DNA from: an uncultured bacterium
GTDB taxonomy: Bacteria > Margulisbacteria > WOR-1 > JAKLHX01
Direction: 5' to 3'
Length of the DNA stretch: 64,000 nt
Assembly (NCBI GenBank): GCA_964597815.1
Contig: CAZQZN010000003.1
Span: 8,519 to 72,518 of the forward strand
Part shown: positions 1 through 64,000 of the stretch, piece by piece
Layout of the letters: each line of letters starts with the position of its first letter
Numbering within the stretch: position 1 is the first letter of the stretch
Position numbers and translations under genes: made by a program
The notes under the pieces: model-generated
The model's input: only the letters and a program-made list of their open reading frames with translations
Told to the model about the DNA's origin: nothing
Databases searched by the model: none

Positions 1-393
1 TTTGTATATTTTCAAGTTTTATCAATGCTGTAACTGGTTTGTCTTGGTCGCCAGTTATTTTTATATATCCTTCATATTGTCTTATAAGTGCGTGTTCTGC
101 ATAAAGGTCTTTTAAAACCGGTTCGGATTTTTCATCATATATTTTGCACTTTTTGAGATTATATACTTCAATATCAGATTGGTCTTTGTCTGATTTTATT
201 GCGTCGGCATTTATTTCAAAAAATTTTTTTCCGTTTTTTCTTCCAATAATTGATATTATTTTTGCCTCAACGGTTTTTGTTGGCTGTGTTGCTTTTAGTA
301 GTTGTACGTCTGGAGAAAAAATATACAGATAAGTAAGGGTTGTTATTACGAGTAATGCAATTAGTGCGATTATTATCTTTTGTTTTACCGACA
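1..393 (-). CDS. Partial CDS, N-terminal 131 aa, running off the window start: single N-terminal TM helix then a soluble domain. Possibly LptC-like (LPS export periplasmic component) or OstA-family.
   Basis: Minus-strand ATG at 393 with no stop before position 1. Translation begins MSVKQKIIIALIALLVITTLTYLYIF... (TM anchor) followed by a K/E-rich beta-rich region. Absent from the ORF track because it has no stop codon inside the window. Confidence 0.35.
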
Positions 394-429
394 TTTTCAG
401 AAGGATTATAACACTTTAAATGGATATGT

Positions 430-459
430 TTGACACTTTTTTAAAAACGATGATATAAT
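430..459 (+). promoter_or_regulatory. Sigma70-type promoter for gap-pgk-ndk (TTGACA, 18 nt spacer, TATAAT)
   Basis: ttgaca at 430-435 and tataat at 454-459, about 100 nt upstream of the gap start codon. Confidence 0.5.
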
Positions 460-461
460 AA

Positions 462-1619
<1,158 letters not shown>

Positions 1620-1633
1620 AAGTTTAGAAGAAA

Positions 1634-1660
1634 AGCCCTCGTAATAACGGGGGCTTTTTT
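1634..1660 (+). terminator. Rho-independent terminator-like hairpin after gap (agccctcg...cgggggct plus T6)
   Basis: GC stem with one mismatch followed by tttttt. Probably a partial terminator or attenuator, since pgk follows 30 nt later. Confidence 0.4.
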
Positions 1661-1689
1661 GTCTTTAATAAAAGGAGGCGAAATAACTT

Positions 1690-2886
1690 ATGAAAAAATG
1701 CATCTCCGATTTAAAAAAAGAAGAATTACAGGGGAAAAAGGTTCTGGTCAGAGTAGATTTTAATGTTCCAAGAGACAAAAAAACCGGTGAGATCACTGAT
1801 GATAGAAGAATAAAAGAGGCTATTCCGACAATAAAATATTTAATTGAAAACGGAGCAAAGGTTATTTTGGTTTCTCATCTTGGCAGACCGAATGGTGTTA
1901 CAGAAGATCTTCGGCTGAACAAAGTTGGGGAGCGTCTTAGCCAGCTTCTTGGCAGGCCTGTCCAAAAACTTGATGATTGTCTTGGCGAGGAGGTTGAGAA
2001 AGCAATTTCCCAGATGAGAGATGGAGATGTAACGCTTTTGGAAAATGTAAGGTTTTATAAAGAGGAAGAAGAAAACGACGAATCGTTTTCTAAAAAACTT
2101 GCTTCCCTTGCCGATCTTTATGTAAATGATGCTTTTGGCACAGCGCATAGAGCCCATGCTTCCACTGAAGGCGTTGCAAGAATTATTCCCGGCGTTTGTG
2201 GTTTTCTCATAAAGAAAGAGCTTGAAATTATGGGTAAAGCGCTTACCGATCCAAAAAGGCCGTTTGTTGCAATAATTGGCGGCGCAAAAGTTTCAACAAA
2301 AATATCTGTAATAAAAAATTTAGCGCAAAAGGTTGATGTTTTAGTCATAGGTGGTGGTATGATTTATACTTTTCAAAAAGCTCTTGGTTTTGAAGTTGGC
2401 AAATCATTGGTAGAAGAAAAATTTATTGATGAAGCAAAACTGATTTGGGCTGAATTAAAAGCAATGGATAAATTAAAACTTATAACTCCAGTTGATGATG
2501 TTGTAACAACAGACATTTCTGCTCCTGATGCTCCTGTAAAAATTGTAAAATCTGGACAAATACCAGCAGATATGATGGGAGTAGATATAGGTCCAGAAAC
2601 AATAAAGTTGATAAAAGATGTTGTAAAAAACGCAGGCACGGTTGTGTGGAATGGCCCACTAGGAATTTTTGAAAATCCAAAATTTGCTGTTGGGACAATT
2701 GAAATTGCCAAATCGCTTGCCGAGTCCAAAGCTATAACAATAGTTGGCGGAGGCGATTCTGCAGCTGCAGTAGAAAAAGCTAAAGTTGCTGACAAAATTA
2801 CACATGTTTCAACTGGTGGTGGTGCTTCACTTGAATTTTTGGAAGGTAAAGAATTGCCCGGAATAGCGGTTTTGCAAGACAAATAG
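1690..2886 (+). CDS. pgk: Phosphoglycerate kinase
   Basis: Strong RBS aaaggagg. Motifs RVDFNVP, LENVRFY, GGGASLE, and a 398 aa length typical of PGK. Confidence 0.95.
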
Positions 2887-2915
2887 GTGCTAATTTCGGA
2901 AAGGGAGTTTTCAAA

Positions 2916-3425
2916 ATGCCAACAAGTAAGACTTTAGTTATAATCAAACCAGATGGAATAAAAAAATCTCTTACTGGTAATATTTTGACACGATTATCTG
3001 AAACAAAGCTTAGGATAATTGGAGCTAAAGTTGTTCATGTAACAAGAAGTCTTGCTGAGAAACATTATGCGCACTTGAAGGACAAACCATTTTTTGAAGA
3101 TGTTGTCAAATATATTTGTGGAGAGGTTTATGATGAGCCGTATAGAAGAGTGTTAGCGCTTGTATACAGTGGAGAAAACGCTGTTGAAAAAGTGAGAAAA
3201 CTTGCTGGTGCAACAAATCCTGAGGAAGCAGATGCTGGAACTATAAGAGGGCAGTATGGAAGAATTACTTCTAAAGGAATTTTTGAGAATGTTCTTCACT
3301 GTTCGGCAAATCCTGAAGAAGCTGAAAAAGAAATAAAACTTTGGTTTGAACCTGATGAGATTGTTGAAGAAATTTATCCAACTGAAGAAAAAGAAGTAAA
3401 AATAAAAAAGAAATTTTGGAAATAA
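2916..3425 (+). CDS. ndk: Nucleoside diphosphate kinase with an unusual ~30 aa acidic/lysine-rich C-terminal extension
   Basis: LVIIKPDG..., NVLHCSANPEEAEKEI (active-site His region). 169 aa versus the ~140 aa typical. Confidence 0.9.
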   Translation: MPTSKTLVIIKPDGIKKSLTGNILTRLSETKLRIIGAKVVHVTRSLAEKHYAHLKDKPFFEDVVKYICGEVYDEPYRRVLALVYSGENAVEKVRKLAGATNPEEADAGTIRGQYGRITSKGIFENVLHCSANPEEAEKEIKLWFEPDEIVEEIYPTEEKEVKIKKKFWK

Positions 3426-3480
3426 AAATTTTTAGCACTGCTATATTTTTAGTCATTTCGATTTTTCTTTAAGTGCAATT

Positions 3481-3556
3481 GGGGATGTAGCTCAGATGGT
3501 AGAGCATCGCGTTCGCAACGCGGGGGTCAGGGGTTCAAGTCCCCTCATCTCCACCA
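3481..3556 (+). tRNA. tRNA-Ala (anticodon CGC) with encoded CCA
   Basis: Cloverleaf folded by hand: acceptor GGGGATG/CATCTCC with the G3:U70 alanine identity pair, D-arm GCTCAGATGGTAGAGC, anticodon stem TCGCG/CGCGG with loop TTCGCAA, T-arm GGTTCAAGTCC, 3' ACCA. Confidence 0.85.
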
Positions 3557-3816
3557 GAGCGATTTTGTTTATTCTGATAACGAATTTAAACCTGCTTATT
3601 TAAAGATTTTTGAATACACACTAGATTTTTATCAGTAATTAAGTTTTGAAGGTCGTTTTTAATCTTCTCCGGAAAATTCTAATTCTATCTTTTTTGCTTT
3701 TTTAGGCAAGATAATTTTTTAGATTTAAAGACACATTATTTTCATTTTTTAATTGCAGGAATTTGTAGAAAATTGATTTTCAAAACCTTTAAATTTAAAA
3801 AAACTAATTTTATGTT

Positions 3817-3845
3817 TTGATTTTTTTACCGCAGAGTAATATAAT
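3817..3845 (+). promoter_or_regulatory. Consensus sigma70 promoter (TTGATT, 17 nt spacer, TATAAT) for the pyrophosphatase gene
   Basis: ttgatt at 3817-3822 and tataat at 3840-3845, about 30 nt upstream of the RBS aaggag and GTG 3878. Sits at the end of a 320 nt AT-rich leader after tRNA-Ala. Confidence 0.5.
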
Positions 3846-3877
3846 GTAATTGGATAAAAAAAGAAAGGAGTTTTCAA

Positions 3878-5878
3878 GTGGGTTATATTGGGCTTGTAGT
3901 TCTATTCGGTCTGATCGGTCTTTTGTTTTCGCTTTATTTATACATATTTGTTTTGAGACAGTCTTCTGGAAATGAAAAGATGAGGGCAATTTCTTCTTAT
4001 ATTCAAGAAGGTGCTATGGCATATCTTTTCCGGCAATACAGTGTGCTTGCTATATTCCTTGCTATTGTTTTTGTGGTTCTAACAGTTTTAATAAACATTA
4101 ATGTGGCATTAGCATATCTTTTAGGTGGCGTTTGCTCGATAATTGCAGGGTTTATAGGAATGAACGCTGCTACTAGAGCAAATGTAAGGACAACAACTGC
4201 AGCATTAGATAGTGGACAATCAAAAGCATTAAGTGTTTCTTTCTCTGGCGGAGCAATTATGGGAATGGCGGTTGCATCAATAGGTGTTTTGGGGCTTGGA
4301 ATTTTGTTTTTATTTGTAAAAGGAGCTGCGCTTAAAGCGGCTATGGTTAGCGGTTTTTCTATGGGTGCTTCATCAATTGCTTTGTTTGCTAGGGTTGGTG
4401 GCGGAATTTATACTAAATCTGCTGATGTTGGCGCTGATCTTGTTGGAAAGGTTGAAGCTGGAATTCCTGAAGATGATCCAAGAAATCCGGCTGTTATTGC
4501 AGATAATGTTGGTGACAATGTTGGTGATATTGCTGGAATGGGAGCTGATATTTTTGAGTCTTATGTTGGTTCTGTTGTTGCAACAGTTGCAATTGGAGCT
4601 TTGATGGCGACAAACACTTTTTCTTGGATGATTCTACCGTTGCTCTTGATTGCTACTGGCACAATCACTTCAATAATAGGAATTTTATCAATTAGATTAA
4701 TTCAGGATAAGAATCCTCAACTTGCGTTAAGATATTCAACTTATATTGCTCAAATATTTTTTATTATCGCTTCATTTTATATTACAAAAGTAGTTTTAGG
4801 CAATATAAATATGTTCTGGGCAATTTTGTCTGGAATTATTGCTGGGATGGCGATAGGTTTTATTTCAGAAATTTATACTTCTGGTAAAATTTTAAATCAA
4901 ATAGTTGAAGCTTGTAAAACCGGTCCTGCTACAAATATAATAACAGGTCTTGCTATTGGAATGAAAAGCACAATTTATCCTATGTTGGCGATTTGTGCGG
5001 CAATTTTTGTTTCTTATTATTTCGGCGGGTTATATGGAATAGCGATTTCTGCTGTGGGTATGCTTGGCACAACAGGGATAATAATGTCAGTTGATGCTTA
5101 TGGGCCAATAGCTGATAATGCCGGCGGAATTGCTACAATGTCTGGTTTAAACGAAAATGTAAGGAAAATTACCGATACTTTGGATTCTCTTGGCAATACG
5201 ACTGCTGCTATTGGGAAAGGTTTTGCGATTGGTTCTGCCGCTATAACAGCGCTTGCTTTGTTTTCAGCATATAGCCAAGTGGTTGGATTAAAAATGATAA
5301 ATATTATGCATCCAAATGTTATTATTGGACTCTTTATCGGTGGTTTAGTGCCATTTGCTTTTGTTTCTATGACAATGCAGGCAGTAGGAAGAGCTGCTTT
5401 CAAGATGGTTGAAGAAGTAAGAAGACAATTTAGAGAAATAAAAGGTTTGCTTGAAGGCAAAGCAAAACCTGATATAGCAAAATGTGTTGATATTAGCACT
5501 CAAGCAGCTTTGGGTGAAATGATCTTTCCGGGGATTTCCGCGATTTTAGTGCCTGTTTTAGTTGGAATCTTTTTAGGAGCAGAAGCACTTGGAGGACTTT
5601 TAGGTGGTTCTCTTTGCGTTGGAGTCCCGCTTGCAATTGTTTTGGCAAATTCAGGAGCAGTTTGGGATAATGGTAAAAAAACTATTGAAGAAGGTGCTGC
5701 TGGAGGCAAGGGAACGCCTGTTCATGCAGCAGCTGTTGTGGGAGATACAGTTGGAGATCCATTCAAAGACACAAGCGGTCCATCACTAAATATACTAATA
5801 AAACTAATGTCAATTGTTGCTCTTGTTCTTGGACCTGTGTTGGTTCAGATACATAACACTTTATTTCTTATAAAATAG
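3878..5878 (+). CDS. hppA: Membrane-bound H+/Na+-translocating pyrophosphatase (V-PPase)
   Basis: [50 protein letters not shown]-like and [19 protein letters not shown] motifs. Polytopic membrane protein of 666 aa with a GTG start and RBS aaggag. Confidence 0.95.
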
Positions 5879-5892
5879 TTCATTTGTAGTAC

Positions 5893-5929
5893 AAAAAAAT
5901 GGCGGCTGAGTGTTCCAGCCGCTTTTTTT
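5893..5929. terminator. Bidirectional rho-independent terminator between convergent hppA and mntP
   Basis: Hairpin ggcggctg-agtgttc-cagccgc at 5901-5922, flanked by A7 on the left and T7 on the right. Confidence 0.7.
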
Positions 5930-6499
5930 ATAAAATATGTTCGATTAAAATTTTTAACCCAATAATTATCAAAATTATTCCAGCAACTCTTTCGATTTGA
6001 TTTTTAAACATGCATCCAATTTTTTCTCCAATAAAAAAACCTAACAATGACATAAAAAAAGTTGTTATCCCAATTATTAAAATCGAATAAAAAATTTCAA
6101 TTTTCAATATTCCAAAACTTAGACCAACAGCAAGAGCATCGATACTTGTTGCTATTGATAATCCCATCAGAGTGTTAAAAGAAACAGTGCAAATTTTTTT
6201 CTGTTCTTCCAACATAAACGATTCAATTATCATTTTTATTCCAATTACTAATAAAAGTCCGAATGCAATCCAATGATCGATGCGGCTGAAAAATCCGACA
6301 AGTTTAATTCCAGCAAGCCACCCAATAATCGGCATTGCCATTTGGGAAAAACCAAAACTTGTGCAAAACTTGATAGCATTTAGAAATTTATCTTTAGTGA
6401 TAATTGCTCCATAAGCAATAGAAACCGCTGTTGCGTCAAGTGATAGCCCAAGAGCAATCAGAAAAATAGTTAATATGTCCACAGTCAAATGATAACACA
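5928..6499 (-). CDS. mntP: Manganese efflux pump MntP family
   Basis: Duplicated LSLDATAVSIAYG / DALAVGLSFG half-repeats and six TM segments. Start placed at the internal Met (MCYHL...), because the full track ORF (to 6569) would overlap the divergent cstA start. Confidence 0.7.
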
Positions 6500-6525
6500 T
6501 TGATTGTGTTGTATAATATTTGCGT

Positions 6526-8118
6526 ATGTTTATTGTTTTGTTATTGTTAATTTCCATACTTTTGTTCATAATTGCTTATTTTTTCTATGCGCCATGGATT
6601 GGACAAAAATTTGAAGTTAAGCATTGTACAGAAACTCCAGCAAAAACAAAATGCGATGGCGTTGACTTTGTGCCGACAAACAGATTTGTTCTGCTTGGCC
6701 ATCATTTTGCTTCTATTGCTGGGGTAGGGCCGATAATTGGCCCCATACTTGGAAGCCAATTTGGAATTTTGCCGGTTTTTCTGTGGGTTGTTTTGGGCGG
6801 GATATTTTTTGGTGCTGTTCAGGATTTTACAGCTCTTTTACTTTCAATAAGAAATGAAGGCAAAACAATAGGTGGATTGCTTGAAGGCCTGATTGGTAAA
6901 CTTGGAAAAAATGTTTTTTTGATTTTCACATGGCTGACACTTTTGCTTGTTATTGGCGTTTTTTGCATTGTCATAGCAAACACTTTTATTTCAAGTCCTC
7001 AATCAGGTACATCTTCAATGCTTTTTATTTTGCTTGCTGTTTTATTTGGATATCTTCTTTATGTAAAAAAAATTCCTCTCTTGCCTCTAACTTTCATTTT
7101 TCTGCTTGGGATATTTTTTGCAATATTTTTAGGAACAAAATTTCCTTTAAATCTTCCTTATAACGTTTGGATAATTATATTGTTATTTTATATTTTGTTA
7201 GCATCAACTCTTCCAGTCAACTTACTATTGCAGCCACGTGATTACTTAAATTCTTTTCTTTTGTATTTTTTGCTTGTAATTGGTATTATCGGCCTTTTAT
7301 TTTACAGGCCTGAAATAAAGATGGATCTTTATACATCTTTTTATATGCCAAATATTGGATACCTTTTTCCAATTATTTTTGTTACTGTTGCATGTGGAGC
7401 TATAAGTGGATTTCATTCAATCGTTTCTTCAGGATCTTCTTCAAAGCAGTTAGAAAATGAACTTGATGCTCAATTTGTTGGTTATGGTGGAATGCTGATT
7501 GAATCTCTCTTGGCTCTTGTTGCTCTAGCAACTGCGGCTATATTAACTCCATTACAATTCTTTTCAAATATATCAAATCCATCGCAGATATTTATATCGG
7601 GTTTTTCAACATTTTCCCAAGCACTTCATTTTTCTCCTGAAATCAGTAAAACGTTTGCCGCTTTGGCTTTATCATCATTTGCCCTAACAACATTAGACAC
7701 GGCAACTAGGCTTGGGAGATATACATTGGAAGAGCTTGCTAATGATGCAAACTCTACTCTAAAAAAAATATTTTCAAATAGATATTTTTCAACAATTTTG
7801 ACAGTGATGTTAGCCAGTTTTTTTGTTTTCAACAAAAATGGAACAATGTCTATTTGGACTATGTTTGGCGCGTCAAATCAGATGATTGCGGCGCTGGCTT
7901 TAATAGCTGTTACAATTTTCTTGGCAAAAAAATCAGTATCAAACTGGTTTGTAAAAATCCCAGCATTTTTTATGTTTGTTGTTACTTTTATTGCAATTGC
8001 CTTGCAACTGTATGAAAATATTTCAAAATCCAATTATTTATTGGCGGGGATTGCGTTTTTGCTTTTAGTTACATCTGTTTATATGCCATATACTTATTTC
8101 TTTAAGCGAGCAAAATAA
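6526..8118 (+). CDS. cstA: Carbon starvation protein A family transporter
   Basis: HHFASIAGVGPIIGPILGSQFG signature and polytopic membrane topology. Start codon uncertain (TTG 6520 or ATG 6526). Confidence 0.8.
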   Translation: MFIVLLLLISILLFIIAYFFYAPWIGQKFEVKHCTETPAKTKCDGVDFVPTNRFVLLGHHFASIAGVGPIIGPILGSQFGILPVFLWVVLGGIFFGAVQDFTALLLSIRNEGKTIGGLLEGLIGKLGKNVFLIFTWLTLLLVIGVFCIVIANTFISSPQSGTSSMLFILLAVLFGYLLYVKKIPLLPLTFIFLLGIFFAIFLGTKFPLNLPYNVWIIILLFYILLASTLPVNLLLQPRDYLNSFLLYFLLVIGIIGLLFYRPEIKMDLYTSFYMPNIGYLFPIIFVTVACGAISGFHSIVSSGSSSKQLENELDAQFVGYGGMLIESLLALVALATAAILTPLQFFSNISNPSQIFISGFSTFSQALHFSPEISKTFAALALSSFALTTLDTATRLGRYTLEELANDANSTLKKIFSNRYFSTILTVMLASFFVFNKNGTMSIWTMFGASNQMIAALALIAVTIFLAKKSVSNWFVKIPAFFMFVVTFIAIALQLYENISKSNYLLAGIAFLLLVTSVYMPYTYFFKRAK

Positions 8119-8172
8119 ATTCAAAATCTTTACTCTTTTTAATGGATTTAATACATTAGATTGGATTGCAAT

Positions 8173-9144
8173 TTAATCTGCTATGCTTTCAAAATTAATT
8201 ATTTCAAATGCATTGGCTTTTTGTTGTCCCAAATGGACAAATTTTAAATTGTTTGTATTTCTTACATTGTCCCATTTTTTGAAAAAATCTCTTTGAGATT
8301 TATATTTTGATAAAAGCTTTTCAAGTGTTTCTTCTGCTCTTTTTATTGCATAATTTGCTTTGTTAAGCTCAAATGGCCCAATATCAAACAATCCCGGATT
8401 GACAATCCTTAAAGATATTTTTTTCTTGACAAAGATTTCATCATTGACATATCTGTTTATTTGAGAAAACGATGTTGTAAGCTCAAGGCATTGCATAAAA
8501 ACTTCTATAAAAATTTTTTTGTTAAAATCTCCTTTTGGCTGACCAAAATAACCCAAATCACAGGCAATAATTTTTTTTACAAATGGTATTTTTGCCGCAA
8601 CAGTAACAGGGCAGTTTTCTCTTATCCCTCCATCGGAAAGAGCCAATGTGTTTTTCTCAAAAACAAATTTTTTTGGTCTGAATAAAACTGGAAATGAAAT
8701 TGATGCTTCAATAGCTTCAGATAAGAGTATGTTTTTTATTTGTGCTGGATATTCCGGGCCAAATATTAAAAGTTTACCGCTGTTTAAATCTGTAGAAGTT
8801 ATGAATACAGATTTTTTTAGATCACTGAATTTCTTGTTTTTCAGGCCAAATTCTTTAACTATGAGGTTAACAATTTGCTTTGATGTAAAAATACCAGCTT
8901 TTTGAGTGATGTCAAAGGATAAATACTGCGGCCATAAGTATTTTTTTATAAAAGCAAGGATTTTTTCTTCAGCTATATTGGGATTGTCAAAAGATGCAAG
9001 AGCAACCGCAATTATGGCTCCAATAGATGTCCCGACAAAAATATCAGGGAAAAATCTTTTTTCATATAATTTTTTTGCAAATCCAATATGAGCCGCCCCT
9101 TTAACAAATCCTCCTGATAGAACAAGTGCTAATTTCCCTCTCAT
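8173..9144 (-). CDS. Patatin-like phospholipase
   Basis: Oxyanion hole ALVLSGGFVKGAAHIG, nucleophile elbow GTSIGA (GxSxG), catalytic Asp in LSDGG. Confidence 0.85.
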   Translation of the reverse strand: MRGKLALVLSGGFVKGAAHIGFAKKLYEKRFFPDIFVGTSIGAIIAVALASFDNPNIAEEKILAFIKKYLWPQYLSFDITQKAGIFTSKQIVNLIVKEFGLKNKKFSDLKKSVFITSTDLNSGKLLIFGPEYPAQIKNILLSEAIEASISFPVLFRPKKFVFEKNTLALSDGGIRENCPVTVAAKIPFVKKIIACDLGYFGQPKGDFNKKIFIEVFMQCLELTTSFSQINRYVNDEIFVKKKISLRIVNPGLFDIGPFELNKANYAIKRAEETLEKLLSKYKSQRDFFKKWDNVRNTNNLKFVHLGQQKANAFEIINFESIAD

Positions 9145-9233
9145 AATTAGATTATATTACCAAAATATTTGATCTTTTCAATGATGAAGGAGATGGAAAA
9201 TCTTGGGTTAATTTAAACAAAGGATCCAATAAA

Positions 9234-9259
9234 CAAAAAAAGCCGAGTCCTCCTCGGCT
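9234..9259 (-). terminator. Rho-independent terminator downstream of tRNA-Asn on the minus strand
   Basis: Hairpin agccgag-tcctc-ctcggct (9241-9259) followed on the minus strand by a U-tract (the plus-strand A-run 9234-9240). Confidence 0.6.
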
Positions 9260-9272
9260 TAATTTGTTTTGT

Positions 9273-9348
9273 TGGCTCCCCCGGCTGGACTCGAACCAGC
9301 AACACCCTGGTTAACAGCCAGGTGCTCTACCGATTGAGCTACAGGGGA
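9273..9348 (-). tRNA. tRNA-Asn (anticodon GTT) with encoded CCA
   Basis: Reverse complement folds as acceptor TCCCCTG/CGGGGGA, D-arm GCTCAATCGGTAGAGC, anticodon stem CCTGG/CCAGG with loop CTGTTAA, T-arm GGTTCGAGTCC, 3' GCCA. Confidence 0.85.
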
Positions 9349-9464
9349 ATACAAAATTATTTTAACAGTTAAAAAAAATTTTGTCCACATTGCTGAATCA
9401 AATTACTAAAAGATATATTTTGCGTTATATTAAAAATGGTTTTTATATGCTAAAATTTCAACAA

Positions 9465-10160
9465 ATGGAATTAAAAGATAAAAAAGTATTAATAACAGGC
9501 GCAAGCACGGGAATAGGGCATAGCATTGCATTAGAGTTTTTGAAAAAAGGCGCAAATTTAACAGTTTTTGGAAAAAACAAACCAGATTTTTTTTGCAATT
9601 TTATTAAAGTTGATATTTCAAAAGAAGACGAAATAAAGTCAGCATTAAAATTTGTAGAAAAAATAGATGTATTAGTAAATAACGCCGGCGTCTACAAAGA
9701 AGCGCCAATTACAGAAACCTCAACAGATGTATTGAATGAATTAATTGATGTAAATTTTAAAGGACTTTTTTGGATGACAAAGCATTCTATACCCAAAATT
9801 GCAAATGGTGGTTGTATCATAAATATCGGATCAATTGCTGGAATAAAAAATTTTCAAAACCTATCGATTTATTCAGCTACAAAAGCAGCTGTAAAAAGTT
9901 TAACCGAAACACTTGCTCTTGAGCTATCAAGTAGAAAAATAAGAGTAAACTGTATTGCTCCGGGGATTGTGGATACGCCGCTTTGGGAAAAATCTTTTGG
10001 CTATGAATCTAAAAAAATTATTTCAGAAATGATAGATTTTGTTCCTCTAAAGTTAATTGGGAAACCAAAAGAAATTGCAGATGCAGTCATTTTTGTCTGT
10101 GAAAATAATTTTATTACTGGTTCAACTATAATCATTGATGGTGGGGAAGCAATTAGATAA
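9465..10160 (+). CDS. Short-chain dehydrogenase/reductase (classical SDR)
   Basis: VLITGASTGIGHSIA (TGxxxGxG), NNAG, catalytic YSATKAA (YxxxK), PGIVDTP. Start chosen at MELKDKK...; the track ORF from 9381 probably reads through the promoter region. Confidence 0.8.
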   Translation: MELKDKKVLITGASTGIGHSIALEFLKKGANLTVFGKNKPDFFCNFIKVDISKEDEIKSALKFVEKIDVLVNNAGVYKEAPITETSTDVLNELIDVNFKGLFWMTKHSIPKIANGGCIINIGSIAGIKNFQNLSIYSATKAAVKSLTETLALELSSRKIRVNCIAPGIVDTPLWEKSFGYESKKIISEMIDFVPLKLIGKPKEIADAVIFVCENNFITGSTIIIDGGEAIR

Positions 10161-10188
10161 TTTACAAATTTGTGCATAAAAAAAGTGC

Positions 10189-10217
10189 TTGAAATTTGCA
10201 AGATTTTGTTGTAATAT
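10189..10217 (+). promoter_or_regulatory. Sigma70-like promoter (TTGAAA, 17 nt spacer, TAATAT) with no ORF downstream
   Basis: ttgaaa at 10189-10194 and taatat at 10212-10217. The next element downstream is only a terminator hairpin at 10308-10338. Confidence 0.35.
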
Positions 10218-10223
10218 ATCGAT

Positions 10224-10338
10224 TAAAGTTTAAAGCGGTGATTTATAGGTGAATTGCTCCGCTATATAAATGTGCTAAAGAGCCGGGGCAGGGTAAAACC
10301 TGAGCCAAGCCAACCTCAAGGGTTGGCTTAATTTTTTT
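10224..10338 (+). ncRNA. Candidate small RNA of ~110 nt, bounded by a promoter and a rho-independent terminator
   Basis: No ORF on the plus strand. Internal hairpin agcgg...ccgct. Terminator stem agccaacc-tcaag-ggttggct followed by T7. Confidence 0.25.
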
Positions 10339-11119
10339 ATACGCTATCGCTTTTGTCAAATAAGTAAGAAGCTAGAAGCACCATAAAAATTGCAAAAAGA
10401 ATACAAATGGCAAGATTGTTTATCGTTGGAAACATAGAGCTTCCGATCAAAACAGACCTAATTCCATCGATTGCATAAGTTAATGGATCAATGTAGGATA
10501 AAAATCTTATAAAAATTGGCAGATTATCAATAGGAGTTATGGCACCAGATAAAAAGAATAATGGAAATATTACAAAATTCATTATCAGCTGAAATCCTTC
10601 AGCATCTCTCATATTTGAAGCAAAGGCCAATCCAAGAGATATAAAGATTAATGCGATCAAAACCATAAACACGAGCATTGCGCAAATTCGTAAAATAAAT
10701 AAATGAATAGGAAATATGAGCGGAGAAAATCCAAACACAAAGGAAATAATGAATAACATAATGCCTTGTATTAGTCCGGTTGTTGCTCCTCCGGCTATTC
10801 TGCCGAGAGCGATTGATACTCTGCTTACTGGTGCAACCATTATTTCTTTAAGAAAACCAAATTCTCTATCCCATAATACAGACAGCCCTCCAAACATTGA
10901 ACTAAATAGCATATTCATTCCAATTATTCCCGGCACTAAAAAGTTTATGTAAGTAATATTTTTGCTGATACCAGGGACAGATGCTCTGCTAAAACCCATT
11001 CCCAAAAATGCAAGAAACATAAGCGGCATTGCGATAGATCCAATTATTCGCTCTTTTGATCTTGAAAACTTTATCATTTCCCTCAACCACAAAATATAAA
11101 TTGCTCTAATCTCAATCAT
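10337..11119 (-). CDS. ABC-2 type transporter permease
   Basis: Six TM segments, ABC-2 family architecture, and a 4 nt gap to the upstream ATPase. Confidence 0.8.
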   Translation of the reverse strand: MIEIRAIYILWLREMIKFSRSKERIIGSIAMPLMFLAFLGMGFSRASVPGISKNITYINFLVPGIIGMNMLFSSMFGGLSVLWDREFGFLKEIMVAPVSRVSIALGRIAGGATTGLIQGIMLFIISFVFGFSPLIFPIHLFILRICAMLVFMVLIALIFISLGLAFASNMRDAEGFQLIMNFVIFPLFFLSGAITPIDNLPIFIRFLSYIDPLTYAIDGIRSVLIGSSMFPTINNLAICILFAIFMVLLASYLFDKSDSV

Positions 11120-11126
11120 ATTTCTA

Positions 11127-11891
11127 TTACCATATTTTTTCTTTTTCTTCGATATTTCTTATAGTTGAACCTGTATATTTTATAAAGACATCTTCCAATG
11201 TTGCGTTTTCGCCGCATTTGGATTTCAAATTTGAAGGAGTATCATTGACAAGAATCTTACCGTGATCAATTATTGCGATTTTGTCACATAAGTAATCAGC
11301 TTCTTCCATGTAATGTGTTGTAAGAAGAAGAGTAATTTTGTATTCAGTATTTAACTTTTTTATATAATCCCAAATTAATCTTCTTGTTTGAGTGTCAAGC
11401 CCAAGCGTTGGCTCATCTAAAAACAAAACCTTTGGTTCGTGTATAAGGCCTCTTGCAATTTCCAGCCTTCTTTTCATCCCCCCGGAGTAATTTCTAACAA
11501 GCACATTTTCTTTTTCTTTTAATTCAACTAGCTCCAAAAGGTAATCTATTTTTTTTGTATAGATTTCTCTTGGTATTCCATACATCATTGAATGAAACTC
11601 AAGATTTTCTCTTCCGGTCAATTTTGAGTCAAGAGCCGGTTCCTGAAAAACAATCCCAATATTTTTTCTCACCTCATTTTTTTGTGTTAAAACATTGTAT
11701 CCTGCAACAAGCGCTAAACCATCAGTTGGAGTTAAAAGCGTTGATAAAATATTGATTGTAGTTGTTTTACCAGCTCCATTTGGGCCCAGCAGTGCAAAAC
11801 ATATTCCTTTTTCGATTTCAAAGGATATATTATTAATTGCGATTGTATCTTTAAATTTTTTTACCAAATTTTTTACTTCAATTGAAAGCAT
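11127..11891 (-). CDS. ABC transporter ATP-binding protein
   Basis: Walker A GPNGAGKTT, signature LSGGMKRRLEIA, Walker B LFLDEPTLGLD, H-loop TTHYM. Confidence 0.9.
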   Translation of the reverse strand: MLSIEVKNLVKKFKDTIAINNISFEIEKGICFALLGPNGAGKTTTINILSTLLTPTDGLALVAGYNVLTQKNEVRKNIGIVFQEPALDSKLTGRENLEFHSMMYGIPREIYTKKIDYLLELVELKEKENVLVRNYSGGMKRRLEIARGLIHEPKVLFLDEPTLGLDTQTRRLIWDYIKKLNTEYKITLLLTTHYMEEADYLCDKIAIIDHGKILVNDTPSNLKSKCGENATLEDVFIKYTGSTIRNIEEKEKIW

Positions 11892-11950
11892 ATACTCAAT
11901 TTTAACACTTATAATTTCAATTTTTGGAATGGATTTGCTATAATGCAGAC

Positions 11951-12427
11951 ATGAATAAAAAATCTTTCAAAAATTTGTTTGTTTCAATTTTTGTTTGTTT
12001 CTTATCTGGGATAATAGGTTCGGTTTTTACATATCCATCAATACAAACTTGGTATGTAACAATTAGAAAGCCTTTTTTTACTCCTCCAAATTGGATTTTT
12101 GGGCCCGTTTGGACTTTGTTGTATTTAATGATGGCAGTTTCACTTTTTCTTTTTATTGAATCAAGCGTTAAAACCAAAGAATTCAGAAAAGGGATAGTTG
12201 TTTTTTCGCTTCAGCTTTTGCTAAATGTTATTTGGTCTATAACCTTTTTTGGATTAAAAGATATTTTTGCAGCATTGCTTGTGATACTAGTGTTGCTGAT
12301 GGCAATATTATTGACTTTCATAGAGTTTTACAAACATGACAGAAATTCTGCTCTCTTATTGCTTCCATATTTATTTTGGGTAAGTTTTGCCACTATATTA
12401 AATTTGTCTTTGTGGCTATTAAATTAG
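11951..12427 (+). CDS. tspO: TspO/MBR family tryptophan-rich sensory protein
   Basis: WYVTIRKPFFTPPNWIFGPVWTLLY and five TM helices. ATG at 11951 chosen (MNKKSF...). Confidence 0.8.
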   Translation: MNKKSFKNLFVSIFVCFLSGIIGSVFTYPSIQTWYVTIRKPFFTPPNWIFGPVWTLLYLMMAVSLFLFIESSVKTKEFRKGIVVFSLQLLLNVIWSITFFGLKDIFAALLVILVLLMAILLTFIEFYKHDRNSALLLLPYLFWVSFATILNLSLWLLN

Positions 12428-12430
12428 ATT

Positions 12431-12844
12431 TTAAAAATTTTTTCTTGCGCTAAATCCACAATTTTGTAAAAATACCGGTTCATTAAAATAATCCAATAAT
12501 GGATAATTTCTGCATATATTTGGTCTTAATTTATAAACGCCACAAGTCCCATCACTTTTAAGATTTTTACATTTGAATACAAAATAGCAATCTTTATAAT
12601 CTATTTCCAAAAGGCTGAATTGAAACAACCACTCAATCCATTTTATATATATTTTTTTAAAAAAATCACTTTTTAGCTGAGTGTTTGTTGCTTTTATGTA
12701 TATTTTTTTGCAGCAATTTCCACACTTTTTGCAACTGCCAACGATGCTATATTTTGTCTTAAATAATGCGCGTTTTATTTTTATGTTGATAAAATTGTCG
12801 ATCAGCGTGATTAAAATCACTATTTTTCTTAAGAGTTCTGTCAT
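12431..12844 (-). CDS. YkgJ-family zinc/iron-chelating domain protein (CxxCxxCC)
   Basis: CKKCGNCCKK near the N-terminus plus additional C-terminal Cys residues (CGVYKLRPNICRNYP). Confidence 0.6.
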   Translation of the reverse strand: MTELLRKIVILITLIDNFINIKIKRALFKTKYSIVGSCKKCGNCCKKIYIKATNTQLKSDFFKKIYIKWIEWLFQFSLLEIDYKDCYFVFKCKNLKSDGTCGVYKLRPNICRNYPLLDYFNEPVFLQNCGFSARKNF

Positions 12845-12931
12845 TGTTCAATCTTGATTATATAACATTTTGACTTCTATAACTTTTTCGTAAGTGATAT
12901 AATAAAAGAAATATTTTTTAGGTGAAAAAAT

Positions 12932-13624
12932 ATGCGATATTTTTTTTGTTTTTTGTTTTGTTTCATTGCTTTAATACAATTTTCATTTAGTGAAACGCTA
13001 AAAACCTATTATCCAAGCGGGAAAATAAAAGCCATTATCAATTTGAAAGATGGAGTCAAATATGGTGAAGAAAAAGAGTATTATGAAAATGGCAAACTCA
13101 AATCTATTACGAATTATCGTGCTGGTGCAAGGCATGGAGTTAGAAAAGTCTATTATCCCGATGGTACTCTTATGTCTGAAACAACATATTACTTTAATGC
13201 TCAAAATGGTCCAGCAAAACAATATTATCCAAATGGGAAATTGCGTTCAATAGTAAATTATAAAATTGACAAAAAAGATGGTGAGGCCATAGCTTATTAT
13301 GAAAACGGAAATATTTGGTCTGAATTCTATTATGCAAATGATTTAAGAAATGGGCTTTGTAAGACATATTATGAAAATGGGAAATTGATGTCCGAGATAA
13401 ATTATGTCAATGATTTAAGAGAAGGGCCTGCAAAAGAATATTACGAAAACGGGAATTTAATGACAGAAGCAAATTATGTCAATGATTTAAAAGATGGAGT
13501 TGCAAAAGAATATTATGAAAATGGCAAGATTATGAATGAATACATATACGATATGGGAATTCCTGTAAAGGAAATAAAAAGATACGATAAAAACGGTAAT
13601 TTAATCAAGATTGAACAACTATAA
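12932..13624 (+). CDS. Secreted MORN-variant (YwqK-like) repeat protein
   Basis: Signal peptide followed by about eight tandem ~23 aa repeats of consensus YYENGKLxSExNYxNDxKDGxxK. Confidence 0.75.
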   Translation: MRYFFCFLFCFIALIQFSFSETLKTYYPSGKIKAIINLKDGVKYGEEKEYYENGKLKSITNYRAGARHGVRKVYYPDGTLMSETTYYFNAQNGPAKQYYPNGKLRSIVNYKIDKKDGEAIAYYENGNIWSEFYYANDLRNGLCKTYYENGKLMSEINYVNDLREGPAKEYYENGNLMTEANYVNDLKDGVAKEYYENGKIMNEYIYDMGIPVKEIKRYDKNGNLIKIEQL

Positions 13625-13625
13625 T

Positions 13626-14984
13626 CTATTTTCTTTTTTCCAGAGGAATATATTTTTTTTGGGGAGAAACATTTTTGTAAGCCGGCCTAATTATCCTTTT
13701 TGAGACCATCAATTCTTCAATCCTGTGGGCCATCCAACCGCCAATTCTTGCCATTGCAAATAGGGGAGTAAACAATGATTCATCTATTCCAAGGCACTCA
13801 TATACAAATCCTGAGAAGAAATCCACATTTGGAGCAATTATTTTCCCTAATCCTTTTAAGTCGTAAAATGCTTGTGGAACTATTTCTTCAAGGTTAAGAT
13901 AAAGAGATAATTCTTTTTCTCTATTTTTTTCGCTGGCGAGTTTGATTGCGTAATCTTTAAGTATCAAGGCTCTTGGATCGGATTTTGTATAGACTGCATG
14001 TCCAAACCCATAAATTTTACCGCTTTTATCACCCGCTTCTTGGTTTAATAGTTTGTAAACATAATTTCTTATTTCTTCTTTATTGTCCCAATTTTTTACA
14101 TTTTTTTTGATATCATTCATCATATCCATCACACTTTTATTCGCACCGCCATGTAATGGCCCTTTAAGTGATGCAATTGCAGCGGATATGGCTGAATATG
14201 AATCCGTTCCGCTTGAAGAAGTAACTCTTGTGGCGAATGTTGAGTTGTTGCCACCTCCGTGGTCAGCATGAAGAATTAATAAAACGTCAAGAACTTGGGC
14301 TTCAGTTTTTGTGTATGAATGATCTTTTCTTAACATATAGAAAAAATTTTCAGCTGTAAACAAGGAATCGTTTGGAGGCTGAATAAAAAGCGTAGAATTA
14401 TAAAATTTTGCTCTCATAGCGTGATATGCGTGAACAATGATAACAGGAAATTTCGCAATAAGAGATATAGCCTGTTTTATCTGGTTGTCAATAGAAAGAT
14501 CATCTGCGTTTTGATCTGAACTATAAAGTGCAAGAACAGCTCTGGCTAAACTATTCATTATATTTTTTGAGCGGAAGTTTAAAATTATATCTCTTGTAAA
14601 ATTTTCTGGCAAGTGCCTTTCTGCGGCAAAAATTTCCAAAAAATCCTTGTATTCTTTTTTCTTTGGGAGGTCTCCAAACAATAGAAGATACACAACCTCT
14701 TCGAATCAAAATCTGTCTTCTTGTCTAATACCTTCAATAATATCTTTTATGTTTCTGCCTCTATATTCCAATCTACCTTCAACCGGAACCAAATCTTCAT
14801 CGACTTTTTCATAACCGATTACAGAGGATATTCTTGTAAGGCCAACTAAGACACCGCTACCATCTTCGTTTCTAAGCCCTCTCTTAACATTATATTTTTT
14901 GAAGAGATCAGGGCTAATAAAGTTGTTTTGAGAACACTTTTCTTTTAATTTTTTTATAATTTCTTCTTTTTTTGTTTCATCCAT
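13626..14984 (-). pseudogene. Citrate synthase interrupted by an in-frame TGA
   Basis: N-terminal 92 aa ORF (14706-14984) and C-terminal 355 aa ORF (13626-14693) lie in the same frame, separated only by TGA at 14706-14708 (...EDRF*FEEVVYLLLFGDLP...). The C-terminal part carries the GFGHAVYTKSDPRA and HGGAN citrate synthase signatures. Combined length 447 aa. Confidence 0.8.
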
Positions 14985-15097
14985 TATGAATTTATATTAT
15001 CATACATGAATAATGGCGTGCAATATACAGGTTATTTTGAATATCAAACCACTGTTATGAATAAAGTTTGTGTGGAAAAATTATTAGTTTAAAATTT

Positions 15098-15400
15098 TTA
15101 ATCCAATTCGTTTCCACTAATTTCTTTAACTACTTCATCCACTGTTTTAACTTTATCTAGTTTAAAGAGTTTCATCATAAATTTCCAACTTTGGTCAACT
15201 ATTTTTTTGTTAAAGTCAAGAATTGTTTTTGTGTATTCTTCTTTTGACACTTTACCATCGCTATCTTTATCAAATAAAGACATATCTTCATAAGGGAATC
15301 CTTCCTCAAACTCTGCTTGTGTTAAGTATCCATCATCGTCAATATCCGCATTAACAAATGCTTGTTCTTGTTTTGCGCTGATTGCAGTAGTGCTTACCAT
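15098..15400 (-). CDS. EF-hand calcium-binding protein (two EF-hand loops)
   Basis: Canonical 12-residue loops DIDDDGYLTQAEFEE and DKDSDGKVSKEEY. RBS aggagga. No signal peptide. Confidence 0.7.
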   Translation of the reverse strand: MVSTTAISAKQEQAFVNADIDDDGYLTQAEFEEGFPYEDMSLFDKDSDGKVSKEEYTKTILDFNKKIVDQSWKFMMKLFKLDKVKTVDEVVKEISGNELD

Positions 15401-15465
15401 AATTTTATCCTCCTAAATATTCGAAATTTTCTATATATTAATCGTTTTTTGGTGTCAGATTCTTG

Positions 15466-15496
15466 CAAAAAAAATCCCCCTCAAAATGAGGGGGAT
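15466..15496 (-). terminator. Rho-independent terminator after the 15524-16408 gene (minus strand)
   Basis: Perfect 10 bp stem atccccctca-aaa-tgagggggat (15474-15496), with the plus-strand A8 run 15467-15474 giving the U-tract on the minus strand. Confidence 0.75.
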
Positions 15497-15523
15497 AAAG
15501 CAGAATTCCCAAAAACTGTTTAT

Positions 15524-16408
15524 TTAGTACTCACCAAGTTTGCTTATCCAACTAGCGCCTATGGCTATAGCTCCGATGATTGAATCAACAATTAAACCTA
15601 TCACAGGTACTAAACCAATTAGAGTTAGAATAACAATCCCCCAAACTATTTCGCTTACCATCGGTTGGTTATATCTTTTCATGCTGGCAAGCAATTGTTT
15701 CCCAATTATTTGGGCTATTGCCAAACAACCTAAAATAAGAGCTATTCCATATATTCCAACTTGGATTATTATTAAGGGGATTCCAACAATGCTTATTAAA
15801 AGGAAAAATGTGATCGGAACAAATAAGATTATCCAAAGTATACCCCAAAGAAATGCTTTCAAGGCATCTCTCTCAATGGCAGCTGCGGTCCAGCCAACTC
15901 TTTTTGGGAACAAAACACCTACAGCAATTCCTAAAGCTAGTATTCCCAAAAAAGCTAGTAGATTTGCGAAAATCTGAATCAATGAACTTGCATATAACAT
16001 AGAACCATTAAATGAATTTATATTTGCTGGTAGCATATTAACCTCCTTTGTTATTCCGGCTATTTTTGCCTCAGGTGATTTTTTTATGTTCCCCCCGATG
16101 GAAACAACATTACCCAAAACTCGTGCTTTTGGACCAAGCACGACTGATCCGCCAATAGCGATTGCGTTATTTATAACTTCACCGGCTATACCAATTGATC
16201 CACCAATTGTTATTGCTGAATCAATAACTGTGTTTTCGGGAATAATAACATTATTGCCGATTTTAACAATTGTCTTGTGAAATATTTTCGAATCAAGTGT
16301 TTCACCGGCGAAACTTGGCGAAAAGATTGCAAGCGCAATTATTAGCGGTAATATAAAAGTTTTTTTGAGATTCACACGATCCTCCTTTCTTTTATATTTG
16401 CCCAACAA
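15524..16408 (-). CDS. Secreted/membrane protein with an N-terminal bactofilin-like beta-helical repeat domain and a C-terminal 4-TM region
   Basis: Signal peptide (KKTFILPLIIALAIFSPSFAGE), Gly/Ile/Val-rich beta-helix repeats (IGGSIGIAGEVINNAIAIGGSVVLG...), then four hydrophobic helices. Confidence 0.55.
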   Translation of the reverse strand: MLGKYKRKEDRVNLKKTFILPLIIALAIFSPSFAGETLDSKIFHKTIVKIGNNVIIPENTVIDSAITIGGSIGIAGEVINNAIAIGGSVVLGPKARVLGNVVSIGGNIKKSPEAKIAGITKEVNMLPANINSFNGSMLYASSLIQIFANLLAFLGILALGIAVGVLFPKRVGWTAAAIERDALKAFLWGILWIILFVPITFFLLISIVGIPLIIIQVGIYGIALILGCLAIAQIIGKQLLASMKRYNQPMVSEIVWGIVILTLIGLVPVIGLIVDSIIGAIAIGASWISKLGEY

Positions 16409-16443
16409 AACCTGTTTGTAATTTTACAATATTGCTGTTTTAT

Positions 16444-16472
16444 TTGCAAGCTCAAAATTATTATGATAAAAT
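16444..16472 (+). promoter_or_regulatory. Sigma70 promoter (TTGCAA, 17 nt spacer, TAAAAT) for the EF-G paralogue
   Basis: ttgcaa at 16444-16449 and taaaat at 16467-16472. RBS aggagag and ATG 16502 lie downstream. Confidence 0.45.
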
Positions 16473-16501
16473 TTGCATTAAAAATAAATAGGAGAGGTTC
16501 T

Positions 16502-18580
16502 ATGAAGCAATATACATCTAATAGAATCAAAAATATTGTTTTGCTTGGACATTCTGGTTCTGGCAAAACTTCGCTTGCAGAAGCAATGTTGTTCAATGCT
16601 GGAGTAATCAACAGAATAGGCTCAATTGCAGAGGGGAATACTGTTTCTGATTTCGATCCGGAAGAAATAAAAAGGCAAATAAGTGTTAGAACCTCAATCC
16701 TTACTTTTGAGTATATGGATTACAAAGTTAATTTGATAGATGTTCCCGGTTTTTCAGATTTCATCGGAGAGTCAATCTCTGGGATAACATCGGCTGATTG
16801 TGCTGTTTTTACAGTTTGTGCGGTCAATGGATTAGGAGTTGGCAGTCAGGAGATGTGGAAAATTGCTAGTGAGTATAATTTGCCGAGAATAATTTTTATA
16901 AACAGAATGGACAAGGAAAGAGCTGATTATTTTGCGGTTTTAGAGTTGTTGAGAGAAACCTTTGGAAAAGATGTTATTCCGGTCCATATTCCAATCGGCA
17001 AAGAAAATGATTTTTCGGGCATCATAGATGTGCTCAAAAAGAAAGCGTACAAATTTGAGAATAATCGGATGATTGAGATCCCTATTCCAGATAATCAGAA
17101 AGAAGATATGGAAAAATGCAGAAATATGCTTATGGAAGAAGTTGTTGAAATTGATGAAAATCTTTTAGCCAAATTTATGAACAACGAGGAAATCACCGAT
17201 GAAGAGGTCGAAAATGCATTTCAAAAATCTGTTGACCACAATCAAATTTATCCTGTTCTGTGTGGTAGTGCAACAAAAAATATTGGTGTTTCAACTCTTG
17301 AATATGCTATGGAGCATTGGCTGCCCAGTGCTGACGAAAAGGTGTTAAGAGGTATCGATGGGCAAGAGAGAAAATCAGTCGAAAACGAGCCGTTTTCCGG
17401 ATATGTTTTTATGACAACAGTTGAGCCGCATGTTGGTGAGTTGTCCTTTGTGAGGATTTTTTCTGGAAAGTTGAATCATTCAAGCAATGTCTTAAATTCT
17501 TCAAGAAATTCCACAGAGCGTGTTGGTCAGATATTTTTAATGAGGGGAAAAAACCGCGAAGAGATACAAACTGCAATTGCAGGAGATATTGTAGCGCTTC
17601 CTAAATTAAAATCAACATCAACAGGGGATACGCTTTGTGAGCCAAACAAGCCAATTGTTTATCCAAAAGCAAAATATCCAGAACCTGTATATTCAATTTC
17701 TGTTAAACCAAAATCAAAAGCTGACCAAGAAAAAATGGGGATTGCTCTTAATGCATTGATGCATGAAGATCCAACTTTTTTTGTTTTGCATAATGTTGAA
17801 ACAAAAGAGACCATTATTTCTGGAATGGGAGATTCATCTTGATGTGATGCTTGAGAGACAAAAGAGAAGATTTGGTGTTGAAATAGAAGTCGGCCCTCCA
17901 AGAATTGCTTATCGAGAAACTATAAAGGGGAGAGCAAAGGCGCAAGGTAAATACAAGAAGCAGTCAGGAGGCAGAGGCCAATATGGCGACTGCTGGTTGG
18001 AGTTGGAGCCATTACCAAGAGGAAAAGGATTTCAGTTTATTGATAAAATCGTTGGTGGAGTTATACCTAAAATATTCCTGCTGTGGAAAAAGGAATCAGA
18101 GAAGCAATGGCAGGTGGAGTTGTTGCCGGATATCCGGTAATGGATGTAAAAGTAACTTTGGTTGACGGTTCATATCACGAAGTTGATTCATCAGATCTAG
18201 CTTTTAAAATTGCTGGATCAATGGGATTTAAAAAAGCTTTTTCTGAAGCAAAGCCCGTAATTTTGGAGCCAATTATGACTATGGATATAAGTGTTCCTGA
18301 TGATTGTGTGGGTGATGTTGTATCTGATTTAAACAGAAAAAGAGGAAAAATTTTGGGGATGGAGCCCTCAGCAAACAAATTTCAAATAATAAAAGCGCTT
18401 GTTCCGGCCGCTGAGTGCGCAAAATATGCTTCTGATCTAAGATCTATAAGCAGGGGGAGGGGGCATTTTACATCAAGATTTTCGCACTACGAAGAAGCGC
18501 CTGCTAAAACACAAGCGGATTTAATTGCAAAATATGACGCCCTCAAAGCTGCCGGCCAATTACAGGATAGGACATCTTAA
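16502..18580 (+). pseudogene. Elongation factor G-like GTPase (EF-G paralogue) disrupted by two compensating frameshifts
   Basis: Complete G domain (GHSGSGKTSLAEAML, DVPG, NRMD). The reading frame changes at ~17828 (GMG|EIHLDV) and returns at ~18085 (VIPK|..[12 protein letters not shown]). Three consecutive track ORFs (16463-17842, 17763-18140, 18083-18580) cover EF-G domains I to V. Confidence 0.8.
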
Positions 18581-18582
18581 AA

Positions 18583-20451
18583 ATGAGTTTGAAAAGTAAA
18601 TCATTGATCTTTTTGTCAATTTTCTTTTTGACAATCTTATTATTGGCTGGCTGTGGAGAAGAAGGTCCATCTCAAACTGCCAATGTTATTGGAAGTGTTG
18701 CTGATATTTCTTTAAATCCTATATCAGGTGCAACGGTGGTTATTGGTTCCTCGTCAACAACAACTTCTTATGATGGTTCTTTTTCCCTTGATAGAGTCCA
18801 GAGCGGAAATGTTACACTTTCTGTTTCGGCTCCCGGTTATATTTCTGTTACAAAAATCATAAATGTTAAACCAATGACAACTAATTATATTGAGAAAGTC
18901 ATATTACAAACAAGAGACAGCAAATCAACAGATGTAGGATCTGATGGAGGAATAGTTTCAAGCACTGATGGGTTGATTTCTGTTTCCATTCCATCCGGTG
19001 CTTTGTCATCTTCAACATCAATTGTAGTAACAAATTGTTCTCTTTTATCTTTGCCTTATCCTTTGCCTGATGGTTATAAATTGATCTATCTTGCTTATAT
19101 AAGCCCTTCGGATTTAAGTTTGACAACTCCTGCAACTCTTTATATCCCTTTGCAAAGTGAATTACCTGTGTATTTTTTTAGTTTTGGAGGAACTTCTTGG
19201 AATGAGTTAGGGCAGGGAAGTGAATCATCTGACAAAATTTCTATATCGATTACAAAATTTGGATGGATTGCCGCTGCTGTAAAGATGTCTGCTTATGGTT
19301 CAGTTACCGGAAAAGTTTTGTCAAGCGCAGGAGGTGCAATTGCAGGAGCGGATATTTTAACAAGTTATAAAATTGCGATAACAGATTCTTCTGGTAATTA
19401 CACGATCACAAATTTGCCCCCGGGTTCATTGACAATTACTGCCTCTAAAACAAGTTATTCAAGCAACAGCGTAAATGTTATCGTTAAGAGTTCGGAAACT
19501 GTTGCTGCATCAGATATAGTTCTTTCCCCGGCATCGACAACCGGGACAATTAATGGAAAAGTATTATCATTAAATTCTTCAGAGCCGATTCAAAATGCTA
19601 GAATTGTTGCAGGCGCCAAAACTGTTTACACTGATTCGTTAGGCAATTATTCAATTTCTGGTCTTGGTATTGGCACTGTTAAAGTTGATGTCTATGCTTA
19701 TGGATACCTAAATGAGACAGATCTTATTACAATTCCATCTTCTGGAATTGCCACAAAAACTTTTCGTTTGCAGCAAGTTTCTGTGAGTGAATTTTATGAT
19801 GACTTTGAAACTGATAAAAGCTGGACAACAACTGGTTTGTGGCAAAGAGTTAACAACTCGACTTTAGTAAAAAACACTTTAAGCCCAACTTATGTTCTTT
19901 TTCCAGCTGGCGATGATGGGAGTTTGCCAAGCGCAAAAAGCGGAAGCTATACTTATTGGTTTGGCAAAAGTGATACGGGAAGCTATATCAACGAACAATC
20001 TCCAAGCGATACTTCTCTTTCGGGTGGTACTTCTACATTCCCTTATGTAAGAGGTGATTTGATTTCACCGCAGATAAGTTTGGTCGGATTTTCCACTGTT
20101 ACTCTATCATTTTGGACATGGTGGGAGATTGAAGGCAGAGATCCAAAATTGTTTGACAAGATGGATCTTAAGATATCGGAAGATAATGGGGCTACTTGGA
20201 CAACGATTTTATCTTTGAATCCTGATTATTCAAAAACGACTGATGTTGAAAAAGGGTATTCTTCTTCTGGATTTTTTTCTATACCGGTATGGACTAAAAA
20301 TGTTGTTGATTTGACAAATTATGCTGGCAAAAATATTAGATTGTGTTTTTCATTTGATCCGGGAGATGTTAATTCAAATGGTTTTAGGGGATGGTTTATT
20401 GATGATGTTTCTATTTCTAAAGATGCTATTCTTCCTTCCTCTAAAAAATAA
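18583..20451 (+). CDS. Surface lipoprotein with four carboxypeptidase-regulatory-like (Ig/transthyretin-like) domains and a ~230 aa C-terminal beta-rich domain of unknown function
   Basis: Lipobox LLAGCGEEG. Repeated SG(N)xTxxxxxxGY modules (e.g. GSFSLDRVQSGNVTLSVSAPGY). C-terminal FSTVTLSFWTWWEIEG...GWFIDDVSI. Start is 2 nt after the EF-G paralogue stop. Confidence 0.65.
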   Translation: MSLKSKSLIFLSIFFLTILLLAGCGEEGPSQTANVIGSVADISLNPISGATVVIGSSSTTTSYDGSFSLDRVQSGNVTLSVSAPGYISVTKIINVKPMTTNYIEKVILQTRDSKSTDVGSDGGIVSSTDGLISVSIPSGALSSSTSIVVTNCSLLSLPYPLPDGYKLIYLAYISPSDLSLTTPATLYIPLQSELPVYFFSFGGTSWNELGQGSESSDKISISITKFGWIAAAVKMSAYGSVTGKVLSSAGGAIAGADILTSYKIAITDSSGNYTITNLPPGSLTITASKTSYSSNSVNVIVKSSETVAASDIVLSPASTTGTINGKVLSLNSSEPIQNARIVAGAKTVYTDSLGNYSISGLGIGTVKVDVYAYGYLNETDLITIPSSGIATKTFRLQQVSVSEFYDDFETDKSWTTTGLWQRVNNSTLVKNTLSPTYVLFPAGDDGSLPSAKSGSYTYWFGKSDTGSYINEQSPSDTSLSGGTSTFPYVRGDLISPQISLVGFSTVTLSFWTWWEIEGRDPKLFDKMDLKISEDNGATWTTILSLNPDYSKTTDVEKGYSSSGFFSIPVWTKNVVDLTNYAGKNIRLCFSFDPGDVNSNGFRGWFIDDVSISKDAILPSSKK

Positions 20452-20488
20452 TATTCTATCGTGTTATAATCTTTGTGGAGGAAATTAA

Positions 20489-21754
20489 ATGCACCCTAGG
20501 ATAGATGATGTAAGGATTGTTGATCCGGAAATTGCAAATGCTATTGATCAGGAATTAAACAGGCAGAAAAATAAACTTGAAATGATTGCATCTGAAAATT
20601 TTACTTCGCCGGCTGTGATGGAAGCGATGGGATCGGTTTTGACAAACAAATATGCAGAAGGTTATCCGGGCAAACGATACTATGGCGGATGCGAATATGT
20701 GGATATAGTCGAACAATTAGCGATTGAACGGGCAAAAAAACTTTTTAATTGCCAGCATGCAAATGTTCAACCTCATTCTGGTTCTCAGGCAAATATGGCA
20801 GCTTATCTTGCTTTTTTAAAGCCGGGTGATACTGTATTGGGATTAAACCTTTCTCATGGTGGCCATCTTACTCATGGAAGCCCGGTAAACATCTCGGGGA
20901 TGTATTTTAACTTTATTCCTTATGGAGTAAGAAAAGAAGATGAGACAATAGATTATGAACAATTAAAAGAATTGACTAAAAAACACAAACCTAAAATGAT
21001 TGTTGCCGGAGCAACGGCTTATCCAAGAGAAATAGATTTTCAGAAAATGAGAAAGATTGCAGATGAAGCAGGCGCTTATTTGATGGTGGATATTGCGCAT
21101 ATTGCTGGGTTGGTGATTGCTTCTTTGCATCAGTCGCCTATTCCTTATGCTCATGTAACTACTTCAACAACTCATAAAACTTTAAGAGGTCCTAGAGGAG
21201 GGCTTATTTTAACCAGTGAACAATTTGCAAAACAAGTTGACAAATCTGTTTTTCCGGGTTCGCAGGGAGGTCCTTTGATGCATGTTATTGCTGGTAAAGC
21301 GGTGGCGTTTTATGAAGCATTGCAACCAAGTTTTAAAAAATATCAGGAACAAATCGTTAAAAATGCTAAAGCCCTTGCGAAAGCGATGATAAAGAATGGA
21401 TTTAGGCTTGTTTCAGGCGGCACGGATACACACCTGATTCTTGTTGATTTGATGTCAAAAGGATTAACAGGAAAAATTGCGGAAAAGGTTTTAGATGAAG
21501 TCGGTATAACAGTCAATAAAAATACAATTCCATTTGACACTCAATCTCCTTTTGTTACAAGCGGGATTAGGATAGGTACTCCTGCATTGACAACAAGAGG
21601 ATTTAAAGAAGAACAAATGGAAGAAATTGCGGATATAATTGCAAAAGTTTTATCAAATCCTGAAAATGATCTTGTTAAGAGTGAAGCAAAAGAAAGGGTG
21701 TCAAAATTAGCTCAGCTATTTCCTTTATATGAGCAAGGATCTGTAAAGCCGTGA
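20489..21754 (+). CDS. glyA: Serine hydroxymethyltransferase
   Basis: PLP-Lys region [33 protein letters not shown]. Ends with TGA, overlapping the ftsE start. Confidence 0.95.
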
Positions 21755-22437
21755 TCGTTCTTAGAAATGTATCAAAAGTATATCCAAACGGGATAGAAGC
21801 TTTAAGCAACATAGATTTGTGCATAGGGAAAGAGGAGTTTGTTTTTATTGTAGGTCCAACTGGATCTGGGAAATCCACTTTGTTAAAACTTTTATACAGG
21901 GAAGAAATAGCTACAAGCGGCCAAGTCATTTTAGACAGAGTCAACCTCTCAGAAATAAAGCAAAATCAAATTCCATATTTAAGGCGAAATATTGGTGTGG
22001 TTTTTCAGGATTATAAGCTTTTGATGAATAGAACTATCTATGAAAATGTAGCTTTCGCATTAGAAGTTATGGGAGCTTCAAGAAGTTTTATTAGAAGACA
22101 TACTGCTCAGGCACTTGAATTAGTTGGCTTATCAAAAAGGGCAAATTGTTTCCCAAGCGAATTATCTGGTGGTGAACAGCAAAGAGCTTGCATTGCCAGA
22201 GCGATTGTTAACAATCCTCCGCTTGTCTTGGCTGATGAGCCGACGGGCAATCTTGACCCATCAACTTCATGGGAAATAATTCATCTTTTAGATAAAATCA
22301 ATAAAAGAAATACTACTGTAATTGTTACAACGCATAACAAGTCTATCGTTGATGGAATGCGGAAAAGAGTTATAGCTTTGGAGTCGGGCAGAATTGTAAG
22401 AGATCAGCAACTTGGAGTTTATAGCAATGTCCTTTGA
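21751..22437 (+). CDS. ftsE: Cell division ATP-binding protein FtsE
   Basis: Walker [10 protein letters not shown], signature [14 protein letters not shown], Walker [13 protein letters not shown]. Followed by ftsX. Confidence 0.9.
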
Positions 22438-23305
22438 GTTTTTTATAAGAGAATCTTGGACTGGTTTTAGAAGAAGCGGCATAATGAGTTTTGTTTCACT
22501 TGTTACAATAACTGTCTCTTTGAGTGTTTTTGGTGCATTTTTGCTTGCTGTTGCTAATATGGCTAATATTGCTTCAATTTTAGGTTCAAAGATGGAAGTT
22601 GTTGCTTATGTTGACAAGGACATTGATGATTCAACCGCTGGTGCTATAAGCCTAAAAATTCAGACATTAGATGGTGTCGAGAGTGTAAAATTTATATCAA
22701 AGCAAGAAGCATGGAACAACTTTAAATCTGATTATGAAGGGAGACTCTCTCTTGGAGAGATAATCAAAGATAATCCACTGCCAAATACTTTTGTTGTAAA
22801 GGTAAAAACACCGCAAAATATTTCTCCTGTAGCAAAACAGATTTCAAATTTTCCTGAAATTGATGAGGTTAGATATAGCGGAAATTTAGCAGATAGATTT
22901 CAATCAGTTTTGGATTTGGTCAGAATTAGCGGTTTTGTTGTTGTTGGCCTTTTAATTATTGCAACTTTATTGATTGTCATAAACACTATAAAACTGACAA
23001 TTATAGCGCGTCAGACTGATATCTACATAATGAAATTGGTAGGAGCGACAAATTCTTTTATCAAATGGCCTTGTATCGTGGAAGGATTTTTGCTTGGACT
23101 AATTGGGTCGTCTTTGTCGATCATAATACTTAAATTTTCATATGATTTAGTTGTTAAAGAACTAAAATCTTTCATGCCATTTTTGCCTTTGATGACATCC
23201 TTAAACAAATTGTTTTGGATATATTTTTCTGTTGGTGCTATTGGTGTTGTTTTGGGAATGTTAGGTGCCTATATTTCATTAAATTCTTTGTTGAAAGGAG
23301 AATGA
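22427..23305 (+). CDS. ftsX: Cell division permease FtsX
   Basis: Four-TM topology with a large periplasmic loop, immediately downstream of and overlapping ftsE. Confidence 0.85.
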   Translation: MSFEFFIRESWTGFRRSGIMSFVSLVTITVSLSVFGAFLLAVANMANIASILGSKMEVVAYVDKDIDDSTAGAISLKIQTLDGVESVKFISKQEAWNNFKSDYEGRLSLGEIIKDNPLPNTFVVKVKTPQNISPVAKQISNFPEIDEVRYSGNLADRFQSVLDLVRISGFVVVGLLIIATLLIVINTIKLTIIARQTDIYIMKLVGATNSFIKWPCIVEGFLLGLIGSSLSIIILKFSYDLVVKELKSFMPFLPLMTSLNKLFWIYFSVGAIGVVLGMLGAYISLNSLLKGE

Positions 23306-24699
23306 ATTTGTTATCTTTTATAAGGAAAAACGCGAAAAATATTCTTATCGTTGTCTCTGTGGTTTTTATTTTGAGCATGTTTTATGGAATAGGGCAGGTC
23401 GGCTTTCAAAATCCTTTTTCTTCTCAGCGGAAAAAATACGGGCTTGCAAAAGTAAATGGCAAAGAAGTTGATGCTTTCAGATATAATCAATTTCTTGGAA
23501 AATTGCTGTCAGAACAAAAAACTATGTTATCGCCTTATAGCCTTTTATATTATCAATATTTGGCTTTATCCCAATTGATCGATTTTACAATAATTGAGCA
23601 AGAATCAGCAAAGCATTTTGATGCAAAGCCAGAGGAAATAAAAAGAGCGGTAGACGAAATAATGTCTGCAAATAAAATTCCAGATGAAAAAATATTTAAT
23701 CAAATTTTAAAACGACAAGGTTTTTCTTTGGATAATTTGCGACGCATGATAAAAGAAGAAATAATTGTCAACAAAATGAACAACAAAATTGCTTCTGAGG
23801 TTTCAATAACACCAGATGATTTAAGGGAAATTCGTGTTCAACATATTCTTTTTAGAACTATTTCTACTTCAGAATCACAGCAAAAGGAAATTAAAAAACA
23901 GGCTGAAGAAGTTTTAAAAATGGCAAAAAGCGGAGCAGATTTTTCTGCTCTTGCTGAAAAATATTCACAAGATCCCGGATCTGCAGAAAAAGGGGGAGAT
24001 TTGGGTTTTTTTGGCAAAGGGAAAATGGTAAAAGAATTTGAGGATGCAGCTTTTTCGTTAAAACCGGGTGAAATTTCTGATCTTATTAAAACTGATTTTG
24101 GTTATCACATAATAAAAATGTTGGAATCAAGGCCGATAGAGAATATAAATAAAGCGGAGATTTTAAAACAAAAACAGGCAAGAGTTTTTGATGATTGGTA
24201 TTCCAAACTCAGGAAAAAAGCAAAAATTGAAATAGAAAATCCAATGTTAAAGGCTTTTGAGGCGATTCAAACAGGAGATCTTAATAAGGCCTCTCAAGAG
24301 TTTTCTTTAGTTGCAAAACAAGAACCGCAAAATCCTTACCCGCATTATTTTTTAGCTCAGCTATATGAAAGGCAAGGTGATTTTTCTTCTGCTGTAAAGG
24401 AGTATGAAGTATCATCTTCTCTTTCACAGAATGATCCATTGTTGAGTTTGTATATTGGGCAAGGTTATTTGAATATTTCTTCAAACGTTTCAAAAGAATC
24501 GGCGAATATTTACAAGGATTATGCTGAAAAAGAATTTTCAAGAGCTTCGGCGCTTGCAGCTGATAATTTGGAATTAAGAGAGTTTTTATATAAGTTTTTT
24601 ATTGCCAATAAACTTTCTAATTTGGCAAATTTAGAAAAAGAAAAAATGCAACAGATTGAAAAAAGGAAAAACCTTGAAGAACAATTAAAAAATAAATAA
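23302..24699 (+). CDS. Parvulin-type peptidyl-prolyl isomerase (SurA/PrsA-like) with N-terminal TM anchor and C-terminal TPR-like region
   Basis: PpiC domain VQHILF...GGDLGFFGKGKMVKEFEDAAFSLKPGEISDLIKTDFGYHIIK. ATGA overlap with the ftsX stop. Confidence 0.8.
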   Translation: MNLLSFIRKNAKNILIVVSVVFILSMFYGIGQVGFQNPFSSQRKKYGLAKVNGKEVDAFRYNQFLGKLLSEQKTMLSPYSLLYYQYLALSQLIDFTIIEQESAKHFDAKPEEIKRAVDEIMSANKIPDEKIFNQILKRQGFSLDNLRRMIKEEIIVNKMNNKIASEVSITPDDLREIRVQHILFRTISTSESQQKEIKKQAEEVLKMAKSGADFSALAEKYSQDPGSAEKGGDLGFFGKGKMVKEFEDAAFSLKPGEISDLIKTDFGYHIIKMLESRPIENINKAEILKQKQARVFDDWYSKLRKKAKIEIENPMLKAFEAIQTGDLNKASQEFSLVAKQEPQNPYPHYFLAQLYERQGDFSSAVKEYEVSSSLSQNDPLLSLYIGQGYLNISSNVSKESANIYKDYAEKEFSRASALAADNLELREFLYKFFIANKLSNLANLEKEKMQQIEKRKNLEEQLKNK

Positions 24700-24809
24700 T
24701 GCTTTTGTATTTTTGTTGATAGTCTATTATATCCTGCCAAAACTAAAAATAAAATTGAAAAAATCTTATGTGAAGTTTGCCGTTAAGCTAAAATTTTTAA
24801 TAATCACCT

Positions 24810-26186
24810 TTAATTGTTTTCGATAAATTTTTTGCCGTCGTCCAGAAGTTTTGCAACTTTTACTGGTGATGTTGATTCACAATATATTCTTAAAAGCGGT
24901 TCGGTTCCAGATAATCTGAAAAGTATCCAACTGTTATCTTCTAAAATAAATTTGTATCCATCGAGTGCTTTGACTTCTTTTACTTTTAGATCTCCGAAAA
25001 ATTTTGGTTGTTCATTTGCGAGGATTTTCTTAATTCTGTCTTTTTGGATAAAATCTATTTTTAAGTCAATTCTGTCATAGTAAAACCTTTTAAATTGTTT
25101 AGATATATCATCTAAAATAAACTCAACGGATTTGTTTTCAAAAGCCATAAGTTCTATTATCAAAAGGCCAGCCAGCAAACTATCTCTCTCGGGAAGATGT
25201 TTTTTTATTCCTATGCCTCCGCTTTCTTCGCCTCCCATCAAAATATCTTTTTCTCTCATAAGATTGCAAATATATTTAAAACCAATTGGTGTTTCGAACA
25301 ATTTTAAGTTATATTTATCTGCCATCATATCAATCAATTGGCTTATATTAAATGTTTTTACAACTTCGCCTTCCCATTTTTTGTTTTTAACAAGATGGTA
25401 TAAGATAAGGGCAAAAATTTGATGTGTGTTTATGTAATTGCCGTCTGAACCTACGAGGCCAATTCTGTCAGCATCTCCATCTAATACAATACCTACGCTT
25501 TTTTCTTTTTTGCAAATAGACATAAACTCTTTTAGGTTTTGAGGAATAGGTTCGGGATTTACTCCTCCAAAGTAACAATCTCTATAATTATTTATTTCTT
25601 TGATTTCCATCTTTCTGTCTAATGCTTTTGAAAAGTAATTGCTTCCACTTCCATACATAGGATTTACTATTATATTTTGTTTTAGCGAACTTATTTTTTT
25701 TAAATCAACCAAATGTGTCGTTTTTTCGATGTAATCCTCTGTTGGATCAAAGGTGATGATTTTCCCAAGAGCAGGATTATCTTTTACTGTTGATTTGCCT
25801 ATTTTTTCTTCGATACTTTTTGTAATTGTTTCATCTGCTGAGCCACCATAAGGGCCTTTTACTTTAAAACCATTCCATATTGGAGGATTGTGGCTGGCAG
25901 ATATCATAATTCCTGCTGCTGCTTTTTTGTTTTTGACATGAAAAGAAACAGCAGGAGTTGGACAAGCCGATCTCGTTAAATAAACTGTAAAACCATTTGC
26001 TGCGACAACATTTGCAGCTGAAAGAGCAAAATCTTCGGATCTAAATCTATTGTCGTATCCAACGATAATCGGGCCTTCAAAGTTTGCAAAATGATCTGAA
26101 AAAGCTTGTGCAACTTTTTTAACGTTGTCTATTGTAAATTCTCCCGCTATTTCAGCTCTCCAACCGTCAGTTCCAAATTTAATCAT
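24810..26186 (-). CDS. Phosphoglucomutase/phosphomannomutase family protein
   Basis: Active-site SASHNP, N-terminal GTDGWR, sugar-binding GEESGG. Confidence 0.9.
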   Translation of the reverse strand: MIKFGTDGWRAEIAGEFTIDNVKKVAQAFSDHFANFEGPIIVGYDNRFRSEDFALSAANVVAANGFTVYLTRSACPTPAVSFHVKNKKAAAGIMISASHNPPIWNGFKVKGPYGGSADETITKSIEEKIGKSTVKDNPALGKIITFDPTEDYIEKTTHLVDLKKISSLKQNIIVNPMYGSGSNYFSKALDRKMEIKEINNYRDCYFGGVNPEPIPQNLKEFMSICKKEKSVGIVLDGDADRIGLVGSDGNYINTHQIFALILYHLVKNKKWEGEVVKTFNISQLIDMMADKYNLKLFETPIGFKYICNLMREKDILMGGEESGGIGIKKHLPERDSLLAGLLIIELMAFENKSVEFILDDISKQFKRFYYDRIDLKIDFIQKDRIKKILANEQPKFFGDLKVKEVKALDGYKFILEDNSWILFRLSGTEPLLRIYCESTSPVKVAKLLDDGKKFIENN

Positions 26187-26187
26187 A

Positions 26188-28269
26188 CTAAAATGTCTCC
26201 TTTTTATATTCTTGGTTTTCTGAAGTAGGTGAGTTTTCCTCTATTGTAACAGGTGGAGTTTCTTTTTGTTCCTCTGCTTTTGGCAGGTGATATTGACAAG
26301 TTTTTGTTGGGGCTTTGTCAGCCCAGAAATAACCCTTGACAATTCTTTTCTTTGGGCAATACTGGCTTGGTTTAAGTCCTGAATCAAGGCAAATGTCCAT
26401 TACAACATAATTTTGTGGTTTTGGGAAATCTTCGACAGGAATGTTAATAAGCACTTGACTCATAAAGTTTTTCCAAATTCTTGGACAGACACCAACTTCT
26501 GCTACACCTCTCATAGGGGTATTGTTGTCATTGCCAACCCAGACTCCAGTTACAATTTGAGGCACAAAACCGATAAACCACGCATCTTTGAAATTATCTG
26601 AAGTTCCTGTTTTTGCAGCTGCGGGTCTAGAAAGTTTTGCTTTAACTCCAGTTCCAGATTGTATAACTCCTTCCATCATTAAAACTGTCATTGCTATTGT
26701 ATCTGGATCAACTACTTGTGAAATGTTGGGTTTGTTTTCTTCGAGAATTTTACCGTTTTTATCAGTGACTTTTGTTATAGAGATTATGTCGGCTTTTTTG
26801 CCCTCATTAGCAAAAGTTTGAAAAGCTGAAACCATTTCTAAAAGAGAAACATCGCTTGTTCCAAGAGCCAGTGAAAGTGTTGGGCTTAAATCTGAAACAA
26901 TACCCATTCTTCTTGCCATGTTTATCACATTTTCTACTCCAACTCTTTGTAATAGTTTTATTGCTGGAATATTTAAAGAATTTTCAAGAGCGTATTTCAA
27001 AGTTACATTGCCCCTAAATTTTCTGTCGAAGTTTTTTGGACTCCATTTCCCATTTGGATGATCTTTTGAAGGAAATACATCAAAAGTAATAGGACTGTCT
27101 TTAATTATTTCTCCGGGAGAAATTCTTTGTTCCATTGCTGTGCAATAGATAAATGGCTTAAAAGAGGATCCGGGAGATCTCTTTGCTTGAACGGCACGGT
27201 TAAACTCGCTTTTGTCAAAATCAAAGCCGCCAACCATTGCCAAAACAAAACCTGTTTTTGGATCCATACCAACAAGCGCTGCTTGTGAAAAGTTATATTT
27301 TTTGCCTTCCTCTGAAATATATTTTGTAATGACGGTTTCGGCGATTTTTTGGTAAGGCATTAAGAGAGTTGTGTACACTCTCAATCCTCCTTTGTATACA
27401 ACGTCACGGCCATATTTTTGAACAAGCTGATTAATTATGTAATTTGTGAAATACGGAGCGTTAAATTTATATTTATTTACTTTTGTCATTGTGATTGATA
27501 TTTTCTCTTTTTTTGCATCCAAGGCTTGTTTTTCATTGTTTTTTCCGAGTTTTAGCATTTTGTCAATTACAATGTCTCTTCTTGTTGCTGCTAGAGAAAA
27601 GTCTTTGTACGGAGAATAAATTTCAGGAGCGCCTAATATTCCAGCCATCATTGCTGCTTGAGAAAGAGTTAAATCTTTTGCATGTTTGCCAAAGTATAGC
27701 TGGCTTGCTGCGTCTGCGCCGTAGGTATTGTGTCCCCAATAAACTTGATTCAGATACATTTCAAGGATTTCTTCTTTTGTATATTTTCTTTCAAGTTCAA
27801 GTGCGTAATAAGCTTCTGTCAATTTTCTTCTCAAGCTTTTTTCTGTGGACAAGAAAAGTGTTCGCGCAAGTTGTTGAGTTATAGTGCTTCCGCCTTGCAC
27901 AACTTTTCCTTTTGTAATGTTTACAAGAGTAGCTCTTGCCAAAGATTTTAGAGAGATTCCTTTATGGTTAAAGAAATCATTATCTTCTGAAGCGATAACA
28001 GCTTTTATAAGATAAGGAGATATTTGTGATAGCGGCACTGAAATTCTTTTTTCGCCGGCGTGAATTATTCCAAGAATTGTTCCATCAGCTGAATAAATAA
28101 TTGTTGATTCGGTAAGAGGTGAAGAAGCTCTCTCAATAATATCTGAACTTTCCAATATTTGTGCCAAAATTCCGAAAAGTGAGACACTGATTACAATTAG
28201 GAAAAAAATCCAGAAGAAAAATGTTTTTATTAAGTTTTGGTCTCCATTTTTAGAGGAGGATTTGATCAT
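26188..28269 (-). CDS. Penicillin-binding protein 1A (bifunctional transglycosylase/transpeptidase)
   Basis: GT51 motifs [11 protein letters not shown] and [10 protein letters not shown], transpeptidase STFKP/SxN/KTG motifs, N-terminal TM. Confidence 0.9.
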
Positions 28270-28348
28270 AACACTAAATTATTATAACATTTTAATGTAT
28301 CATTTACTTATGATACAATCAGAAAAATATCTTCAAAAGGAGAAAAAT

Positions 28349-28777
28349 ATGAAAAATATATTGGTTATTCACGGGCCAAATTTAAATCTTTTGGGCGATA
28401 GAGAAAAAGACATTTATGGTTCATATCCCCTTTCAAAAATTAACGAAGAAATCTTAGATTTGGCAAAACAATTAAATGTTAAGGTTGATTTTTTTCAAAG
28501 CAACATTGAGGGAGAAATAGTTAACGAGATACAAAAGGCAAAAGGGCTTTATGATGTAATAATAATCAATCCAGCTGGTTATACTCATTATAGTGTTGCT
28601 ATTAGAGATGCTATAAGTGCTGTTCAAATTCCAACAATAGAAGTTCATCTGTCAAATATTCATTCAAGAGAAGAGTTCAGGCAAAAATCAGTTATTGCTC
28701 CAGTTTGCAAAGGACAGATATTAGGCTTTGGCAAAGACAGTTATCTTTTGGCTTTAAGAGCTGCGGTTTTGCTTTGA
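28349..28777 (+). CDS. aroQ: 3-dehydroquinate dehydratase, type II
   Basis: [33 protein letters not shown]. Start at ATG 28349; the track ORF begins further upstream. Confidence 0.9.
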
Positions 28778-28778
28778 A

Positions 28779-29465
28779 ATGCTTTCTAAAAAACAAATTT
28801 CAAAAATAAAAATTGCTGCCAAGATTGCATCTTGTTTAATTGAAGATGCCAGAAAATTTCTAAAACCCGGCATAAGAGAAAAGGATGTTGCGGATTACTT
28901 AAAAAAAATGATGAAAACTTACAAAACACAGGGGCCCTCGTTCAAAATAATAGTGGCTTCTGGAAGACGCACCGCAATTCCTCATGGTTATGCAACAAAA
29001 AAAATTATTGGGGAAAATGATATTGTTATGATTGATTTGGGAGTAAAATATTCTGGTGTTTGTTCAGATATAACAAGGATGTTCTTTTTTGTGAATGGAA
29101 AACTAAGATCCGTACCGAAAGATGAAAAAACCAAAAGAATTTTTCAGATTGTCAAAAAAGCCCAATTACAAGCGATCTCTATGCTAAAAAACAATGTCAA
29201 TGTGAAAGATATTGATTTGGCTGTCAGAAATATTTTTAAAAAGCACAAAATCGAGAAATTCTTTTTGCATTCAACTGGACATGGAATTGGGATAAGAGTT
29301 CATGAGCCTCCGAGGATTTCTTATAAAAGCGATGAAGTTTTAAAAAATGGAATGGTAGTTACTATTGAACCGGGAATTTATTTAAAAAATCAAAAAAAGC
29401 CTTTTGGGATAAGAGTTGAAGATATGGTTTTAGTTGCCAAAAATTCTTTTGAGATTTTAACATAG
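28779..29465 (+). CDS. map: Methionine aminopeptidase-like M24 metallopeptidase
   Basis: Metal ligands in DLGVKYSGVCSDITRMF and HGIGIRVHEPP. Confidence 0.7.
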   Translation: MLSKKQISKIKIAAKIASCLIEDARKFLKPGIREKDVADYLKKMMKTYKTQGPSFKIIVASGRRTAIPHGYATKKIIGENDIVMIDLGVKYSGVCSDITRMFFFVNGKLRSVPKDEKTKRIFQIVKKAQLQAISMLKNNVNVKDIDLAVRNIFKKHKIEKFFLHSTGHGIGIRVHEPPRISYKSDEVLKNGMVVTIEPGIYLKNQKKPFGIRVEDMVLVAKNSFEILT

Positions 29466-29488
29466 AGTAGTTGAGTTATAATTAAAGC

Positions 29489-30175
29489 ATGAAAACTTCC
29501 GCAATAATAGCCGCTGGTGGCAGTGGCCTTAGGATGAAATCAAAAGAAAACAAACTTTTTTTGCAAATAGGGAAAATTCCTATTCTTACAAGGACTATTT
29601 CTGTGTTTGAAAAGACTTCTTTAATAGATGAGATAGTTTTGGTTGTCCCGGGAAATGAAATTCAAAGAGTGGAAATACTTGTAAAATCAAACGATTTTAA
29701 AAAAATAAAATCAATTGTTGAAGGTGGTTTGCAAAGGCAGGATTCTGTTTATAACGGCTTAAAATTTCTATCAAGCGATTCAAAATTAGTTGCTATTCAC
29801 GATGGGGCAAGGCCTTTTTTGAGCATAGACATTTTAGAAAGAGTAATTAATAAAGCAAAAGAATGCGGGGCCGCAATTGTCGCTGTTAAAGCCAAAGATA
29901 CTATAAAACTGGTAGACACAAATTTTTCTATAACTGAAACATTAGACAGAAACTTATTGTGGCATGCTCAAACACCGCAAGTATTTGACACAAAATTAAT
30001 AAAGCAGGTTTATGAATGGGCAAAAAAGAATAATATTGAGGCAACCGATGATGCGTCTCTAGTTGAAAAATTTGGAGCCAGTGTTTATGTTGTAGAAGGA
30101 TCTTATGATAACTTGAAAATAACTACAAAGGAAGATATTTTGATAGGGGAGGCAATATTATCATCGCAGAAATAG
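29489..30175 (+). CDS. ispD: 2-C-methyl-D-erythritol 4-phosphate cytidylyltransferase
   Basis: AIIAAGGSGLRM with a typical IspD length and layout. Confidence 0.85.
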   Translation: MKTSAIIAAGGSGLRMKSKENKLFLQIGKIPILTRTISVFEKTSLIDEIVLVVPGNEIQRVEILVKSNDFKKIKSIVEGGLQRQDSVYNGLKFLSSDSKLVAIHDGARPFLSIDILERVINKAKECGAAIVAVKAKDTIKLVDTNFSITETLDRNLLWHAQTPQVFDTKLIKQVYEWAKKNNIEATDDASLVEKFGASVYVVEGSYDNLKITTKEDILIGEAILSSQK

Positions 30176-30183
30176 CAATTGGA

Positions 30184-30504
30184 TTGTTTGCAGGTTTGGT
30201 AAGCGGTTTAGTCGGCCTTGGAGGCGGGATTGTTCTTGTTCCGGCAATGGTTTTTTTATTGGGGATGACGCAGCATAAATCACAAGGGACATCATTGGCC
30301 GTAATTGTTCCAACGGCAATTGTTGGTTCTATTGTTTATTTCAATGGTGGCCATATTGATTTGAATATCGTTTTATGGGTTGCTTTGGGAGGAGTTTTTG
30401 GTGGATATATCGGTAGTTTTTTGGCGGGGCTTTTTTCAGAGAAAACCTTAAAGATTATTTATGGAATTTTTTTGGTGTTTGTTGCTGTAAAAATGTTTTT
30501 ATAA
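30184..30504 (+). CDS. TSUP (TauE/SafE, DUF81) family half-transporter, 4 TM
   Basis: GLGGGIVLVPAMVFLLGM...QGTSLAVIVPTA. Only 106 aa, half the length of a canonical TSUP protein. Confidence 0.65.
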   Translation: MFAGLVSGLVGLGGGIVLVPAMVFLLGMTQHKSQGTSLAVIVPTAIVGSIVYFNGGHIDLNIVLWVALGGVFGGYIGSFLAGLFSEKTLKIIYGIFLVFVAVKMFL

Positions 30505-30523
30505 ACTTAAAATCTCGGGGGAT

Positions 30524-30904
30524 ATGATAGTGAATATGATTATTTCCTTAATACTGGTTGGCTTTATTGCAGGAGTTTTAAGTGGTTTAATGGGAGTTGG
30601 AGGTGGCACAATCACTATCCCTGCTCTTGTTTTTATTATGGGCCTTTCTCAGCATTCTGCACAAGGAATATCTTTGGCTATTATTATACCAACTGCGATG
30701 ATTGGCGCGTATGGATATTATTTGCGAAACAATATTGATTTAAAACGTGCAATTTATTTGTCAATAGGTTCTATTTTTGGAGCATATTTTGGCTCTAATT
30801 TGGCTTGCAATGTTTCTTCATTGTATTTAAAAAGAATTTTTGGAATTTTTGTTTTTATTATCGCAATAAAGGTTTTTATAGATGTATTTTCCAAAAAAAA
30901 GTGA
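30524..30904 (+). CDS. TSUP (TauE/SafE, DUF81) family half-transporter, 4 TM, paralogue of the preceding gene
   Basis: GVGGGTITIPALVFIMGL...QGISLAIIIPTA. 126 aa. Confidence 0.65.
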   Translation: MIVNMIISLILVGFIAGVLSGLMGVGGGTITIPALVFIMGLSQHSAQGISLAIIIPTAMIGAYGYYLRNNIDLKRAIYLSIGSIFGAYFGSNLACNVSSLYLKRIFGIFVFIIAIKVFIDVFSKKK

Positions 30905-32324
30905 ATTTATTCGTTTCTCAAGAAAAGGCAATCTGATTCCTGTTTACAGGGAGATTCTTGCTGATAGCGAAACTCCTGTCTCAGCATATTCAAAAATTGC
31001 AGGTGCAAATACTTTTCTGCTTGAAAGTGTTGAAAAGGGCGAAAAAATTGGCAGATATTCTTTTATTGGTTGTGATAATTCTCTTCTTTTCCATTCAAAA
31101 AGCAAAGAAGTTTTCATCAATGGCAAAAAATCTGGTTATGACATTTTACAGGAGCTGAAAAAAAACTTAAAAAGATATAAAGCTGTTAAAATAAACAATT
31201 TGCCTATTTTTCATGGGGGTGCTGTTGGATATATTGGTTATGATTTTGTCCGTCAAATTGAAAATTTGCCAAATGAAAAACCTGATGATTTGGATATTCC
31301 TGATTCCAGCTTTTTGTTGACAGATACTTTTCTTGTTTTTGACCATCTAAAACATAAAATACTGATTGTTTCAAATGCGATTGTTGAAAACGATCCTTCA
31401 GATTCTTATGATTTAGCGATAGAGAAAATTGAAAATGTTGTAAAAAAACTCCAAAAACCTGCCAAATTGAATCCAATCGAATTAAAAGAAGGCACAAAAA
31501 AATTGAAAGTTGAACAAAACATAGCCAAAAATTCTTTTATTAAATCGATTAAAAAAGCAAAAGAATATATTAAAGATGGCGATATTATTCAAGTTGTTTT
31601 ATCACAAAGATTTAAAGTAAAGACCAATGCTTCGCCTTTTGATGTTTATAGAATATTGCGAGCAATAAATCCATCTCCTTATATGTATTATTTTTCCTTT
31701 AATGATTTTACTATTGTTGGAACTTCACCTGAAACTCTTGTTAGGCTTGAAAATGGTATTGCTTTTATCAGGCCAATCGCTGGCACAAGAGGCAAAGACA
31801 ACCTTGAAGACAAGAAAAATGAAATTTCTTTGCTTCAGGATGAAAAAGAGAAAGCCGAGCATATTATGTTGGTTGATTTGGCAAGAAATGATTTGGGAAG
31901 AGTTTGTGAGATTGGTTCAGTGAAGGTAGATGAGTTTATGAAAGTTGAGAGATACTCTCATGTCATGCACATAGTTTCAAGTGTTGTTGGCAAATTGCGC
32001 AAAAAAAATGATGCTTTTGATCTTTTAAAAGCAAGTTTTCCAGCAGGTACAGTTTCTGGTGCTCCAAAAATCAGGGCTATGCAGATAATTGATGAACTTG
32101 AAAAAACAAAAAGGGGTCCTTATGCTGGTGCTGTAGGGTATTTTGATTTTGCAGGCAATATGGATACCTGCATAACAATAAGAACAATCTTTTTTAAAGA
32201 CGGCTATGCATATATTCAATCAGGTGCAGGTATTGTTGCTGATTCAAAACCTCAAAACGAATATAAAGAAACCATCAATAAAGCGATGGCAATGTTAAAA
32301 TCTTTGGAAATGGCACAAAAATGA
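30882..32324 (+). CDS. Chorismate-utilising enzyme, anthranilate synthase component I family (TrpE/PabB-like)
   Basis: [25 protein letters not shown]-terminal [11 protein letters not shown]...GPYAGAVGY. No trpG or trpD nearby. Confidence 0.75.
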
Positions 32325-33580
32325 TAAATTTTAGAATGCTGAAAAAATCAGATATTCCTCTTTGGATATGCGTTGGAATACTGATATTGTTTGGTTTTGC
32401 TTTTATTTATTCTTCCACTTTTGCAATGCTTTCTAGAAAGGCTGTGTTGGCTACAAACCGATTTATAGATCCTTATATTTATTTAAAAAGACATTTTTTT
32501 TCATTTTTGATTGGTTTATTTTTTATGGGATTGTTCTCATATACTGATTATAAAAACCTAAAAAATTTATCTTATCCGCTTTATTTGCTAATGATACTTA
32601 TGCTTTTATTGGTATTGGTAATTGGTTATGAGTCCTACGGCGCGCAGAGATGGTTAGGAATCGGATTTTTTAGTTTTCAGCCGTCAGAAATTTCAAAATT
32701 GATTTTGATAATTGTTCTTGCAAAATATTTTTCTGACTTGGGCAAAGTTGAGCGTATTTCACAATTAATTCCTGTAGCAATTCTTGTTGCAATTCCGTTT
32801 TTTTTGGTTTTTAAGCAACCTGATTTAGGAACATCATTGGTTTTTATTGCAATTGCTTTTGGCATGATTATTTGGTCTCAAGATAATGTTGTAATTGTAT
32901 TGTTGATGCTTCTTCCTGTTGTTAGCGCTTTTTTAAGTTTTCATTTTTCTTTTTGGCTTATTCTATTTACTCTTTCTGTTGTTTTGCTTTTTATCTTTAA
33001 GGCAAAAATTTCGGAATGGATTTCTGTTTTAGGTGCAAATGTTTTTGTTCTTTTTGCAGTGCCTGTTTTTTGGAATATGTTAAGAGATTATCAAAAACAG
33101 AGATTGTTGACTTTTTTGGATCCTTATAAAGATCCATTTGGAGCTGGTTATCATACGATACAATCTTTAATTGCTATTGGTTCTGGTGGCATCTTTGGAA
33201 GAGGGTTTTTAAAAGGAACACAGACGCAACTTCAATTTATTCCGCAGCAATGGACAGATTTTATTTTTTCAGCTATTGGTGAGGAACTAGGCTTTATTGG
33301 TTCAGTATTTATTATATTGATCTTTGCAATTTTGGTTTGGAGAGCATTTTATATTGCATCAAATTCAAGGGATTTTTATGGGAGTATTTTGGCTTCCGGA
33401 ATAGGGATAATGTTTTTGTTTCACTTTTTTGTCAATGTTGCCATGACTCTTGGGATTGCTCCTGTTGTCGGCATACCACTTCCTTTTATAAGTTTTGGTG
33501 GCACCTCGCTTATCATAAGCATGAGTTGTATTGGGATTTTACAAAGCATATCAATGCGGCGAGAGAAGCTGTTTTTTTGA
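32321..33580 (+). CDS. SEDS-family peptidoglycan glycosyltransferase (RodA/FtsW)
   Basis: Ten TM segments, QPSEISKL, and C-terminal PLPFISFGGTSL. Confidence 0.85.
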   Translation: MINFRMLKKSDIPLWICVGILILFGFAFIYSSTFAMLSRKAVLATNRFIDPYIYLKRHFFSFLIGLFFMGLFSYTDYKNLKNLSYPLYLLMILMLLLVLVIGYESYGAQRWLGIGFFSFQPSEISKLILIIVLAKYFSDLGKVERISQLIPVAILVAIPFFLVFKQPDLGTSLVFIAIAFGMIIWSQDNVVIVLLMLLPVVSAFLSFHFSFWLILFTLSVVLLFIFKAKISEWISVLGANVFVLFAVPVFWNMLRDYQKQRLLTFLDPYKDPFGAGYHTIQSLIAIGSGGIFGRGFLKGTQTQLQFIPQQWTDFIFSAIGEELGFIGSVFIILIFAILVWRAFYIASNSRDFYGSILASGIGIMFLFHFFVNVAMTLGIAPVVGIPLPFISFGGTSLIISMSCIGILQSISMRREKLFF

Positions 33581-33605
33581 AAAAATTTGAAGGGGAGCAT
33601 AATAT

Positions 33606-33836
33606 ATGAAAAGTAAAATTGACGGTGTGATAGACAGGTTTGAGGGTGATTATGCGGTGATATTAGTTGGGCCAGATCAAGAAGAAACAATAGATTTTCC
33701 AAAATCGCTTTTGCCAAAAGATGTTTCAGAAAGTGATTTGGTTTCTATTTCTGTTTCTATTAAAAAAAACAAGACCGAAAGAGCGAAAAAAGAAGTTATG
33801 AAGATGATTGACGAGTTAAAAAAGAAAAATGTTTGA
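33606..33836 (+). CDS. Small DUF3006-like protein
   Basis: GVIDRFEGDYAVIL... pattern, 76 aa. Confidence 0.4.
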   Translation: MKSKIDGVIDRFEGDYAVILVGPDQEETIDFPKSLLPKDVSESDLVSISVSIKKNKTERAKKEVMKMIDELKKKNV

Positions 33837-33878
33837 TATACAAAAATTTCTTTTGTTATTATATTTCCGGAGGAATAA

Positions 33879-34826
33879 ATGAAGTATTTTATTTTGGGCG
33901 GTGCGGGATTCATAGGAAGCAATCTTTTAGCGAGATTATTTGAGGAAGAAAAAGATTTTGAAGCTATTGTCTTTGACAATTTGTCTTCCGGGAAAATGGA
34001 ATATATTTCTGATTTCATAAACACTAAAAATTGCCGTTTTATCAACGATGATATTAAAAACTTGGAATCATTGATTAATTCAATGAAGGGAGTTGATATC
34101 GTTTATCATTTTGCATCAAATCCTGATATCTCAAAAGCAGTAAAACAGCCTGATATTGATTTTTGGGAAGGGACTTATTTGACAAATAATATTCTGGAAG
34201 CGATGAGGACAAATGGAGTCAAAAAGCTCCTTTATGCATCTGGAAGCGGCGTATATGGTGAAGTTGGAATGAATAAAGTAAAAGAAGATTATTCTCCTAT
34301 GCTTCCTATATCTACCTACGGTGCTAGCAAATTGGGTTGTGAAGCTCTGATATGTTCATATTCTTATATGTTTGGTATTGATGCTGTTGCTTTTAGATTC
34401 GCAAATGTTGTAGGGCCAAATCAAACACACGGTGTTGCTTATGATTTTATCAGAAAGTTAAAACAAACTTCTTCTCAGCTTGAGATATTGGGCGATGGCA
34501 CTCAAGACAAATCCTATATTTATGTTTCAGATGTTATTGATGCAATGCGATTGGTAGAAAAAAAATATTTAAATGATTTTAATTATTTCAATGTGGCAAC
34601 CGAGGATTCAATTACAGTAAAACAAATTGCGGATATTGTTGTGAATTTAATGGGATTAAAAGATGTAAAATATATTTATAGCGGTGGCAGCCGAGGTTGG
34701 AAGGGCGATGTTCCAAAAATTTATTTGGATTCAACAAAGATCAGAAAGCTCGGCTGGAAAAATAAATTTAACTCTCATGAGGCGATAATGAGATCTGTAA
34801 GAGAAATGCTTGAAAAATCTGCTTGA
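33879..34826 (+). CDS. NAD-dependent epimerase/dehydratase (extended SDR)
   Basis: GGAGFIGSNL Rossmann motif and YGASK (YxxxK). 315 aa. Confidence 0.8.
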   Translation: MKYFILGGAGFIGSNLLARLFEEEKDFEAIVFDNLSSGKMEYISDFINTKNCRFINDDIKNLESLINSMKGVDIVYHFASNPDISKAVKQPDIDFWEGTYLTNNILEAMRTNGVKKLLYASGSGVYGEVGMNKVKEDYSPMLPISTYGASKLGCEALICSYSYMFGIDAVAFRFANVVGPNQTHGVAYDFIRKLKQTSSQLEILGDGTQDKSYIYVSDVIDAMRLVEKKYLNDFNYFNVATEDSITVKQIADIVVNLMGLKDVKYIYSGGSRGWKGDVPKIYLDSTKIRKLGWKNKFNSHEAIMRSVREMLEKSA

Positions 34827-35635
34827 AAGTGGTGTGGTTTGGATTTATGGGATTATTAGATTTATTTGCAAAAAAACAATCTCCCTTGGAAGTCCCTGAT
34901 GAAAATTTGCCTCAGGTTAAAACATGTGTTTATGCAACATGTTTCAATGAATCAGCTATCTTGCCTTTTTTTCTTGAATATTATCTTTCGTTTTGTGATG
35001 AAGTTGTTATATATGACAATTCCTCAACAGATAATTCGGTTGCAATAGTAAATTCTTATCCGCGAACAAGGGTTGTAAGTTATGACACTGGTGAGAATAG
35101 AGATGACATACTTTTAATTATGAAAAACAATATGTGGAAAGAAGCAAGGCCAAGATTTGATTTTGTTATAGTTGTAGATCCTGATGAATTTGTTTATTAT
35201 CCCAATATAAAAAAACTTTTGCGTTATTGCAAAAAGGAAAATATAACTATATTGCACCCAAAAGGATTTAATATGGTAAGCGAAAATTTTCCGCAAAAAG
35301 GCATTTCAATTATTGATCAGATAAAAAATGGTGTGCCAGAGTGGCATTACAGCAAAAAATGCGTATTCAACCCCAATAAAATTAGGGAAATAAATTATAC
35401 TGTTGGTGCTCATAAAGCTGTACCAAGAGGCAAAGTTAAATATTTTTCTTCTCCCGATTTAAAACTTTTGCATTATAGATACATTGGCCTTGAATATTAT
35501 TTGAGCAAAATAAAAAACGCAAGGCAATCCGAAGTCAACCGAAAAAATAATTGGGGGGCTTATTTGGATTATCCGCAAGAATATCATGTGAACAAGTTTA
35601 ATGAAATATTATCAAAAGCCCAAAAGGTAATATAA
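34823..35635 (+). CDS. Glycosyltransferase family 2-like (Glyco_tranf_2_4 type)
   Basis: CFNESAILPFFLEYY...VIYDNSSTDNS and a DPDEF acidic motif. Confidence 0.55.
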   Translation: MKVVWFGFMGLLDLFAKKQSPLEVPDENLPQVKTCVYATCFNESAILPFFLEYYLSFCDEVVIYDNSSTDNSVAIVNSYPRTRVVSYDTGENRDDILLIMKNNMWKEARPRFDFVIVVDPDEFVYYPNIKKLLRYCKKENITILHPKGFNMVSENFPQKGISIIDQIKNGVPEWHYSKKCVFNPNKIREINYTVGAHKAVPRGKVKYFSSPDLKLLHYRYIGLEYYLSKIKNARQSEVNRKNNWGAYLDYPQEYHVNKFNEILSKAQKVI

Positions 35636-35636
35636 A

Positions 35637-36617
35637 GTGATAATAACAAGAAGTCCTTTAAGAATTTCTCTCGGCGGTGGAGGTACTGATTTGCCTTCTT
35701 ATTACAGCCAATATGGTGGTTTTTTGATCGCCGCGGCAATTGATAAATATGTTTATATTACCTTATACAAAATGTTTAATCCCGGTTATTTATTAAAATA
35801 CTCCCAGCTTGAAAGAGTTGAAAAAATAGATGAAATAAAACATCCAATAATAAGAGAATCTCTTAAAATGCTGAATTTTGAAAATGATCATTTGGAAATA
35901 ACAAGCATGGCTGATATTCCTGCAGGTACAGGGCTTGGATCTTCTGGAAGTTTTACCACGGCCCTGTTAAAAGCACTTCATATTTTCAAAAGAAATTTGG
36001 TGCATCCAAAAGAATTGGCTGAGCAGGCATGCGAAATAGAGATAAACAGATTGCAAGAACCAATTGGTAAACAAGATCAATATATTGCCGCTTATGGCGG
36101 GCTTACGTGTTTTACTTTTGAGAGAAACGGGAATGTGCTGGCTGAACCACTAAAAATTTCAAAAGAAACTTTGTTTGATTTGGAAGATAATCTCTTGCTT
36201 TTTTTTACAGGATATTCAAGATCAGCTTCATCAATTTTGAAAGAACAAGATCAGAAAAGTAAAAATAATTCAAAAGAAATGGTTGATAATTTGCACTTTA
36301 TCAAAGAGCTTGGACTAAAAAGCAAAGCTGCACTTGAAAATGGAAATATGCAGGAATTTGGCGATTTGATGAATATCCATTGGGAATATAAGAAAAAAAG
36401 ATCTTCCTCTATGACTAATCCAAAAATAAACGAATGGTATGAAACAGCTTTGAAAAACGGAGCAATTGGCGGGAAACTTATAGGCGCCGGTGGCGGAGGA
36501 TTTTTGATGTTTTATGCTTCTGACAAATCTAAATTAAGGCATGCAATGATGGCTCAAGGTTTGGAAGAGATTAGATTTAGATTTGATTTTGAAGGCACAA
36601 AGGCGGTTGTTCAGTGA
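35637..36617 (+). CDS. hddA: GHMP kinase, probable D-glycero-alpha-D-manno-heptose 7-phosphate kinase
   Basis: GHMP ATP-binding motif PAGTGLGSSGS. Sits alongside hddC, gmhA and gmhB. Confidence 0.7.
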   Translation: MIITRSPLRISLGGGGTDLPSYYSQYGGFLIAAAIDKYVYITLYKMFNPGYLLKYSQLERVEKIDEIKHPIIRESLKMLNFENDHLEITSMADIPAGTGLGSSGSFTTALLKALHIFKRNLVHPKELAEQACEIEINRLQEPIGKQDQYIAAYGGLTCFTFERNGNVLAEPLKISKETLFDLEDNLLLFFTGYSRSASSILKEQDQKSKNNSKEMVDNLHFIKELGLKSKAALENGNMQEFGDLMNIHWEYKKKRSSSMTNPKINEWYETALKNGAIGGKLIGAGGGGFLMFYASDKSKLRHAMMAQGLEEIRFRFDFEGTKAVVQ

Positions 36618-37318
36618 TGCTGCCAAAAGTTGCAATTCTTGCCGGCGGTCTTTCGACTCGCCTTTATCCAGTAACCAAAACAATTCCGAAATCATTGGTG
36701 GAAGTTGATGGGAAACCATTTATTGATTATCAATTAAGAATGTTGGCAGCAAAAAGCATAAAAAGCGTAGTTTTATGTGTTGGTTATTTGGGTGAAATGA
36801 TAGAAGAATATGTTAAAGATGGGGGAAAATATAACCTTCAAGTGGATTATTCTTTTGATGGAGAAAAACTGCTTGGCACTGGTGGTGCGTTAAAAAAAGC
36901 ACTGCCAAAACTATCAGATGATTTTTTTGTGATGTACGGAGATTCTTTTATTGAACCCGAATTTGATAAAATTTATCAGCACTATTTAAATGTTGGCAAA
37001 AAAGCGATTGTTGTTGTTTACAAAAATTTTGATAGGTGGGACAAAAGCAATATCATATATAAAAACGGAATAATTCTCGAATATGATAAGAAGAATAAAT
37101 TGCCCGAAATGGATTACATTGATTGGGGATTATCTTTGTTGAATAAAAAACATTTTGAAAGTATTGAGGAAGGAAAAGAAACTGATCTTTCTGAAATTTT
37201 AAAATCTCTTGCAGATAAGAAGGAACTCTATGGCTATGAGGTTTTTGAAAGATTTTATGAAATTGGTTCATTTAATGGACTAAACGAAGTTAGAAAAAAG
37301 ATAGGAGAGAGAAAATGA
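36614..37318 (+). CDS. hddC: Sugar-1-phosphate nucleotidyltransferase, probable D-glycero-alpha-D-manno-heptose 1-phosphate guanylyltransferase
   Basis: VAILAGGLSTRLYPVTKTIPKSLVEV N-terminal NTP-transferase motif. 234 aa. Confidence 0.7.
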   Translation: MMLPKVAILAGGLSTRLYPVTKTIPKSLVEVDGKPFIDYQLRMLAAKSIKSVVLCVGYLGEMIEEYVKDGGKYNLQVDYSFDGEKLLGTGGALKKALPKLSDDFFVMYGDSFIEPEFDKIYQHYLNVGKKAIVVVYKNFDRWDKSNIIYKNGIILEYDKKNKLPEMDYIDWGLSLLNKKHFESIEEGKETDLSEILKSLADKKELYGYEVFERFYEIGSFNGLNEVRKKIGERK

Positions 37319-37910
37319 AATATATTGATAAGTACTTTGATGCTGCAAACAATTGCTTGATAAAATTGACAAAAAAGATATCAAAAAAATACTTGAAATA
37401 CTTGTAAAAGTCAAAGAAAAAAATGCCCGCCTTTTTATCATAGGTGTTGGGGGCGGTGCGGGCAATGCCGGACATGCAGTAAATGATTTTAGAAAAATTG
37501 CTGGTATAGAGACTTATGCACCTACTGACAATGTTTCAGAATTGACTGCTCGTGCAAATGATGATGGCTGGGACAGCGTTTTTGTAAGCTGGCTAAAAAC
37601 AAGCAAGTTGTCAAAGGATGATTGTGTTTTTGTTTTTTCTGTTGGCGGGGGAGATGCTCAAAGAAAAATAAGCAACAATATAGTTGAAGCACTTAAATAT
37701 GCAAAAGATGTTGGCTCAAAAATTATTGGTATTGTTGGCAGAAATGGCGGTTTTACTGCAGAAGTTGCTGATGCTATTGTTTTAATACCCGTTGTAAATG
37801 AAGACTTGACAACACCATTAACAGAATCTTTTCAAGCGGTTGTTTGGCATCTTTTGGTCTCACATCCTCTTTTAAAATCAAATGAAATGAAATGGGAATC
37901 AATTAAATAA
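37315..37910 (+). CDS. gmhA: Phosphoheptose (sedoheptulose 7-phosphate) isomerase, SIS domain. An apparent 1-nt frameshift separates the first 15 codons from the rest.
   Basis: SIS motif IIGVGGGAGNAGHAVNDF, SVGGGDAQ. The ATG at ~37315 overlaps the hddC stop (ATGA) and encodes MKYIDKYFDAANNCL in the +1 frame relative to the main ORF, which starts at TTG 37353. Confidence 0.75.
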
Positions 37911-37911
37911 A

Positions 37912-38490
37912 ATGAATAAGGCAGTTTTTCTTGACAGAGATGGAGTAATAAATCAGCTTATCGTAAATCCATTGACACAAGAGGTTGAATCTCCGAATAA
38001 TCCCTCTGAATTAGTAATATTACCCGGTGTGATTGAAGCTTTAAAAAAAATCTTAAAGGCTGATTATTTGCTTTTTATTATCTCTAATCAACCAAGTTAT
38101 GCAAAAGGCAAAACCTCTTTGGAAAATCTTTTTGCTGTTCATGATAAGTTGCATTCAGTTTTTGTTGAAAATGGGATACTTTTTTCGGAGTATTATTACT
38201 GTTATCACCATCCTGAAGGGATTATCCCAGAATATTCAATAAAGTGTGATTGCCGAAAACCCGGTCAAAAAAATGTTATTGATGCCATAAAAAAATATAA
38301 TCTTGATGTTAATAAATCTTGGTTTGTTGGCGATCAGGATATGGATATTGAGTGTGGGAAAATTGCTGGCATAAAAACGATTTTAATTGAAAATGAATTG
38401 TCAATTTCAAAAAGAGGCAAAACTAATCCTGATTATTTTGCAAAAAATCTGCCACAAGCAGTTGATATAATATTAAAAAATGAAAGTTAA
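37912..38490 (+). CDS. gmhB: D,D-heptose 1,7-bisphosphate phosphatase (HAD-IIIA)
   Basis: AVFLDRDGVIN, GDQDMD. 192 aa. Confidence 0.8.
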   Translation: MNKAVFLDRDGVINQLIVNPLTQEVESPNNPSELVILPGVIEALKKILKADYLLFIISNQPSYAKGKTSLENLFAVHDKLHSVFVENGILFSEYYYCYHHPEGIIPEYSIKCDCRKPGQKNVIDAIKKYNLDVNKSWFVGDQDMDIECGKIAGIKTILIENELSISKRGKTNPDYFAKNLPQAVDIILKNES

Positions 38491-38501
38491 GGATTAAAAC
38501 A

Positions 38502-39221
38502 ATGAAATTGTTAAAAGATCTGAAAGTAAAAATATTTTCTGATGGTGCAGATATAGATCAAATGAAAGCAGCATATAAGGAAGGCATAATCAAAGGATTT
38601 ACGACCAATCCAACTCTAATGAGAAAGGCCAATGTTTTGGATTATGAAAAATTTGCCAAAGAGCTTTTATCCGAAATAAAAGATCTTCCAATTTCTTTTG
38701 AGGTTTTTTCAGATGATTTTTCTGAAATGGAAAAAGAAGCGCTAAAAATTGCAGGCTGGGGCAAAAATGTCAACATAAAAATTCCAATTACAAATACAAA
38801 AGGGCACTCCTCAATTCCTTTGATAAAAAAACTTTCTGAAAGAGGATTGTTTCTTAATATAACAGCAATTTTGACAATAGAACAAGTAAAGCAAGTTTCT
38901 CAAGCCATTTCCCCAAGTTCCAAAACTATTGTTTCTGTTTTTGCTGGAAGGATAGCGGACACTGGCAGGGATCCCAAGCCGATAATGAAAGAGGCAAAAA
39001 AAATTCTTTCCACCAATGAAAATGCATATCTTTTGTGGGCAAGTTCAAGAGAATTGCTAAATATCTTTGAGGCAGAAGAGTGTGGCTGCGATATAATTAC
39101 GGTAACAAGTGATATTTTGAAAAAACTTCATTTGATCGGCAAAGATTTGTCTGAACTCTCTTTAGATACTGTAAAAATGTTTTATGATGATGCAATGAAG
39201 GCTGGGTACAAAATTTTGTAA
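38502..39221 (+). CDS. Transaldolase / fructose-6-phosphate aldolase family (short TalC/MipB type)
   Basis: FSDGADIDQ, FTTNPTLM, Schiff-base Lys region NVNIKIP. 239 aa. Confidence 0.8.
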   Translation: MKLLKDLKVKIFSDGADIDQMKAAYKEGIIKGFTTNPTLMRKANVLDYEKFAKELLSEIKDLPISFEVFSDDFSEMEKEALKIAGWGKNVNIKIPITNTKGHSSIPLIKKLSERGLFLNITAILTIEQVKQVSQAISPSSKTIVSVFAGRIADTGRDPKPIMKEAKKILSTNENAYLLWASSRELLNIFEAEECGCDIITVTSDILKKLHLIGKDLSELSLDTVKMFYDDAMKAGYKIL

Positions 39222-39267
39222 TTTTGCTATTTCAGAATATGGCTGTTTTATAAATCGGAGACATTTA

Positions 39268-40371
39268 TTGGAAAAAATTGATTTTGCTATTATTGGTGCT
39301 GGGGTTATAGGGCTGTCGATCGCATATAATCTTTCAAAAAACAAATCAGCTGAGATAGTTGTATTTGAAAAAAATGATTCTTTTGGGCAGGGAATATCAA
39401 GCAGAAACAGCGAAGTGATCCACGCTGGAATATATTATCCAATAAATTCATTGAAAAGCCGCCTTTGCATTAATGGCAATAAATTGCTTTATGAGTTTTG
39501 TCAAGAACACAGTATTCCGTTTAATAAATGCGGGAAAATTATCGTTGCTACTAATGGTTCCGAATTAAAACTGTTGGATAAAATTTTTGACAATGCTGTT
39601 GATTGCGGTGCCTCAGGCTTAAAAAAACTTACAGAAAAAGAAATAAAAAACATTGAGCCGGAAGTTTTTGCTGTTGGGGGGATATATTCATCGGAAAGCG
39701 GAATATTAAATACTCATTCCCTCATGCAAAAATTATTTGACTTATCAAAAGATAACGGTGTTATGTATTCTTTTAAGAGTGAAGTTGTTGATATAAAAAG
39801 AAAAGACGATGGTTATTATATAAAATCTCAAAAAGAAGAAATACTTACAAAATTTGTGATAAATTGTGCCGGGTTGCAAAGTGATAAAATAGCAAAGATT
39901 GCTGGATTTGATATTGAAAAACTCGGGTATAAAATTTATTATTGCAAAGGTGATTATTTTGCTGTTTCTTCTTCAAAGGATAAATTGAAACATCTTGTTT
40001 ATCCAGTTCCTCATGAAAAAGGTTATGGTTTGGGAGTACATGCAACTATAGATTTGTCCGGCAGAATAAGGTTAGGCCCGGATGCAAATTATGTTGATTT
40101 AGAAAATTATGAAGTTGATTCAAACAAATTAGATGATTTTTATCAATCTGCCAAAAAATATCTTCCATGGCTAAAAAAAGAATATCTTATGCCCGACACT
40201 TCTGGCATAAGGCCAAAGATTCAAGGTCCTGATGATTCAATTAAGGATTTTATCATAAATGAGGAAAGCGAGAATGGTTTTCCTAATTTTATTAATTTAA
40301 TTGGAATTGAATCTCCGGGATTGACAAGCTGTTTAGCTATTGCCGATCTCGTTGATGAAATTATTGACTGA
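39268..40371 (+). CDS. FAD-dependent oxidoreductase (DAO / L-2-hydroxyglutarate oxidase-like)
   Basis: FAD motif IIGAGVIGLSIAY. TTG start. 367 aa. Confidence 0.7.
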   Translation: MEKIDFAIIGAGVIGLSIAYNLSKNKSAEIVVFEKNDSFGQGISSRNSEVIHAGIYYPINSLKSRLCINGNKLLYEFCQEHSIPFNKCGKIIVATNGSELKLLDKIFDNAVDCGASGLKKLTEKEIKNIEPEVFAVGGIYSSESGILNTHSLMQKLFDLSKDNGVMYSFKSEVVDIKRKDDGYYIKSQKEEILTKFVINCAGLQSDKIAKIAGFDIEKLGYKIYYCKGDYFAVSSSKDKLKHLVYPVPHEKGYGLGVHATIDLSGRIRLGPDANYVDLENYEVDSNKLDDFYQSAKKYLPWLKKEYLMPDTSGIRPKIQGPDDSIKDFIINEESENGFPNFINLIGIESPGLTSCLAIADLVDEIID

Positions 40372-40469
40372 TTATTTAAAAATTTTTAGATTGATTTTGA
40401 TGTGGTAATTGATAATTTTTTATTTGCTTAAATTTTCATAGCGGTGCATATGCCAAACTTATTGTGCGA

Positions 40470-40498
40470 TTGACAACAAATTGCTATATTGCTATAAT
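40470..40498 (+). promoter_or_regulatory. Perfect-consensus sigma70 promoter (TTGACA, 17 nt spacer, TATAAT) at the head of the nonulosonate sub-operon
   Basis: ttgaca at 40470-40475 and tataat at 40493-40498, inside a 175 nt intergenic gap and ~45 nt upstream of the Fe-ADH start. Confidence 0.55.
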
Positions 40499-40546
40499 GT
40501 TCAAAAATTGAACGGTTGTATTTAAATTACTTGGGGTGTTTTTATT

Positions 40547-41704
40547 GTGAGGGATTTTAGATTTTTTTTGTCAACAGATTTGAGGTTTGGTAATAATCAA
40601 TGCTTAAAATTGCCTGATTATATAAAAGATTTAGGTCATTCTAAAATTGCTTTGATTATCGATAATGGAGTCGTAAATAACCAACAGGTCATTAAATGTA
40701 TTAATTCACTAAAAGATAATAATATTTCCTTTGATATTTATGTAAACGAATCTGTTGAGCCAACTTATGATTATCTTGAAGATTTTAGAAAAAGATTCAT
40801 TGGCAAAAGTTATGATTGTTTGGTAGGAATAGGTGGCGGAAGCACTCTCGATCTTACAAAGGGTATTGCCACACTTTTAACTAATGATGGAGAAGCTATA
40901 TCATTTAGAGGATTCCCAAAATTAAAGAACAAACCTCTTCCAATTATTGCAATTCCAACAACTGCTGGGACGGGAAGCGAAGTTACCTATAATGCTGTAT
41001 TTACGGATTCAAAAGAAAAGAAAAAACTCGGAATTAATTCCACATTAAATTTTCCATCTTTAGCTATTATTGATCCTTTGATCTATATTGGAATGCCTGA
41101 AAAAGCTGCAATTTCTTCTGGATGCGATGCTCTTGTCCATACATTAGAAAGTTATGTTCATAAAAACAATACTCCAATTTCAAGAATTTTTTCTAAAGAA
41201 GCATTCCGATTGTTATTCAATAATCTAAACAGGTTATTGGAAGATTTTAACAATACTGATATTTGGGGAGCGCTTTCATTAGGCGCTTATTTAGCAGGTA
41301 TTGCGCTTATAAATGCGGGATCTGGGCCTTCTGGCGCATTTTCTTATCCGCTTGGGGCCGTTTATAAAGTGCCACATGGATACGCTGGCGCAGTTTTTAT
41401 TTCCAAAATTACAAAAATAAATGTTGAAAAAGGATATACTGATTATGCGGATCTTTACGATTTGATAGAAGGAGCTGATAAAACTATTTCAAACGAAGAT
41501 AAAAATTTAAAGTTTGCTGTTGAGTTACAAAATTTAATGGATAAGTTAAAAGTCCCAAGAAATTTAAGGGATTTTGGTTTAAAAAAGCCTGATATTGAAT
41601 TTTTGCTGTCACAATATGATATTTTAAAAGGGGCAATTGATCAAAACCCTATTGAAATAACTAAAGAAGATTGCAAAAAAATGTTTCAAGAATTATTTGA
41701 ATAA
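40547..41704 (+). CDS. Iron-containing (group III) alcohol dehydrogenase family protein
   Basis: GGGSTLDLTKGIA and AIPTTAGTGSEVT, the metal-binding His region. GTG start. Confidence 0.75.
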   Translation: MRDFRFFLSTDLRFGNNQCLKLPDYIKDLGHSKIALIIDNGVVNNQQVIKCINSLKDNNISFDIYVNESVEPTYDYLEDFRKRFIGKSYDCLVGIGGGSTLDLTKGIATLLTNDGEAISFRGFPKLKNKPLPIIAIPTTAGTGSEVTYNAVFTDSKEKKKLGINSTLNFPSLAIIDPLIYIGMPEKAAISSGCDALVHTLESYVHKNNTPISRIFSKEAFRLLFNNLNRLLEDFNNTDIWGALSLGAYLAGIALINAGSGPSGAFSYPLGAVYKVPHGYAGAVFISKITKINVEKGYTDYADLYDLIEGADKTISNEDKNLKFAVELQNLMDKLKVPRNLRDFGLKKPDIEFLLSQYDILKGAIDQNPIEITKEDCKKMFQELFE

Positions 41705-41717
41705 AAGGAGAAAACTT

Positions 41718-42890
41718 ATGCCTGGTTGGGAACTTATAGGGAAAGAAGAAAGAGATGCTGTAAATGAAATATTTGACAATGGGGGAGTTTTATATAGATA
41801 TGGGCTAAATGATAAAAGAAAAAACATTTTTCGTGTGGATATGTTTGAAAATCAGGTTGCAGAAAAAGTTGGCACCAAACATTGTTTATGTGTAAATACT
41901 GGGACAGCGGCTGTAAAGCTAGGATTAATTGGACTTGGTGTTAAAGCCGGCGATGAAGTTATCACTCAGTCTTTTACTTTTATTGCAACAGTTGAAGCAA
42001 TTCTTGAATTGGGAGCAAAGCCAGTAATATGCGAGATTGATAAGACACTTAATATGGATCCAATTGATCTTGAAAGGAAGATTACCAAAAAGACAAAAGC
42101 AATAATTCCAGTACATATGGCTGGAGTTGCAGCAAAAATGGAGGAAATTGTAGAAATTTCAAAGAAGAATGGAATCCCAATATTAGAAGATAGTTGTCAG
42201 GCAATGGGAGGTATGTATAAAGGCAAATATTTAGGAGCCATAGGCGATGCCGGGACATATAGCCTTGATATTGGAAAAGCAATTACAACTGGTGAGGGTG
42301 GGCTTTTGGTAACAAACAATTTTGAGATATTTCGAAAGGCAAAGGAATATTCTGATCATGGACATGAAAACAACCCATCATTGCCGCGTGGAGAAGATAC
42401 AAGAACCACATGGGGATTTAATTATAAAGCTACAGAGTTTGTTGGTGCTGTTGGCATGGCACAGCTGAAAAAACTTGATTACATTATCTCTAAACAAAGA
42501 GAAAATAAAAGAAAAATTAAAGATTCTCTTAAAGATATTAAGAAAATTGAATTTAGAGAGCTTCCTGATGAAAAAGGAGATGCTGGTGATACATTGATAT
42601 TTTTTGTTGAAAACAGAGATAAAGCTTCATTATTCGCAAGAAAACTTATTTCAAAAGGCATAGGCACAAAAAATCTTCCAGACGCTATAAATTGGCATTA
42701 TGCCGGCACTTGGACTCAGGTGTTTTATGATTTTGATGAATACAAAGGTAAGGACTTGGAAAAGGTTTGGTCTCAGTCAACAGATTATTTAAGAAGAGCC
42801 ATTGCTCTTCCAATAATGGTAAATATGAGTGATGAAAGAATTGAACAGGTAATAAATATTGTAAAGGAAATCGCTAATGAGGTTTTGTAA
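41718..42890 (+). CDS. DegT/DnrJ/EryC1/StrS family PLP-dependent sugar aminotransferase
   Basis: PLP-Lys context YSLDIGKAITTGEGG. RBS aaggag. Confidence 0.8.
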   Translation: MPGWELIGKEERDAVNEIFDNGGVLYRYGLNDKRKNIFRVDMFENQVAEKVGTKHCLCVNTGTAAVKLGLIGLGVKAGDEVITQSFTFIATVEAILELGAKPVICEIDKTLNMDPIDLERKITKKTKAIIPVHMAGVAAKMEEIVEISKKNGIPILEDSCQAMGGMYKGKYLGAIGDAGTYSLDIGKAITTGEGGLLVTNNFEIFRKAKEYSDHGHENNPSLPRGEDTRTTWGFNYKATEFVGAVGMAQLKKLDYIISKQRENKRKIKDSLKDIKKIEFRELPDEKGDAGDTLIFFVENRDKASLFARKLISKGIGTKNLPDAINWHYAGTWTQVFYDFDEYKGKDLEKVWSQSTDYLRRAIALPIMVNMSDERIEQVINIVKEIANEVL

Positions 42891-43532
42891 ATGAACAAAT
42901 TGAGTTTTCTTGGTGTTATCCCAGCACGAGGCGGAAGCAAGGGGATACCAAAGAAAAATATTAAAATAATAGCGGGGAAACCTCTTATTGCATGGACAAT
43001 AGAATCAGCAAAAAAATCAAAACTGTTGGATCATTTTGTTGTTTCTACTGAGGATGCTGAGATTGCTCAAATTTCTAGAAGCTATGGTGCGGAAGTGATT
43101 GACAGGCCATTTGAACTTGCAACCGATGAAGCAACAACCATTTCTGTGCTTCAACATGTTCTTACAAAGATTGAATCTGAAAACATTGTTCTGCTTCAGC
43201 CCACTTCTCCTGTTAGAGATATTGATTTGATTGATCAATGCATCAAAAAATTTGACTTTACAAAAGCCGACAATCTTGCAACTGGATTTGTTTGCAAATT
43301 GTTTGAATATGGGGCATATACTCAAAGGAGACAGGACTTAAATGGTTTTTTTCATGATGATGGCAATGTTTATGTAGTAAAATCAGATCTTATCAAAAAA
43401 GGAACTTTGTATGGAGAAAATGTTGAACGCCTTGAAATTTCAAAAGAGCAAAATTTTGAAATTGATGATGAATTTGATTTTTGGTTGAACGAACAAATAC
43501 TGCTAAAAAGGATAAGCGAGGGTAGGCAATAG
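42891..43532 (+). CDS. Acylneuraminate cytidylyltransferase family (CMP-nonulosonate synthetase, NeuA/LegF-like)
   Basis: GVIPARGGSKGIPKKNIKIIAGKPLIAWTIESA. 213 aa. Confidence 0.8.
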   Translation: MNKLSFLGVIPARGGSKGIPKKNIKIIAGKPLIAWTIESAKKSKLLDHFVVSTEDAEIAQISRSYGAEVIDRPFELATDEATTISVLQHVLTKIESENIVLLQPTSPVRDIDLIDQCIKKFDFTKADNLATGFVCKLFEYGAYTQRRQDLNGFFHDDGNVYVVKSDLIKKGTLYGENVERLEISKEQNFEIDDEFDFWLNEQILLKRISEGRQ

Positions 43533-43611
43533 TTGAAAAAATATTTTGGTATCGAGAATGAGGTTGTATGGAATAACGATTGTATTTTTATTTTAGTAGG
43601 AAGAAGTAAGT

Positions 43612-44652
43612 ATGGAAATTAAGATAAACAATAAAAAAATCGGCAAATACAACCCCGTTTTTATCATCGCTGAAGCTGGTGTGAACCATAATGGCAGCTT
43701 AAAATTGGCAATGAAAATGGCTGATGCTGCCAAAGATGCCGGTGCAGATGCGATTAAGTTTCAAACATTTAAAACGGAAGAACTCGTAACCCAAATGGCT
43801 CCAAAAGCGAATTACCAAAAAAAAACTGTACCGGGCAAATCACAATTTGAGATGCTTAAGAACCTTGAATTATCACAAAATGATTTTAAGAAATTATTTG
43901 AGTACTGCAATAGAAAAAAAATTATTTTTTTGTCAACTCCGTTTGATTTTGAAAGTGCTGAATTTTTGAATAAATTAGATGTACCAGCTTTCAAAATTAG
44001 CTCTGGAGATTTAACTAATATTCCTCTCTTATTACAAATAGCAAAATACAAAAAACCAATAATTTTATCAACAGGAATGTCGACGCTTACTGAAATAACA
44101 GATGCTGTCAAAATAATTTATTCTACTGGCAATAAAAAATTGGTTTTGCTTCACTGTACTTCAAACTATCCAACTAAATTTGAAGATGTTAATTTGCGAG
44201 CAATGGATACCATAAGAAAAAATTTCAATACACTAGTTGGATATTCAGATCATACTGAAGGAATTGAGATAGCAATTGCGGCTGTGGCCATGGGGGCAAG
44301 TTTATTGGAAAAACATTTTACTTTGGACAAAACTTTGCCGGGGCCGGATCATAAAGCATCTTTGGAACCACAAGAGTTTATGAAAATGGTTAAAGCCATA
44401 AGGAATGTTGAAATATCTTTTGGAAACGGGATAAAGAAACCGGAAAGGTCTGAAATGGAAATTAGAAGGATAGCTCGCAAAAGTATAGTAGCGGCAGTAA
44501 ATATTCCAAAAGGAACAAGATTAACAAAAAATATGCTTGCCATAAAACGGCCGGGGGCGGGGATTGAGCCAAAGTATTTAGAGCAATTAATCAACCGAAA
44601 AGCTAAGATCAATATTAAGAAAGATCAAGTTTTGACTTGGGATTTGTTATGA
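43612..44652 (+). CDS. Nonulosonic acid synthase (NeuB/LegI/PseI family) with C-terminal SAF domain
   Basis: FIIAEAGVNHNG, HCTSNYP, SAF domain at the C-terminus. Confidence 0.85.
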   Translation: MEIKINNKKIGKYNPVFIIAEAGVNHNGSLKLAMKMADAAKDAGADAIKFQTFKTEELVTQMAPKANYQKKTVPGKSQFEMLKNLELSQNDFKKLFEYCNRKKIIFLSTPFDFESAEFLNKLDVPAFKISSGDLTNIPLLLQIAKYKKPIILSTGMSTLTEITDAVKIIYSTGNKKLVLLHCTSNYPTKFEDVNLRAMDTIRKNFNTLVGYSDHTEGIEIAIAAVAMGASLLEKHFTLDKTLPGPDHKASLEPQEFMKMVKAIRNVEISFGNGIKKPERSEMEIRRIARKSIVAAVNIPKGTRLTKNMLAIKRPGAGIEPKYLEQLINRKAKINIKKDQVLTWDLL

Positions 44653-45797
44653 AACGAAAAGTATGTGTTATTACTGGAACTAGGGCAGATTATGGAATCC
44701 TTAATCCTGTAATGCATGCTATAAGGAATAGTAAAAATTTAAGTTTATACATTATAGCAACATGTATGCATCTTATGAGGGAATTTGGTTTTACGATTAG
44801 AGAAATTGAAAGAGATGGATTTAATATTTATGAAGGAGTAGATATTTCTTATAAGGAAGATAGCGGAGAAGCAATGGCTTATTCTATCGGTAAAGCAACC
44901 TGTGCCTTTTCTAGAAGTCTTGCTAGGCTTAAGCCAGATATTGTAATTGTTTTGGGTGATCGAGGAGAAATGCTTGCTGTTGCAATTGCGTCAAATTATC
45001 TTGGCATTCCTGTTGCTCATATTCATGGGGGCGAGCAATCTGGGCATGTCGATGGGATTTTGCGCCACGCTATTACTAAATTAGCACACATTCATTTTCC
45101 AGCGACAGAAAGCGCAAAAAAAAGAATAATTAGGCTTGGTGAAGATCCTAAAAAAATTTTTACTGTTGGGGCACCTTCATTAGACAGAATTTTAAATGAG
45201 AATTTGCCTAACGAGAAAAATCTTGTGAAAAAATATGGCATTAATAACAAAAAGCCTTTAGCTTTACTTGTTCAGCATCCTGTTCTAACAGAGAGCGAAA
45301 ATGCTGAAAGACAAATGAGAATTTCTTTAGAAGCCATTAAAGGTCTCAAACTACAAACCTTAGTGATTTATCCTAATGCAGATGCTGGTGGAAGACAAAT
45401 GATAAAAGTTATCAAACAATACAACAATTTTTCTTTTATAAGGTCGATTGAAAATATTCCTCACAAAGATTATTTAGGTTTAATGAGAATTGCTTCTGTT
45501 CTTGTTGGTAATTCCAGCAGTGGAATAATTGAAGCTCCTTCTTTTAAGTTGCCTGTGGTAAATATTGGAATAAGGCAAGAAGGCAGAGAGCGAAGCACAA
45601 ATGTTCTTGATGTTCCTCATGATAAAAACGCAATTGTAAGAGCCATCAAGAAAGCACTATATGATAAAAAGTTTAGAGAAAAAGTTAAAAGATGTAAAAA
45701 TCCTTATGGTGATGGGCATGCTGCGGAAAGGATTGTAAAAGTGTTAAGCACTATAAAGTTAGATAAAAATCTTTTACAAAAGCAGATTACATATTAG
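44649..45797 (+). CDS. UDP/GDP-N-acetylglucosamine 2-epimerase, hydrolysing (NeuC/LegG-like)
   Basis: VCVITGTRADYGILNPV, HIHGGE. ATGA overlap with the upstream gene. Confidence 0.8.
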   Translation: MKRKVCVITGTRADYGILNPVMHAIRNSKNLSLYIIATCMHLMREFGFTIREIERDGFNIYEGVDISYKEDSGEAMAYSIGKATCAFSRSLARLKPDIVIVLGDRGEMLAVAIASNYLGIPVAHIHGGEQSGHVDGILRHAITKLAHIHFPATESAKKRIIRLGEDPKKIFTVGAPSLDRILNENLPNEKNLVKKYGINNKKPLALLVQHPVLTESENAERQMRISLEAIKGLKLQTLVIYPNADAGGRQMIKVIKQYNNFSFIRSIENIPHKDYLGLMRIASVLVGNSSSGIIEAPSFKLPVVNIGIRQEGRERSTNVLDVPHDKNAIVRAIKKALYDKKFREKVKRCKNPYGDGHAAERIVKVLSTIKLDKNLLQKQITY

Positions 45798-45807
45798 GAG
45801 TTTAGAA

Positions 45808-46437
45808 ATGTCCAAAATTTTGATTTTTGGAGCGGGAGGGCATGGCAAGGTTGTTTTAGATATTTTGCTTGAATCAGGAGCAGATGTTTTGGGGTTTCTT
45901 GATGATGATATTTCTAAGATTGGTTCTGTTGTTAACGGCAAAAAAATTATTGGAAATTTAGAATATCTAAAAACAAATCGAAATATTGGTTTGGCATTGG
46001 GGTTGGGAAACAATAAAATTAGAGAAAAAGTTTTTAATTTTGCAAGAGAATTAGGAGTTGAAGTTGTAAATGCGATACATCCAAAAGCTGTTGTGTCAAG
46101 AAATGTAAAACTATCAAAAGGTATAGTGATTATGCCCGGTGCAGTAGTGAATACCAATGCTTTTATTGAGGATGGAGTTTGTGTTAATACTTGTGCATCT
46201 GTCGATCATGATTGTTATTTGAAAAAATTTTGTCAGATTTGGCCGGGAGCCAATTTAGCTGGTTCAGTTCAAGTGGGGGGATATTCGTATGTTGGGACCG
46301 GCGCTTCAATTATTCAAAATGTAAAAATTGGCAATAATGTTATTATTGGCGCTGGCGCGGTAGTAATTTCAGATATTCCTGATGGTGTAACAGCTGTTGG
46401 AGTTCCAGCAAGGATAATAAAGGAAAATAATATATGA
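45808..46437 (+). CDS. Hexapeptide-repeat sugar N-acetyltransferase (PglD/NeuD/LegH-like)
   Basis: N-terminal Rossmann-like ILIFGAGGHGKVVLDIL, C-terminal left-handed beta-helix repeats. Confidence 0.8.
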   Translation: MSKILIFGAGGHGKVVLDILLESGADVLGFLDDDISKIGSVVNGKKIIGNLEYLKTNRNIGLALGLGNNKIREKVFNFARELGVEVVNAIHPKAVVSRNVKLSKGIVIMPGAVVNTNAFIEDGVCVNTCASVDHDCYLKKFCQIWPGANLAGSVQVGGYSYVGTGASIIQNVKIGNNVIIGAGAVVISDIPDGVTAVGVPARIIKENNI

Positions 46438-47810
46438 GTAAAAAAAGCATTAAGGAAGCATTAGCAAAAGAGAATTCTTCAATCAAAGAAGTGATGAGGT
46501 TGATTGATCACTCAGGTCTTAGAGTTGCATTTGTTGTTGATAAGCATAATAAACTTTTGGGTGCTGTTAGCGATAGTGAAATCAGAAAAGCAATTCTCAA
46601 GGGTAAGGATGTAAAGGAACCTGTGAAAGGTATTTTAAACCCTAACCCAATTGTATTGATGGAAAAAGATTTGTCGAATGACTATCTTGTTAAAAAAACT
46701 GTTCGAAAATTACTAGAGCGTATGCCCGATAGCAGATTTATTTTAGTTTTGGACGAAAAATGTAGACCAAAGAAGTTGTTGCCTTTGTCTGAATCTCTTT
46801 ATGGCAAGAAAAAAAAGTTAATAAATAATAAAAGTGTGCTTGTAGTAGGTGGAGCTGGATATTTAGGTTCGGTATTAGCAAGAAAACTTCTTGAGAGAGG
46901 ATTTAAAGTTAAAGTTTTGGATATTCTTATGTTTGGGTCTGAATCAATAAAAGAGCTTTTGGGAAAAGAAAACTTTTCTTTAATTGAAGGTGATATGCGA
47001 AATATTTCAACCCTTACTCAAGCATTAATTGATGTTGATGCGGTTGTAAATCTTGCGGCAATTGTTGGAGATCCCGCCTGCAAAGTAACTCCTGAAGCGG
47101 CAATCGAAACCAATTATTTGGCCAACAAAACTTTGGCTGAGGCATGTAAGTATCACCAAATCAATCGATTTGTTTATGCGTCTACGTGTAGCGTTTATGG
47201 ACAAATGGATGGTGATAATGAGCTTACCGAAGAATCTCCATTAAATCCTGTGTCTTTATATGCCAGATCAAAGATTCAATCTGAAGAAGGGATATTAAGT
47301 TTGGTTGATGATAATTTTTCTCCGACAATTTTGAGGATGAGCACTTTGTACGGATATTCTCCAAGGATGCGTTTTGATTTAGTAGTTAACACAATGACCA
47401 AAACTGCGGTAATAGATAAAAGAATATATGTACACGGTGGCGGAAAACAATGGAGGCCACTTTTAAATGTGAAAGATGCGGCAAATGCTTTTATCAAATG
47501 TTTAGAAGCACCAATAAACGAAATAAGGGGGGAAGTATTCAATGTTGGTTCAAGCGCTCAAAATTATCAAATAATTGAAATTGCCAACATTGTAAAAAAA
47601 TGTATTCCCTATGCAGAAATTATCAAGGAAGGAGAATCAACAGATCCTAGAAATTACTTTGTTTCATTTTCTAAAATTGAGAAAAAACTTAACTATAAAG
47701 TTGAAAGAGGATTGGAAGAATCAATTTTGGAAATTAAAAACGCAATTGAACAAGGCATAATAAGTAATGTAAACGACTCAAAATATTACAATGTGGAGTA
47801 TAACCAATGA
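46434..47810 (+). CDS. CBS-domain-fused NAD-dependent sugar-nucleotide dehydratase/epimerase (LegB/PseB-like catalytic domain)
   Basis: N-terminal ~115 aa CBS pair, then SDR Rossmann VLVVGGAGYLGS and catalytic YARSK. Confidence 0.75.
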   Translation: MSKKSIKEALAKENSSIKEVMRLIDHSGLRVAFVVDKHNKLLGAVSDSEIRKAILKGKDVKEPVKGILNPNPIVLMEKDLSNDYLVKKTVRKLLERMPDSRFILVLDEKCRPKKLLPLSESLYGKKKKLINNKSVLVVGGAGYLGSVLARKLLERGFKVKVLDILMFGSESIKELLGKENFSLIEGDMRNISTLTQALIDVDAVVNLAAIVGDPACKVTPEAAIETNYLANKTLAEACKYHQINRFVYASTCSVYGQMDGDNELTEESPLNPVSLYARSKIQSEEGILSLVDDNFSPTILRMSTLYGYSPRMRFDLVVNTMTKTAVIDKRIYVHGGGKQWRPLLNVKDAANAFIKCLEAPINEIRGEVFNVGSSAQNYQIIEIANIVKKCIPYAEIIKEGESTDPRNYFVSFSKIEKKLNYKVERGLEESILEIKNAIEQGIISNVNDSKYYNVEYNQ

Positions 47811-49003
47811 AAAAATATTTAAGAAATAAAGACAGAATTCCAGCAATATTTGGTGGCACATCTTTTTTTAACAAAGTCATTCCTATAACTGAACCAACTA
47901 TTTCATCTATTTCTGCTTTAAAGAAGAAATATGAAGAGGTTTTAAGGAGCCGGATGATAACTAATTCTAAATATGTAAAAGAGTTTGAAAAAAATGTTGC
48001 AGAATATCTTGGTGTTAAATACGCAGTAGCAGTAAGCAGCTGTACAAGCGGGTTGATGCTTATAATAAAATCTTTAGAGTTAAAAGGCGAAGTTATACTT
48101 CCAAGTTTTACTTTTCATGCTACTGCTCATTCTGTTGTTTGGAATGGATTAAAACCTATTTTTGTTGATTGTGATCCAAAAACTTATAACATTGATCCAA
48201 AAGAAGTAGAAAAAGCTATAACAAAAAAAACGTCAGCAATTTTAGCAGTTCACCTTTTTGGAAATCCAGCAAATACTGAAGATTTGGAAAGGATCGCTAA
48301 AAAACACAATTTGAAACTTATTTTTGATGCTGCACATGCTTTTGGAGCAAAAAGGAGAGGGAAAAATGTTGGAGGTTTTGGTGACGCGGAATCTTTTAGT
48401 CTTAGCCCAACAAAACTTTTAACATCTGGAGAAGGAGGTATTATTGCAACAAATAATAAGGATTTGGCTGAAAAGTTAAAAGTTGCAAGAAATTATGGTG
48501 ATTCTGGGAATTATGACTGCGAATTTACTGGATTTAACGCAAGGATGAGTGAGTTTAACGCTATTTTGGGAATTGAGACATTAAGAATGTTAGAAAAAAA
48601 CGTAAATAGAAGGAACAAAATTGCAAATATTTATAAAAGCGAATTGTCAAAAATTCCCGGTATTTCTTTCCAATACATTTCACCAAGTGACAGAAGCACA
48701 TTTAAGGATTTTTCGATTTATATTGATGAGAATAAATTTGGAATGACGAGAGATGAATTGTATGATGCGGTTTTAAAGGAGAACATAGTTGTGAAGAAGT
48801 ATTTTTATCCTCCAGTACATTTGCAAAAGGCATATAAAAATATTAAAACATTACATAAATTGGACAATACCGAAAATATAACTAGCAGAGTTTTTAGTTT
48901 GCCTCTATATTCTCATATTGATGAAAAAACAGTAAGAAACATTTGTTTTGTTATCAAAAACATTTACGAATACAACTTGAATATAAAACGACTCAGAAAA
49001 TGA
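47807..49003 (+). CDS. DegT/DnrJ/EryC1/StrS family aminotransferase (LegC/PseC-like)
   Basis: FSLSPTKLLTSGEGG PLP-Lys motif. Confidence 0.8.
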   Translation: MKKYLRNKDRIPAIFGGTSFFNKVIPITEPTISSISALKKKYEEVLRSRMITNSKYVKEFEKNVAEYLGVKYAVAVSSCTSGLMLIIKSLELKGEVILPSFTFHATAHSVVWNGLKPIFVDCDPKTYNIDPKEVEKAITKKTSAILAVHLFGNPANTEDLERIAKKHNLKLIFDAAHAFGAKRRGKNVGGFGDAESFSLSPTKLLTSGEGGIIATNNKDLAEKLKVARNYGDSGNYDCEFTGFNARMSEFNAILGIETLRMLEKNVNRRNKIANIYKSELSKIPGISFQYISPSDRSTFKDFSIYIDENKFGMTRDELYDAVLKENIVVKKYFYPPVHLQKAYKNIKTLHKLDNTENITSRVFSLPLYSHIDEKTVRNICFVIKNIYEYNLNIKRLRK

Positions 49004-50181
49004 ATACTTTTGCTTTTATTATCCAAACTCCTTTTACAAATCGTGATTATAAAAGATTTGGTGTTGATCTGCTATTAAATAGAGGCATATCTGTTGATGT
49101 TTTAGATCTTACCAAATTAATCAATCCAAAATATCTTGATTTGTATAAAGTTGAAGATAAATCACTTTATAAAAACATTTACCAAATTTCATCCGTTGAA
49201 CAATTTGAATCTTATGTAAAAAACAACTCTGAAGTTATTTATATAAATTTTATACATGGCAATCCAAAAACATATTTCGTCTATAGAATTTATAAAAAAT
49301 ACAATTCTGTTTATGCAAGTTTTACAGCAAATGCATTACCTGCCTTTACTAAAATTATCAAAGAGCCGAAGTTAAAAAAAATATCTAAAATTTTTAATTT
49401 TCAAATTCTTAAAGAAATTATTTCCAGCAGATTATTTAAACTTGCTGACAAATTGGAGATTATTCAAAAACCCGCTTTTGTTTTGGCGGGTGGAGATGCA
49501 AAAACTAATTACCTGCCCACTCCCACAAAGAAGAGTAAAATAATCTATGCTCATACACTTGATTACGATCTATATTTGGAATATTTAAGAAAAAATAATT
49601 CAAAAGATAGTTCTCCAAAATATGCTGTATTTCTTGATGAATATCTGCCATTGCATCCGGATTTTATTGTTATTGGGGATAGGTTTAAGCCTTATAAAAA
49701 CAATCCCGAATTATATTTTAATGAGATGCGTTATATATTTGATGCTATTGAAAAAGAAATAAAGATGCCGATTGTTATCGCTGCTCATCCAAGAGCGAAA
49801 TACAAAGATACAGATAAATTTTACGGCGAAAGAGAAATTGTAAATGGGAGAACAATTGAATTGGTTGCAGGTTCGAACATTGTCTTGTTGCATTGTAGTA
49901 CATCAATCAATTTTTCGGTCTTATTCAAAAAACCTATGGTTTTTATTTTGCCAAAAGGGCTTAAAGGCGGTTTTTATGATGATCAAATCAGTGGCTTTTC
50001 CAGATTGTTTGGAGTCAATCCTTATTCTGGCAATAATAGTCCGGAGATTTCAAATTACATTGCTCGCTTTGGAAAAGCGTATGAGGAATACAAGCAAAAA
50101 TATATCAAAACCAAAAATTCTCCAGATAAGTATTTTTGGGAAATTGTAAGCGATGAGATTATTTTGAGAGATAAAAAATGA
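49000..50181 (+). CDS. Hypothetical protein. Possible GT-B-like sialyl/ulosonyl transferase, based only on conserved HP motifs.
   Basis: No recognisable family. LHPDF and AAHPRAKYKD motifs. ATGA-coupled to the preceding aminotransferase. Confidence 0.3.
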   Translation: MNTFAFIIQTPFTNRDYKRFGVDLLLNRGISVDVLDLTKLINPKYLDLYKVEDKSLYKNIYQISSVEQFESYVKNNSEVIYINFIHGNPKTYFVYRIYKKYNSVYASFTANALPAFTKIIKEPKLKKISKIFNFQILKEIISSRLFKLADKLEIIQKPAFVLAGGDAKTNYLPTPTKKSKIIYAHTLDYDLYLEYLRKNNSKDSSPKYAVFLDEYLPLHPDFIVIGDRFKPYKNNPELYFNEMRYIFDAIEKEIKMPIVIAAHPRAKYKDTDKFYGEREIVNGRTIELVAGSNIVLLHCSTSINFSVLFKKPMVFILPKGLKGGFYDDQISGFSRLFGVNPYSGNNSPEISNYIARFGKAYEEYKQKYIKTKNSPDKYFWEIVSDEIILRDKK

Positions 50182-50325
50182 GAAATGTAATTGTTTTTGA
50201 ATATGTTGATTTTTTAAATTTGTCGTTATTGTTTATTTTTGTGATTATAATAACTTTCAAAATTGCCAAGATAGTTTTTAGCTGTTTACTTTTGTATTGT
50301 TTAAAAAATATAAAAGGGGTTTTAA

Positions 50326-51867
50326 ATGCTTAAAAAGGAAGATTCCTTAAAGAAAAGATATTTTTACAAACTTATTACCAATTTTGGTGGTATGCTAATG
50401 GGTTTGATAACTGCGGGAATTACTCCTCGCGCTTTAGGCCCTGTTTCTTATGGCAACTATAGCTATTTAACAAATTTCTTCAATCAAGTTGTTAGTTTCT
50501 TAGAAATGGGAACATCTATCGGCTTTTATTCTAAATTATCGAAAAGGCAGAAAGAATCAGGATTGGTAACGTTCTACATCTATTTTTCTACCATTATCTC
50601 CATTTTAATCATACTATTTGTTTTTATTGCATACAAAACTCGAGTACATAATTTATTTTGGCCTAACCAAAATATGATTTTTGTTATTTTGGCTGCAGTC
50701 TTTGGCCTTCTAACTTGGTTTACCCAGATCCTTAACAAAATAACTGATGCTTATGGGCTAACGGTACATGCAGAAGTTATAAAACTTATTCAGCGCGCTT
50801 TGTCAGTGATGATTTTGTTGTTTTTATATTTTTGGGGGATGTTAAATCTTAGAAACTACTTTTATTTTCAGATATTTATATCGTTACTTTTAATTATAGC
50901 TTTATGGCTATTAAGCAAGCAAAAACATAGTACTATAAATTGGAAACTGAATTTTGCGCAAGTTGTTAATTATATAAAGGAATTTTATGAATATAGCCAT
51001 CCTTTGTTTGTATATGCTTTGATTGGATTAATTGTTGGTATTGTGGATCGTTGGATGCTTCAATATTTTAGCGGCAGTGAACAACAGGGTTTTTATGGAT
51101 TATCTTATACAATTGGATCTTTTTGTTTTCTCTTTACCAGTGCAATGCAACCGCTTTTAATGAGGGAATTTTCTATTTCTCATGGCAATAATGATATATT
51201 AAAAATGAGAATTCTTTTTCGAAAATATATACCGTTGCTTTATTCTATAGCTGCATATTTTTCTTGTTTTATTGCTATTCAGGCAAAAAATGTAATATAT
51301 ATTTTTGGAGGCAATAAATATGCTTCGGCTGTTTTGCCAGTTGCAATAATGGCCTTTTATCCAATTCATCAAACTTATGGCCAACTAAGCGGATCGGTGT
51401 TTTATGCCACTGAACAAACAAGGATATATAGAAACATTGGCACTTTCACTATGGTCATCGGATTAATTGTGAGTTATTTTTTGTTGGCTCCCAAAAATAT
51501 GTTTGGTCTTGAAGCTGGCGCATTTGGTCTTGCGCTAAAAATGGTGATAGTGCAATTCATAGGAGTTAACATTCAGTTGTTTTTTAATGCGAAATATTTA
51601 AACATTTCTTTTTCTAAGTATTTTTTCCATCAGATATTGTCTTTGGTGTTGCTATCATCCATTTCTTTTTTTTCATATTTCTTGATAGAATTTACCAAAC
51701 TTAACTTTTTCAATGTTTTGATAAAGTTTATTTTGTCTGGCATGATATATACAGGAATTGTAATTACGTTTGTGTTTTTTTTGCCAGAAGTGTTTGGGTT
51801 AAATAGAGCTGATGTTGGCTATATATTTGATTTGGTGATAAAAAGAAAGAAAGGAGAAAATAATTAA
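50326..51867 (+). CDS. Polysaccharide/oligosaccharide flippase (Wzx, MOP superfamily)
   Basis: 513 aa, ~12-14 TM helices, typical Wzx hydropathy. Confidence 0.75.
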   Translation: MLKKEDSLKKRYFYKLITNFGGMLMGLITAGITPRALGPVSYGNYSYLTNFFNQVVSFLEMGTSIGFYSKLSKRQKESGLVTFYIYFSTIISILIILFVFIAYKTRVHNLFWPNQNMIFVILAAVFGLLTWFTQILNKITDAYGLTVHAEVIKLIQRALSVMILLFLYFWGMLNLRNYFYFQIFISLLLIIALWLLSKQKHSTINWKLNFAQVVNYIKEFYEYSHPLFVYALIGLIVGIVDRWMLQYFSGSEQQGFYGLSYTIGSFCFLFTSAMQPLLMREFSISHGNNDILKMRILFRKYIPLLYSIAAYFSCFIAIQAKNVIYIFGGNKYASAVLPVAIMAFYPIHQTYGQLSGSVFYATEQTRIYRNIGTFTMVIGLIVSYFLLAPKNMFGLEAGAFGLALKMVIVQFIGVNIQLFFNAKYLNISFSKYFFHQILSLVLLSSISFFSYFLIEFTKLNFFNVLIKFILSGMIYTGIVITFVFFLPEVFGLNRADVGYIFDLVIKRKKGENN

Positions 51868-52625
51868 TGAACAAAATTAAATTGTTTGGTAAGAATTCTA
51901 TTGGAAGCTGGCTACAGATGCCTAACAGATATTCTGCTGAGATTATGGCAAAATCAGGATTTGACTGGCTTGCTATTGATATGGAACATGGATTAATTGA
52001 TGTGCAAAAAGCATTTGAATTGATTCAGGTAGTTGAACTTGCTGGTTCTATTCCTCTTGTGCGATTGAACGAAAATAATCCAAGCTTAATTCGCAGAGTA
52101 ATGGATGCTGGTGCAAAGGGTGTAATAGTGCCGATGGTCAATACAGCTGAAGATGCTCAAAAAGCAGTTGACGCAGTTAAATATCCTCCGGATGGGAAAA
52201 GAAGTTATGGCTTGGGACGTGCCCATGAATTTGGTAAAAATTTTTCTGAATATATCAAAACTATTAATACAGAAAGTATCGTAGTTGTTCAAATAGAACA
52301 TATCAATGCATTTTTAAATCTAGATTCAATATTAGGGGTTAAATCTATTGATGCGATAATCATTGGCCCTTATGACCTTTCGGGCTCTATGGGTATTGCT
52401 GGAAAATTTGATGATGATAAGTTTCAAGAGGCGGTCAATAAAATTATTGAAAAAGTTAAAAAACATAATATTGCTTTGGGGATACATATTGTTCACCCAA
52501 GTCTGGATGATTTAAAACAAAGAGTATCTCAAGGATTTTCTTTTATAGGATTTGGAATGGATACTATATTTTTATCAGATGGGTGTGCAAAAGCAATAAA
52601 AGAATGTAGGAAGATAATAAAATGA
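51867..52625 (+). CDS. HpcH/HpaI family class II (pyruvate/2-oxoacid) aldolase
   Basis: TIM-barrel aldolase family pattern (IGSWLQMP...AEIMAKSGFDWLAIDMEHG, GPYDLS). Confidence 0.7.
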   Translation: MNKIKLFGKNSIGSWLQMPNRYSAEIMAKSGFDWLAIDMEHGLIDVQKAFELIQVVELAGSIPLVRLNENNPSLIRRVMDAGAKGVIVPMVNTAEDAQKAVDAVKYPPDGKRSYGLGRAHEFGKNFSEYIKTINTESIVVVQIEHINAFLNLDSILGVKSIDAIIIGPYDLSGSMGIAGKFDDDKFQEAVNKIIEKVKKHNIALGIHIVHPSLDDLKQRVSQGFSFIGFGMDTIFLSDGCAKAIKECRKIIK

Positions 52626-53611
52626 AAATTTATGACCTAATGAGCCCGAAAGAAGAATATTATAAAGTTCTTAAACAAAGAGAAATAGATGGTATTGCTT
52701 TTTATGAGAAATACCATAAAGATTTTGTTTTAACAAATTGTCCCGCCTGTGGTGAAGGTGGCATTAATTCATTCGAAAAGTATGGTTTTGAACATAAAAC
52801 ATGCAAAAATTGCAAGACTCTATTTGTTTCGCCAAGACCAACAGATGAAATACTTTCCATTTATTACAATGAATATTCTGCACCTAAAATGTGGACTGAA
52901 TTATTGTTAAAAACCGATGTGCAAAGGAAAGCAATGCAATATTTGCCCAGAGTAGAAATGATAATTAATAGGATTAGAAATCTTGGAATTAATAAAATGG
53001 AAAGAGTTGTTGATCTTGGTGCTGGTTCGGGCGCTTTTTCAATCTGCTTGCAAAAATCAGGTTTTTTTGATGAAGTAATTGCTATTGATCTTTCTGAAGA
53101 GTGTGTTAAGGCTTGTCAATCCCAAGGATTAAAAACAATCCTTGGCTCTGTGGAAAATATTGAAGATGAATCGATAGATTTAATTTGCATGAATGATTTA
53201 TTTGAACATCTTTTTGATTGTTCCAAAATGCTTAGTGGGTGTTTTCGTGCGCTTAAAAAAAATGGGTTTATTTCAATTGCAACTCCAAATGGGGAGGGTT
53301 TTGATTTCAAAATAATGAAAAAGAATACAGTTAATATTACTCCACCAGAACATTTAAACTATTTTAATCCTATTTCAATGGAGATTTCTCTATCTAAAGC
53401 AGGATTTATGCCAATTTTGGTTGAAACCCCCGGCAAACTTGATGTTGAAATTGTATTGAGAGAGAAATTTTCTGGTTTTTCTTTATCGGAAAGAAACGAA
53501 TATATAAATTATCTATTAGAACAAGAAGAGCAAGTCATAAACAATTTTCAAGAATTTCTTTCTAAAAACAAACTTTCAAGCCATATGTTTGCAATGGCTC
53601 AAAAGAAATGA
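52622..53611 (+). CDS. Class I SAM-dependent methyltransferase with N-terminal Cys4 zinc ribbon (paralogue A)
   Basis: CPACGEG...CKNCKTLFVSPRP, SAM motif VVDLGAGSGAF, C-terminal SSHMFAMAQKK. Confidence 0.65.
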   Translation: MKIYDLMSPKEEYYKVLKQREIDGIAFYEKYHKDFVLTNCPACGEGGINSFEKYGFEHKTCKNCKTLFVSPRPTDEILSIYYNEYSAPKMWTELLLKTDVQRKAMQYLPRVEMIINRIRNLGINKMERVVDLGAGSGAFSICLQKSGFFDEVIAIDLSEECVKACQSQGLKTILGSVENIEDESIDLICMNDLFEHLFDCSKMLSGCFRALKKNGFISIATPNGEGFDFKIMKKNTVNITPPEHLNYFNPISMEISLSKAGFMPILVETPGKLDVEIVLREKFSGFSLSERNEYINYLLEQEEQVINNFQEFLSKNKLSSHMFAMAQKK

Positions 53612-53627
53612 AAAGAGGAGAAGAAAA

Positions 53628-54404
53628 ATGAAAATAATCGGTATTATTCCTGCGCGTATGGCTTCAAGTAGATTTCCGGGGAAACCATTAGCAAAGATAT
53701 TTGGAATACCTATGATCGGCCATGTTTATTTTAGAAGCAAAATGTGCAAGTTGCTAGATGAAGTATATATTGCAACCTGCGATAAAGAAATTGTTGAATA
53801 CTGTAATTTTATTGGTGCAAAATCTGTAATGACCAAGGACACTCATGAGAGGGCATCTGATAGGACTGCTGAAGCAATGCTAATTATAGAAAAAGAAATT
53901 GGGGAAAAAATAGATATAGTGGTTATGATTCAAGGTGATGAACCTTTGATCTATCCCGAAATGATTAGTGAAGCAGTTAGACCGCTAATTAAAGATGTAC
54001 AAGTCTTGGTCTCAAATCTAATGGCTCCTATAACAAAGGAGGAACAGGACGACCCTAATGAGGTAAAAGTGGTATTTGACAGAAATGATTATGCCCTATA
54101 TTTTTCAAGGGAACCGATACCTTCATGGAAAAAAGGTGCGAAAGAAGTCCCAATGTATAAACAAATTTGCATTATTCCTTTTAGGAGGGATTTTCTTTTG
54201 AAATTTAATGAGCTTATGCCTACTCCGCTTGAAATAGTAGAATCTATCGATATGCTTAGGATATTAGAACATGGTTATAAAGTAAAACTTGTTAGGACCA
54301 ATTTTCTAACTTACAGTGTGGATACTTTACAGGATTTGATGGATGTTGAAGAATTGATGAAAAATGATAATCTTTTTGAAAAATATAAAGGCCAAAACAA
54401 ATGA
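53628..54404 (+). CDS. CMP-ulosonate synthetase of the KdsB (CMP-Kdo synthetase) family
   Basis: MKIIGIIPARMASSRFPGKPLAKIFGIPMI and the QGDEPL motif. RBS agaggag. Confidence 0.75.
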   Translation: MKIIGIIPARMASSRFPGKPLAKIFGIPMIGHVYFRSKMCKLLDEVYIATCDKEIVEYCNFIGAKSVMTKDTHERASDRTAEAMLIIEKEIGEKIDIVVMIQGDEPLIYPEMISEAVRPLIKDVQVLVSNLMAPITKEEQDDPNEVKVVFDRNDYALYFSREPIPSWKKGAKEVPMYKQICIIPFRRDFLLKFNELMPTPLEIVESIDMLRILEHGYKVKLVRTNFLTYSVDTLQDLMDVEELMKNDNLFEKYKGQNK

Positions 54405-55384
54405 AAGAAGAAGAAATAAGAAAGCGCAAAATATTTAACAAATATCTTGAACTAGTTAAAGAAGACATTGATATGCTTTTTAAAGAAAAGAGCTTATTTG
54501 AAGAAATATCATGTCCAGCATGTGAGTCAAAAGAATATTTATTTCAATTTGAAAAATATGGGTTTAAATATGTGCTTTGCAATAAATGTGGTACTTTGTT
54601 TGTTAATCCAAGACCTACATTAAAATCCCTTACAGATTTTTATTCTTCTTCAAAATCAGGAGATTTTTGGGTGAAAGAATTTTTTCTTCCTGTGATAGAT
54701 GTGCGCAGGGAAAAAATATTTAAACCTAGAGCTGAATTAGTTTGTAATAAACTAAAAGAACCTAGTGGTTATGTGTGTGATGTTGGAGCAGGATTTGGAA
54801 TATTTCTTGAAGAGATTTCAAAATTATGGACAAACGCAAAAATGGTGGCAATTGAACCATCCATCCAAATGGCCGAAATATGCAGAGAAAAAGGTTTTGA
54901 AGTAATACCAAAAGCAGTTGAAGATGTTATAGGTTTGGATGGCAAATTTTCAATAATAACAGCGTTTGAACTTTTTGAACATCTTCAAAATCCAAGTGTA
55001 TTTCTTGAAAAGATATATTCTCTGCTTTCTAAAGATGGTAGTTTGATTATATCAACACTTAATGGAGAAGGTTTTGATATACAAATACTTTGGGAAAGCT
55101 CAAAAAGTGTGTTCCCTCCTCATCATCTAAATTTTTTAAACCCAGATTCCATTAGAATATTACTAGAGAGAAAAGGTTTTGTTGTAGAATCAATAACAAC
55201 TCCTGGACAACTTGATTGGGATATTGTAGAAGGTGCTTATCAAAAGGACGGAATTGATCCGGGAAGATTATGGAAATTAGTATCAAAAAAGGGAAGCAAA
55301 CAGGCAAAAGAAAAACTTCAAGAATGGATATCTCAAAATAATTTTAGTTCACATATGATGATATTTGCAAGAAAGGGAATATAG
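54401..55384 (+). CDS. Class I SAM-dependent methyltransferase with N-terminal Cys4 zinc ribbon (paralogue B)
   Basis: CPACESKEY...CNKCGTLFVNPRP, SAM motif VCDVGAGFGIF, C-terminal SSHMMIFARKG. Confidence 0.65.
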   Translation: MKEEEIRKRKIFNKYLELVKEDIDMLFKEKSLFEEISCPACESKEYLFQFEKYGFKYVLCNKCGTLFVNPRPTLKSLTDFYSSSKSGDFWVKEFFLPVIDVRREKIFKPRAELVCNKLKEPSGYVCDVGAGFGIFLEEISKLWTNAKMVAIEPSIQMAEICREKGFEVIPKAVEDVIGLDGKFSIITAFELFEHLQNPSVFLEKIYSLLSKDGSLIISTLNGEGFDIQILWESSKSVFPPHHLNFLNPDSIRILLERKGFVVESITTPGQLDWDIVEGAYQKDGIDPGRLWKLVSKKGSKQAKEKLQEWISQNNFSSHMMIFARKGI

Positions 55385-55385
55385 A

Positions 55386-56288
55386 ATGAAAGTTTTTATT
55401 TCTACAACTACATTTGCACAATATGATGAATTGCCATTGCAATTATTGATGGAAAAAGGGATCGAGTATCAAATAAATCCTTTACACAAAAAACTTACAA
55501 AAGAAGAATTATTATCTTTTGCAGCTAATGTGGAAGGACTCATTGCTGGCACTGAATCTCTATCTTATGATGTTTTGAAAGAATTAAAAAACTTAAAAGT
55601 CATTTCAAGATGTGGCACGGGGCTTGACAATGTTGATCTTAAAAGTGCTGATAAACTTGGTATTAAAGTTTTTAACACACCAGATGCGCCCACAGATGCA
55701 GTTGCGGAATTAACATTAGGATTAATGCTTGATTGCTTGCGTTTTATATCGAAAGCAGATCGCAACATTAGATCTGGTGCATGGGTTAAGCCAATGGGGA
55801 ATCTGCTGAAAGATAAAATAGTTGGTATAATTGGATATGGAAGGATAGGTAAAGCAGTTGCAAAATTGGTGCAATCTTTTGGTGCCAAGATAATAGTGTT
55901 TGATATAGCAAAAAATTCTGATGGTAAACTATTTGTTTCTTTTGACCAACTATTGAAAAGTTCTGATATTATAACGTTGCATATTCCAGCAATTGATAAA
56001 AAAATACTTATTGATGATAATGCTATTTCAAATATGAAACAAGGTTCTTTTTTGATCAATACTTCGAGAGGAGGCCTCGTTGACGAAGATGCGCTTTATA
56101 ATGCACTTAAAACAGGTAAATTGGCAGGAGCAGGAATAGATACTTTTAACCAAGAACCTTATAAGGGAAAACTTGTTGAAATTGAAAATGTGGTTTTGAC
56201 ATCACATATTGGTTCTTATGCAAAGGAGTCAAGAATAGAAATGGAAAAACAAGCGGTTAAAAATTTGCTTAAAGGATTGGGGGTATAA
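55386..56288 (+). CDS. D-isomer-specific 2-hydroxyacid dehydrogenase (PGDH/GDH-like)
   Basis: NAD motif GIIGYGRIGKAV, catalytic R...E...H region. Confidence 0.8.
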   Translation: MKVFISTTTFAQYDELPLQLLMEKGIEYQINPLHKKLTKEELLSFAANVEGLIAGTESLSYDVLKELKNLKVISRCGTGLDNVDLKSADKLGIKVFNTPDAPTDAVAELTLGLMLDCLRFISKADRNIRSGAWVKPMGNLLKDKIVGIIGYGRIGKAVAKLVQSFGAKIIVFDIAKNSDGKLFVSFDQLLKSSDIITLHIPAIDKKILIDDNAISNMKQGSFLINTSRGGLVDEDALYNALKTGKLAGAGIDTFNQEPYKGKLVEIENVVLTSHIGSYAKESRIEMEKQAVKNLLKGLGV

Positions 56289-56291
56289 AAA

Positions 56292-57158
56292 ATGAATATA
56301 ATTGTTTTTGGTGGAGCTGGATTTTTGGGTAGTCATGTAGCAGATGCATTGTCAGAAAAAGGTCATAATGTTACAGTTTTTGACCTTGTAAAATCCCCTT
56401 ATTTAAAAAGCAATCAATCCTGTATTATTGGAGATATAACAGATTTTGATTTTGTCAGAAAAGCGATTAATGGGCAAGACATAGTATATAACTTTGCGGG
56501 AATTGCGGATATGGATGTTGCCAAATCAAATCCTCTTAACACAGTCAAAACTAATATTTATGGGAATGCAGTTCTTCTTGAAGCCAGCAGATTGGCGAAA
56601 ATCAAACGTTTTATATTTGCGAGTACTCTTTATGTTTATAGCAAAGCGGGCTCTTTTTATCGCAGTAGCAAACAGGCAAGCGAATTGTTGATTGAAAATT
56701 ATCATGATGTTTATAATCTTGATTTTACAATATTAAGATATGGTTCTCTTTATGGGCCAAGAGCTAACGAAAGCAATTGGATTTATAAAGTAATAAAACA
56801 GGCATTGAATGAACGTAAAATAATAAGACATGGCGATGGAGAAGAATTGCGTGAATATATTCATGTCTTAGATGCTGCAAGATTAAGTGTGGATATTTTA
56901 TCTGAAGAATATAAAAACCAATATGTTGTGATATCTGGACACCAACAAATGAAAATAAAGGATTTAATGATTATGATAAAAGAAATACTTAACAATAAAA
57001 TCGAATTAGAATTTCTACCCGTAGATTCAAATGAACATTATGAAATTACTCCTTATGTTTTTTGTCCGAAGATTGCAAAGAAAATACAAAGCAATAATTT
57101 TATTGATTTAGGGCAGGGGATGCTTGATCTAATTACACAAATATATCACGAAAAATGA
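56292..57158 (+). CDS. NAD-dependent epimerase/dehydratase (SDR)
   Basis: FGGAGFLGSH and YRSSK (YxxxK). Confidence 0.8.
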   Translation: MNIIVFGGAGFLGSHVADALSEKGHNVTVFDLVKSPYLKSNQSCIIGDITDFDFVRKAINGQDIVYNFAGIADMDVAKSNPLNTVKTNIYGNAVLLEASRLAKIKRFIFASTLYVYSKAGSFYRSSKQASELLIENYHDVYNLDFTILRYGSLYGPRANESNWIYKVIKQALNERKIIRHGDGEELREYIHVLDAARLSVDILSEEYKNQYVVISGHQQMKIKDLMIMIKEILNNKIELEFLPVDSNEHYEITPYVFCPKIAKKIQSNNFIDLGQGMLDLITQIYHEK

Positions 57159-57805
57159 AAAAAACTAAAGCAATTATATTTGATTTTGATGGTGTTATTG
57201 CTGAATCAATGGATATTAAAGCAAAAGGCTTTGCCTTTTTATTCAAGGATTATCCTGAATATGTTGATGAAATCGTAAAATTTCATCTTGCTCATGGAGG
57301 AATGGGGCGAATCTCAAAATTTGAATACATTTATGCAAATTTTTTAAACAAACCACTTTCTGAAGAAGAAAAAGTAAAACTCAGTGAGCAATTTAGTGAT
57401 TTTGTTTTTAATGAGATTCTCAAATGTCCGCTTGTAAAAGGTGCAAAAGAATTTTTAGAAAAATACTATAAGGATTTTGATATGTTTGTGGTATCAGGCA
57501 CTCCGGATGAAGAAATAAAAAAAATTGTTTTAGAAAGAGGTCTTGAAAAATATTTTGTTGGAATATTTGGTTCCCCAAAGAAAAAAGAACAAATCAACAG
57601 GGAATTGCTCGATAAATATGGTTATTTGCCTCAGGAAGTTGTTTTCATTGGGGATTCTATAGACGATTACATTGGAGTAAAAGATCTCGGCATTAGGTTT
57701 ATAGGTAGAGTACAAAAGGATGATCCATTTAAGGGACTTGATATTGAGGGAAGAATTAAAGATATAACTGAACTAGAAAGAGTTTTGGGAATAAAAAATG
57801 TTTAA
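57155..57805 (+). CDS. HAD-IA family hydrolase/phosphatase
   Basis: Motif I IIFDFDGVI, motif IV GDSIDD. Confidence 0.75.
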   Translation: MKKTKAIIFDFDGVIAESMDIKAKGFAFLFKDYPEYVDEIVKFHLAHGGMGRISKFEYIYANFLNKPLSEEEKVKLSEQFSDFVFNEILKCPLVKGAKEFLEKYYKDFDMFVVSGTPDEEIKKIVLERGLEKYFVGIFGSPKKKEQINRELLDKYGYLPQEVVFIGDSIDDYIGVKDLGIRFIGRVQKDDPFKGLDIEGRIKDITELERVLGIKNV

Positions 57806-58451
57806 ATTGTTATCATATCCTTTAAGTGAAAAAACGCCTTTATATGGGGAAACAAAATCTGTTATTGTTGAAGCTGAAAAACAAATAAGCAAAGGTGATT
57901 CTTGCAACACATTTTATTTGAAATTTTCAAATCACAGCGGGACACATATTGATTCTCCAAACCATTTTTATGAAAATGGACGGTCACTTTCACAATATAG
58001 CATTGAGGAATTCATTTTCACGAAGCCGTTTTTGCTTGATATTGAGATAGGAGAAGGGCAGCTTATTACGTCAAAATTTTTGAAAAACATTCCAACATGT
58101 GATTTGCTTTTGATTAGAAGCGGCTTTTATAAATATCGTAATTTGGAAAAATACAAATTCAATAATCCGGGTATATCAGTTGAAGCTGCGAAAACTATAA
58201 GAGAAAACTATCCTGATATCAGAGCTATTGGAGTTGATTTTATTTCAATTAGTTCTTATTCTCACAGAGAAGAAGGGCGTCAATCTCATAGGATTTTGCT
58301 TGATCCCTGTTATCATAAAAACAGTCCGATTTTATTAATAGAAGATATGAATTTATCGGATGATCTTGCAGGGTTAAAAAAAGTTTTTGCTGTGCCAATT
58401 TTTTTTGAAGGAGTAGATAGTATGCCTTGCACCGTAATAGGGGAGTTATAA
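57798..58451 (+). CDS. Putative cyclase family protein (kynurenine formamidase-like fold)
   Basis: HSGTHIDSPNHF metal-binding motif. Confidence 0.6.
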   Translation: MFKLLSYPLSEKTPLYGETKSVIVEAEKQISKGDSCNTFYLKFSNHSGTHIDSPNHFYENGRSLSQYSIEEFIFTKPFLLDIEIGEGQLITSKFLKNIPTCDLLLIRSGFYKYRNLEKYKFNNPGISVEAAKTIRENYPDIRAIGVDFISISSYSHREEGRQSHRILLDPCYHKNSPILLIEDMNLSDDLAGLKKVFAVPIFFEGVDSMPCTVIGEL

Positions 58452-60224
58452 ATGAAACTTGTTGTGGATACGCCTGAAAGGATTGTTAATATAGCAGAAA
58501 AATTTTCTGAAAGAGATGATTGGGACTGGTGTTATTTTGGAATTGAAATGGATAGAAAGAATCATTTTTTTTTGAAAATGTCAGCGGGTAAAAAGCACCA
58601 CTATGCAAAAGAACTCAATTCAATAGCGCACAATCTAAAAACACCATTTTTAGATTGGATTTCACGATTGAATATGGGTCGCTGTGAAGATGTAATTTGG
58701 TGGAGCAAACAGTTACCATCAAAATCAGTGTGTCAGACGGATTTCTTCTTATTTGTCTGTTATTTTAATTTGGCAAAGAAATGGTTAACTACAAACCAAT
58801 TCGAAAGAACAAGATTAATTGCCGTTGAAGATCCTTTTCTGCTTAAAATGCTAAAAGATTCATTTGGAGTTTCAGAAAAGAACAGAATAGCTGAGAAAAT
58901 TTTAATAAAAAAATTTGTGATTTCTATATTCAAGTTTTTTTTTATTAGAATTTTGTTTTTATCAAAATATATAACGCTTATTTTTTTTGATAAACTGCGA
59001 AAAATAACCAACTTTAGAAAATATCATGATATGGTTAGATTCAAACCAGACATTTTGATTTATACATGGGTCGAAGAAAGATGTTTTAAAAACAAATCTT
59101 TTCAAGATGTATATTTTAATGATTTGGCGTCTTTATATTCGAGGAATGGATATAAGACCATGCTAGCGGTGCCAGTTTGGTTGTCAGCGCGCTTAAAGAA
59201 GCGCATACTTGATTCAAATGTGCATGTGGTTATATCGAGTTATTTTCTTAGTATTTTAGATTGTTTGAAAACCGTTTTAACTATTCCTCCTACTTATCCT
59301 AATGGTAATAAAAAAATTTTTTTTGGCGATGATTATACTTTATTATTTTCGAGGGAATATTTGCTTGAAATAACTTCAATGGCATTTTTAACAAACTTGT
59401 TGGAATATTATGCTTATTTGAATTATTTTAATAGTGCGAAAAAGATAAAATTACTTATTTACCCTTTTGAAAATCAACCTTGGGAAAAAATGTTGATTTT
59501 ATCATCGAGAAAATCTCGTGCAGTAAAAAAAATAGTTGCTTATCAACACTCCTCAATTCCAAGCTTGCTTTTAAATTATTTTATTGGCAAAGAGGAAGGA
59601 GCGCACATGCCTTTGCCTGATCAAATAATTGCTAATGGTGAATATCATAAAAAACTATTTTTTGCCTCAAATTACGAGGGGGTGGATATAGAAAATGGTG
59701 GTTCGTTAAGATATAAAGAAGTCCTCAAATTTGAGAATAAAAATGTTGTTTTATCTTCTAAAAAGAGAATATTGGTTCTGCTGCCAGGTGTATTATCGCG
59801 GGCAATGGAAATATTATACAGCATCAAAAGATTCAAGCAAAGAGATGATTATGAGATCTTAATTCGTTTACATCCAGACTTGCCTGTGGATAAAATAAAA
59901 CAATTAATTATTGATATTGGCGAAAAAGTAAAGATTGACGAGACAAAAAATCTTTATGAAGTATTGTCTCAGACGTCAGCAGTTGTCCATGCTGGCACGA
60001 CTGCAGCACTGGAAGCATATTATAAGGGATTAAAGGTGTTCAAATTCATGACAGAGCTAATTGATTTAGATATTTTGTCTGATTTGGGACTCGATCAAGA
60101 GGAAATAGAAGATTTTTCAGAAATTAGCTTCGAAAGACAAGTGCTATCTCACAAGGAAATAACCAATATTTTAGTAGAACCCGTAAAGGAAAAAGTATGG
60201 CTTTCATTAATTCAAAAAGAATAA
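58452..60224 (+). CDS. Hypothetical 590 aa protein. Possible GT-B / KpsC-KpsS-like ulosonic-acid transferase, based on an HP motif only.
   Basis: No recognisable family. IRLHPDLP motif in the C-terminal half. Confidence 0.3.
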   Translation: MKLVVDTPERIVNIAEKFSERDDWDWCYFGIEMDRKNHFFLKMSAGKKHHYAKELNSIAHNLKTPFLDWISRLNMGRCEDVIWWSKQLPSKSVCQTDFFLFVCYFNLAKKWLTTNQFERTRLIAVEDPFLLKMLKDSFGVSEKNRIAEKILIKKFVISIFKFFFIRILFLSKYITLIFFDKLRKITNFRKYHDMVRFKPDILIYTWVEERCFKNKSFQDVYFNDLASLYSRNGYKTMLAVPVWLSARLKKRILDSNVHVVISSYFLSILDCLKTVLTIPPTYPNGNKKIFFGDDYTLLFSREYLLEITSMAFLTNLLEYYAYLNYFNSAKKIKLLIYPFENQPWEKMLILSSRKSRAVKKIVAYQHSSIPSLLLNYFIGKEEGAHMPLPDQIIANGEYHKKLFFASNYEGVDIENGGSLRYKEVLKFENKNVVLSSKKRILVLLPGVLSRAMEILYSIKRFKQRDDYEILIRLHPDLPVDKIKQLIIDIGEKVKIDETKNLYEVLSQTSAVVHAGTTAALEAYYKGLKVFKFMTELIDLDILSDLGLDQEEIEDFSEISFERQVLSHKEITNILVEPVKEKVWLSLIQKE

Positions 60225-61522
60225 TTGATGCCTTCAGATACATATTGAGTCCTTATCAATTTGGTTTTGTAGTGGGGCATTATTATCTTGATAAAACCAA
60301 AATTGAAGAAGTAAAAGATATATTGTTTTCTAGTTCGAATGAAAAATTGCGACAAGACTATGAAAGAAAATTGGCTGGGCTTATTGGTGATGGCTATGTT
60401 GTTAGCTTTGCTGCTGGGCGAATGGCATTCTACACTCTGCTCAAAGTTTTGAAAATTGGTTATGGTGATGAGGTACTTATGACCGGTTTTACTTGTTCTG
60501 TTATGGTAAACGCTGTTTTGAGAGTAGGGGCAAAGCCGATATTTGCCGATATTGATCCTGAAAACTTTGGACCAGATCCTTACGATCTGGAAATGAAAAT
60601 AACTCCTCATACCAAGGTTATAGTTGCCCAGCATTCTTTTGGCATACCATGTAACATATTAGCTATTTCAAAATTGGCAAAAGAAAAAAATATTTTTCTT
60701 GTTGAAGACAGCGCAATTACGCTGGATTCCAGTTTTAACGGGGTTAAAACTGGAAATTGGGGTGATGCTGCTATCTTTTCTTCTGATCATTCCAAACCGA
60801 TTAATACATTGATTGGTGGCTATCTCTATACTAGAAATCAACGACTTTATCAAGCAATTTTAAATGCTTCTGTTGATTTGCCTGAATTGGACCATAATCA
60901 TAAAGTTCGGCTTTTTAATAGATTATTATATGAAAAAATTTTTTTTAATCCTAAAAACTATAAATGGGATAAAATATTTGACGTTTACAATTTAATAACT
61001 AGAAAAATTTTTGGACGCAAAAATGAACTTGTTTTTCTCGAGGATGATTATGATCGTCCGATTTCTGCTAATTATCACTATCCTGCTAAATTGCCATCTT
61101 TCTTAGCTAAGGTTGGAATGTTTGAGTTGGATCGTTGGAGTGATGAAAAAAATATACGGAAAAATATTTTGAAAAGATATTTGGAAGTGATAAAGGAGAC
61201 AAAATACGCTGAAACTATTCCGAAGGCTTATTTAGACGCTAATCTTGAAATTACACCTTTACGATTTGTTTTTTGTACTCCTGATGCAAAGGGATTGAGC
61301 AAGCAAATGGCTTCTTTGGTAGATATCAATTGGACATGGTTTAAATACCCGATAATCTGTTGTTCAAAAGGTCCAGAAACTATGGGATATGTTCCCGGAA
61401 GTTGTCCTAATGCTGAAAAGGCTGGGAAAATGATTATTAACTGGCCATGTGTTGTTGCTCGAGGATGGGAAAATAAATTGATTTCTGAGTTTGATAGAAT
61501 AATAAAAGGAGATCATATATGA
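60197..61522 (+). CDS. Divergent DegT/AHBA-synthase-fold PLP enzyme with N-terminal extension
   Basis: FSSDHSKPI PLP-Lys motif, FAAGRMAFY...GDEVLMTGFTC. 441 aa. Confidence 0.6.
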   Translation: MAFINSKRIIDAFRYILSPYQFGFVVGHYYLDKTKIEEVKDILFSSSNEKLRQDYERKLAGLIGDGYVVSFAAGRMAFYTLLKVLKIGYGDEVLMTGFTCSVMVNAVLRVGAKPIFADIDPENFGPDPYDLEMKITPHTKVIVAQHSFGIPCNILAISKLAKEKNIFLVEDSAITLDSSFNGVKTGNWGDAAIFSSDHSKPINTLIGGYLYTRNQRLYQAILNASVDLPELDHNHKVRLFNRLLYEKIFFNPKNYKWDKIFDVYNLITRKIFGRKNELVFLEDDYDRPISANYHYPAKLPSFLAKVGMFELDRWSDEKNIRKNILKRYLEVIKETKYAETIPKAYLDANLEITPLRFVFCTPDAKGLSKQMASLVDINWTWFKYPIICCSKGPETMGYVPGSCPNAEKAGKMIINWPCVVARGWENKLISEFDRIIKGDHI

Positions 61523-62664
61523 TACCAGTATCACGTCCTTCAATTGGAAAAGAGGAATTAATGGCAGTAGAAAAGGTTTTTCAAACCGGTTGGCTTGGAT
61601 TAGGTTCTTTTGTTTTTGATTTTGAAAATATGATCAAGGAATATCTCCCAGCAAAAAATGTCATTGCTGTCAATACAGGGACAACTGCTTTACATATTGC
61701 TCTTGATGCACTTGGAATTGGCCATGGCGATGAGGTGATTGTCCCATCACTTACCTTTGCTGCTTCTGTTCAAGCCATTACTCAAACTGGTGCTTCTCCT
61801 GTATTTTGTGAAGTAAACGAGTTTGATTTGAATATTGATGTATCGGATGTTAAAAAAAGAATTACTAAAAGAACTAAAGCAATATTGCCAGTCCATTACT
61901 GTGGCAAATCTTGTGATATGGATTCATTAATGGAATTAGCTGATAAGAACGGAATAAAAATTGTTGAAGATGCTGCTCATGCATTTGGATCAAGCTATAA
62001 AGGCAAAAAAATAGGGAGTTTTGGTCACATAACCTGTTTTAGTTTTGATCCGATCAAAAATATTACAACAGGGGAAGGTGGTGCGGTTGTAGTGGGTGAT
62101 GACGAATTGGCTGAAAAAATACGAAGAAAAAGGATCCTTGGTATAGATAAGGATACTTGGTACAGATATCAAAACAAGCGGTCTTGGTTTTATGAGGTGC
62201 TGGAACAAGGGTATCGCTATCACATGAGCAATATAAATGCTGCTATTGGTATTGAGCAGTTCAAAAAACTAGATCGATTTATTTTAAGAAAAAGAGAAAT
62301 TACTAAAAGATATGATCAGGCTTTTTCAGAATTAGATGGCGTCAAAATTTTGGAAAATGATTATAATGAAACGGCTCAATTTTGTTACATAATTAGGGTA
62401 CTTAATAACAAAAGAGACCTCTTGATGGATTATCTAAAGGATAAAGGAATAGGTTCAGGAGTGCATTACATACCTAATCATTTACAACCTTTTTTTAAAA
62501 CTTATCATGTAAAACTTCCGATAACAGAAAAAATTTCTGAGGAGATACTGACTTTGCCGTTATATTACGATATGACAGATTATAATGTAGAATCGGTAAT
62601 TAATTCAGTTAGGAGTTTTTTCATTAATAATAGAGATATTAAATACAGAATTATGAATGCTTGA
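61519..62664 (+). CDS. DegT/DnrJ/EryC1/StrS family aminotransferase
   Basis: FSFDPIKNITTGEGG PLP-Lys motif. Confidence 0.8.
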   Translation: MIPVSRPSIGKEELMAVEKVFQTGWLGLGSFVFDFENMIKEYLPAKNVIAVNTGTTALHIALDALGIGHGDEVIVPSLTFAASVQAITQTGASPVFCEVNEFDLNIDVSDVKKRITKRTKAILPVHYCGKSCDMDSLMELADKNGIKIVEDAAHAFGSSYKGKKIGSFGHITCFSFDPIKNITTGEGGAVVVGDDELAEKIRRKRILGIDKDTWYRYQNKRSWFYEVLEQGYRYHMSNINAAIGIEQFKKLDRFILRKREITKRYDQAFSELDGVKILENDYNETAQFCYIIRVLNNKRDLLMDYLKDKGIGSGVHYIPNHLQPFFKTYHVKLPITEKISEEILTLPLYYDMTDYNVESVINSVRSFFINNRDIKYRIMNA

Positions 62665-62797
62665 TGAAGATGAAGAATGAAGATCGATGAATTATAGGGT
62701 TTGAACAGCTTGTTTTATTAGCATATGTCGTGGTGCAACTTGATTAAGTATTCAGTAAATTCTGTCAATAAGCAGTTAATGATAGAGGACCAAATAA

Positions 62798-63766
62798 ATG
62801 TTGCCTAAAGTAAGTGTTAATATTTGTTGTTACAATAGTGAAAAATTTATTAAAGAGACAATACAAAGTGTTTTAGATCAAACTTATAAAGAATTTGAAA
62901 TTATTATTATTGATGATGGATCAAAAGATAAGACTGGAGAGATAGTTAAAAGCATAAAGGACTCTAGGGTTAAATACTATTATCAGGATAATATGGGACT
63001 ATCAGCATCGAGAAATCGTGCGCTTGAGATGTCTAAAGGGGAATACGTTGCCTTGCTTGATCACGATGATATTTGGGAACCAGAAAAGCTTGAAAAACAA
63101 GTTGCTTTGATTGATTCTAATAAAAATCTTGGACTTGTATTTTCAGATTCATACATTATTGATAAAAATGGAAAAATAAAAGGCACTTTTTTTGAATTGA
63201 ATCGTCCTGCAAGGGGACAAGTTACAAAAGAATTGATTAATGCTGATTTTATTCCATGTTTGACCGCTGTTATGCGAAAAAGTTATATGGAAAAGGTAGG
63301 AAATTTTAAGAATGAACTTAAAATAGCTGAAGAATATGATTATTTTCTAAGGCTCTCGCTTATAAGCGATTTTGATTATGTAAATGCGCCATTGGCAAAA
63401 TATAGATTACATCAAGGAAATGCTAGTAAAGATATAATAAGAATGCACATGGAAGAAATAGTTTGTCTTTCAGAAATATCCAAATCAGTAAATGATGCTG
63501 CAATTATGCAAAATATCGAAAAACGAATAAAAAAAACATTTATGATTATAGGGCTTAATATTGCTGTTTGTTCATATAAAGAAAAAATTGAGAGATGGAA
63601 TGATGCAATAAATGTGTTTGTAAATATTGATTCTGTTTTTAACAAGATAGGGTTTCTGTTATTGTTATTATTTCCATCATATTTGAATATTTTTTTAAAG
63701 AAAATGTTTAAATTCATTAAAATTCTGTTCAATATTAAATTTAAAAAGCAAATACAAAATTTATAA
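62798..63766 (+). CDS. Glycosyltransferase family 2
   Basis: VSVNICCYNSEKFI...IIIDDGSKD and the DHDD (DxD) motif. Confidence 0.8.
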   Translation: MLPKVSVNICCYNSEKFIKETIQSVLDQTYKEFEIIIIDDGSKDKTGEIVKSIKDSRVKYYYQDNMGLSASRNRALEMSKGEYVALLDHDDIWEPEKLEKQVALIDSNKNLGLVFSDSYIIDKNGKIKGTFFELNRPARGQVTKELINADFIPCLTAVMRKSYMEKVGNFKNELKIAEEYDYFLRLSLISDFDYVNAPLAKYRLHQGNASKDIIRMHMEEIVCLSEISKSVNDAAIMQNIEKRIKKTFMIIGLNIAVCSYKEKIERWNDAINVFVNIDSVFNKIGFLLLLLFPSYLNIFLKKMFKFIKILFNIKFKKQIQNL

Positions 63767-63782
63767 AAGCGAAGATTTAATA

Positions 63783-64000
63783 ATGCCATTAATGCATTCT
63801 TATTTTGATTTGCATAAGAAAAAATGGAACAAACAAAATATGCCAAGTAAGTTTAATGATCCAAATGTCTGCGGGTTTTATATGGGGCTTGTTAAAGATT
63901 TATCTTCTTCAGATATTTTAGAACTTTCTGTTTTATATCTTAACAATGATATTATTGCGATGCATTATGGATTTGTTTATAACAATAGATATTATTGGTA
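63783..64000 (+). CDS. Partial CDS running off the window end. Possibly a GNAT/FemAB-like acetyltransferase domain.
   Basis: ATG at 63783 with no stop before the window end. ...LYLNNDIIAMHYGFVYNNRYYW resembles the Acetyltransf_6-type core. Confidence 0.25.
   Translation, partial: MPLMHSYFDLHKKKWNKQNMPSKFNDPNVCGFYMGLVKDLSSSDILELSVLYLNNDIIAMHYGFVYNNRYYW

Follow-up and report, generated by a model that had tools for sequence, protein, structure and literature searches.

Legionaminic-type biosynthesis requires a 4,6-dehydratase, and among SDR enzymes the dehydratases are marked by an acidic residue that follows the catalytic Ser/Thr. Several described systems bear on the locus reported here. Cj1427 is a C4-dehydrogenase whose NADH is recycled with 2-oxoglutarate, giving L-2-hydroxyglutarate (PMC10680097). 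An HP motif with a function in bacterial sialyltransferases recurs in the T. forsythia Pse/Leg transferases of GT-B/TagB-like type, which adjoin their CMP-sugar loci (PMC5420450). Finally, the region upstream of rfb in L. interrogans Hardjo holds the same enzyme types as the block that we call cassette D below (10.1101/771931).

Our window is a stretch of 64,000 nt, of which positions 33879 to 64000 were analysed as the locus. A preliminary description had proposed a same-strand glycan superlocus of ~30 kb with many short overlaps, and this proved real: the ORF listing and the Pfam/NCBIfam scans gave 30 complete plus-strand ORFs in 33879-63766 and one more cut by the window end, that is 31 co-oriented genes over ~30 kb, with glycan-biosynthesis families confirmed across the locus by profile HMMs. 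The layout is modular, with module A at 33879-39221, cassette B at 40547-50181, module C (Wzx) at 50326-51867 and cassette D at 51867-63766. Successive ORF spacings are -4, 1, -4, 34, 1, 11, 46, 175, -8, 0, 79, -16, 10, -4, -4, -61, 144 and -1 nt (first to 18th) and -4, -23, -4, -20, 3, -4, -8, 0, -28, -4 and 133 nt (19th to last). Tight overlaps of 1-8 nt are frequent; the larger apparent ones are an artefact of choosing the longest ORF (e.g., the true length of one 412-aa ORF is 393 aa, with its start at 49000). The following features mark the boundaries and a gap within the locus:

33556-33572, terminator-like hairpin, closing the preceding ftsW/rodA gene
33833..33862, plus strand, promoter-like site TTGATA-18-TATTAT with TG, a consensus match only, just 5' of the first gene
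40470..40498, plus strand, perfect sigma-70 consensus TTGACA-17-TATAAT with TG, a pattern match only, in the 175-nt gap before cassette B
63783..64000, plus strand, Acetyltransf_6 (FemAB-like GNAT), cut ORF running off the window end

Promoter-like sites overall were no more numerous than in shuffled sequence. The locus begins directly after housekeeping genes (SurA, PBP1 and FtsW among them; ftsW/rodA ends at 33580), and its left boundary at ~33.8 kb is therefore real. The upstream genes are consistent with an outer membrane, which the host, an uncultured bacterium, probably has; its genes find their best matches in MAGs of Margulisiibacteriota and Elusimicrobiota. On the other side, the locus continues past the window end, as had been supposed: the acetyltransferase ORF is cut, and Wzy-like proteins adjoin cassette D in two relatives, L002 and L032. 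Within 33879-64000 itself, scans and ORF map detected no Wzy, Wzz or initiating phosphotransferase, in agreement with the earlier account. Two of its large blocks reappear in unrelated genomes with their synteny kept, which makes this a locus dedicated to glycans rather than a patchwork of housekeeping genes. We consider it likely that these genes form a modular surface-glycan locus that depends on Wzx and whose product is an LPS O-antigen, a capsule or an O-glycan of proteins or the S-layer; all substrate assignments derive from gene neighbourhood or from homologs that are 25-45% identical.

Module A, all on the plus strand, is composed as follows:

33879..34826, plus, extended SDR (SDR1), epimerase/reductase-like, motif ASGSGVYG...YGASK
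34823..35635, plus, GT-A glycosyltransferase (GT2), Glyco_tranf_2_4 / GT92-like
35637..36617, plus, GHMP kinase; top NCBIfam match HddA (heptose-7-P kinase), 168 bits, below the cutoff of 600
36614..37318, plus, sugar-1-P nucleotidyltransferase; MurU (116 bits) just above HddC (104), both below cutoff
37353..37910, plus, SIS-domain isomerase, weakly GmhA-like, below equivalog cutoff
37912..38490, plus, HAD-IIIA phosphatase, GmhB-like; above the TIGR01656 and TIGR01662 domain cutoffs, GmhB below equivalog cutoff
38502..39221, plus, transaldolase; TIGR02134, 351 bits, above the cutoff of 282

The transaldolase, which the preliminary description had missed, plausibly supplies sedoheptulose-7-P, from which the isomerase, GHMP kinase, phosphatase and nucleotidyltransferase would produce nucleotide-activated D-glycero-D-manno-heptose. 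SDR1 likely modifies the activated heptose, and the adjoining GT2 would then transfer it. A heptose-type module is thus present, but the complete GDP-heptose pathway originally proposed is weakened by the fact that its kinase, nucleotidyltransferase, isomerase and phosphatase, i.e. every heptose enzyme, fall below their NCBIfam equivalog cutoffs.

Cassette B and the Wzx gene that follows it comprise these genes:

40547..41704, plus, Fe-dependent alcohol dehydrogenase (Fe-ADH); closest solved relatives DhaT/FucO, KdnB weak (E 2.6e-19)
41718..42890, plus, KdnA-like DegT aminotransferase; 43% identity to Shewanella KdnA (5k8b), PLP lysine present
42891..43532, plus, short CMP-nonulosonate synthetase (213 aa), CTP_transf_3, PseF/NeuA-like
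43612..44652, plus, NeuB-type nonulosonate synthase; TIGR03569, 490 bits, above the cutoff of 400
44637..45797, plus, NeuC-type hydrolysing NDP-HexNAc 2-epimerase; TIGR03568, 462 bits, above the cutoff of 236
45808..46437, plus, PglD/NeuD-family N-acetyltransferase; TIGR03570, above cutoff
46434..47810, plus, CBS domain fused to an extended SDR; SDR part 36.5% identical to PDB 6vo6, motif STCSVYG
47807..49003, plus, DegT sugar 4-aminotransferase
49000..50181, plus, 393-aa protein without Pfam match; AF2 model (pLDDT 93) has a GT-B fold
50326..51867, plus, Wzx-type flippase (module C); PF01943, 10 hydrophobic segments

NeuB, NeuC and Wzx are present as first described. The window shares the order of four genes (Fe-ADH, KdnA-like DegT, CMP-synthetase and NeuB) with five other loci, which come from Margulisiibacteriota (L027), Micrarchaeota, an archaeon (L029), Omnitrophica (L030) and two metagenome contigs (L033, L034), and the KdnA-like enzyme is always paired with Fe-ADH directly 5' of the CMP-synthetase and NeuB. 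L027, L030 and L034 also have NeuC, the PglD-like gene, the CBS-SDR and a DegT in the window's order, with extra genes inserted within the cassette in L027 and L034; in L029 the gene order differs and the CBS-SDR lies on the opposite strand. Identities to the window are 39-83% (L027, L029, L030).

Cassette B would build a 5,7-diamino nonulosonic acid by legionaminic-type logic, in the order C4 oxidation, transamination, N-acetylation, hydrolysis and 2-epimerisation by NeuC, and condensation with PEP by NeuB. The label "legionaminic-type" is, however, only partly supported. None of the three SDRs of the locus carries the acidic residue after the catalytic Ser/Thr, and none reaches the cutoff of 475 of the LegB model TIGR04180, scoring about 100 bits. 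Because its motif S-T-C-S-V-Y-G, conserved in relatives, lacks the dehydratase acid, the CBS-SDR is predicted to be a C4-dehydrogenase, like its closest match 6vo6, which we take to be Cj1427, a non-dehydrating C4-dehydrogenase. It may instead be a non-canonical 4,6-dehydratase, and cassette B would then yield ordinary legionaminic acid. With a Cj1427-like C4-dehydrogenase, O6 would probably be kept, giving a product with a terminal CH2OH, on which Fe-ADH and the KdnA-like enzyme would act by oxidation and transamination; this pair suggests an extra amination. The step resembles the conversion of Kdo to Kdo8N, although the Fe-ADH here is far nearer to DhaT/FucO than to KdnB. The aminotransferase is closest to KdnA by far (5k8b, 292 bits, vs 159 for the next solved structure). 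Neither the Fe-ADH nor the 43% identity of one DegT to the Kdo8N transaminase KdnA had been noticed before; JGI labels relatives of this DegT as KdnA.

Between module A and cassette B lies a further gene absent from the earlier account:

39268..40371, plus, FAD oxidoreductase (DAO family); L-2-hydroxyglutarate oxidase, 266 bits, below 299; type-2 glycerol-3-P oxidase

An L-2-hydroxyglutarate-oxidase-like gene thus adjoins cassette B in the window. It is missing from the conserved cassette in relatives' genomes, and a glycerol-3-P oxidase fits about as well.

Cassette D completes the locus:

51867..52625, plus, HpcH/HpaI class II pyruvate aldolase
52622..53611, plus, SAM methyltransferase 1
53589..54404, plus, KdsB-type cytidylyltransferase; NF009905, 302 bits, above 255; all PDB matches KdsB or KpsU
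54401..55384, plus, SAM methyltransferase 2; weak zinc-ribbon-like N-terminal Pfam match, then class I methyltransferase domain
55365..56288, plus, D-2-hydroxyacid dehydrogenase, PGDH / glyoxylate-reductase-like
56292..57158, plus, short extended SDR (SDR3, 288 aa)
57155..57805, plus, HAD-IA phosphatase
57798..58451, plus, PF04199 "cyclase", arylformamidase-like metal hydrolase
58452..60224, plus, 590-aa protein without Pfam match; weak TIGR04326 similarity, AF2 model (pLDDT 92) has a GT-B fold
60197..61522, plus, 441-aa protein; N-terminal half only of a DegT fold, C-terminal half without family match
61519..62664, plus, full-length DegT aminotransferase, PseC/ArnB-like
62798..63766, plus, GT2 glycosyltransferase

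With this cassette the enzyme inventory of the preliminary description can be revised. Its two different CMP-sugar synthetases hold (NeuA/PseF-like and KdsB-type, both CTP_transf_3), as do four DegT enzymes (47807, 60197, 61519 and 41697, the last being the gene listed above from 41718), but a fifth PLP enzyme is absent from the interval. Instead of four SDRs we found three, all extended (33879, 46434, 56292), and instead of three glycosyltransferases two GT2 (34823, 62798) and two GT-B folds without Pfam matches. The two SAM methyltransferases had been overlooked. The combination of a heptose-type module, a nonulosonate module and a second, KdsB-type module stands. The HpcH aldolase, 2-hydroxyacid dehydrogenase and cyclase are present, but are members of a widespread conserved cassette and not oddities of this locus.

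Across 25 genome loci holding a homolog of the 590-aa protein, the HpcH aldolase accompanies it in 7, the KdsB-type enzyme in 10, and the 2-hydroxyacid dehydrogenase and SDR3 in 11 each, SDR3 being its most constant neighbour; the better-conserved loci show identities of 45-67%. The 441-aa half-DegT lies directly 3' of the 590-aa protein in L002, L006, L007, L031 and L032, the full-length DegT shares 66-68% identity with the corresponding enzymes of L002, L003 and L032, and the GT2 keeps its position in L002, L003, L031 and L032. The set is found across many phyla, and its layout also occurs in a Pseudomonadota MAG.

Cassettes B and D, both widely shared, probably make unusual CMP-activated acidic sugars. 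Cassette D would make the second of these, a keto-acid sugar activated with CMP. Its HpcH aldolase would condense an aldehyde with pyruvate or hydroxypyruvate, and that aldehyde, at a guess, would come from the 2-hydroxyacid dehydrogenase, SDR3 and the HAD phosphatase. The product would be decorated by the methyltransferases and activated by the KdsB-type enzyme; roles for the 2-hydroxyacid dehydrogenase, SDR3, HAD, cyclase and half-DegT are guesses. The cassette D core may serve a different chemistry, since a Methanolobus genome keeps the layout without HpcH, its aldolase and KdsB-type enzyme being replaced.

Transfer of both sugars would fall to the two proteins without Pfam matches, whose models indicate GT-B folds. 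After CMP activation, the adjoining 393-aa enzyme is predicted to transfer the nonulosonate and the 590-aa enzyme the CMP-activated cassette D product, after which Wzx would flip the lipid-linked unit, with polymerase and initiating transferase placed outside the window. Both families conserve an HP motif (AAHP in the 393-aa family, an invariant H474-P475 in the 590-aa family). Against these assignments, CDP-alditol phosphotransferases and 2-epimerases are also among the GT-B folds that bear an HP motif; the 393-aa model most resembles TarL/TagF, 2-epimerases and polysialyltransferase. At E <= 1e-30, 2,219 representatives make up the family of the 590-aa protein, our candidate transferase for the cassette D product.

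The genes from 33879 to the window end form a true glycan superlocus that runs on past that end. As the preliminary description had claimed, more than thirty plus-strand genes follow one another without interruption: the ORF table holds an unbroken series of 30 complete plus-strand ORFs at 33879-63766, and a 31st, starting at 63783, is still open at the window end. The tight packing claimed for them is borne out as well, the distances between ORFs being mostly -8 to +11 nt, with 4-nt overlaps at eight junctions and larger gaps at four places only:

40371/40547, plus-strand glycan block, gap of 175 nt
43532/43612, plus-strand glycan block, gap of 79 nt
50181/50326, plus-strand glycan block, gap of 144 nt
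62664/62798, plus-strand glycan block, gap of 133 nt

Nucleotide-sugar synthesis and glycosyltransferase genes are contiguous and co-oriented, which is the arrangement of a Wzx/Wzy-type cluster. The only polytopic protein of the block is Wzx (50326-51867, PF01943 match, 10 hydrophobic segments); Pfam and NCBIfam likewise confirm the HpcH aldolase, the D-2-hydroxyacid dehydrogenase and the PF04199 cyclase. NeuB (TIGR03569), NeuC (TIGR03568) and a PglD-type acetyltransferase (TIGR03570) all score above their curated cutoffs, and there are indeed two different CMP-sugar synthetases, one short and NeuA/PseF-like, the other of KdsB type (NF009905, 302 bits against a cutoff of 255). Other counts had to be revised: of the five PLP enzymes announced, the four of DegT type stand but no fifth is found in the block, the supposed four SDRs are three extended SDRs, and for the three glycosyltransferases there are two GT2 enzymes plus two GT-B-fold proteins that no Pfam family matches. 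The block also encodes a transaldolase (above TIGR02134), an FAD oxidoreductase, an iron-type alcohol dehydrogenase (Fe-ADH) and two SAM methyltransferases. As already stated at the outset, Pfam, NCBIfam and a search for hydrophobic segments found no Wzy, Wzz or initiating phosphoglycosyl transferase within 33879-64000, the window ending inside the locus; its predicted continuation downstream agrees with the cut ORF at 63783 and with Wzy-like proteins that flank homologous genes in two other genomes (L002 and L032).

HMM searches and synteny comparison looked for a mere patchwork of housekeeping genes, or of genes scattered in related genomes; synteny kept across phyla led us to reject it. It is true that the transaldolase, Fe-ADH, FAD oxidoreductase, HpcH aldolase and 2-hydroxyacid dehydrogenase come from families usually associated with central or catabolic metabolism, but the same gene combinations are syntenic in distant phyla, neighbouring genes are tightly translationally coupled and all are embedded amid NeuB, NeuC, Wzx and glycosyltransferase genes, so that a chance juxtaposition of unrelated metabolic genes with no single function is extremely improbable. 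The overall picture of a heptose, a nonulosonate and a second CMP-acid-sugar module stands, and the interpretation first given to it is supported in part. The HpcH aldolase, 2-hydroxyacid dehydrogenase and cyclase are present, but they are parts of widespread conserved cassettes and not the oddities they had seemed. Nothing here is categorically new, as polysaccharide loci this large and modular are known, for example Leptospira rfb. Two cassettes, which we call cassette B (40547-50181) and cassette D (51867-63766), and their two GT-B families are uncharacterised and widespread, archaea included. Our tentative proposal is that both encode undescribed acidic-sugar pathways, with each sugar installed by its own previously unrecognised GT-B family bearing a His-Pro (HP) motif. 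Cassette B might yield a 5,7-diacetamido nonulosonate whose terminal carbon stays oxygenated and is then aminated by a KdnB/KdnA-like pair (a triamino sugar of predicted neutral mass ~349.15 Da), and cassette D a CMP-ulosonic acid formed by a class II pyruvate aldolase instead of a PEP-dependent synthase.

The left border of the block is real, since the genes upstream are housekeeping genes: those for GAPDH, PGK, H+-PPase, CstA, citrate synthase, EF-G, SHMT and FtsX, and also for SurA, PGM, PBP1, Map, IspD, a TrpE/PabB-like protein and FtsW/RodA, the last of which ends at 33580. GC content is 0.29-0.35 in the block and 0.30-0.38 upstream, and base composition across the window gives no indication of a recent foreign origin. 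An Rfam scan of the window returned two tRNAs only, both upstream of the block. Promoter and terminator scans gave counts no higher than in shuffled sequence, with two promoter-like sites well placed. One stretch at 40470-40498 (+), in the 175-nt gap just before the Fe-ADH gene, is a perfect TTGACA-17-TATAAT with an extended -10 TG; this consensus, a pattern match alone, suggests that cassette B may be its own transcription unit.

Module A (33879-39221) opens the block. The complete GDP-heptose pathway that had been described for it is represented by the four right families, but all four enzymes stay below equivalog cutoffs, and three of the four match the right enzyme best. The best NCBIfam match is HddA for the GHMP kinase (168 bits, cutoff 600), GmhA for the SIS isomerase (53 bits, cutoff 209) and GmhB for the HAD-IIIA phosphatase (112 bits, cutoff 178), while the nucleotidyltransferase scores slightly higher with MurU (116 bits) than with HddC (104 bits, cutoff 300). 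Together with the transaldolase and an SDR, these four would fit the making and modifying of nucleotide-activated D-glycero-D-manno-heptose, at family level only. The set parallels the GmhA, HddA, GmhB and HddC of the Campylobacter jejuni capsule heptose pathway, from which it differs in its low scores and in the added transaldolase.

Every one of the six enzyme classes that make legionaminic acid in C. jejuni and Legionella (LegB, LegC, LegH, LegG, LegI and LegF) has a representative in cassette B, whose product had been called legionaminic-type. While the six classes are present in one cassette, no 4,6-dehydratase can be recognised among them, and the label is doubtful. The LegB model TIGR04180 gives the three SDRs of the block 99-108 bits against a cutoff of 475. 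The second DegT enzyme of the cassette (DegT2) reaches 214 bits against the LegC cutoff of 420 (TIGR04181), and the short CMP-synthetase likewise stays under the PseF cutoff (135 bits, cutoff 206), both being right at family level. The SDR of the cassette carries an N-terminal CBS domain (hence CBS-SDR), and its catalytic domain is nearest to PDB 6vo6 (36.5% identity; 176-181 bits, next structure 114), which we take to be C. jejuni Cj1427. In 4,6-dehydratases the catalytic Ser/Thr is followed by an acidic residue, as T-D-E or T-D-K, a pattern that is found in none of CBS-SDR, SDR1 and SDR3. The corresponding residues are T-C-S in the window CBS-SDR, T-C-S or S-C-S in three relatives and T-N-S in 6vo6. 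Cj1427 oxidises C4 of GDP-heptose and keeps O6. Its tightly bound NADH is recycled by 2-oxoglutarate with release of L-2-hydroxyglutarate (PMC10680097). Unlike the C. jejuni enzyme, the window SDR lies in a nonulosonate cassette and not among heptose genes, and bears the CBS domain. Just upstream of cassette B, the FAD oxidoreductase (39268-40371) has L-2-hydroxyglutarate oxidase as its best NCBIfam match (266 bits, cutoff 299) and resembles type-2 glycerol-3-phosphate oxidase too. Such an oxidase would suit the 2-oxoglutarate ping-pong chemistry of Cj1427 and could conceivably recycle the by-product of a Cj1427-type enzyme; its gene does not occur in cassette B of other genomes.

Two further genes, for the Fe-ADH and a DegT enzyme at 41718-42890, have no counterpart in the legionaminic pathway. 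The DegT enzyme has KdnA (PDB 5k8b), the Kdo8N transaminase of Shewanella, as its nearest solved structure (292 bits, 159 for the runner-up; 43% identity over 335 aa) and keeps the PLP lysine. Its family has more than 2,800 matches at E < 1e-60, with 65-84% identity and the JGI label KdnA, and the best match (84%) comes from a Margulisiibacteriota MAG. An adjacent Fe-ADH and DegT pair is also what Shewanella oneidensis has in KdnB/KdnA (5k8c, 5k8b), but the window Fe-ADH is not KdnB-like, being nearer to DhaT/FucO (E 8e-50 for DhaT) than to KdnB (E 2.6e-19), and the window pair is embedded in a nonulosonate cassette and found in an archaeon too. This emerged from five KdnA-like family members that we inspected in their own contigs: L027 from Margulisiibacteriota, L029 from a Micrarchaeota archaeon, L030 from Omnitrophica, and L033 and L034 from metagenome contigs. 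The order Fe-ADH, KdnA-like enzyme, ~210-aa CMP-synthetase, NeuB is kept in all five, so that with the window the pair lies directly upstream of the CMP-nonulosonate synthetase and NeuB in six of six loci. Three of them (L027, L030, L034) also have NeuC, the PglD-like enzyme, a ~460-aa CBS-SDR and the DegT in the window order, with extra genes interspersed in L027 and L034; L029 departs from this order, and its CBS-SDR gene points the other way. Identities to the window proteins are 39-83%. Because this order is kept across loci, we assign the pair to the nonulosonate cassette and not to the Kdo metabolism of an LPS core. An LPS-core Kdo context was found in none of the loci, the pair always lying inside the NeuB/CMP-synthetase cassette, the Micrarchaeota contig included. 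Given this setting and its presence in an archaeon, its substrate is probably a nonulosonate or other acid sugar rather than Kdo. A literature search returned nothing linking Kdo8N enzymes with nonulosonate clusters.

Ordinary CMP-legionaminic acid (Leg5Ac7Ac), with a separate role for the extra pair, is nonetheless a serious rival. The CBS-SDR would then be a non-canonical 4,6-dehydratase, and the Fe-ADH/KdnA-like pair would convert Kdo to Kdo8N for an LPS core, to be activated by the KdsB-type enzyme of cassette D. Besides the full set of six enzyme classes, the resemblance of the aminotransferase to KdnA and the KdsB-type gene in the same locus speak for it, as does SurA, which makes an outer membrane in the host probable. 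The nearest solved relative of NeuB is B. subtilis SpsE, presumably the synthase of the sps pathway. By its title, PMC7439481 ascribes a legionaminic acid pathway to the B. subtilis sps genes. Yet the pair adjoins the CMP-synthetase and NeuB wherever it was inspected, one of these loci being from Micrarchaeota, in which LPS or Kdo is not expected; the CBS-SDR is far below the LegB model and without the acidic catalytic residue; and the Fe-ADH is only distantly akin to KdnB. We regard this rival as rather unlikely.

The most economical reading of cassette B, by homology and with a homologous precedent for each step, is a non-deoxygenating route in seven steps. C4 of the sugar nucleotide would be oxidised without deoxygenation, then transaminated and N-acetylated, and NeuC would carry out hydrolysis and 2-epimerisation. 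NeuB would condense the product with PEP to a 5,7-diacetamido nonulosonate that retains its terminal CH2OH. The Fe-ADH/KdnA-like pair would next oxidise and transaminate the terminal carbon, in parallel to the conversion of Kdo to Kdo8N, and the aminated nonulosonate would finally be activated with CMP.

Variants of cassette B carry additional genes. At 9804-12434 of L033, an 876-aa protein combines NeuB with a B12-binding radical-SAM domain, and a separate B12/radical-SAM gene follows the cassette in L034. PIG-L deacetylase genes occur in L027, L029 and L034, and formyltransferase genes in L029 and L034; neither is found in the window. Both gene types have been tied to free-amine or formylated nonulosonates in Ca. 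Kuenenia (10.64898/2026.04.20.719630).

Cassette D was followed by scanning a genome collection with its 590-aa protein, which gave 25 loci, against which all window proteins were compared by tblastn. Their hosts include Elusimicrobia, a Desulfobacterota-type worm symbiont, Dehalococcoidales, Planctomycetia, Omnitrophota, Nitrospira and Thermoanaerobaculia MAGs, and identities of cassette D proteins near the 590-aa homolog are typically 45-67%. The HpcH aldolase is near it in 7 of the 25 loci, the KdsB-type enzyme in 10, and the 2-hydroxyacid dehydrogenase and the short SDR in 11 each, the SDR usually directly adjacent. The 327-aa methyltransferase and the HAD phosphatase are also found there, and the cyclase in some loci. 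In L002 (Elusimicrobia) the synteny with the window extends over ~15 kb, where the common order is CMP-synthetase, 393-aa homolog, Wzx, HpcH, KdsB, methyltransferase, 2-hydroxyacid dehydrogenase, 590-aa homolog, half-DegT, DegT and GT2, followed in L002 by two large membrane proteins. L032, a Pseudomonadota MAG, has the cassette laid out as in the window with Wzy_C upstream. The complete Methanolobus genome (L031) shows this layout too, but without the HpcH aldolase and KdsB-type enzyme: at 3377-5872 their place is taken by a radical-SAM/SPASM protein, an adh_short enzyme and a CTP_transf_3 of another kind, and a core of dehydrogenase, SDR, HAD, cyclase, GT-B protein and half-DegT is retained. 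The half-DegT itself, a 441-aa protein at 60197-61522 (+), has a DegT fold in its N-terminal half (Pfam positions 4-195 of 360), with no match for its C-terminal half, and directly follows the 590-aa protein in bacteria and Methanolobus.

Our best guess for cassette D is a putative pathway on Kdo lines, with a class II aldolase standing in for the PEP-dependent synthase. The dehydrogenase, SDR and phosphatase would prepare an aldehyde acceptor, the aldolase would couple it with pyruvate or hydroxypyruvate, the product would be O-methylated, and the KdsB-type enzyme would add CMP. Like the Kdo pathway (KdsD, KdsA, KdsC, KdsB), the cassette combines a KdsB-family cytidylyltransferase with a phosphatase, and in some relatives with an SIS isomerase. 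Unlike it, no KdsA (DAHP_synth_1) was found in the locus, where NeuB is the sole PEP-dependent synthase and a class II pyruvate aldolase occupies the position of C-C bond formation. The phosphatase is HAD-IA, with no KdsC-type enzyme found, and the cassette further has methyltransferases, an SDR and a 2-hydroxyacid dehydrogenase. Our literature search found no paper assigning a product to such a cassette; among the papers searched, only an unrelated genome report names HpcH together with a cytidylyltransferase.

Cassette D might instead make no new sugar. All PDB matches of its KdsB-type enzyme are KdsB or KpsU (E ~1e-39), the best being E. coli KpsU, and together with the score above the KdsB subfamily cutoff this would suit a capsule-type CMP-Kdo synthetase that draws on Kdo from another source. 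A non-sugar substituent of methylated glycerate or lactate type would then be the product of the other enzymes, with the 590-aa protein acting as a Kdo transferase or phosphotransferase; in four loci (L015, L020, L023, L031) the 2-hydroxyacid dehydrogenase, HAD, SDR3 and methyltransferase do accompany the 590-aa protein without HpcH and KdsB. Against this, HpcH and KdsB lie side by side or with a single gene between them in 7 loci of several phyla, the cassette has neither a KdsA nor a KdsC-type gene, and a variant of it occurs in an archaeon. We consider this alternative rather unlikely.

The 393-aa protein of cassette B and the 590-aa protein of cassette D have no Pfam match and no sequence homolog in the PDB, and BLASTP does not recognise them as paralogues. 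Both show the two-Rossmann GT-B fold. For the 393-aa protein, fold comparison scored TarL at 15.7, 2-epimerases at ~14.8, TagF at 14.1, SiaD at 12.7 and Bcs3 at 12.2. A His-Pro pair after a beta-strand is conserved in both families: as H474-P475, invariant in 47 sequences of the 590-aa family, and as AAHP in 51 sequences of the 393-aa family, with the proline invariant and the alanines and histidine at least 90% conserved. A passage of PMC5420450, citing PMC2169525, describes the HP motif as a functional signature of bacterial sialyltransferases, and the Pse/Leg transferases of Tannerella forsythia combine a GT-B/TagB-like fold with the HP motif and are encoded beside their CMP-sugar genes (PMC5420450). 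The gene positions here are similar. The 393-aa protein starts at 49000, with a 4-nt overlap with the DegT2 stop, and follows the nonulosonate cassette in both the window and L027 (53% identity), its named match (43%) being from Margulisiibacteriota; the 590-aa protein follows the KdsB cassette. Because of HP motif, fold and gene position, each is a candidate transferase of its own cassette, an assignment by analogy to which epimerase and phosphotransferase are the alternatives. Like T. forsythia Tanf_01245 and TFUB4_00887 and bacterial GT-B sialyltransferases, the candidate lies directly downstream of CMP-nonulosonate genes; unlike them, the window protein has no Pfam match or evident D/E-D/E-G motif, and its family conserves FLDEY. 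No clear D/E-D/E-G motif appears in the consensus of either family, and neither protein falls into a sialyl- or Kdo-transferase family of Pfam or NCBIfam. The 590-aa protein is a distant relative of TIGR04326 (84 bits against a cutoff of 250, residues 308-531 only), a family that no paper in our literature search mentions.

A different arrangement is seen at 1-3647 of the Micrarchaeota contig L029, where a 611-aa fusion of CTP_transf_3 and a class I/V aminotransferase is followed by a HAD hydrolase and then by a 608-aa homolog of the 590-aa protein (weak DUF6716 match), with a PF27859 'LIC12162' protein on the other strand.

Instead of an LPS O-antigen or capsule locus, the block may be a protein-glycosylation island for flagellin, pilin or an S-layer, a reading we hold possible but doubtful. 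Protein O-glycosylation is a frequent role of nonulosonate clusters, the T. forsythia transferases have the GT-B/TagB-like fold and HP motif, the Kuenenia S-layer is decorated by GDP-heptose and nonulosonates (10.64898/2026.04.20.719630), and variants of both cassettes occur in archaea, organisms without LPS. However, no flagellin, Maf, oligosaccharyltransferase or S-layer gene was found in the window, cassette D has Wzy-type proteins beside it in L002 and L032, and the same enzyme types adjoin the Leptospira rfb O-antigen locus. In L. interrogans serovar Hardjo, a serovar-linked region upstream of rfb holds genes for a 2,4-dihydroxyhept-2-ene-1,7-dioate aldolase, Kdo cytidylyltransferase and phosphoheptose isomerase (10.1101/771931), as well as inositol monophosphatase, methyltransferases, a transaminase and NeuB (10.1101/771931). 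The Leptospira rfb locus and its adjacent 'sru' region in Hardjo resemble the window in that NeuB-type genes stand, within one very long same-strand block, among the enzyme types just named, a comparison made by enzyme name; the weak relation of the 590-aa protein to TIGR04326, which is named after a Leptospira gene, is a further likeness.

CMP-activated ulosonic acids without a known pathway recur in mass-spectrometric surveys, and mass spectrometry of environmental microbes has recorded unassigned higher-carbon ulosonic acids and free-amine nonulosonates (10.64898/2026.04.20.719630). The locus offers two compact candidate gene sets for such compounds, together with candidate transferases from an enzyme class of which few examples are known. 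Cassette B spans six loci, from Margulisiibacteriota, Omnitrophica, Micrarchaeota, two metagenome contigs and the window; cassette D spans Elusimicrobia, Omnitrophota, Planctomycetia, Dehalococcoidales, Desulfobacterota-type symbionts and Methanolobus, its enzyme types being listed for serovar-linked loci of Leptospira as well. The 590-aa family has more than 2,000 cluster representatives (2,219 at E <= 1e-30) in bacteria and archaea. As to the host lineage, best matches to MAGs hint at Margulisiibacteriota (84% for the KdnA-like enzyme, 43% for the 393-aa protein) or at Elusimicrobiota (the L002 synteny and a 40% match). If they are right, our predictions would widen the chemistry of sialic-acid-like sugars and provide handles for serotyping, phage-receptor work and enzymatic synthesis; should they fail, the block would be a large but ordinary O-antigen or capsule cluster.

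Several features of the housekeeping region upstream deserve a brief mention. An EF-G-like gene is spread over three overlapping ORFs within 16463-18580 (+), a split that implies two frameshifts, through either a pseudogene or an assembly error:

16463-17842, plus strand, GTPase domain and domains II-III
17763-18140, plus strand, first half of domain IV
18083-18580, plus strand, remaining domain IV and C-terminal domain

At 30184-30904 (+) lie two short ORFs, 106 and 126 aa long. The latter, which covers no more than the first half of the TauE/SafE exporter model and overlaps the TrpE/PabB-like gene that starts at 30882, may be a truncated gene. Amid the housekeeping genes also lie those for a MORN-repeat protein with seven repeats (12932-13624, plus strand) and for a 622-aa protein that contains an InhA-like MAM region as well as three CarboxypepD_reg domains (18583-20451, plus strand).

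Follow-up and report, generated by a model that had tools for sequence, protein, structure and literature searches.

An iron-type dehydrogenase and a KdnA-family aminotransferase that probably replace a nonulosonate hydroxyl group with an amine in an uncultured member of the Margulisiibacteriota

Nonulosonic acids cap cell surfaces, and their charge and substituents influence how these sugars are recognized by phage, immune lectins, and antibodies. An amine in place of a hydroxyl group would make such an acidic sugar zwitterionic. To date, a replacement of this kind has been reported for only one sugar, the eight-carbon Kdo of Shewanella, in which KdnB and KdnA convert free Kdo to Kdo8N (8-amino-3,8-dideoxy-D-manno-octulosonate) ahead of activation with CMP; Kdo8N has been reported as exclusive to that genus (PMC4402001, a review). 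The question raised by the present locus is what a similar pair of genes, encoding an iron-type alcohol dehydrogenase and a PLP-dependent aminotransferase, accomplishes at the head of an operon for a nine-carbon sugar. From the sequence comparisons described here, the two enzymes probably swap a hydroxyl group of a nonulosonate for an amino group, a nine-carbon version of the chemistry that would probably be new. The term "window" refers to the whole 64-kb stretch of DNA that was analyzed.

The first gene of the pair (40547-41704, plus strand, GTG start) encodes a group III iron-type dehydrogenase of 385 residues with the Pfam domains Fe-ADH (143 bits, cutoff 31) and ADH_Fe_C (114 bits). It is directly followed by the gene for an aminotransferase of the DegT fold (41718-42890, plus strand; Pfam DegT_DnrJ_EryC1, 284 bits), an arrangement already noted in an earlier, sequence-only reading of the locus and confirmed by the open reading frames and by Pfam matches above cutoff. 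The aminotransferase was taken to begin at the ATG at 41718, which lies 13 nt past the dehydrogenase stop codon, rather than at the alternative upstream edge of the open reading frame at 41697, because its homologues are 389 to 391 residues long, including a database protein of 390 residues that is 100% identical. Upstream of the pair, at 40470-40498 on the plus strand, there is a putative promoter of the sigma-70 type (TTGACA-17-TATAAT, with the TG of an extended -10 element). As a sequence match it bears out the perfect-consensus promoter claimed earlier, and it is the sole 12/12 consensus within the 12 kb scanned (39000-51000).

The gene beginning at the very next base past the aminotransferase stop codon (42891-43532; Pfam CTP_transf_3, 86 bits) encodes a predicted NeuA/PseF-like CMP-nonulosonate synthetase, which scores 135 bits against the PseF model TIGR03584 (below the cutoff of 206) and at most 61 bits against the KdsB models. 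There follow genes for a NeuB-type nonulosonate synthase, expected to use PEP and a 2-acetamido-mannose derivative (43612-44652; Pfam NeuB, 344 bits, and SAF), a NeuC-type hydrolyzing NDP-GlcNAc 2-epimerase (44637-45797), and a NeuD/PglD-type N-acetyltransferase (45808-46437; Pfam PglD_N and Hexapep). These three proteins match TIGR03569 (490 bits, cutoff 400), TIGR03568 (462 bits, cutoff 236), and TIGR03570 (222 bits, cutoff 161), respectively, models that do not distinguish Leg enzymes from Neu enzymes. Next are a CBS domain fused to an extended short-chain dehydrogenase/reductase, referred to as the CBS-SDR (46434-47810), and a second DegT aminotransferase, the gene for which overlaps that of the CBS-SDR by 4 nt (47807-49003; Pfam DegT, 366 bits). 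The latter resembles DesI (346 bits, cutoff 650), PseC (264 bits), and LegC (214 bits, cutoff 420), each below cutoff, and is predicted to act at a sugar C4. All of these genes lie on the same strand, with intergenic gaps downstream of the pair of -16 to 79 nt. The position of the pair upstream of the CMP-synthetase, NeuB, and NeuC genes, as first proposed, is thus confirmed by gene order and extends to NeuD, the CBS-SDR, and the second DegT protein.

The best solved relative of the first aminotransferase is Shewanella KdnA (PDB 5k8b), with a score of 292 bits as compared to 159 bits for the next PDB chain and an amino acid sequence identity of 43% over 335 residues. The lysine that forms the Schiff base with PLP is retained, with SLDIGK of the window protein aligned to SFDSVK of KdnA, and is invariant in 16 homologues. 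In a neighbor-joining tree calculated without support values and rooted on the second DegT protein of the window, KdnA is nested inside the family of the window aminotransferase. The best database homologues listed are 66-84% identical to it and come from both bacterial and archaeal phyla. By these measures the protein belongs to the KdnA family, as the sequence-only reading had suggested. Its gene adjoins those for an Fe-ADH-family oxidase and a cytidylyltransferase, as expected for the family, and the neighboring oxidase gene recurs in 49 of 54 related loci. The context of KdnA-type enzymes acting on 8-oxo-Kdo, namely a KdsB-type partner and no NeuB, is not that of the window, where the PseF-like cytidylyltransferase is followed by NeuB. 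The role proposed for the aminotransferase is that of transaminating the oxidized nonulosonate.

The dehydrogenase presents a different picture. Its best PDB matches are DhaT (3bfj, 173 bits) and FucO (~150 bits), KdnB (5k8c) scoring 73 bits, and it groups with DhaT, FucO, and the methanol dehydrogenases, outside the KdnB subfamily of Kdo 8-oxidases (cd08184). True KdnB-type partners from related loci score 332 bits (L026) and 286 bits (L057) against KdnB. The dinucleotide-binding motif GIGGGS is conserved. The canonical metal site of these enzymes has four ligands (Asp, His, His, His). In the window protein the Asp/His/His set is kept, but the position of FucO H263 (DhaT H267) is occupied by a glycine, both in the window protein and in all window-type homologues; the equivalent of FucO H267 is a tyrosine. 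Given this glycine and the distant relationship to KdnB, the enzyme may not catalyze typical dehydrogenase chemistry. The best database homologues listed are 47-76% identical. Identities as a dehydroquinate synthase (DHQS), a glycerol dehydrogenase, or a glycerol-1-phosphate dehydrogenase were considered and rejected, given that the corresponding models reach only 25-37 bits; a cyclitol or glycerol-type pathway, which had been named at the outset as the outcome that would overturn the idea, is thus not what was found.

Taken together, the "KdnB/KdnA-like logic" attributed to the pair survives in part. The aminotransferase is of the KdnA family and the dehydrogenase takes the place of KdnB immediately ahead of the KdnA-like gene, but a KdnB-like sequence for the dehydrogenase (73 bits versus 173, with one canonical metal histidine missing) was not borne out. 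As in Shewanella oneidensis, the order is that of an Fe-ADH-family oxidase, a DegT aminotransferase, and a cytidylyltransferase, and the chemistry would likewise consist of oxidizing a hydroxyl group of a free ulosonic acid, transaminating it, and activating the product with CMP. The window differs in that its dehydrogenase is DhaT/FucO-like with an altered metal site. Most likely this enzyme serves as the oxidase of a free nonulosonate hydroxyl, converting the C9-OH to an aldehyde.

Related loci were defined by an aminotransferase of at least 42% identity, and 80 species-representative loci from many phyla were collected. Almost all are from metagenome-assembled or single-cell genomes of uncultured organisms; Methanolobus psychrotolerans YSF-03 (L061, NZ_MBKP01000059.1) is the only isolate among them. 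An iron-type dehydrogenase is encoded directly upstream of the aminotransferase in 49 of the 54 loci with enough upstream sequence, and because this order recurs so often the adjacency is not due to chance. These 49 enzymes comprise 21 of the window type, which occupies the position in all clade-A loci, 21 of the true KdnB type, including those of Bacteroidota and Actinomycetota, and seven that are DhaT-like. The presence of three Fe-ADH subfamilies in one slot points to non-orthologous displacement of the dehydrogenase. NeuB is encoded within 9 kb of the aminotransferase in 46 of 56 loci. In six of seven distinct contexts (Omnitrophota, Micrarchaeota, Woesearchaeota, and unclassified metagenome contigs), the genes for the dehydrogenase, aminotransferase, cytidylyltransferase, and NeuB are contiguous and in the same order. 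A natural fusion of an Fe-ADH to a CTP_transf_3 cytidylyltransferase also exists (P0359). In one Bacteroidota locus (L089), a KdnB-type dehydrogenase and the aminotransferase are accompanied in the module by NeuA, NeuB, and NeuC only, which are plain Neu5Ac-type genes, the product of which carries a C9 hydroxymethyl group.

Like the CMP-legionaminic acid pathway of Campylobacter jejuni (LegB, C, H, G, I, F), the window has a LegI/NeuB, a LegG/NeuC, and a LegH/PglD homologue, together with a putative C4 aminotransferase and a putative CMP-synthetase. It differs in having no LegB-type 4,6-dehydratase, in the N-terminal CBS domain of its SDR, and in the two extra genes, those of the dehydrogenase and the KdnA-like aminotransferase, that head the operon. 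The CBS-SDR scores 99 bits against the LegB model TIGR04180 (cutoff 475). It displays extended-SDR features, with the Thr/Tyr/Lys residues present and the dehydration carboxylates absent, and carries S-T-C-S-V-Y-G, a motif shared by its orthologues, at the position of T-D-E in dehydratases. The canonical 4,6-dehydratase motifs (T-D-E, T-S-E, or T-D-K) are absent from the 64-kb window, and across 89 loci such motifs were observed only in unrelated rml-type genes and in none of the nonulosonate modules, the SDRs of which have T/S-C-S or S-A-A at this position. The closest PDB match is 6vo6 (176 bits, 36.5% identity over 326 residues), followed by 4-epimerases; RmlB-type structures score ~79 bits.

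The 6vo6 entry is probably that of Cj1427, a non-dehydrating C4-dehydrogenase acting on GDP-D-glycero-D-manno-heptose in C. jejuni. Here too the carboxylates for 4,6-dehydration are absent, the motif being T-N-S in 6vo6 as compared to T-C-S in the window protein. The window SDR is distinguished by its CBS domain, by its location in a nonulosonate operon, and by its coupling to an aminotransferase, the partners of Cj1427 being epimerases and reductases. On the basis of the motif and the 36.5% identity, it is proposed to oxidize C4 without removing the 6-hydroxyl, an atypical dehydratase being possible. Cj1427 catalyzes oxidation only at C4, and its bound NADH is reoxidized by α-ketoglutarate to yield L-2-hydroxyglutarate (PMC10680097). 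A gene for an L-2-hydroxyglutarate oxidase-like protein lies at 39268-40371, just upstream of the pair. As a conserved recycler of α-ketoglutarate this candidate was rejected; the gene is missing from all related loci and is taken as a local observation.

The interpretation we favor, at somewhat better than an even chance, is that the pair constitutes an oxidize-then-transaminate module acting on the nine-carbon product of NeuB, with Kdo8N chemistry carried out by a different Fe-ADH in the role of KdnB and with C9 as the aminated carbon. The sugar most likely retains a hydroxymethyl group at C9, which would be oxidized and transaminated before CMP activation to give a 5,7,9-triamino nonulosonate. 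In such a pathway the CBS-SDR would oxidize NDP-GlcNAc at C4 with no 4,6-dehydration, the second DegT enzyme would aminate C4, the NeuD/PglD-like enzyme would acetylate the resulting amine, and NeuC would release 2,4-diacetamido-2,4-dideoxy-mannose. NeuB and PEP would then yield 5,7-diacetamido-3,5,7-trideoxy-nonulosonate with its C9-OH retained, the Fe-ADH would convert this hydroxyl to an aldehyde, and the KdnA-like aminotransferase would convert the aldehyde to an amine. Finally, the cytidylyltransferase would provide the CMP-sugar, the sugar itself being predicted as 5,7-diacetamido-9-amino-3,5,7,9-tetradeoxy-nonulosonate (C13H23N3O8, 349.149 Da). The oxidation and amination may precede or follow the NeuB step; either order would lead to the same end product.

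The original suggestion that a terminal hydroxymethyl group becomes an aminomethyl group gains indirect support from the absence of a 4,6-dehydratase, but the substrates put forward with it, CMP-Leg and Kdo, do not fit. Legionaminic acid would be a poor substrate because it is 9-deoxy and has no terminal CH2OH, and Kdo is made unlikely by the neighboring NeuA/PseF-like cytidylyltransferase, the gene for which lies beside NeuB. The literature searched yielded no natural 9-amino nonulosonate, no 5,7-diamino nonulosonate with its C9-OH intact, and no description of an ADH/KdnA-like module with nonulosonate genes. Within those bounds the predicted amino-ulosonic acid, most likely aminated at C9, may be called undescribed, as had been claimed. 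If the non-dehydrating C4 oxidase route is true, the 5,7-diamino nonulosonate retaining O9 would also be a new natural intermediate.

The main rival to amination at C9 places the amine at C8 of a legionaminic-type sugar that is 9-deoxy. In that case the CBS-SDR would be an atypical 4,6-dehydratase, the dehydrogenase would oxidize the secondary C8-OH to a methyl ketone, and the product would be 5,7,8-triamino-3,5,7,8,9-pentadeoxy-nonulosonate (333.154 Da in its diacetyl form). NeuA, NeuB, NeuC, and NeuD with an SDR and an aminotransferase are indeed the composition of legionaminic acid cassettes, and the three-ligand metal site of the dehydrogenase resembles those of glycerol dehydrogenase and DHQS, families that have three-ligand metal sites and oxidize secondary alcohols. 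We nevertheless consider this explanation unlikely. The dehydratase motif is absent from the window and the related modules, and the LegB model falls far below its cutoff; true KdnB-type enzymes, which oxidize a primary alcohol, fill the same slot elsewhere; and the L089 module has no route to a 9-deoxy sugar.

A sugar of the C8 type does occur in nature. The O-antigen of the fish pathogen Tenacibaculum (Flexibacter) maritimum contains an 8-amino-3,5,7,8,9-pentadeoxy-nonulosonic acid, bearing a third amino group, along with 2-hydroxyglutarate, and as of 2022 the biosynthetic genes for this sugar were described as unknown. No other natural nonulosonate with an additional amine turned up in the literature searched. 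The amine of this sugar sits on C8 and its C9 is deoxy, whereas the window lacks the dehydratase that a 9-deoxy product would require. Given this sugar, the 2-hydroxyglutarate, and a similar GC content, an origin of the window or of the pair in the T. maritimum O-antigen pathway was considered, but the window belongs to a Margulisiibacteriota-like genome. The paper on its O-antigen cluster names no Fe-ADH or NeuB, and the gene pair was not found for T. maritimum, there being no Tenacibaculum among the 80 genome loci and the 120 Bacteroidota-centered protein matches listed. The pair offers candidate genes for this unexplained amino-nonulosonate.

It could also be argued that the pair belongs to a genuine Kdo8N-type module and that its substrate is Kdo, or the 2-keto-3-deoxy acid product of a downstream aldolase module, rather than the NeuB product. 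In keeping with this, the aminotransferase is homologous to KdnA, and a second module at 51867-56288 encodes an HpcH-type pyruvate aldolase together with a cytidylyltransferase of the KdsB subfamily (302 bits, cutoff 255); the same module recurs with the pair in L089. In addition, there are NeuB-less clades, and only these, in which a KdsB-like cytidylyltransferase is encoded beside the aminotransferase, as expected of genuine Kdo8N modules. In the NeuB-linked clades, however, the window included, that neighbor is NeuA/PseF-like, and the type of cytidylyltransferase adjoining the aminotransferase thus appears to track the sugar. In the window the aminotransferase gene abuts the NeuA/PseF-like gene and NeuB, and the KdsB-like gene lies ~10.7 kb downstream; most pair-bearing loci have NeuB and not the HpcH/KdsB-like module. 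A nine-carbon substrate is therefore to be expected from these neighbors, and action on Kdo or the aldolase product is judged improbable.

We likewise hold out little prospect for a role in preparing a small non-sugar substituent that is later attached to the nonulosonate, such as an amino alcohol or a hydroxy-acid/amino-acid pair comparable to 4-hydroxybutyrate and GABA. Unusual N-acyl groups are frequent on nonulosonates, and the dehydrogenase matches models for 4-hydroxybutyrate, sulfoacetaldehyde, choline, and phosphonoacetaldehyde dehydrogenases, all far below their cutoffs. The aminotransferase, on the other hand, is a sugar-type DegT enzyme whose nearest characterized relative acts on a free ulosonic acid, and the conserved partners of the pair are the cytidylyltransferase and NeuB, with no ligase or acyltransferase co-varying; the dehydrogenase-cytidylyltransferase fusion P0359 argues in the same direction. 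That the genes share no function or are inactive, with a generic alcohol or aldehyde reductase present by chance, is suggested by the missing metal ligand but is scarcely credible given the gene order in 49 of 54 loci from many phyla and both prokaryotic domains, the identities among the best database homologues listed (66-84% and 47-76%), and the conservation of the unusual ligand pattern itself throughout the dehydrogenase subfamily.

A wider proposal, to which we assign slightly less than an even chance, its clade-by-clade products included, is that KdnA-type aminotransferases with interchangeable Fe-ADH partners provide a widespread and unrecognized route to ω-amino zwitterionic sialic acid-like sugars. 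The 5,7,9-triamino-nonulosonate would be the product in the clade of the window (Margulisiibacteriota, Omnitrophota, and DPANN archaea), Neu5Ac9N-type sugars are predicted for Bacteroidota and Methanolobus, and related sugars for SAR11, Prochlorococcus, Marinimicrobia, and freshwater Actinomycetota. The aminotransferase family of the window spans many phyla and the Archaea, as opposed to the Shewanella-only Kdo8N, and includes abundant marine and freshwater lineages; among uncultured bacteria and archaea, the gene module is a common one. The data suggest that Kdo8N, so far a Shewanella curiosity, is a minor offshoot of a large, mostly NeuB-linked enzyme family. The predicted mass signature of the amination is a decrease of 0.984 Da relative to known nonulosonate masses, from 350.132 Da (C13H22N2O9) to 349.149 Da for the C9 product of the window, from 334.137 to 333.154 Da for its C8 rival, and from 309.106 to 308.122 Da for Neu5Ac9N. 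The pair might further be a source of enzymes for preparing 9-amino analogues of sialic acid, which to our knowledge are presently obtained by chemical synthesis.

Another route to a positively charged nonulosonate has been described for Ca. Kuenenia stuttgartiensis (SugarBase preprint, 2026), an uncultured-type bacterium with a Leg-like cluster and a free-amine/formyl sugar. There the amine arises by N-deacetylation of a 5- or 7-acetamido group rather than by replacement of a hydroxyl, and no ADH/KdnA-like pair was reported. The PIG-L deacetylase and formyltransferase pair of that organism is also present in three of the related loci (L005, L006, and L008), and the window contains neither a PIG-L protein nor a formyltransferase.

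Two further genes lie between the second DegT gene and the HpcH/KdsB-like module. The first (48943-50181, plus strand) encodes a conserved protein with zero Pfam or NCBIfam matches, the homologues of which (28-32% identity) adjoin nonulosonate genes in L006, L010, L013, L018, L061, L065, and L089; it is a candidate nonulosonate transferase. The second (50326-51867, plus strand; Pfam Polysacc_synt, 50 bits) encodes a polysaccharide flippase-like membrane protein with homologues in L027, L038, L065, and L089.

The Fe-ADH frame at 40547-41704 begins with GTG and encodes a protein of 385 residues that matches the two halves of the Pfam iron-type alcohol dehydrogenase with 143 and 114 bits. It is followed by a DegT/DnrJ/EryC1 aminotransferase of 390 residues at 41718-42890 (284 bits). 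The positions assigned to both genes by the sequence-only reading were confirmed by these profile matches. For the aminotransferase, the ATG at 41718 is a likelier start than the TTG upstream at 41697, because homologues of 389-391 residues start with MPGFELIG, and the database includes a 100% identical protein of 390 residues. A TTGACA-17-TATAAT promoter-like site, with TG in front, is located at 40470-40498 and is the sole 12/12 match within 12 kb. The GC content of the window is ∼33%, and the nearest named relatives of both proteins belong to Candidatus Margulisiibacteriota. The genes 3' of the pair are tightly spaced (gaps of -16 to 79 nt) and encode, in order, a NeuA/PseF-like cytidylyltransferase, NeuB and NeuC (490 and 462 bits, respectively, both above cutoff), a NeuD/PglD-type acetyltransferase, a CBS-domain-SDR fusion (CBS-SDR), a second DegT aminotransferase, and a conserved 412-residue protein without a Pfam or NCBIfam match (48943-50181). 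The last gene named in this packed series encodes a flippase-like protein.

KdnA is the transaminase that produces Kdo8N, the amino form of the eight-carbon sugar Kdo. Among all solved structures, Shewanella oneidensis KdnA is the closest to the window aminotransferase (292 bits, 43% identity across 335 aligned residues), the next chain scoring 159 bits, and the PLP lysine is kept. Conservation within the family is strong: the best 120 database relatives, which are 66-84% identical, derive from Margulisiibacteriota, Omnitrophota, Micrarchaeota, and Woesearchaeota, and many already carry the JGI label "Kdo8N transaminase." In a neighbor-joining tree, calculated without support values from the window protein, 81 proteins of related loci, and KdnA, with the second DegT of the window as the outgroup, KdnA nests within the family beside clades lacking NeuB. 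Bathyarchaeial sequences (32-41% identity), with neither ADH nor NeuB nearby, lie outside of it. The KdnA-like assignment proposed earlier for the aminotransferase holds by both sequence and context.

The dehydrogenase had likewise been described as KdnB-like, a designation that was not upheld. It scores 173 bits against the structure of DhaT (1,3-propanediol oxidoreductase), ∼150 bits against lactaldehyde reductase and methanol dehydrogenases, and 73 bits against KdnB, and by these scores it falls outside the KdnB orthologues. Clustering with DHQS- or glycerol-type enzymes, which the sequence-only reading had held against its own proposal, was not observed, the models for glycerol and glycerol-1-phosphate dehydrogenases giving only 25-37 bits. 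The window ADH retains the GGGS motif together with three metal ligands. Note that one canonical metal-binding position out of four (FucO H263/DhaT H267) holds a glycine and that a tyrosine replaces the next conserved histidine, within the motif GPSGAFSYPLG. This pattern is common to every window-type homologue examined. The metal-ligand histidine is kept in the KdnB-type and DhaT-like partners of related aminotransferases, the latter also having tyrosine at the second position. Homologues 47-76% identical, among the matches listed, come from the same phyla as the aminotransferase relatives, bear generic names only, and often lie on contigs equal in size to those with aminotransferase matches. 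The database protein P0359 (624 residues) is a fusion of such an ADH homologue with a CTP_transf_3 cytidylyltransferase domain.

The ADH gene lies immediately 5' of a close aminotransferase homologue in all seven distinct contexts examined. Genes for CTP_transf_3 and NeuB follow immediately 3' in six of these, and in the seventh a CTP_transf_3-NeuB fusion is 3.7 kb away. A scan with one genome per species revealed at least 595 aminotransferase relatives, from which the best 80 loci were taken. These include Spirochaetota, Omnitrophota, Methanoregula, Bacteroidota, Desulfobacterota-like lineages, and Marinimicrobia, as well as Prochlorococcus, SAR11, Ilumatobacteraceae, and the cultured Methanolobus psychrotolerans. 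Where the aminotransferase is at least 42% identical to that of the window, a same-strand Fe-ADH gene is directly upstream in 49 of the 54 loci having enough upstream sequence, and NeuB lies within 9 kb in 46 of 56. The ADH slot is occupied by the window type in 21 loci, by the true KdnB type in 21 (332 and 286 bits to KdnB in loci L026 and L057), and by the canonical DhaT-like type in seven (273 bits to DhaT in L016). Judged by these assignments, the slot is one of non-orthologous displacement inside a single module, and the exchange of three ADH types argues that each serves the aminotransferase in the same way.

The cytidylyltransferase beside the aminotransferase tracks the sugar, being KdsB-like in the clades lacking NeuB (delta-proteobacteria-like lineages and Synergistales) and NeuA/PseF-like in those linked to NeuB. 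In the NeuB-less loci L015-L023 and L068, a DhaT-like Fe-ADH gene lies 5' of the KdnA-like gene, and the adjoining KdsB-like gene is downstream or, in L068, upstream. A KdsB-like partner is expected of genuine Kdo8N modules, and these loci look like such modules beyond Shewanella, with a non-KdnB oxidase. Kdo8N has been reported to be exclusive to Shewanella (PMC4402001). The distribution suggests that Kdo8N represents a small branch of a family mostly serving NeuB products. What defines the Kdo8N system proper is Kdo as the substrate with KdsB as the partner, and the window aminotransferase falls outside that definition.

Variants of the arrangement were also observed. In L028, L032, and L036-L059 (Marinimicrobia, Actinomycetota, SAR11, and Prochlorococcus), a compact five-gene form has the order Fe-ADH, aminotransferase, GT2-like protein of ∼220 residues, NeuB, and CTP_transf_3, with no NeuC or other precursor genes nearby. 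Fusions join CTP_transf_3 to NeuB (L007, 14911-16596, 561 residues), a B12-binding radical SAM domain to NeuB (L003/L004, 11804-14434, 876 residues), and CTP_transf_3 to the aminotransferase (L005, 2322-4157, 611 residues). Counterparts of the 48943-50181 protein, 28-32% identical, lie beside nonulosonate genes of distant lineages (L006, L010, L013, L018, L061, L065, and L089); this protein may be the transferase of the modified sugar.

The pair probably introduces an amine into an ulosonic acid of the operon. The sequence-only reading placed the reaction at a terminal hydroxymethyl group. Legionaminic and pseudaminic acids are 9-deoxy, and the question is thus whether the operon deoxygenates C6 of the hexose precursor. 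Against the LegB model (cutoff 475), the CBS-SDR reaches 99 bits, and against dTDP-glucose 4,6-dehydratases ∼79 bits. Its nearest solved relative is 6vo6 (176 bits, 36.5% identity across 326 residues), which we take to be the GDP-heptose C4-dehydrogenase Cj1427, followed by C4-epimerases. Cj1427 oxidizes C4 without dehydration, and its bound NADH is recycled with α-ketoglutarate to yield L-2-hydroxyglutarate (PMC10680097). At the dehydratase acid/base position, the CBS-SDR and all of its orthologues have T/S-C-S, 6vo6 has T-N-S, and RmlB has T-D-E; unrelated SDRs of other modules, such as that of Methanoregula, have S-A-A. The GalE and RmlB sequences in this alignment were used solely to set the register. 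A six-frame motif scan of the 64-kb window revealed no dehydratase of the T-D-E, T-D-K, or T-S-E type, and in 89 related loci the only genes with such motifs, rml-type or otherwise, lie outside the nonulosonate module (L001, L031, and L089). Within the module of the Bacteroidota locus L089, on a 3.86-Mb contig, a KdnB-type ADH and the aminotransferase are accompanied by NeuA-like, NeuB-like, and NeuC proteins (the last 387 bits, above cutoff) and by no further sugar-modifying genes; this gene content corresponds to an ordinary Neu5Ac-type route, the product of which would bear a C9 hydroxymethyl. Together, the low LegB score, the closeness to 6vo6, the SDR motifs, the lack of a dehydratase motif, and L089 tip the balance toward a sugar that keeps its C9 hydroxyl and is aminated there, as Kdo is at C8. 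The terminal target proposed earlier is retained for such a sugar; it would not be available on legionaminic or pseudaminic acid.

Amination at C8 of a 9-deoxy sugar, which the three-ligand metal site recalls through the secondary-alcohol oxidizers glycerol dehydrogenase and DHQS, would need an unconventional dehydratase and is judged unlikely. An 8-amino-3,5,7,8,9-pentadeoxy-nonulosonate exists in the O-antigen of Tenacibaculum maritimum, its genes being unknown according to the literature, but the presence of the pair in that organism could not be demonstrated. A genuine Kdo8N function on a Kdo-like acid is quite improbable: a second module downstream, with an HpcH/HpaI aldolase and a KdsB-subfamily cytidylyltransferase (302 bits to NF009905, cutoff 255), would fit it, but such modules are rare among the loci with the pair and NeuB is nearly constant. 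That the pair makes a small substituent is similarly improbable, and a chance adjacency is the least credible of all.

For the favored amination at C9, the route that we infer comprises eight steps. C4 of NDP-GlcNAc would be oxidized by the CBS-SDR and aminated by the second DegT enzyme, the new amine would be acetylated by the PglD-like enzyme, and the nucleotide sugar would be hydrolyzed and epimerized by NeuC. From the NeuC product and PEP, NeuB would generate 5,7-diacetamido-3,5,7-trideoxy-nonulosonate (350.132 Da), the Fe-ADH would form the C9 aldehyde, and the KdnA-like enzyme would transaminate it to the 9-amine (349.149 Da), which the adjacent cytidylyltransferase would then activate. 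Alternatively, oxidation and amination might occur on the free hexose ahead of condensation, with an identical product. The module occurs widely, and a simple mass shift would serve to check the prediction.

The chemistry proposed for the pair is that of KdnB/KdnA. In the literature searched, we found neither papers tying Fe-ADH or KdnA-type genes to NeuB clusters nor a report of a natural 9-amino nonulosonate. In gene content, the operon looks like a legionaminic acid cassette without a recognizable form of the dehydratase that defines it. The free-amine and N-formyl nonulosonates of Ca. Kuenenia have been attributed to a deacetylase and a formyltransferase (2026 preprint), a route that differs from the one proposed here. 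In L005, L006, and L008, genes for these two enzymes, a PIG-L deacetylase and a formyltransferase, lie interspersed with those for NeuB, NeuC, and the acetyltransferase.

The second sugar-acid module of the window (51867-58451) encodes, besides its aldolase and cytidylyltransferase, two methyltransferases, a D-2-hydroxyacid dehydrogenase, an SDR, a HAD phosphatase, and a cyclase-family protein. From these genes, it may supply a second 2-keto-3-deoxy acid that is formed by the aldolase rather than KdsA and activated with CMP. The core recurs beside the nonulosonate genes of L089 (HpcH 41%, KdsB-like 65%, dehydrogenase 34%, and HAD 43% identity). Just 5' of the promoter-like site, an FAD oxidoreductase (39268-40371) is closest to L-2-hydroxyglutarate oxidase (266 bits, cutoff 299); it could regenerate α-ketoglutarate if the CBS-SDR runs a Cj1427-like ping-pong reaction yielding L-2-hydroxyglutarate. 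No homologue of it was found in any related locus. Further upstream, at 33879-39221, lies a nucleotide-heptose-like set consisting of an SDR, a glycosyltransferase, a GHMP kinase, a nucleotidyltransferase, SIS (GmhA-like) and HAD (GmhB-like) proteins, and a transaldolase/FSA-family protein. At 30184-30904, matches to the TauE/SafE sulfite-exporter profile are split between two adjoining short frames, its C-terminal half matching the first (106 residues) and its N-terminal half the second (126 residues). Finally, two more DegT-family genes are positioned side by side at 60197-62664 (441 residues with a partial profile match, and 381 residues with 406 bits), preceded by a 590-residue protein without a family match, and thus the 64-kb window encodes at least four DegT enzymes.

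Follow-up and report, generated by a model that had tools for sequence, protein, structure and literature searches.

A CBS–SDR fusion in a probable legionaminic-type nonulosonate operon of an uncultured Margulisbacteria (WOR-1) bacterium

Which sugar is made by an operon whose SDR carries a CBS pair at its N-terminus? We propose that the products of the operon at 40547-50181 synthesise a surface sugar with nine carbons, akin to sialic acid, namely a 5,7-diacylamido nonulosonic acid of legionaminic type (NeuC/NeuB-dependent, with a D-manno precursor) in CMP-activated form, and probably also transfer it; we consider this reading reasonably probable. The window (the whole 64,000-nucleotide stretch analysed) carries six ORFs at 42891-49003, all on the plus strand and with matching Pfam and NCBIfam domains, just where the earlier note had placed its module. 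The six ORFs are genuine genes, run in one direction and are coupled in translation: ATGA start/stop overlaps, read directly off the sequence at 44649, 46434, 47807 and 49000, join NeuB to NeuC, PglD to the SDR, the SDR to DegT and DegT to the GT-B protein. The NeuC-type ORF opens at TTG 44637, and it is ATG 44649 that overlaps the NeuB stop. The functional unit is wider than these six genes, as the operon probably runs from the Fe-ADH gene (40547) to the GT-B protein (50181), starting at a likely promoter predicted by consensus match, the sole 12/12 match within 33500-52000, which sits in the 176-nt gap 5' of the Fe-ADH gene. The features are as follows.

39268-40371, plus strand: L-2-hydroxyglutarate oxidase-family FAD oxidoreductase, just upstream of the operon (NF008726, 266 bits, below the cutoff of 299)
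40470-40498, plus strand: predicted sigma-70-like promoter, TTGACA-17-TATAAT with extended TG; likely operon start
40547-41704, plus strand: iron-containing alcohol dehydrogenase family protein, accessory (Pfam Fe-ADH and ADH_Fe_C)
41697-42890, plus strand: DegT-family aminotransferase 1 (DegT-1), accessory (PF01041, E 3e-84)
42891-43532, plus strand: short CMP-nonulosonate synthetase, NeuA/LegF/PseF-like, 213 aa (CTP_transf_3, E 4e-24)
43612-44652, plus strand: NeuB-type nonulosonate synthase with SAF domain (PF03102, E 4e-103)
44649-45797, plus strand: NeuC/LegG-type hydrolysing NDP-GlcNAc 2-epimerase (TIGR03568, 462 bits, cutoff 236)
45808-46437, plus strand: PglD/NeuD/LegH-type hexapeptide N-acetyltransferase (PglD_N and Hexapep; TIGR03570, a model that does not split NeuD from PglD, 222 bits, cutoff 161)
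46434-46796, plus strand: N-terminal Bateman module (CBS pair), residues 1-121 of the fusion (AlphaFold2 model, and Pfam CBS at aa 12-55)
46827-47810, plus strand: extended-SDR catalytic domain, aa 132-458, Cj1427-like; putative C4-oxidising entry enzyme (PF01370, E 1e-47)
47807-49003, plus strand: DegT-family sugar 4-aminotransferase 2 (DegT-2), partner of the SDR (PF01041, E 3e-109)
49000-50181, plus strand: 393-aa GT-B-fold protein of an unnamed family, candidate nonulosonate transferase (AlphaFold2 and Foldseek)

The NeuB, NeuC and PglD assignments, on which the proposed pathway draws, pass curated cutoffs. The NeuB-type synthase scores 490 bits (cutoff 400) with TIGR03569, which does not split NeuB from LegI, and 320 bits with the PseI model (cutoff 340), while its PDB matches lie too close together to discriminate (SpsE 227, NmNeuB 219, PseI 204 bits); on these scores it does not stand apart from genuine sialic acid synthases. 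The NeuC-type protein reaches only 133 bits with the non-hydrolysing WecB model. These scores bear out the claim of the earlier note that the module is legionaminic (NeuC/NeuB/PglD) and not pseudaminic (PseB/PseG/PseH). The NeuA-like and DegT proteins do match the PseF and PseC models below threshold (135 bits for PseF, cutoff 206), but the operon has no PseB-type (PF02719-dominant) dehydratase, PseG hydrolase or GNAT PseH, it encodes a NeuC-type hydrolysing 2-epimerase, and its NeuB homologue falls under the PseI cutoff and over the NeuB one; we regard a pseudaminic-acid pathway as excluded by this gene content.

The gene at 46434-47810 had been described as a dehydratase with a CBS pair N-terminal to the SDR domain. 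The fusion itself stands: Pfam places CBS at aa 12-55 (30 bits, cutoff 24) and Epimerase PF01370 at aa 135-372 (E 1e-47; 163 bits, against 41 bits for PF02719). Pfam sees a single CBS motif, and we conclude that a full pair is present because the AlphaFold2 model (pLDDT 89) has two beta-alpha-beta-beta-alpha units within aa 1-121, followed by a disordered linker (123-130) and the SDR domain. More than 100 protein clusters (50-73% identity) contain the complete fusion, so it is no assembly or frameshift artefact. Nor is it a local peculiarity: at least 568 bacterial and archaeal species genomes, Methanosarcinales MAGs among them, encode CBS–SDR relatives; our literature search found no published description of a fusion of this kind. 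The term dehydratase, on the other hand, is an interpretation that goes beyond the sequence.

Which reaction might the SDR catalyse? It is a poor fit to a LegB-type 4,6-dehydratase: with TIGR04180, the model for LegB, it scores 99.5 bits (cutoff 475), less than with GalE (119) or RmlB (113), and no enzyme of the operon reaches the LegB or LegC equivalog cutoff among the NCBIfam models. Its best PDB match by both sequence and fold, and its closest characterised sequence, is Cj1427 (6vo6/6vo8; 176 bits, TM 0.93, 36% identity); next in rank are UDP-sugar 4-epimerases, ahead of RmlB-type dehydratases. The motif S-[TS]-C-S-V-Y-G (here S-T-C-S-V-Y-G) is without the Asp/Glu that known 4,6-dehydratases, LegB included, have as acid/base residues; residues S250, C252, S253, Y255, G256, Y276 and K280 are scored as invariant. 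The earlier note had held that grouping of the SDR with 4-epimerases would count against it, and this grouping is found in part, because Cj1427 and then 4-epimerases are closest, the motif is without Asp/Glu and the LegB score is low.

As the SDR is unlike the LegB dehydratase, the product may be either true legionaminic acid or its 9-hydroxy analogue. We lean slightly towards an atypical 4,6-dehydratase that yields true legionaminic acid, in which the invariant Cys252 could serve as the C5 base. Cj1427, however, is a non-dehydrating C4-dehydrogenase, which counts against a dehydratase. Were the CBS–SDR also a C4-dehydrogenase only, the C6 hydroxyl would be kept and the product would be a 9-hydroxy 5,7-diacetamido-3,5,7-trideoxy nonulosonic acid, that is, 7-acetamido-7-deoxy-Neu5Ac, an outcome we judge possible but rather unlikely. 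It accords with the ranking of the matches and the low LegB score, with the T-C-S motif that parallels T-N-S of Cj1427 and has no acid/base residue, and with the T-x-S-x-Y-G, YxxxK and SPRMRxDLxVN segments common to both proteins. Cys252 is Ala in three of 83 loci, all three NulO-linked, and may therefore be dispensable. NAD+ could then be regenerated with 2-oxoglutarate released by the partner aminotransferase; L-2-hydroxyglutarate is a product of Cj1427 (PMC10680097), and the L-2-hydroxyglutarate-oxidase-like FAD enzyme (PDB matches 3dme 253 and 8w75 136 bits, versus 77 bits for GlpO) lies just upstream here and in locus L003. This enzyme is a possible accessory of the operon, but L003 is the only one of the 83 other loci with a DAO gene at its position, and in the window the predicted promoter comes after it. 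Moreover, the invariant Cys252 and Asp213 of the SDR, replaced by Asn and Ala in Cj1427, could supply dehydratase chemistry. To our knowledge, all natural 5,7-diamino nonulosonates described to date are 9-deoxy, and a full-text literature search found no natural trideoxy (9-hydroxy) form. Related haloarchaeal and Methanoperedens contexts also point to genuine legionaminic acid, a Methanoperedens MAG reportedly encoding the whole Leg pathway and the same enrichment having yielded Pse/Leg masses (PMC11337218).

Do the SDR and DegT-2 belong to the same pathway as the Neu-type genes? Among the 36 loci with a CBS–SDR that matches the window protein at 390 bits or more, 32 have NeuB or NeuC within 10 kb, and in 40 of 83 loci a DegT-family gene directly adjoins the CBS–SDR. 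The order NeuA-NeuB-NeuC-PglD-CBS_SDR-DegT recurs in L001 (73% identity), L002 and L003 (51% identity), where genes of 210-237 aa fill the NeuA-like position; minimal five-gene cassettes occur on Kaiserbacteria, Methanosarcinales and DPANN contigs, and haloarchaeal loci have DegT followed by CBS–SDR, with NeuB and PglD nearby. Two unrelated pathways, which we consider improbable, would instead have NeuA/B/C and a NeuD-type O-acetyltransferase make N-acetylneuraminic acid, and the CBS–SDR and DegT a 4-amino sugar of their own, made for instance from GDP-heptose that genes upstream might provide, as with Cj1427 in Campylobacter. NeuD, NeuB, NeuA and NeuC alone are the sialic acid set of E. coli K1, TIGR03570 and TIGR03569 are blind to the distinctions that matter here, and genes resembling HddA, HddC, GmhA and GmhB lie at 35637-38490. 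In addition, members of an Acidobacteriota subfamily (43-45% identity) have a second SDR as neighbour and neither NeuB nor NeuC in the vicinity, so the CBS–SDR family is not confined to nonulosonate synthesis. Against this stand the translational coupling of the SDR and DegT genes to the PglD gene, their contiguity with NeuABC in distant phyla, the minimal cassettes included, and the acetyltransferase, which has a PglD_N domain and whose gene is flanked by those of NeuC and the SDR. Only six of 83 loci have heptose-type genes, and all of those here score far under their model cutoffs. Cj1427 itself lacks a CBS pair and takes part in capsule heptose modification, where its partners are an epimerase and a reductase rather than an aminotransferase and NeuB/NeuC.

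The remaining genes are less specifically assigned. DegT-2 matches DesI best (346 bits, under its cutoff); DegT-1 is under every NCBIfam cutoff, with its position kept in L003, L004 and L017. In L002, L003, L004, L005 and L017 the NeuA-like gene is preceded by a Fe-ADH-family gene; L030 has one at another place. The GT-B protein has no match in Pfam or NCBIfam, and its 313 homologous clusters are all annotated "hypothetical". Its AlphaFold2 model (pLDDT 90.5, pTM 0.90) retrieves GT-B glycosyltransferases, 2-epimerases and PseG with Foldseek (E about 1e-8), H263-P264 and D213 are invariant, presumably recalling the sialyltransferase HP and D/E-D/E-G motifs, and its position is also filled in L002 and L003.

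For the preferred legionaminic-type pathway, the domain identities, the arrangement and coupling of the genes, the recurrence of the cassette across phyla, the fold and the active-site motif are observed; the substrates, the sequence of reactions, what the CBS pair does and whether the first step also takes away the C6 hydroxyl are inferred. The CBS–SDR would oxidise C4 of NDP-GlcNAc, probably UDP-GlcNAc because the conserved cassette has no dedicated nucleotidyltransferase; DegT-2 would transaminate the 4-keto sugar and the PglD-like enzyme N-acetylate the new amine, and a natural GNAT–CBS–SDR fusion (P0114) links oxidation with N-acetylation. The NeuC-like enzyme would then remove the nucleotide and invert C2, the NeuB-like enzyme condense the product with PEP and the short NeuA-like enzyme form the CMP-sugar, leaving the GT-B protein as candidate transferase.

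Among known systems, the Campylobacter jejuni CMP-legionaminic pathway (LegB, LegC, LegH, LegG, LegI, LegF; PtmE-fed) has the same six chemical roles, filled by an SDR, a DegT protein, a hexapeptide N-acetyltransferase, a NeuC-type 2-epimerase, a NeuB-type synthase and a CMP-transferase. It differs in that the SDR here is no LegB equivalog and has no acidic catalytic residue, the aminotransferase is nearer DesI than LegC, and PtmE, PtmF and PtmA are absent from the operon. In the Legionella pneumophila/PglFED-type route (diacetylbacillosamine, legionaminic acid), too, UDP-GlcNAc is the probable starting compound and there is no dedicated nucleotidyltransferase; the acetyltransferase is again of PglD type and the late steps are of NeuC/NeuB/NeuA type, but the PglF-type dehydratase is a Polysacc_synt_2 protein with a T-D-K motif, whereas the SDR here favours PF01370 over PF02719 (163 against 41 bits). 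The Halorubrum sp. PV6 cluster (legC-legB-legF-legG-formyltransferase-neuD-legI), which makes 5-N-formyl-legionaminic acid (PMC6137143), has the same gene set with the aminotransferase adjoining the SDR, and its legC-legB order is that of DegT and CBS–SDR in other haloarchaea so arranged. The reported PCR product of its legB (HrrPV6_1047) is only 1,025 bp; its protein may be without a CBS pair or come from a different SDR family.

What, then, might the CBS pair do? The C. jejuni pathway also has a related pair, there on the guanylyltransferase PtmE and here on the SDR, a difference that the earlier note had pointed out. The nearest CBS pairs outside the family lie on CBS+NTP_transferase proteins of 346-362 aa, a PtmE-like architecture, and none of the 83 related loci has such a protein within 10 kb. 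The CBS pair, homologous to that of PtmE-type guanylyltransferases, most likely gates the entry step through a nucleotide ligand, and its closeness in sequence to PtmE-type pairs supports a regulatory module having moved between enzymes.

Here, we propose that 40547-50181 is probably one operon whose product is a CMP-activated 5,7-diacylamido nonulosonate of legionaminic type and whose entry enzyme is a CBS-regulated, C4-oxidising SDR resembling Cj1427. The G+C content of the window is about 33%, and nearly all its genes lie on the + strand. The sole perfect sigma-70 consensus between 33.5 and 52 kb (TTGACA-17-TATAAT with an extended TG, at 40470-40498) sits in the gap ahead of an Fe-ADH gene, and nine genes follow it with no sizeable gap: Fe-ADH, a first DegT aminotransferase (DegT-1, 41697-42890), the six genes that the earlier note had reported as a legionaminic module, and the gene for a 393-aa protein (49000-50181) with a predicted GT-B fold. 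ATGA overlaps can be read straight from the sequence at the NeuB/NeuC, PglD/SDR, SDR/DegT, and DegT/GT-B-gene junctions. Rfam and tRNA scans returned nothing bearing on the operon. The six reported open reading frames had been placed correctly, and profile searches back each assignment.

The six reported genes, with profile matches (model scores in bits against curated NCBIfam cutoffs)
42891-43532, + strand: short cytidylyltransferase (CTP_transf_3, E 4e-24; PseF model 135 bits, under cutoff)
43612-44652, + strand: NeuB+SAF synthase (N-acetylneuraminate synthase model TIGR03569, 490 bits, cutoff 400)
44637/44649-45797, + strand: hydrolysing 2-epimerase, NeuC/LegG-type (TIGR03568, 462 bits, cutoff 236)
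45808-46437, + strand: acetyltransferase, PglD_N+hexapeptide (TIGR03570, 222 bits, cutoff 161)
46434-47810, + strand: CBS-SDR (Pfam CBS at aa 12-55; extended-SDR at aa 132-455)
47807-49003, + strand: DegT aminotransferase, here DegT-2 (DegT, E 3e-109)

That this module is of the legionaminic and not the pseudaminic type holds up, with a hydrolysing 2-epimerase well above its cutoff standing where a PseG hydrolase would stand (the non-hydrolysing WecB model gives the same protein only 133 bits). The acetyltransferase, encoded immediately upstream of CBS-SDR, is likewise of the PglD/LegH type that had been claimed. The gene content rules out a pseudaminic pathway, since the profile search of 40547-50181 found no PseB (the inverting dehydratase; 46 bits against a cutoff of 408), PseG hydrolase, GNAT PseH, or PseI, the NeuB homologue scoring 320 bits with the PseI model (cutoff 340). 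Against PDB references, the NeuB homologue is nearly equidistant from SpsE (227 bits), NmNeuB (219 bits), and PseI (204 bits). DegT-2 adjoins the SDR and is assigned at the level of family only, with 214 bits against the LegC cutoff of 420.

The claim that the fifth gene encodes a CBS-fused dehydratase survives in its first half. Pfam sees a single CBS motif (aa 12-55), whereas the AlphaFold2 model, built with 44 homologues (pLDDT 89), has two beta-alpha-beta-beta-alpha units within residues 1-121 (pLDDT mostly above 85), which a disordered linker at 123-130 separates from the SDR fold; on this predicted structure, the fusion of a CBS pair to an SDR is real. When residues 1-130 were searched against 1.84 billion representative proteins, 54 matches were found at E <= 1e-10. 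Ten longer matches were examined with Pfam and each was fused to an SDR or a nucleotidyltransferase, with no further CBS architecture among them: CBS+NTP_transferase in 6 of the 7 proteins of 346-363 aa, and four CBS motifs with NTP_transferase in one of 471 aa. CBS+NTP_transferase is the architecture that we take to be that of Campylobacter PtmE. The window's CBS pair is 40-44% identical to those of CBS+PF00483 proteins (E ~1e-10), so that the pair is common to both, whereas the catalytic domain is an NTP_transferase in PtmE-type proteins and PF01370 (SDR) here. None of 83 loci carrying CBS-SDR has a CBS-nucleotidyltransferase within 10 kb. The earlier suggestion of a different domain fusion is thus strengthened, and sequence comparison supports the same regulatory module being carried on alternative pathway entry enzymes. 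Fusion variants also occur, including GNAT-CBS-SDR (P0114, 641 aa), CBS-SDR-methyltransferase (P0085, 769 aa), and, represented by P0130 and P0128, four CBS motifs with SDR (564 aa) or with NTP_transferase (471 aa).

The dehydratase half of the claim was not supported as worded. The SDR scores 99.5 bits with the LegB model TIGR04180 (cutoff 475), lower than with GalE (119) or RmlB (113), and none of the window's other SDRs comes up to the LegB cutoff either. Known 4,6-dehydratases carry an acid one or two positions after the catalytic Thr (T-D-E in RmlB, T-S-E in GMD, T-D-K in PglF/PseB). Across 44 aligned CBS-SDR homologues the motif reads A-S-[TS]-C-S-V-Y-G, followed by Y276-x-x-x-K280, and contains no Asp or Glu. 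The best solved relative is 6VO6/6VO8 (phmmer 176 bits; AlphaFold2 model against 6vo8, TM 0.93, 36% identity, E 6e-29), which Foldseek labels as Cj1427, an NAD-dependent C4-dehydrogenase that acts on GDP-D-glycero-D-manno-heptose. Next in the fold ranking are 4-epimerases for UDP-GlcNAc, UDP-Gal, and UDP-GlcA, with RmlB dehydratases further down. Cj1427 is thus closest in both fold and sequence, and the two enzymes share a T-x-S motif that lacks the dehydratase acid/base residue, the two positions after Thr being Cys-Ser in the CBS-SDR family and Asn-Ser in Cj1427.

What, then, might the SDR catalyse? Cj1427 oxidises C4 without dehydration, in a ping-pong mechanism in which tightly bound NADH is recycled by reduction of 2-oxoglutarate to L-2-hydroxyglutarate (PMC10680097). 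It acts on a GDP-heptose (PMC10680097) in a Campylobacter heptose locus, unlike the window enzyme, which sits with NeuB/NeuC and DegT. Were the SDR likewise a dehydrogenase only, the C6 hydroxyl would be kept and the product would be a 5,7-diacylamido-3,5,7-trideoxy (9-hydroxy) nonulosonic acid, with the 2-oxoglutarate/L-2-hydroxyglutarate pair coupling oxidation to transamination. The similarity to Cj1427 would accommodate this reading, which we consider rather unlikely; our literature search found no natural record of such a 9-hydroxy analogue.

Within the single-operon explanation, we lean slightly towards the SDR being an atypical 4,6-dehydratase that leads to a true legionaminic product, a 5,7-diamino-3,5,7,9-tetradeoxy-D-glycero-D-galacto-nonulosonate. 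In GDP-fucose synthase and GDP-mannose 3,5-epimerase, a Cys near the corresponding position is the C3/C5 base. By analogy, Cys252, which is conserved in both genomic contexts of the family described below (Ala in 3 of 83 loci), could support C5 deprotonation in an unusual dehydratase mechanism. Asp213, invariant in the family and Ala in Cj1427, is a further candidate catalytic residue.

CBS-SDR is widespread. There are more than 100 full-length homologous clusters (50-73% identity) in MAGs of CPR, Omnitrophota, Margulisiibacteriota, Saganbacteria, and Peregrinibacteria, and a scan with one genome per species found relatives in at least 568 genomes. Carriers include DPANN archaea, Methanosarcinales, Thermoplasmata, and Acidobacteriota, together with cultured haloarchaea (Halomontanus rarus, Halomarina oriensis, Natronorubrum, Natrinema). 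The order NeuA-NeuB-NeuC-acetyltransferase-CBS_SDR-DegT is kept on three metagenomic contigs (73%, 65%, and 51% identity). Two of these three, L002 and L003, also retain the GT-B gene downstream and Fe-ADH upstream, the latter accompanied by Aminotran_3 in L002 and by DegT in L003. Kaiserbacteria and archaeal contigs carry minimal NeuA-NeuB-NeuC-DegT-CBS_SDR cassettes. Because the SDR and DegT genes stay joined to NeuABC across phyla, we give little credence to the module being two pathways, namely plain NeuDBAC sialic acid synthesis and an unrelated 4-amino sugar.

A phmmer census covered 83 loci with their 10-kb neighbourhoods. In 36 of them CBS-SDR matches the window protein with 390 bits or more, and 32 of these 36 have NeuB or NeuC inside the 10 kb; of the 47 more distant ones, only 7 do. 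In 40 of the 83, CBS-SDR has a DegT-family gene as its immediate neighbour. The distant loci are mostly from Acidobacteriota or Aminicenantes, and there the gene adjoins a ~300-aa SDR resembling that at 56292-57158 of the window. These census contexts, together with the natural fusions, therefore place the window gene, as far as gene neighbourhood and sequence similarity can tell, in a nonulosonate-linked branch of a broad, uncharacterised family. Among candidate-phyla bacteria, DPANN, and other archaea, the cassette seems to be the predominant module of legionaminic type.

The Acidobacteriota/Aminicenantes proteins (43-45% identity) lie next to the 56292-57158-like SDR, often with a 2-hydroxyacid dehydrogenase and DegT, and without NeuB/NeuC (L032, L040, L042, L044, L046-L050, L055-L058, L062-L065, and others); this arrangement puts the family to a second, distinct use. 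Separately, a second nonulosonate-like module lies on the L002 (13810-21383) and L003 (14897-21377) contigs, consisting of an SDR, DegT, a radical-SAM/B12-binding enzyme, a second cytidylyltransferase, and a second NeuB paralogue, that of L002 being SpsE-like and not PseI-like (298 bits to B. subtilis SpsE).

Archaeal chemistry bears on the product. Halorubrum sp. PV6 makes 5-N-formyl-legionaminic acid and has the cluster legC-legB-legF-legG-formyltransferase-neuD-legI (PMC6137143). In Halomontanus rarus, a DegT gene is followed immediately by CBS-SDR, and the neighbourhood also holds NeuB and a PglD-like gene. At 1,025 bp, the Halorubrum legB PCR product has a length compatible both with a truncated gene call and with a protein truly without the CBS pair, and no named Halorubrum is among the best 120 matches to the Halomontanus CBS-SDR, which include many other haloarchaeal genera. 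Gene calling matters in this respect: at the H. rarus locus (L022, 10001-11422, NZ_CP119796.1), the RefSeq protein P0269 has 354 aa and omits the CBS pair, while the open reading frame with CBS similarity reaches 119 codons upstream of the RefSeq start. CBS pairs of this family can thus be lost through the choice of start codon in annotation. A Methanoperedens MAG is reported to encode the whole Leg pathway, and its enrichment yielded Pse/Leg masses (PMC11337218); Methanosarcinales MAGs, as noted above, count among the CBS-SDR carriers. By analogy, the Halorubrum, Halomontanus, and Methanoperedens points favour, short of proof, a true legionaminic product.

The last gene of the operon may provide the transferase. 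The 393-aa protein at 49000-50181 has no match in Pfam or NCBIfam and matches none of GT38, GT52, and GT80 by sequence or by family, and its own family comprises 313 clusters, every one annotated 'hypothetical'. Its predicted structure is a GT-B fold (pLDDT 90.5, pTM 0.90), and H263-P264 and D213 (within L-D-E-Y) are invariant in the family. Bacterial sialyltransferases combine a GT-B fold with two motifs, HP and D/E-D/E-G, which the His-Pro and Asp residues presumably recall. The modelled fold and these residues make the protein a candidate nonulosonate transferase, and its gene is kept downstream of DegT in L002 and L003.

Several features flank the operon. Just upstream, the FAD oxidoreductase encoded by 39268-40371 falls in the L-2-hydroxyglutarate oxidase/dehydrogenase family (266 bits against a cutoff of 299; 253 bits to PDB 3dme and 136 bits to 8w75), an arrangement shared with L003 (973-2193) and absent from all other loci of the 83. 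That such an LhgO-like oxidase recycles L-2-hydroxyglutarate made by the SDR was considered and downgraded, given a single other linked locus and a position upstream of the predicted promoter; its place beside a Cj1427-like enzyme is a lead only. Further upstream, a block at 35637-39221 with genes for a GHMP kinase, nucleotidyltransferase, SIS protein, HAD phosphatase, and transaldolase resembles the GDP-glycero-manno-heptose pathway (HddA, HddC, GmhA, GmhB), with all hits far under NCBIfam cutoffs; ahead of it come an SDR (33879-34826) and a GT2 gene. GDP-heptose as substrate of the CBS-fused SDR was judged unlikely, heptose genes being rarely linked to the family. At 30184-30904, matches to the TauE/SafE sulfite exporter profile are split between two small adjoining ORFs in reversed order, the C-terminal half (profile 134-237) first and the N-terminal half (profile 1-109) second. 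Downstream of the operon, 51867-57158 is a second sugar-acid-like block with an HpcH/HpaI pyruvate aldolase, two methyltransferases, a D-2-hydroxyacid dehydrogenase, a 288-aa SDR, and a KdsB-subfamily cytidylyltransferase above its cutoff (302 bits against 255); it may produce a further CMP-activated ulosonic acid via an aldolase. Beyond it, 58452-61522 holds a 590-aa ORF without a Pfam match and, after it, a 441-aa protein matching only the N-terminal half of the DegT profile; next come a complete DegT of PseC-like type (61519-62664) and a GT2 gene.

We found no description of a CBS-fused SDR in nonulosonate synthesis in the literature searched; an Aeromonas paper mentions only a 'CBS-domain containing protein' beside pse genes, and database names of CBS-SDR proteins are generic. 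The pathway itself is a variant of a known one; it is of interest for its entry-step chemistry, for its relocated sensor domain, and for how broad the CBS-SDR family is. The CBS-SDR entry enzyme is unlike both characterised routes, LegB and PglF. For annotators, some gene calls remove the very domain that marks it.

Nonulosonic acids are found on flagella, S-layers, and capsules, and influence how cells are recognised by phages, viruses, and immune systems. As an atypical dehydratase, the SDR would represent a third way of carrying out the committed step, perhaps with Cys as the C5 base. If it is a dehydrogenase only, the product would be a new natural sugar class, a sialic/legionaminic hybrid not so far known to occur naturally, made by a cassette present in hundreds of mostly uncultivated bacterial and archaeal species. 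Whichever reading holds, the CBS pair offers a handle on the control of flux into these costly sugars.
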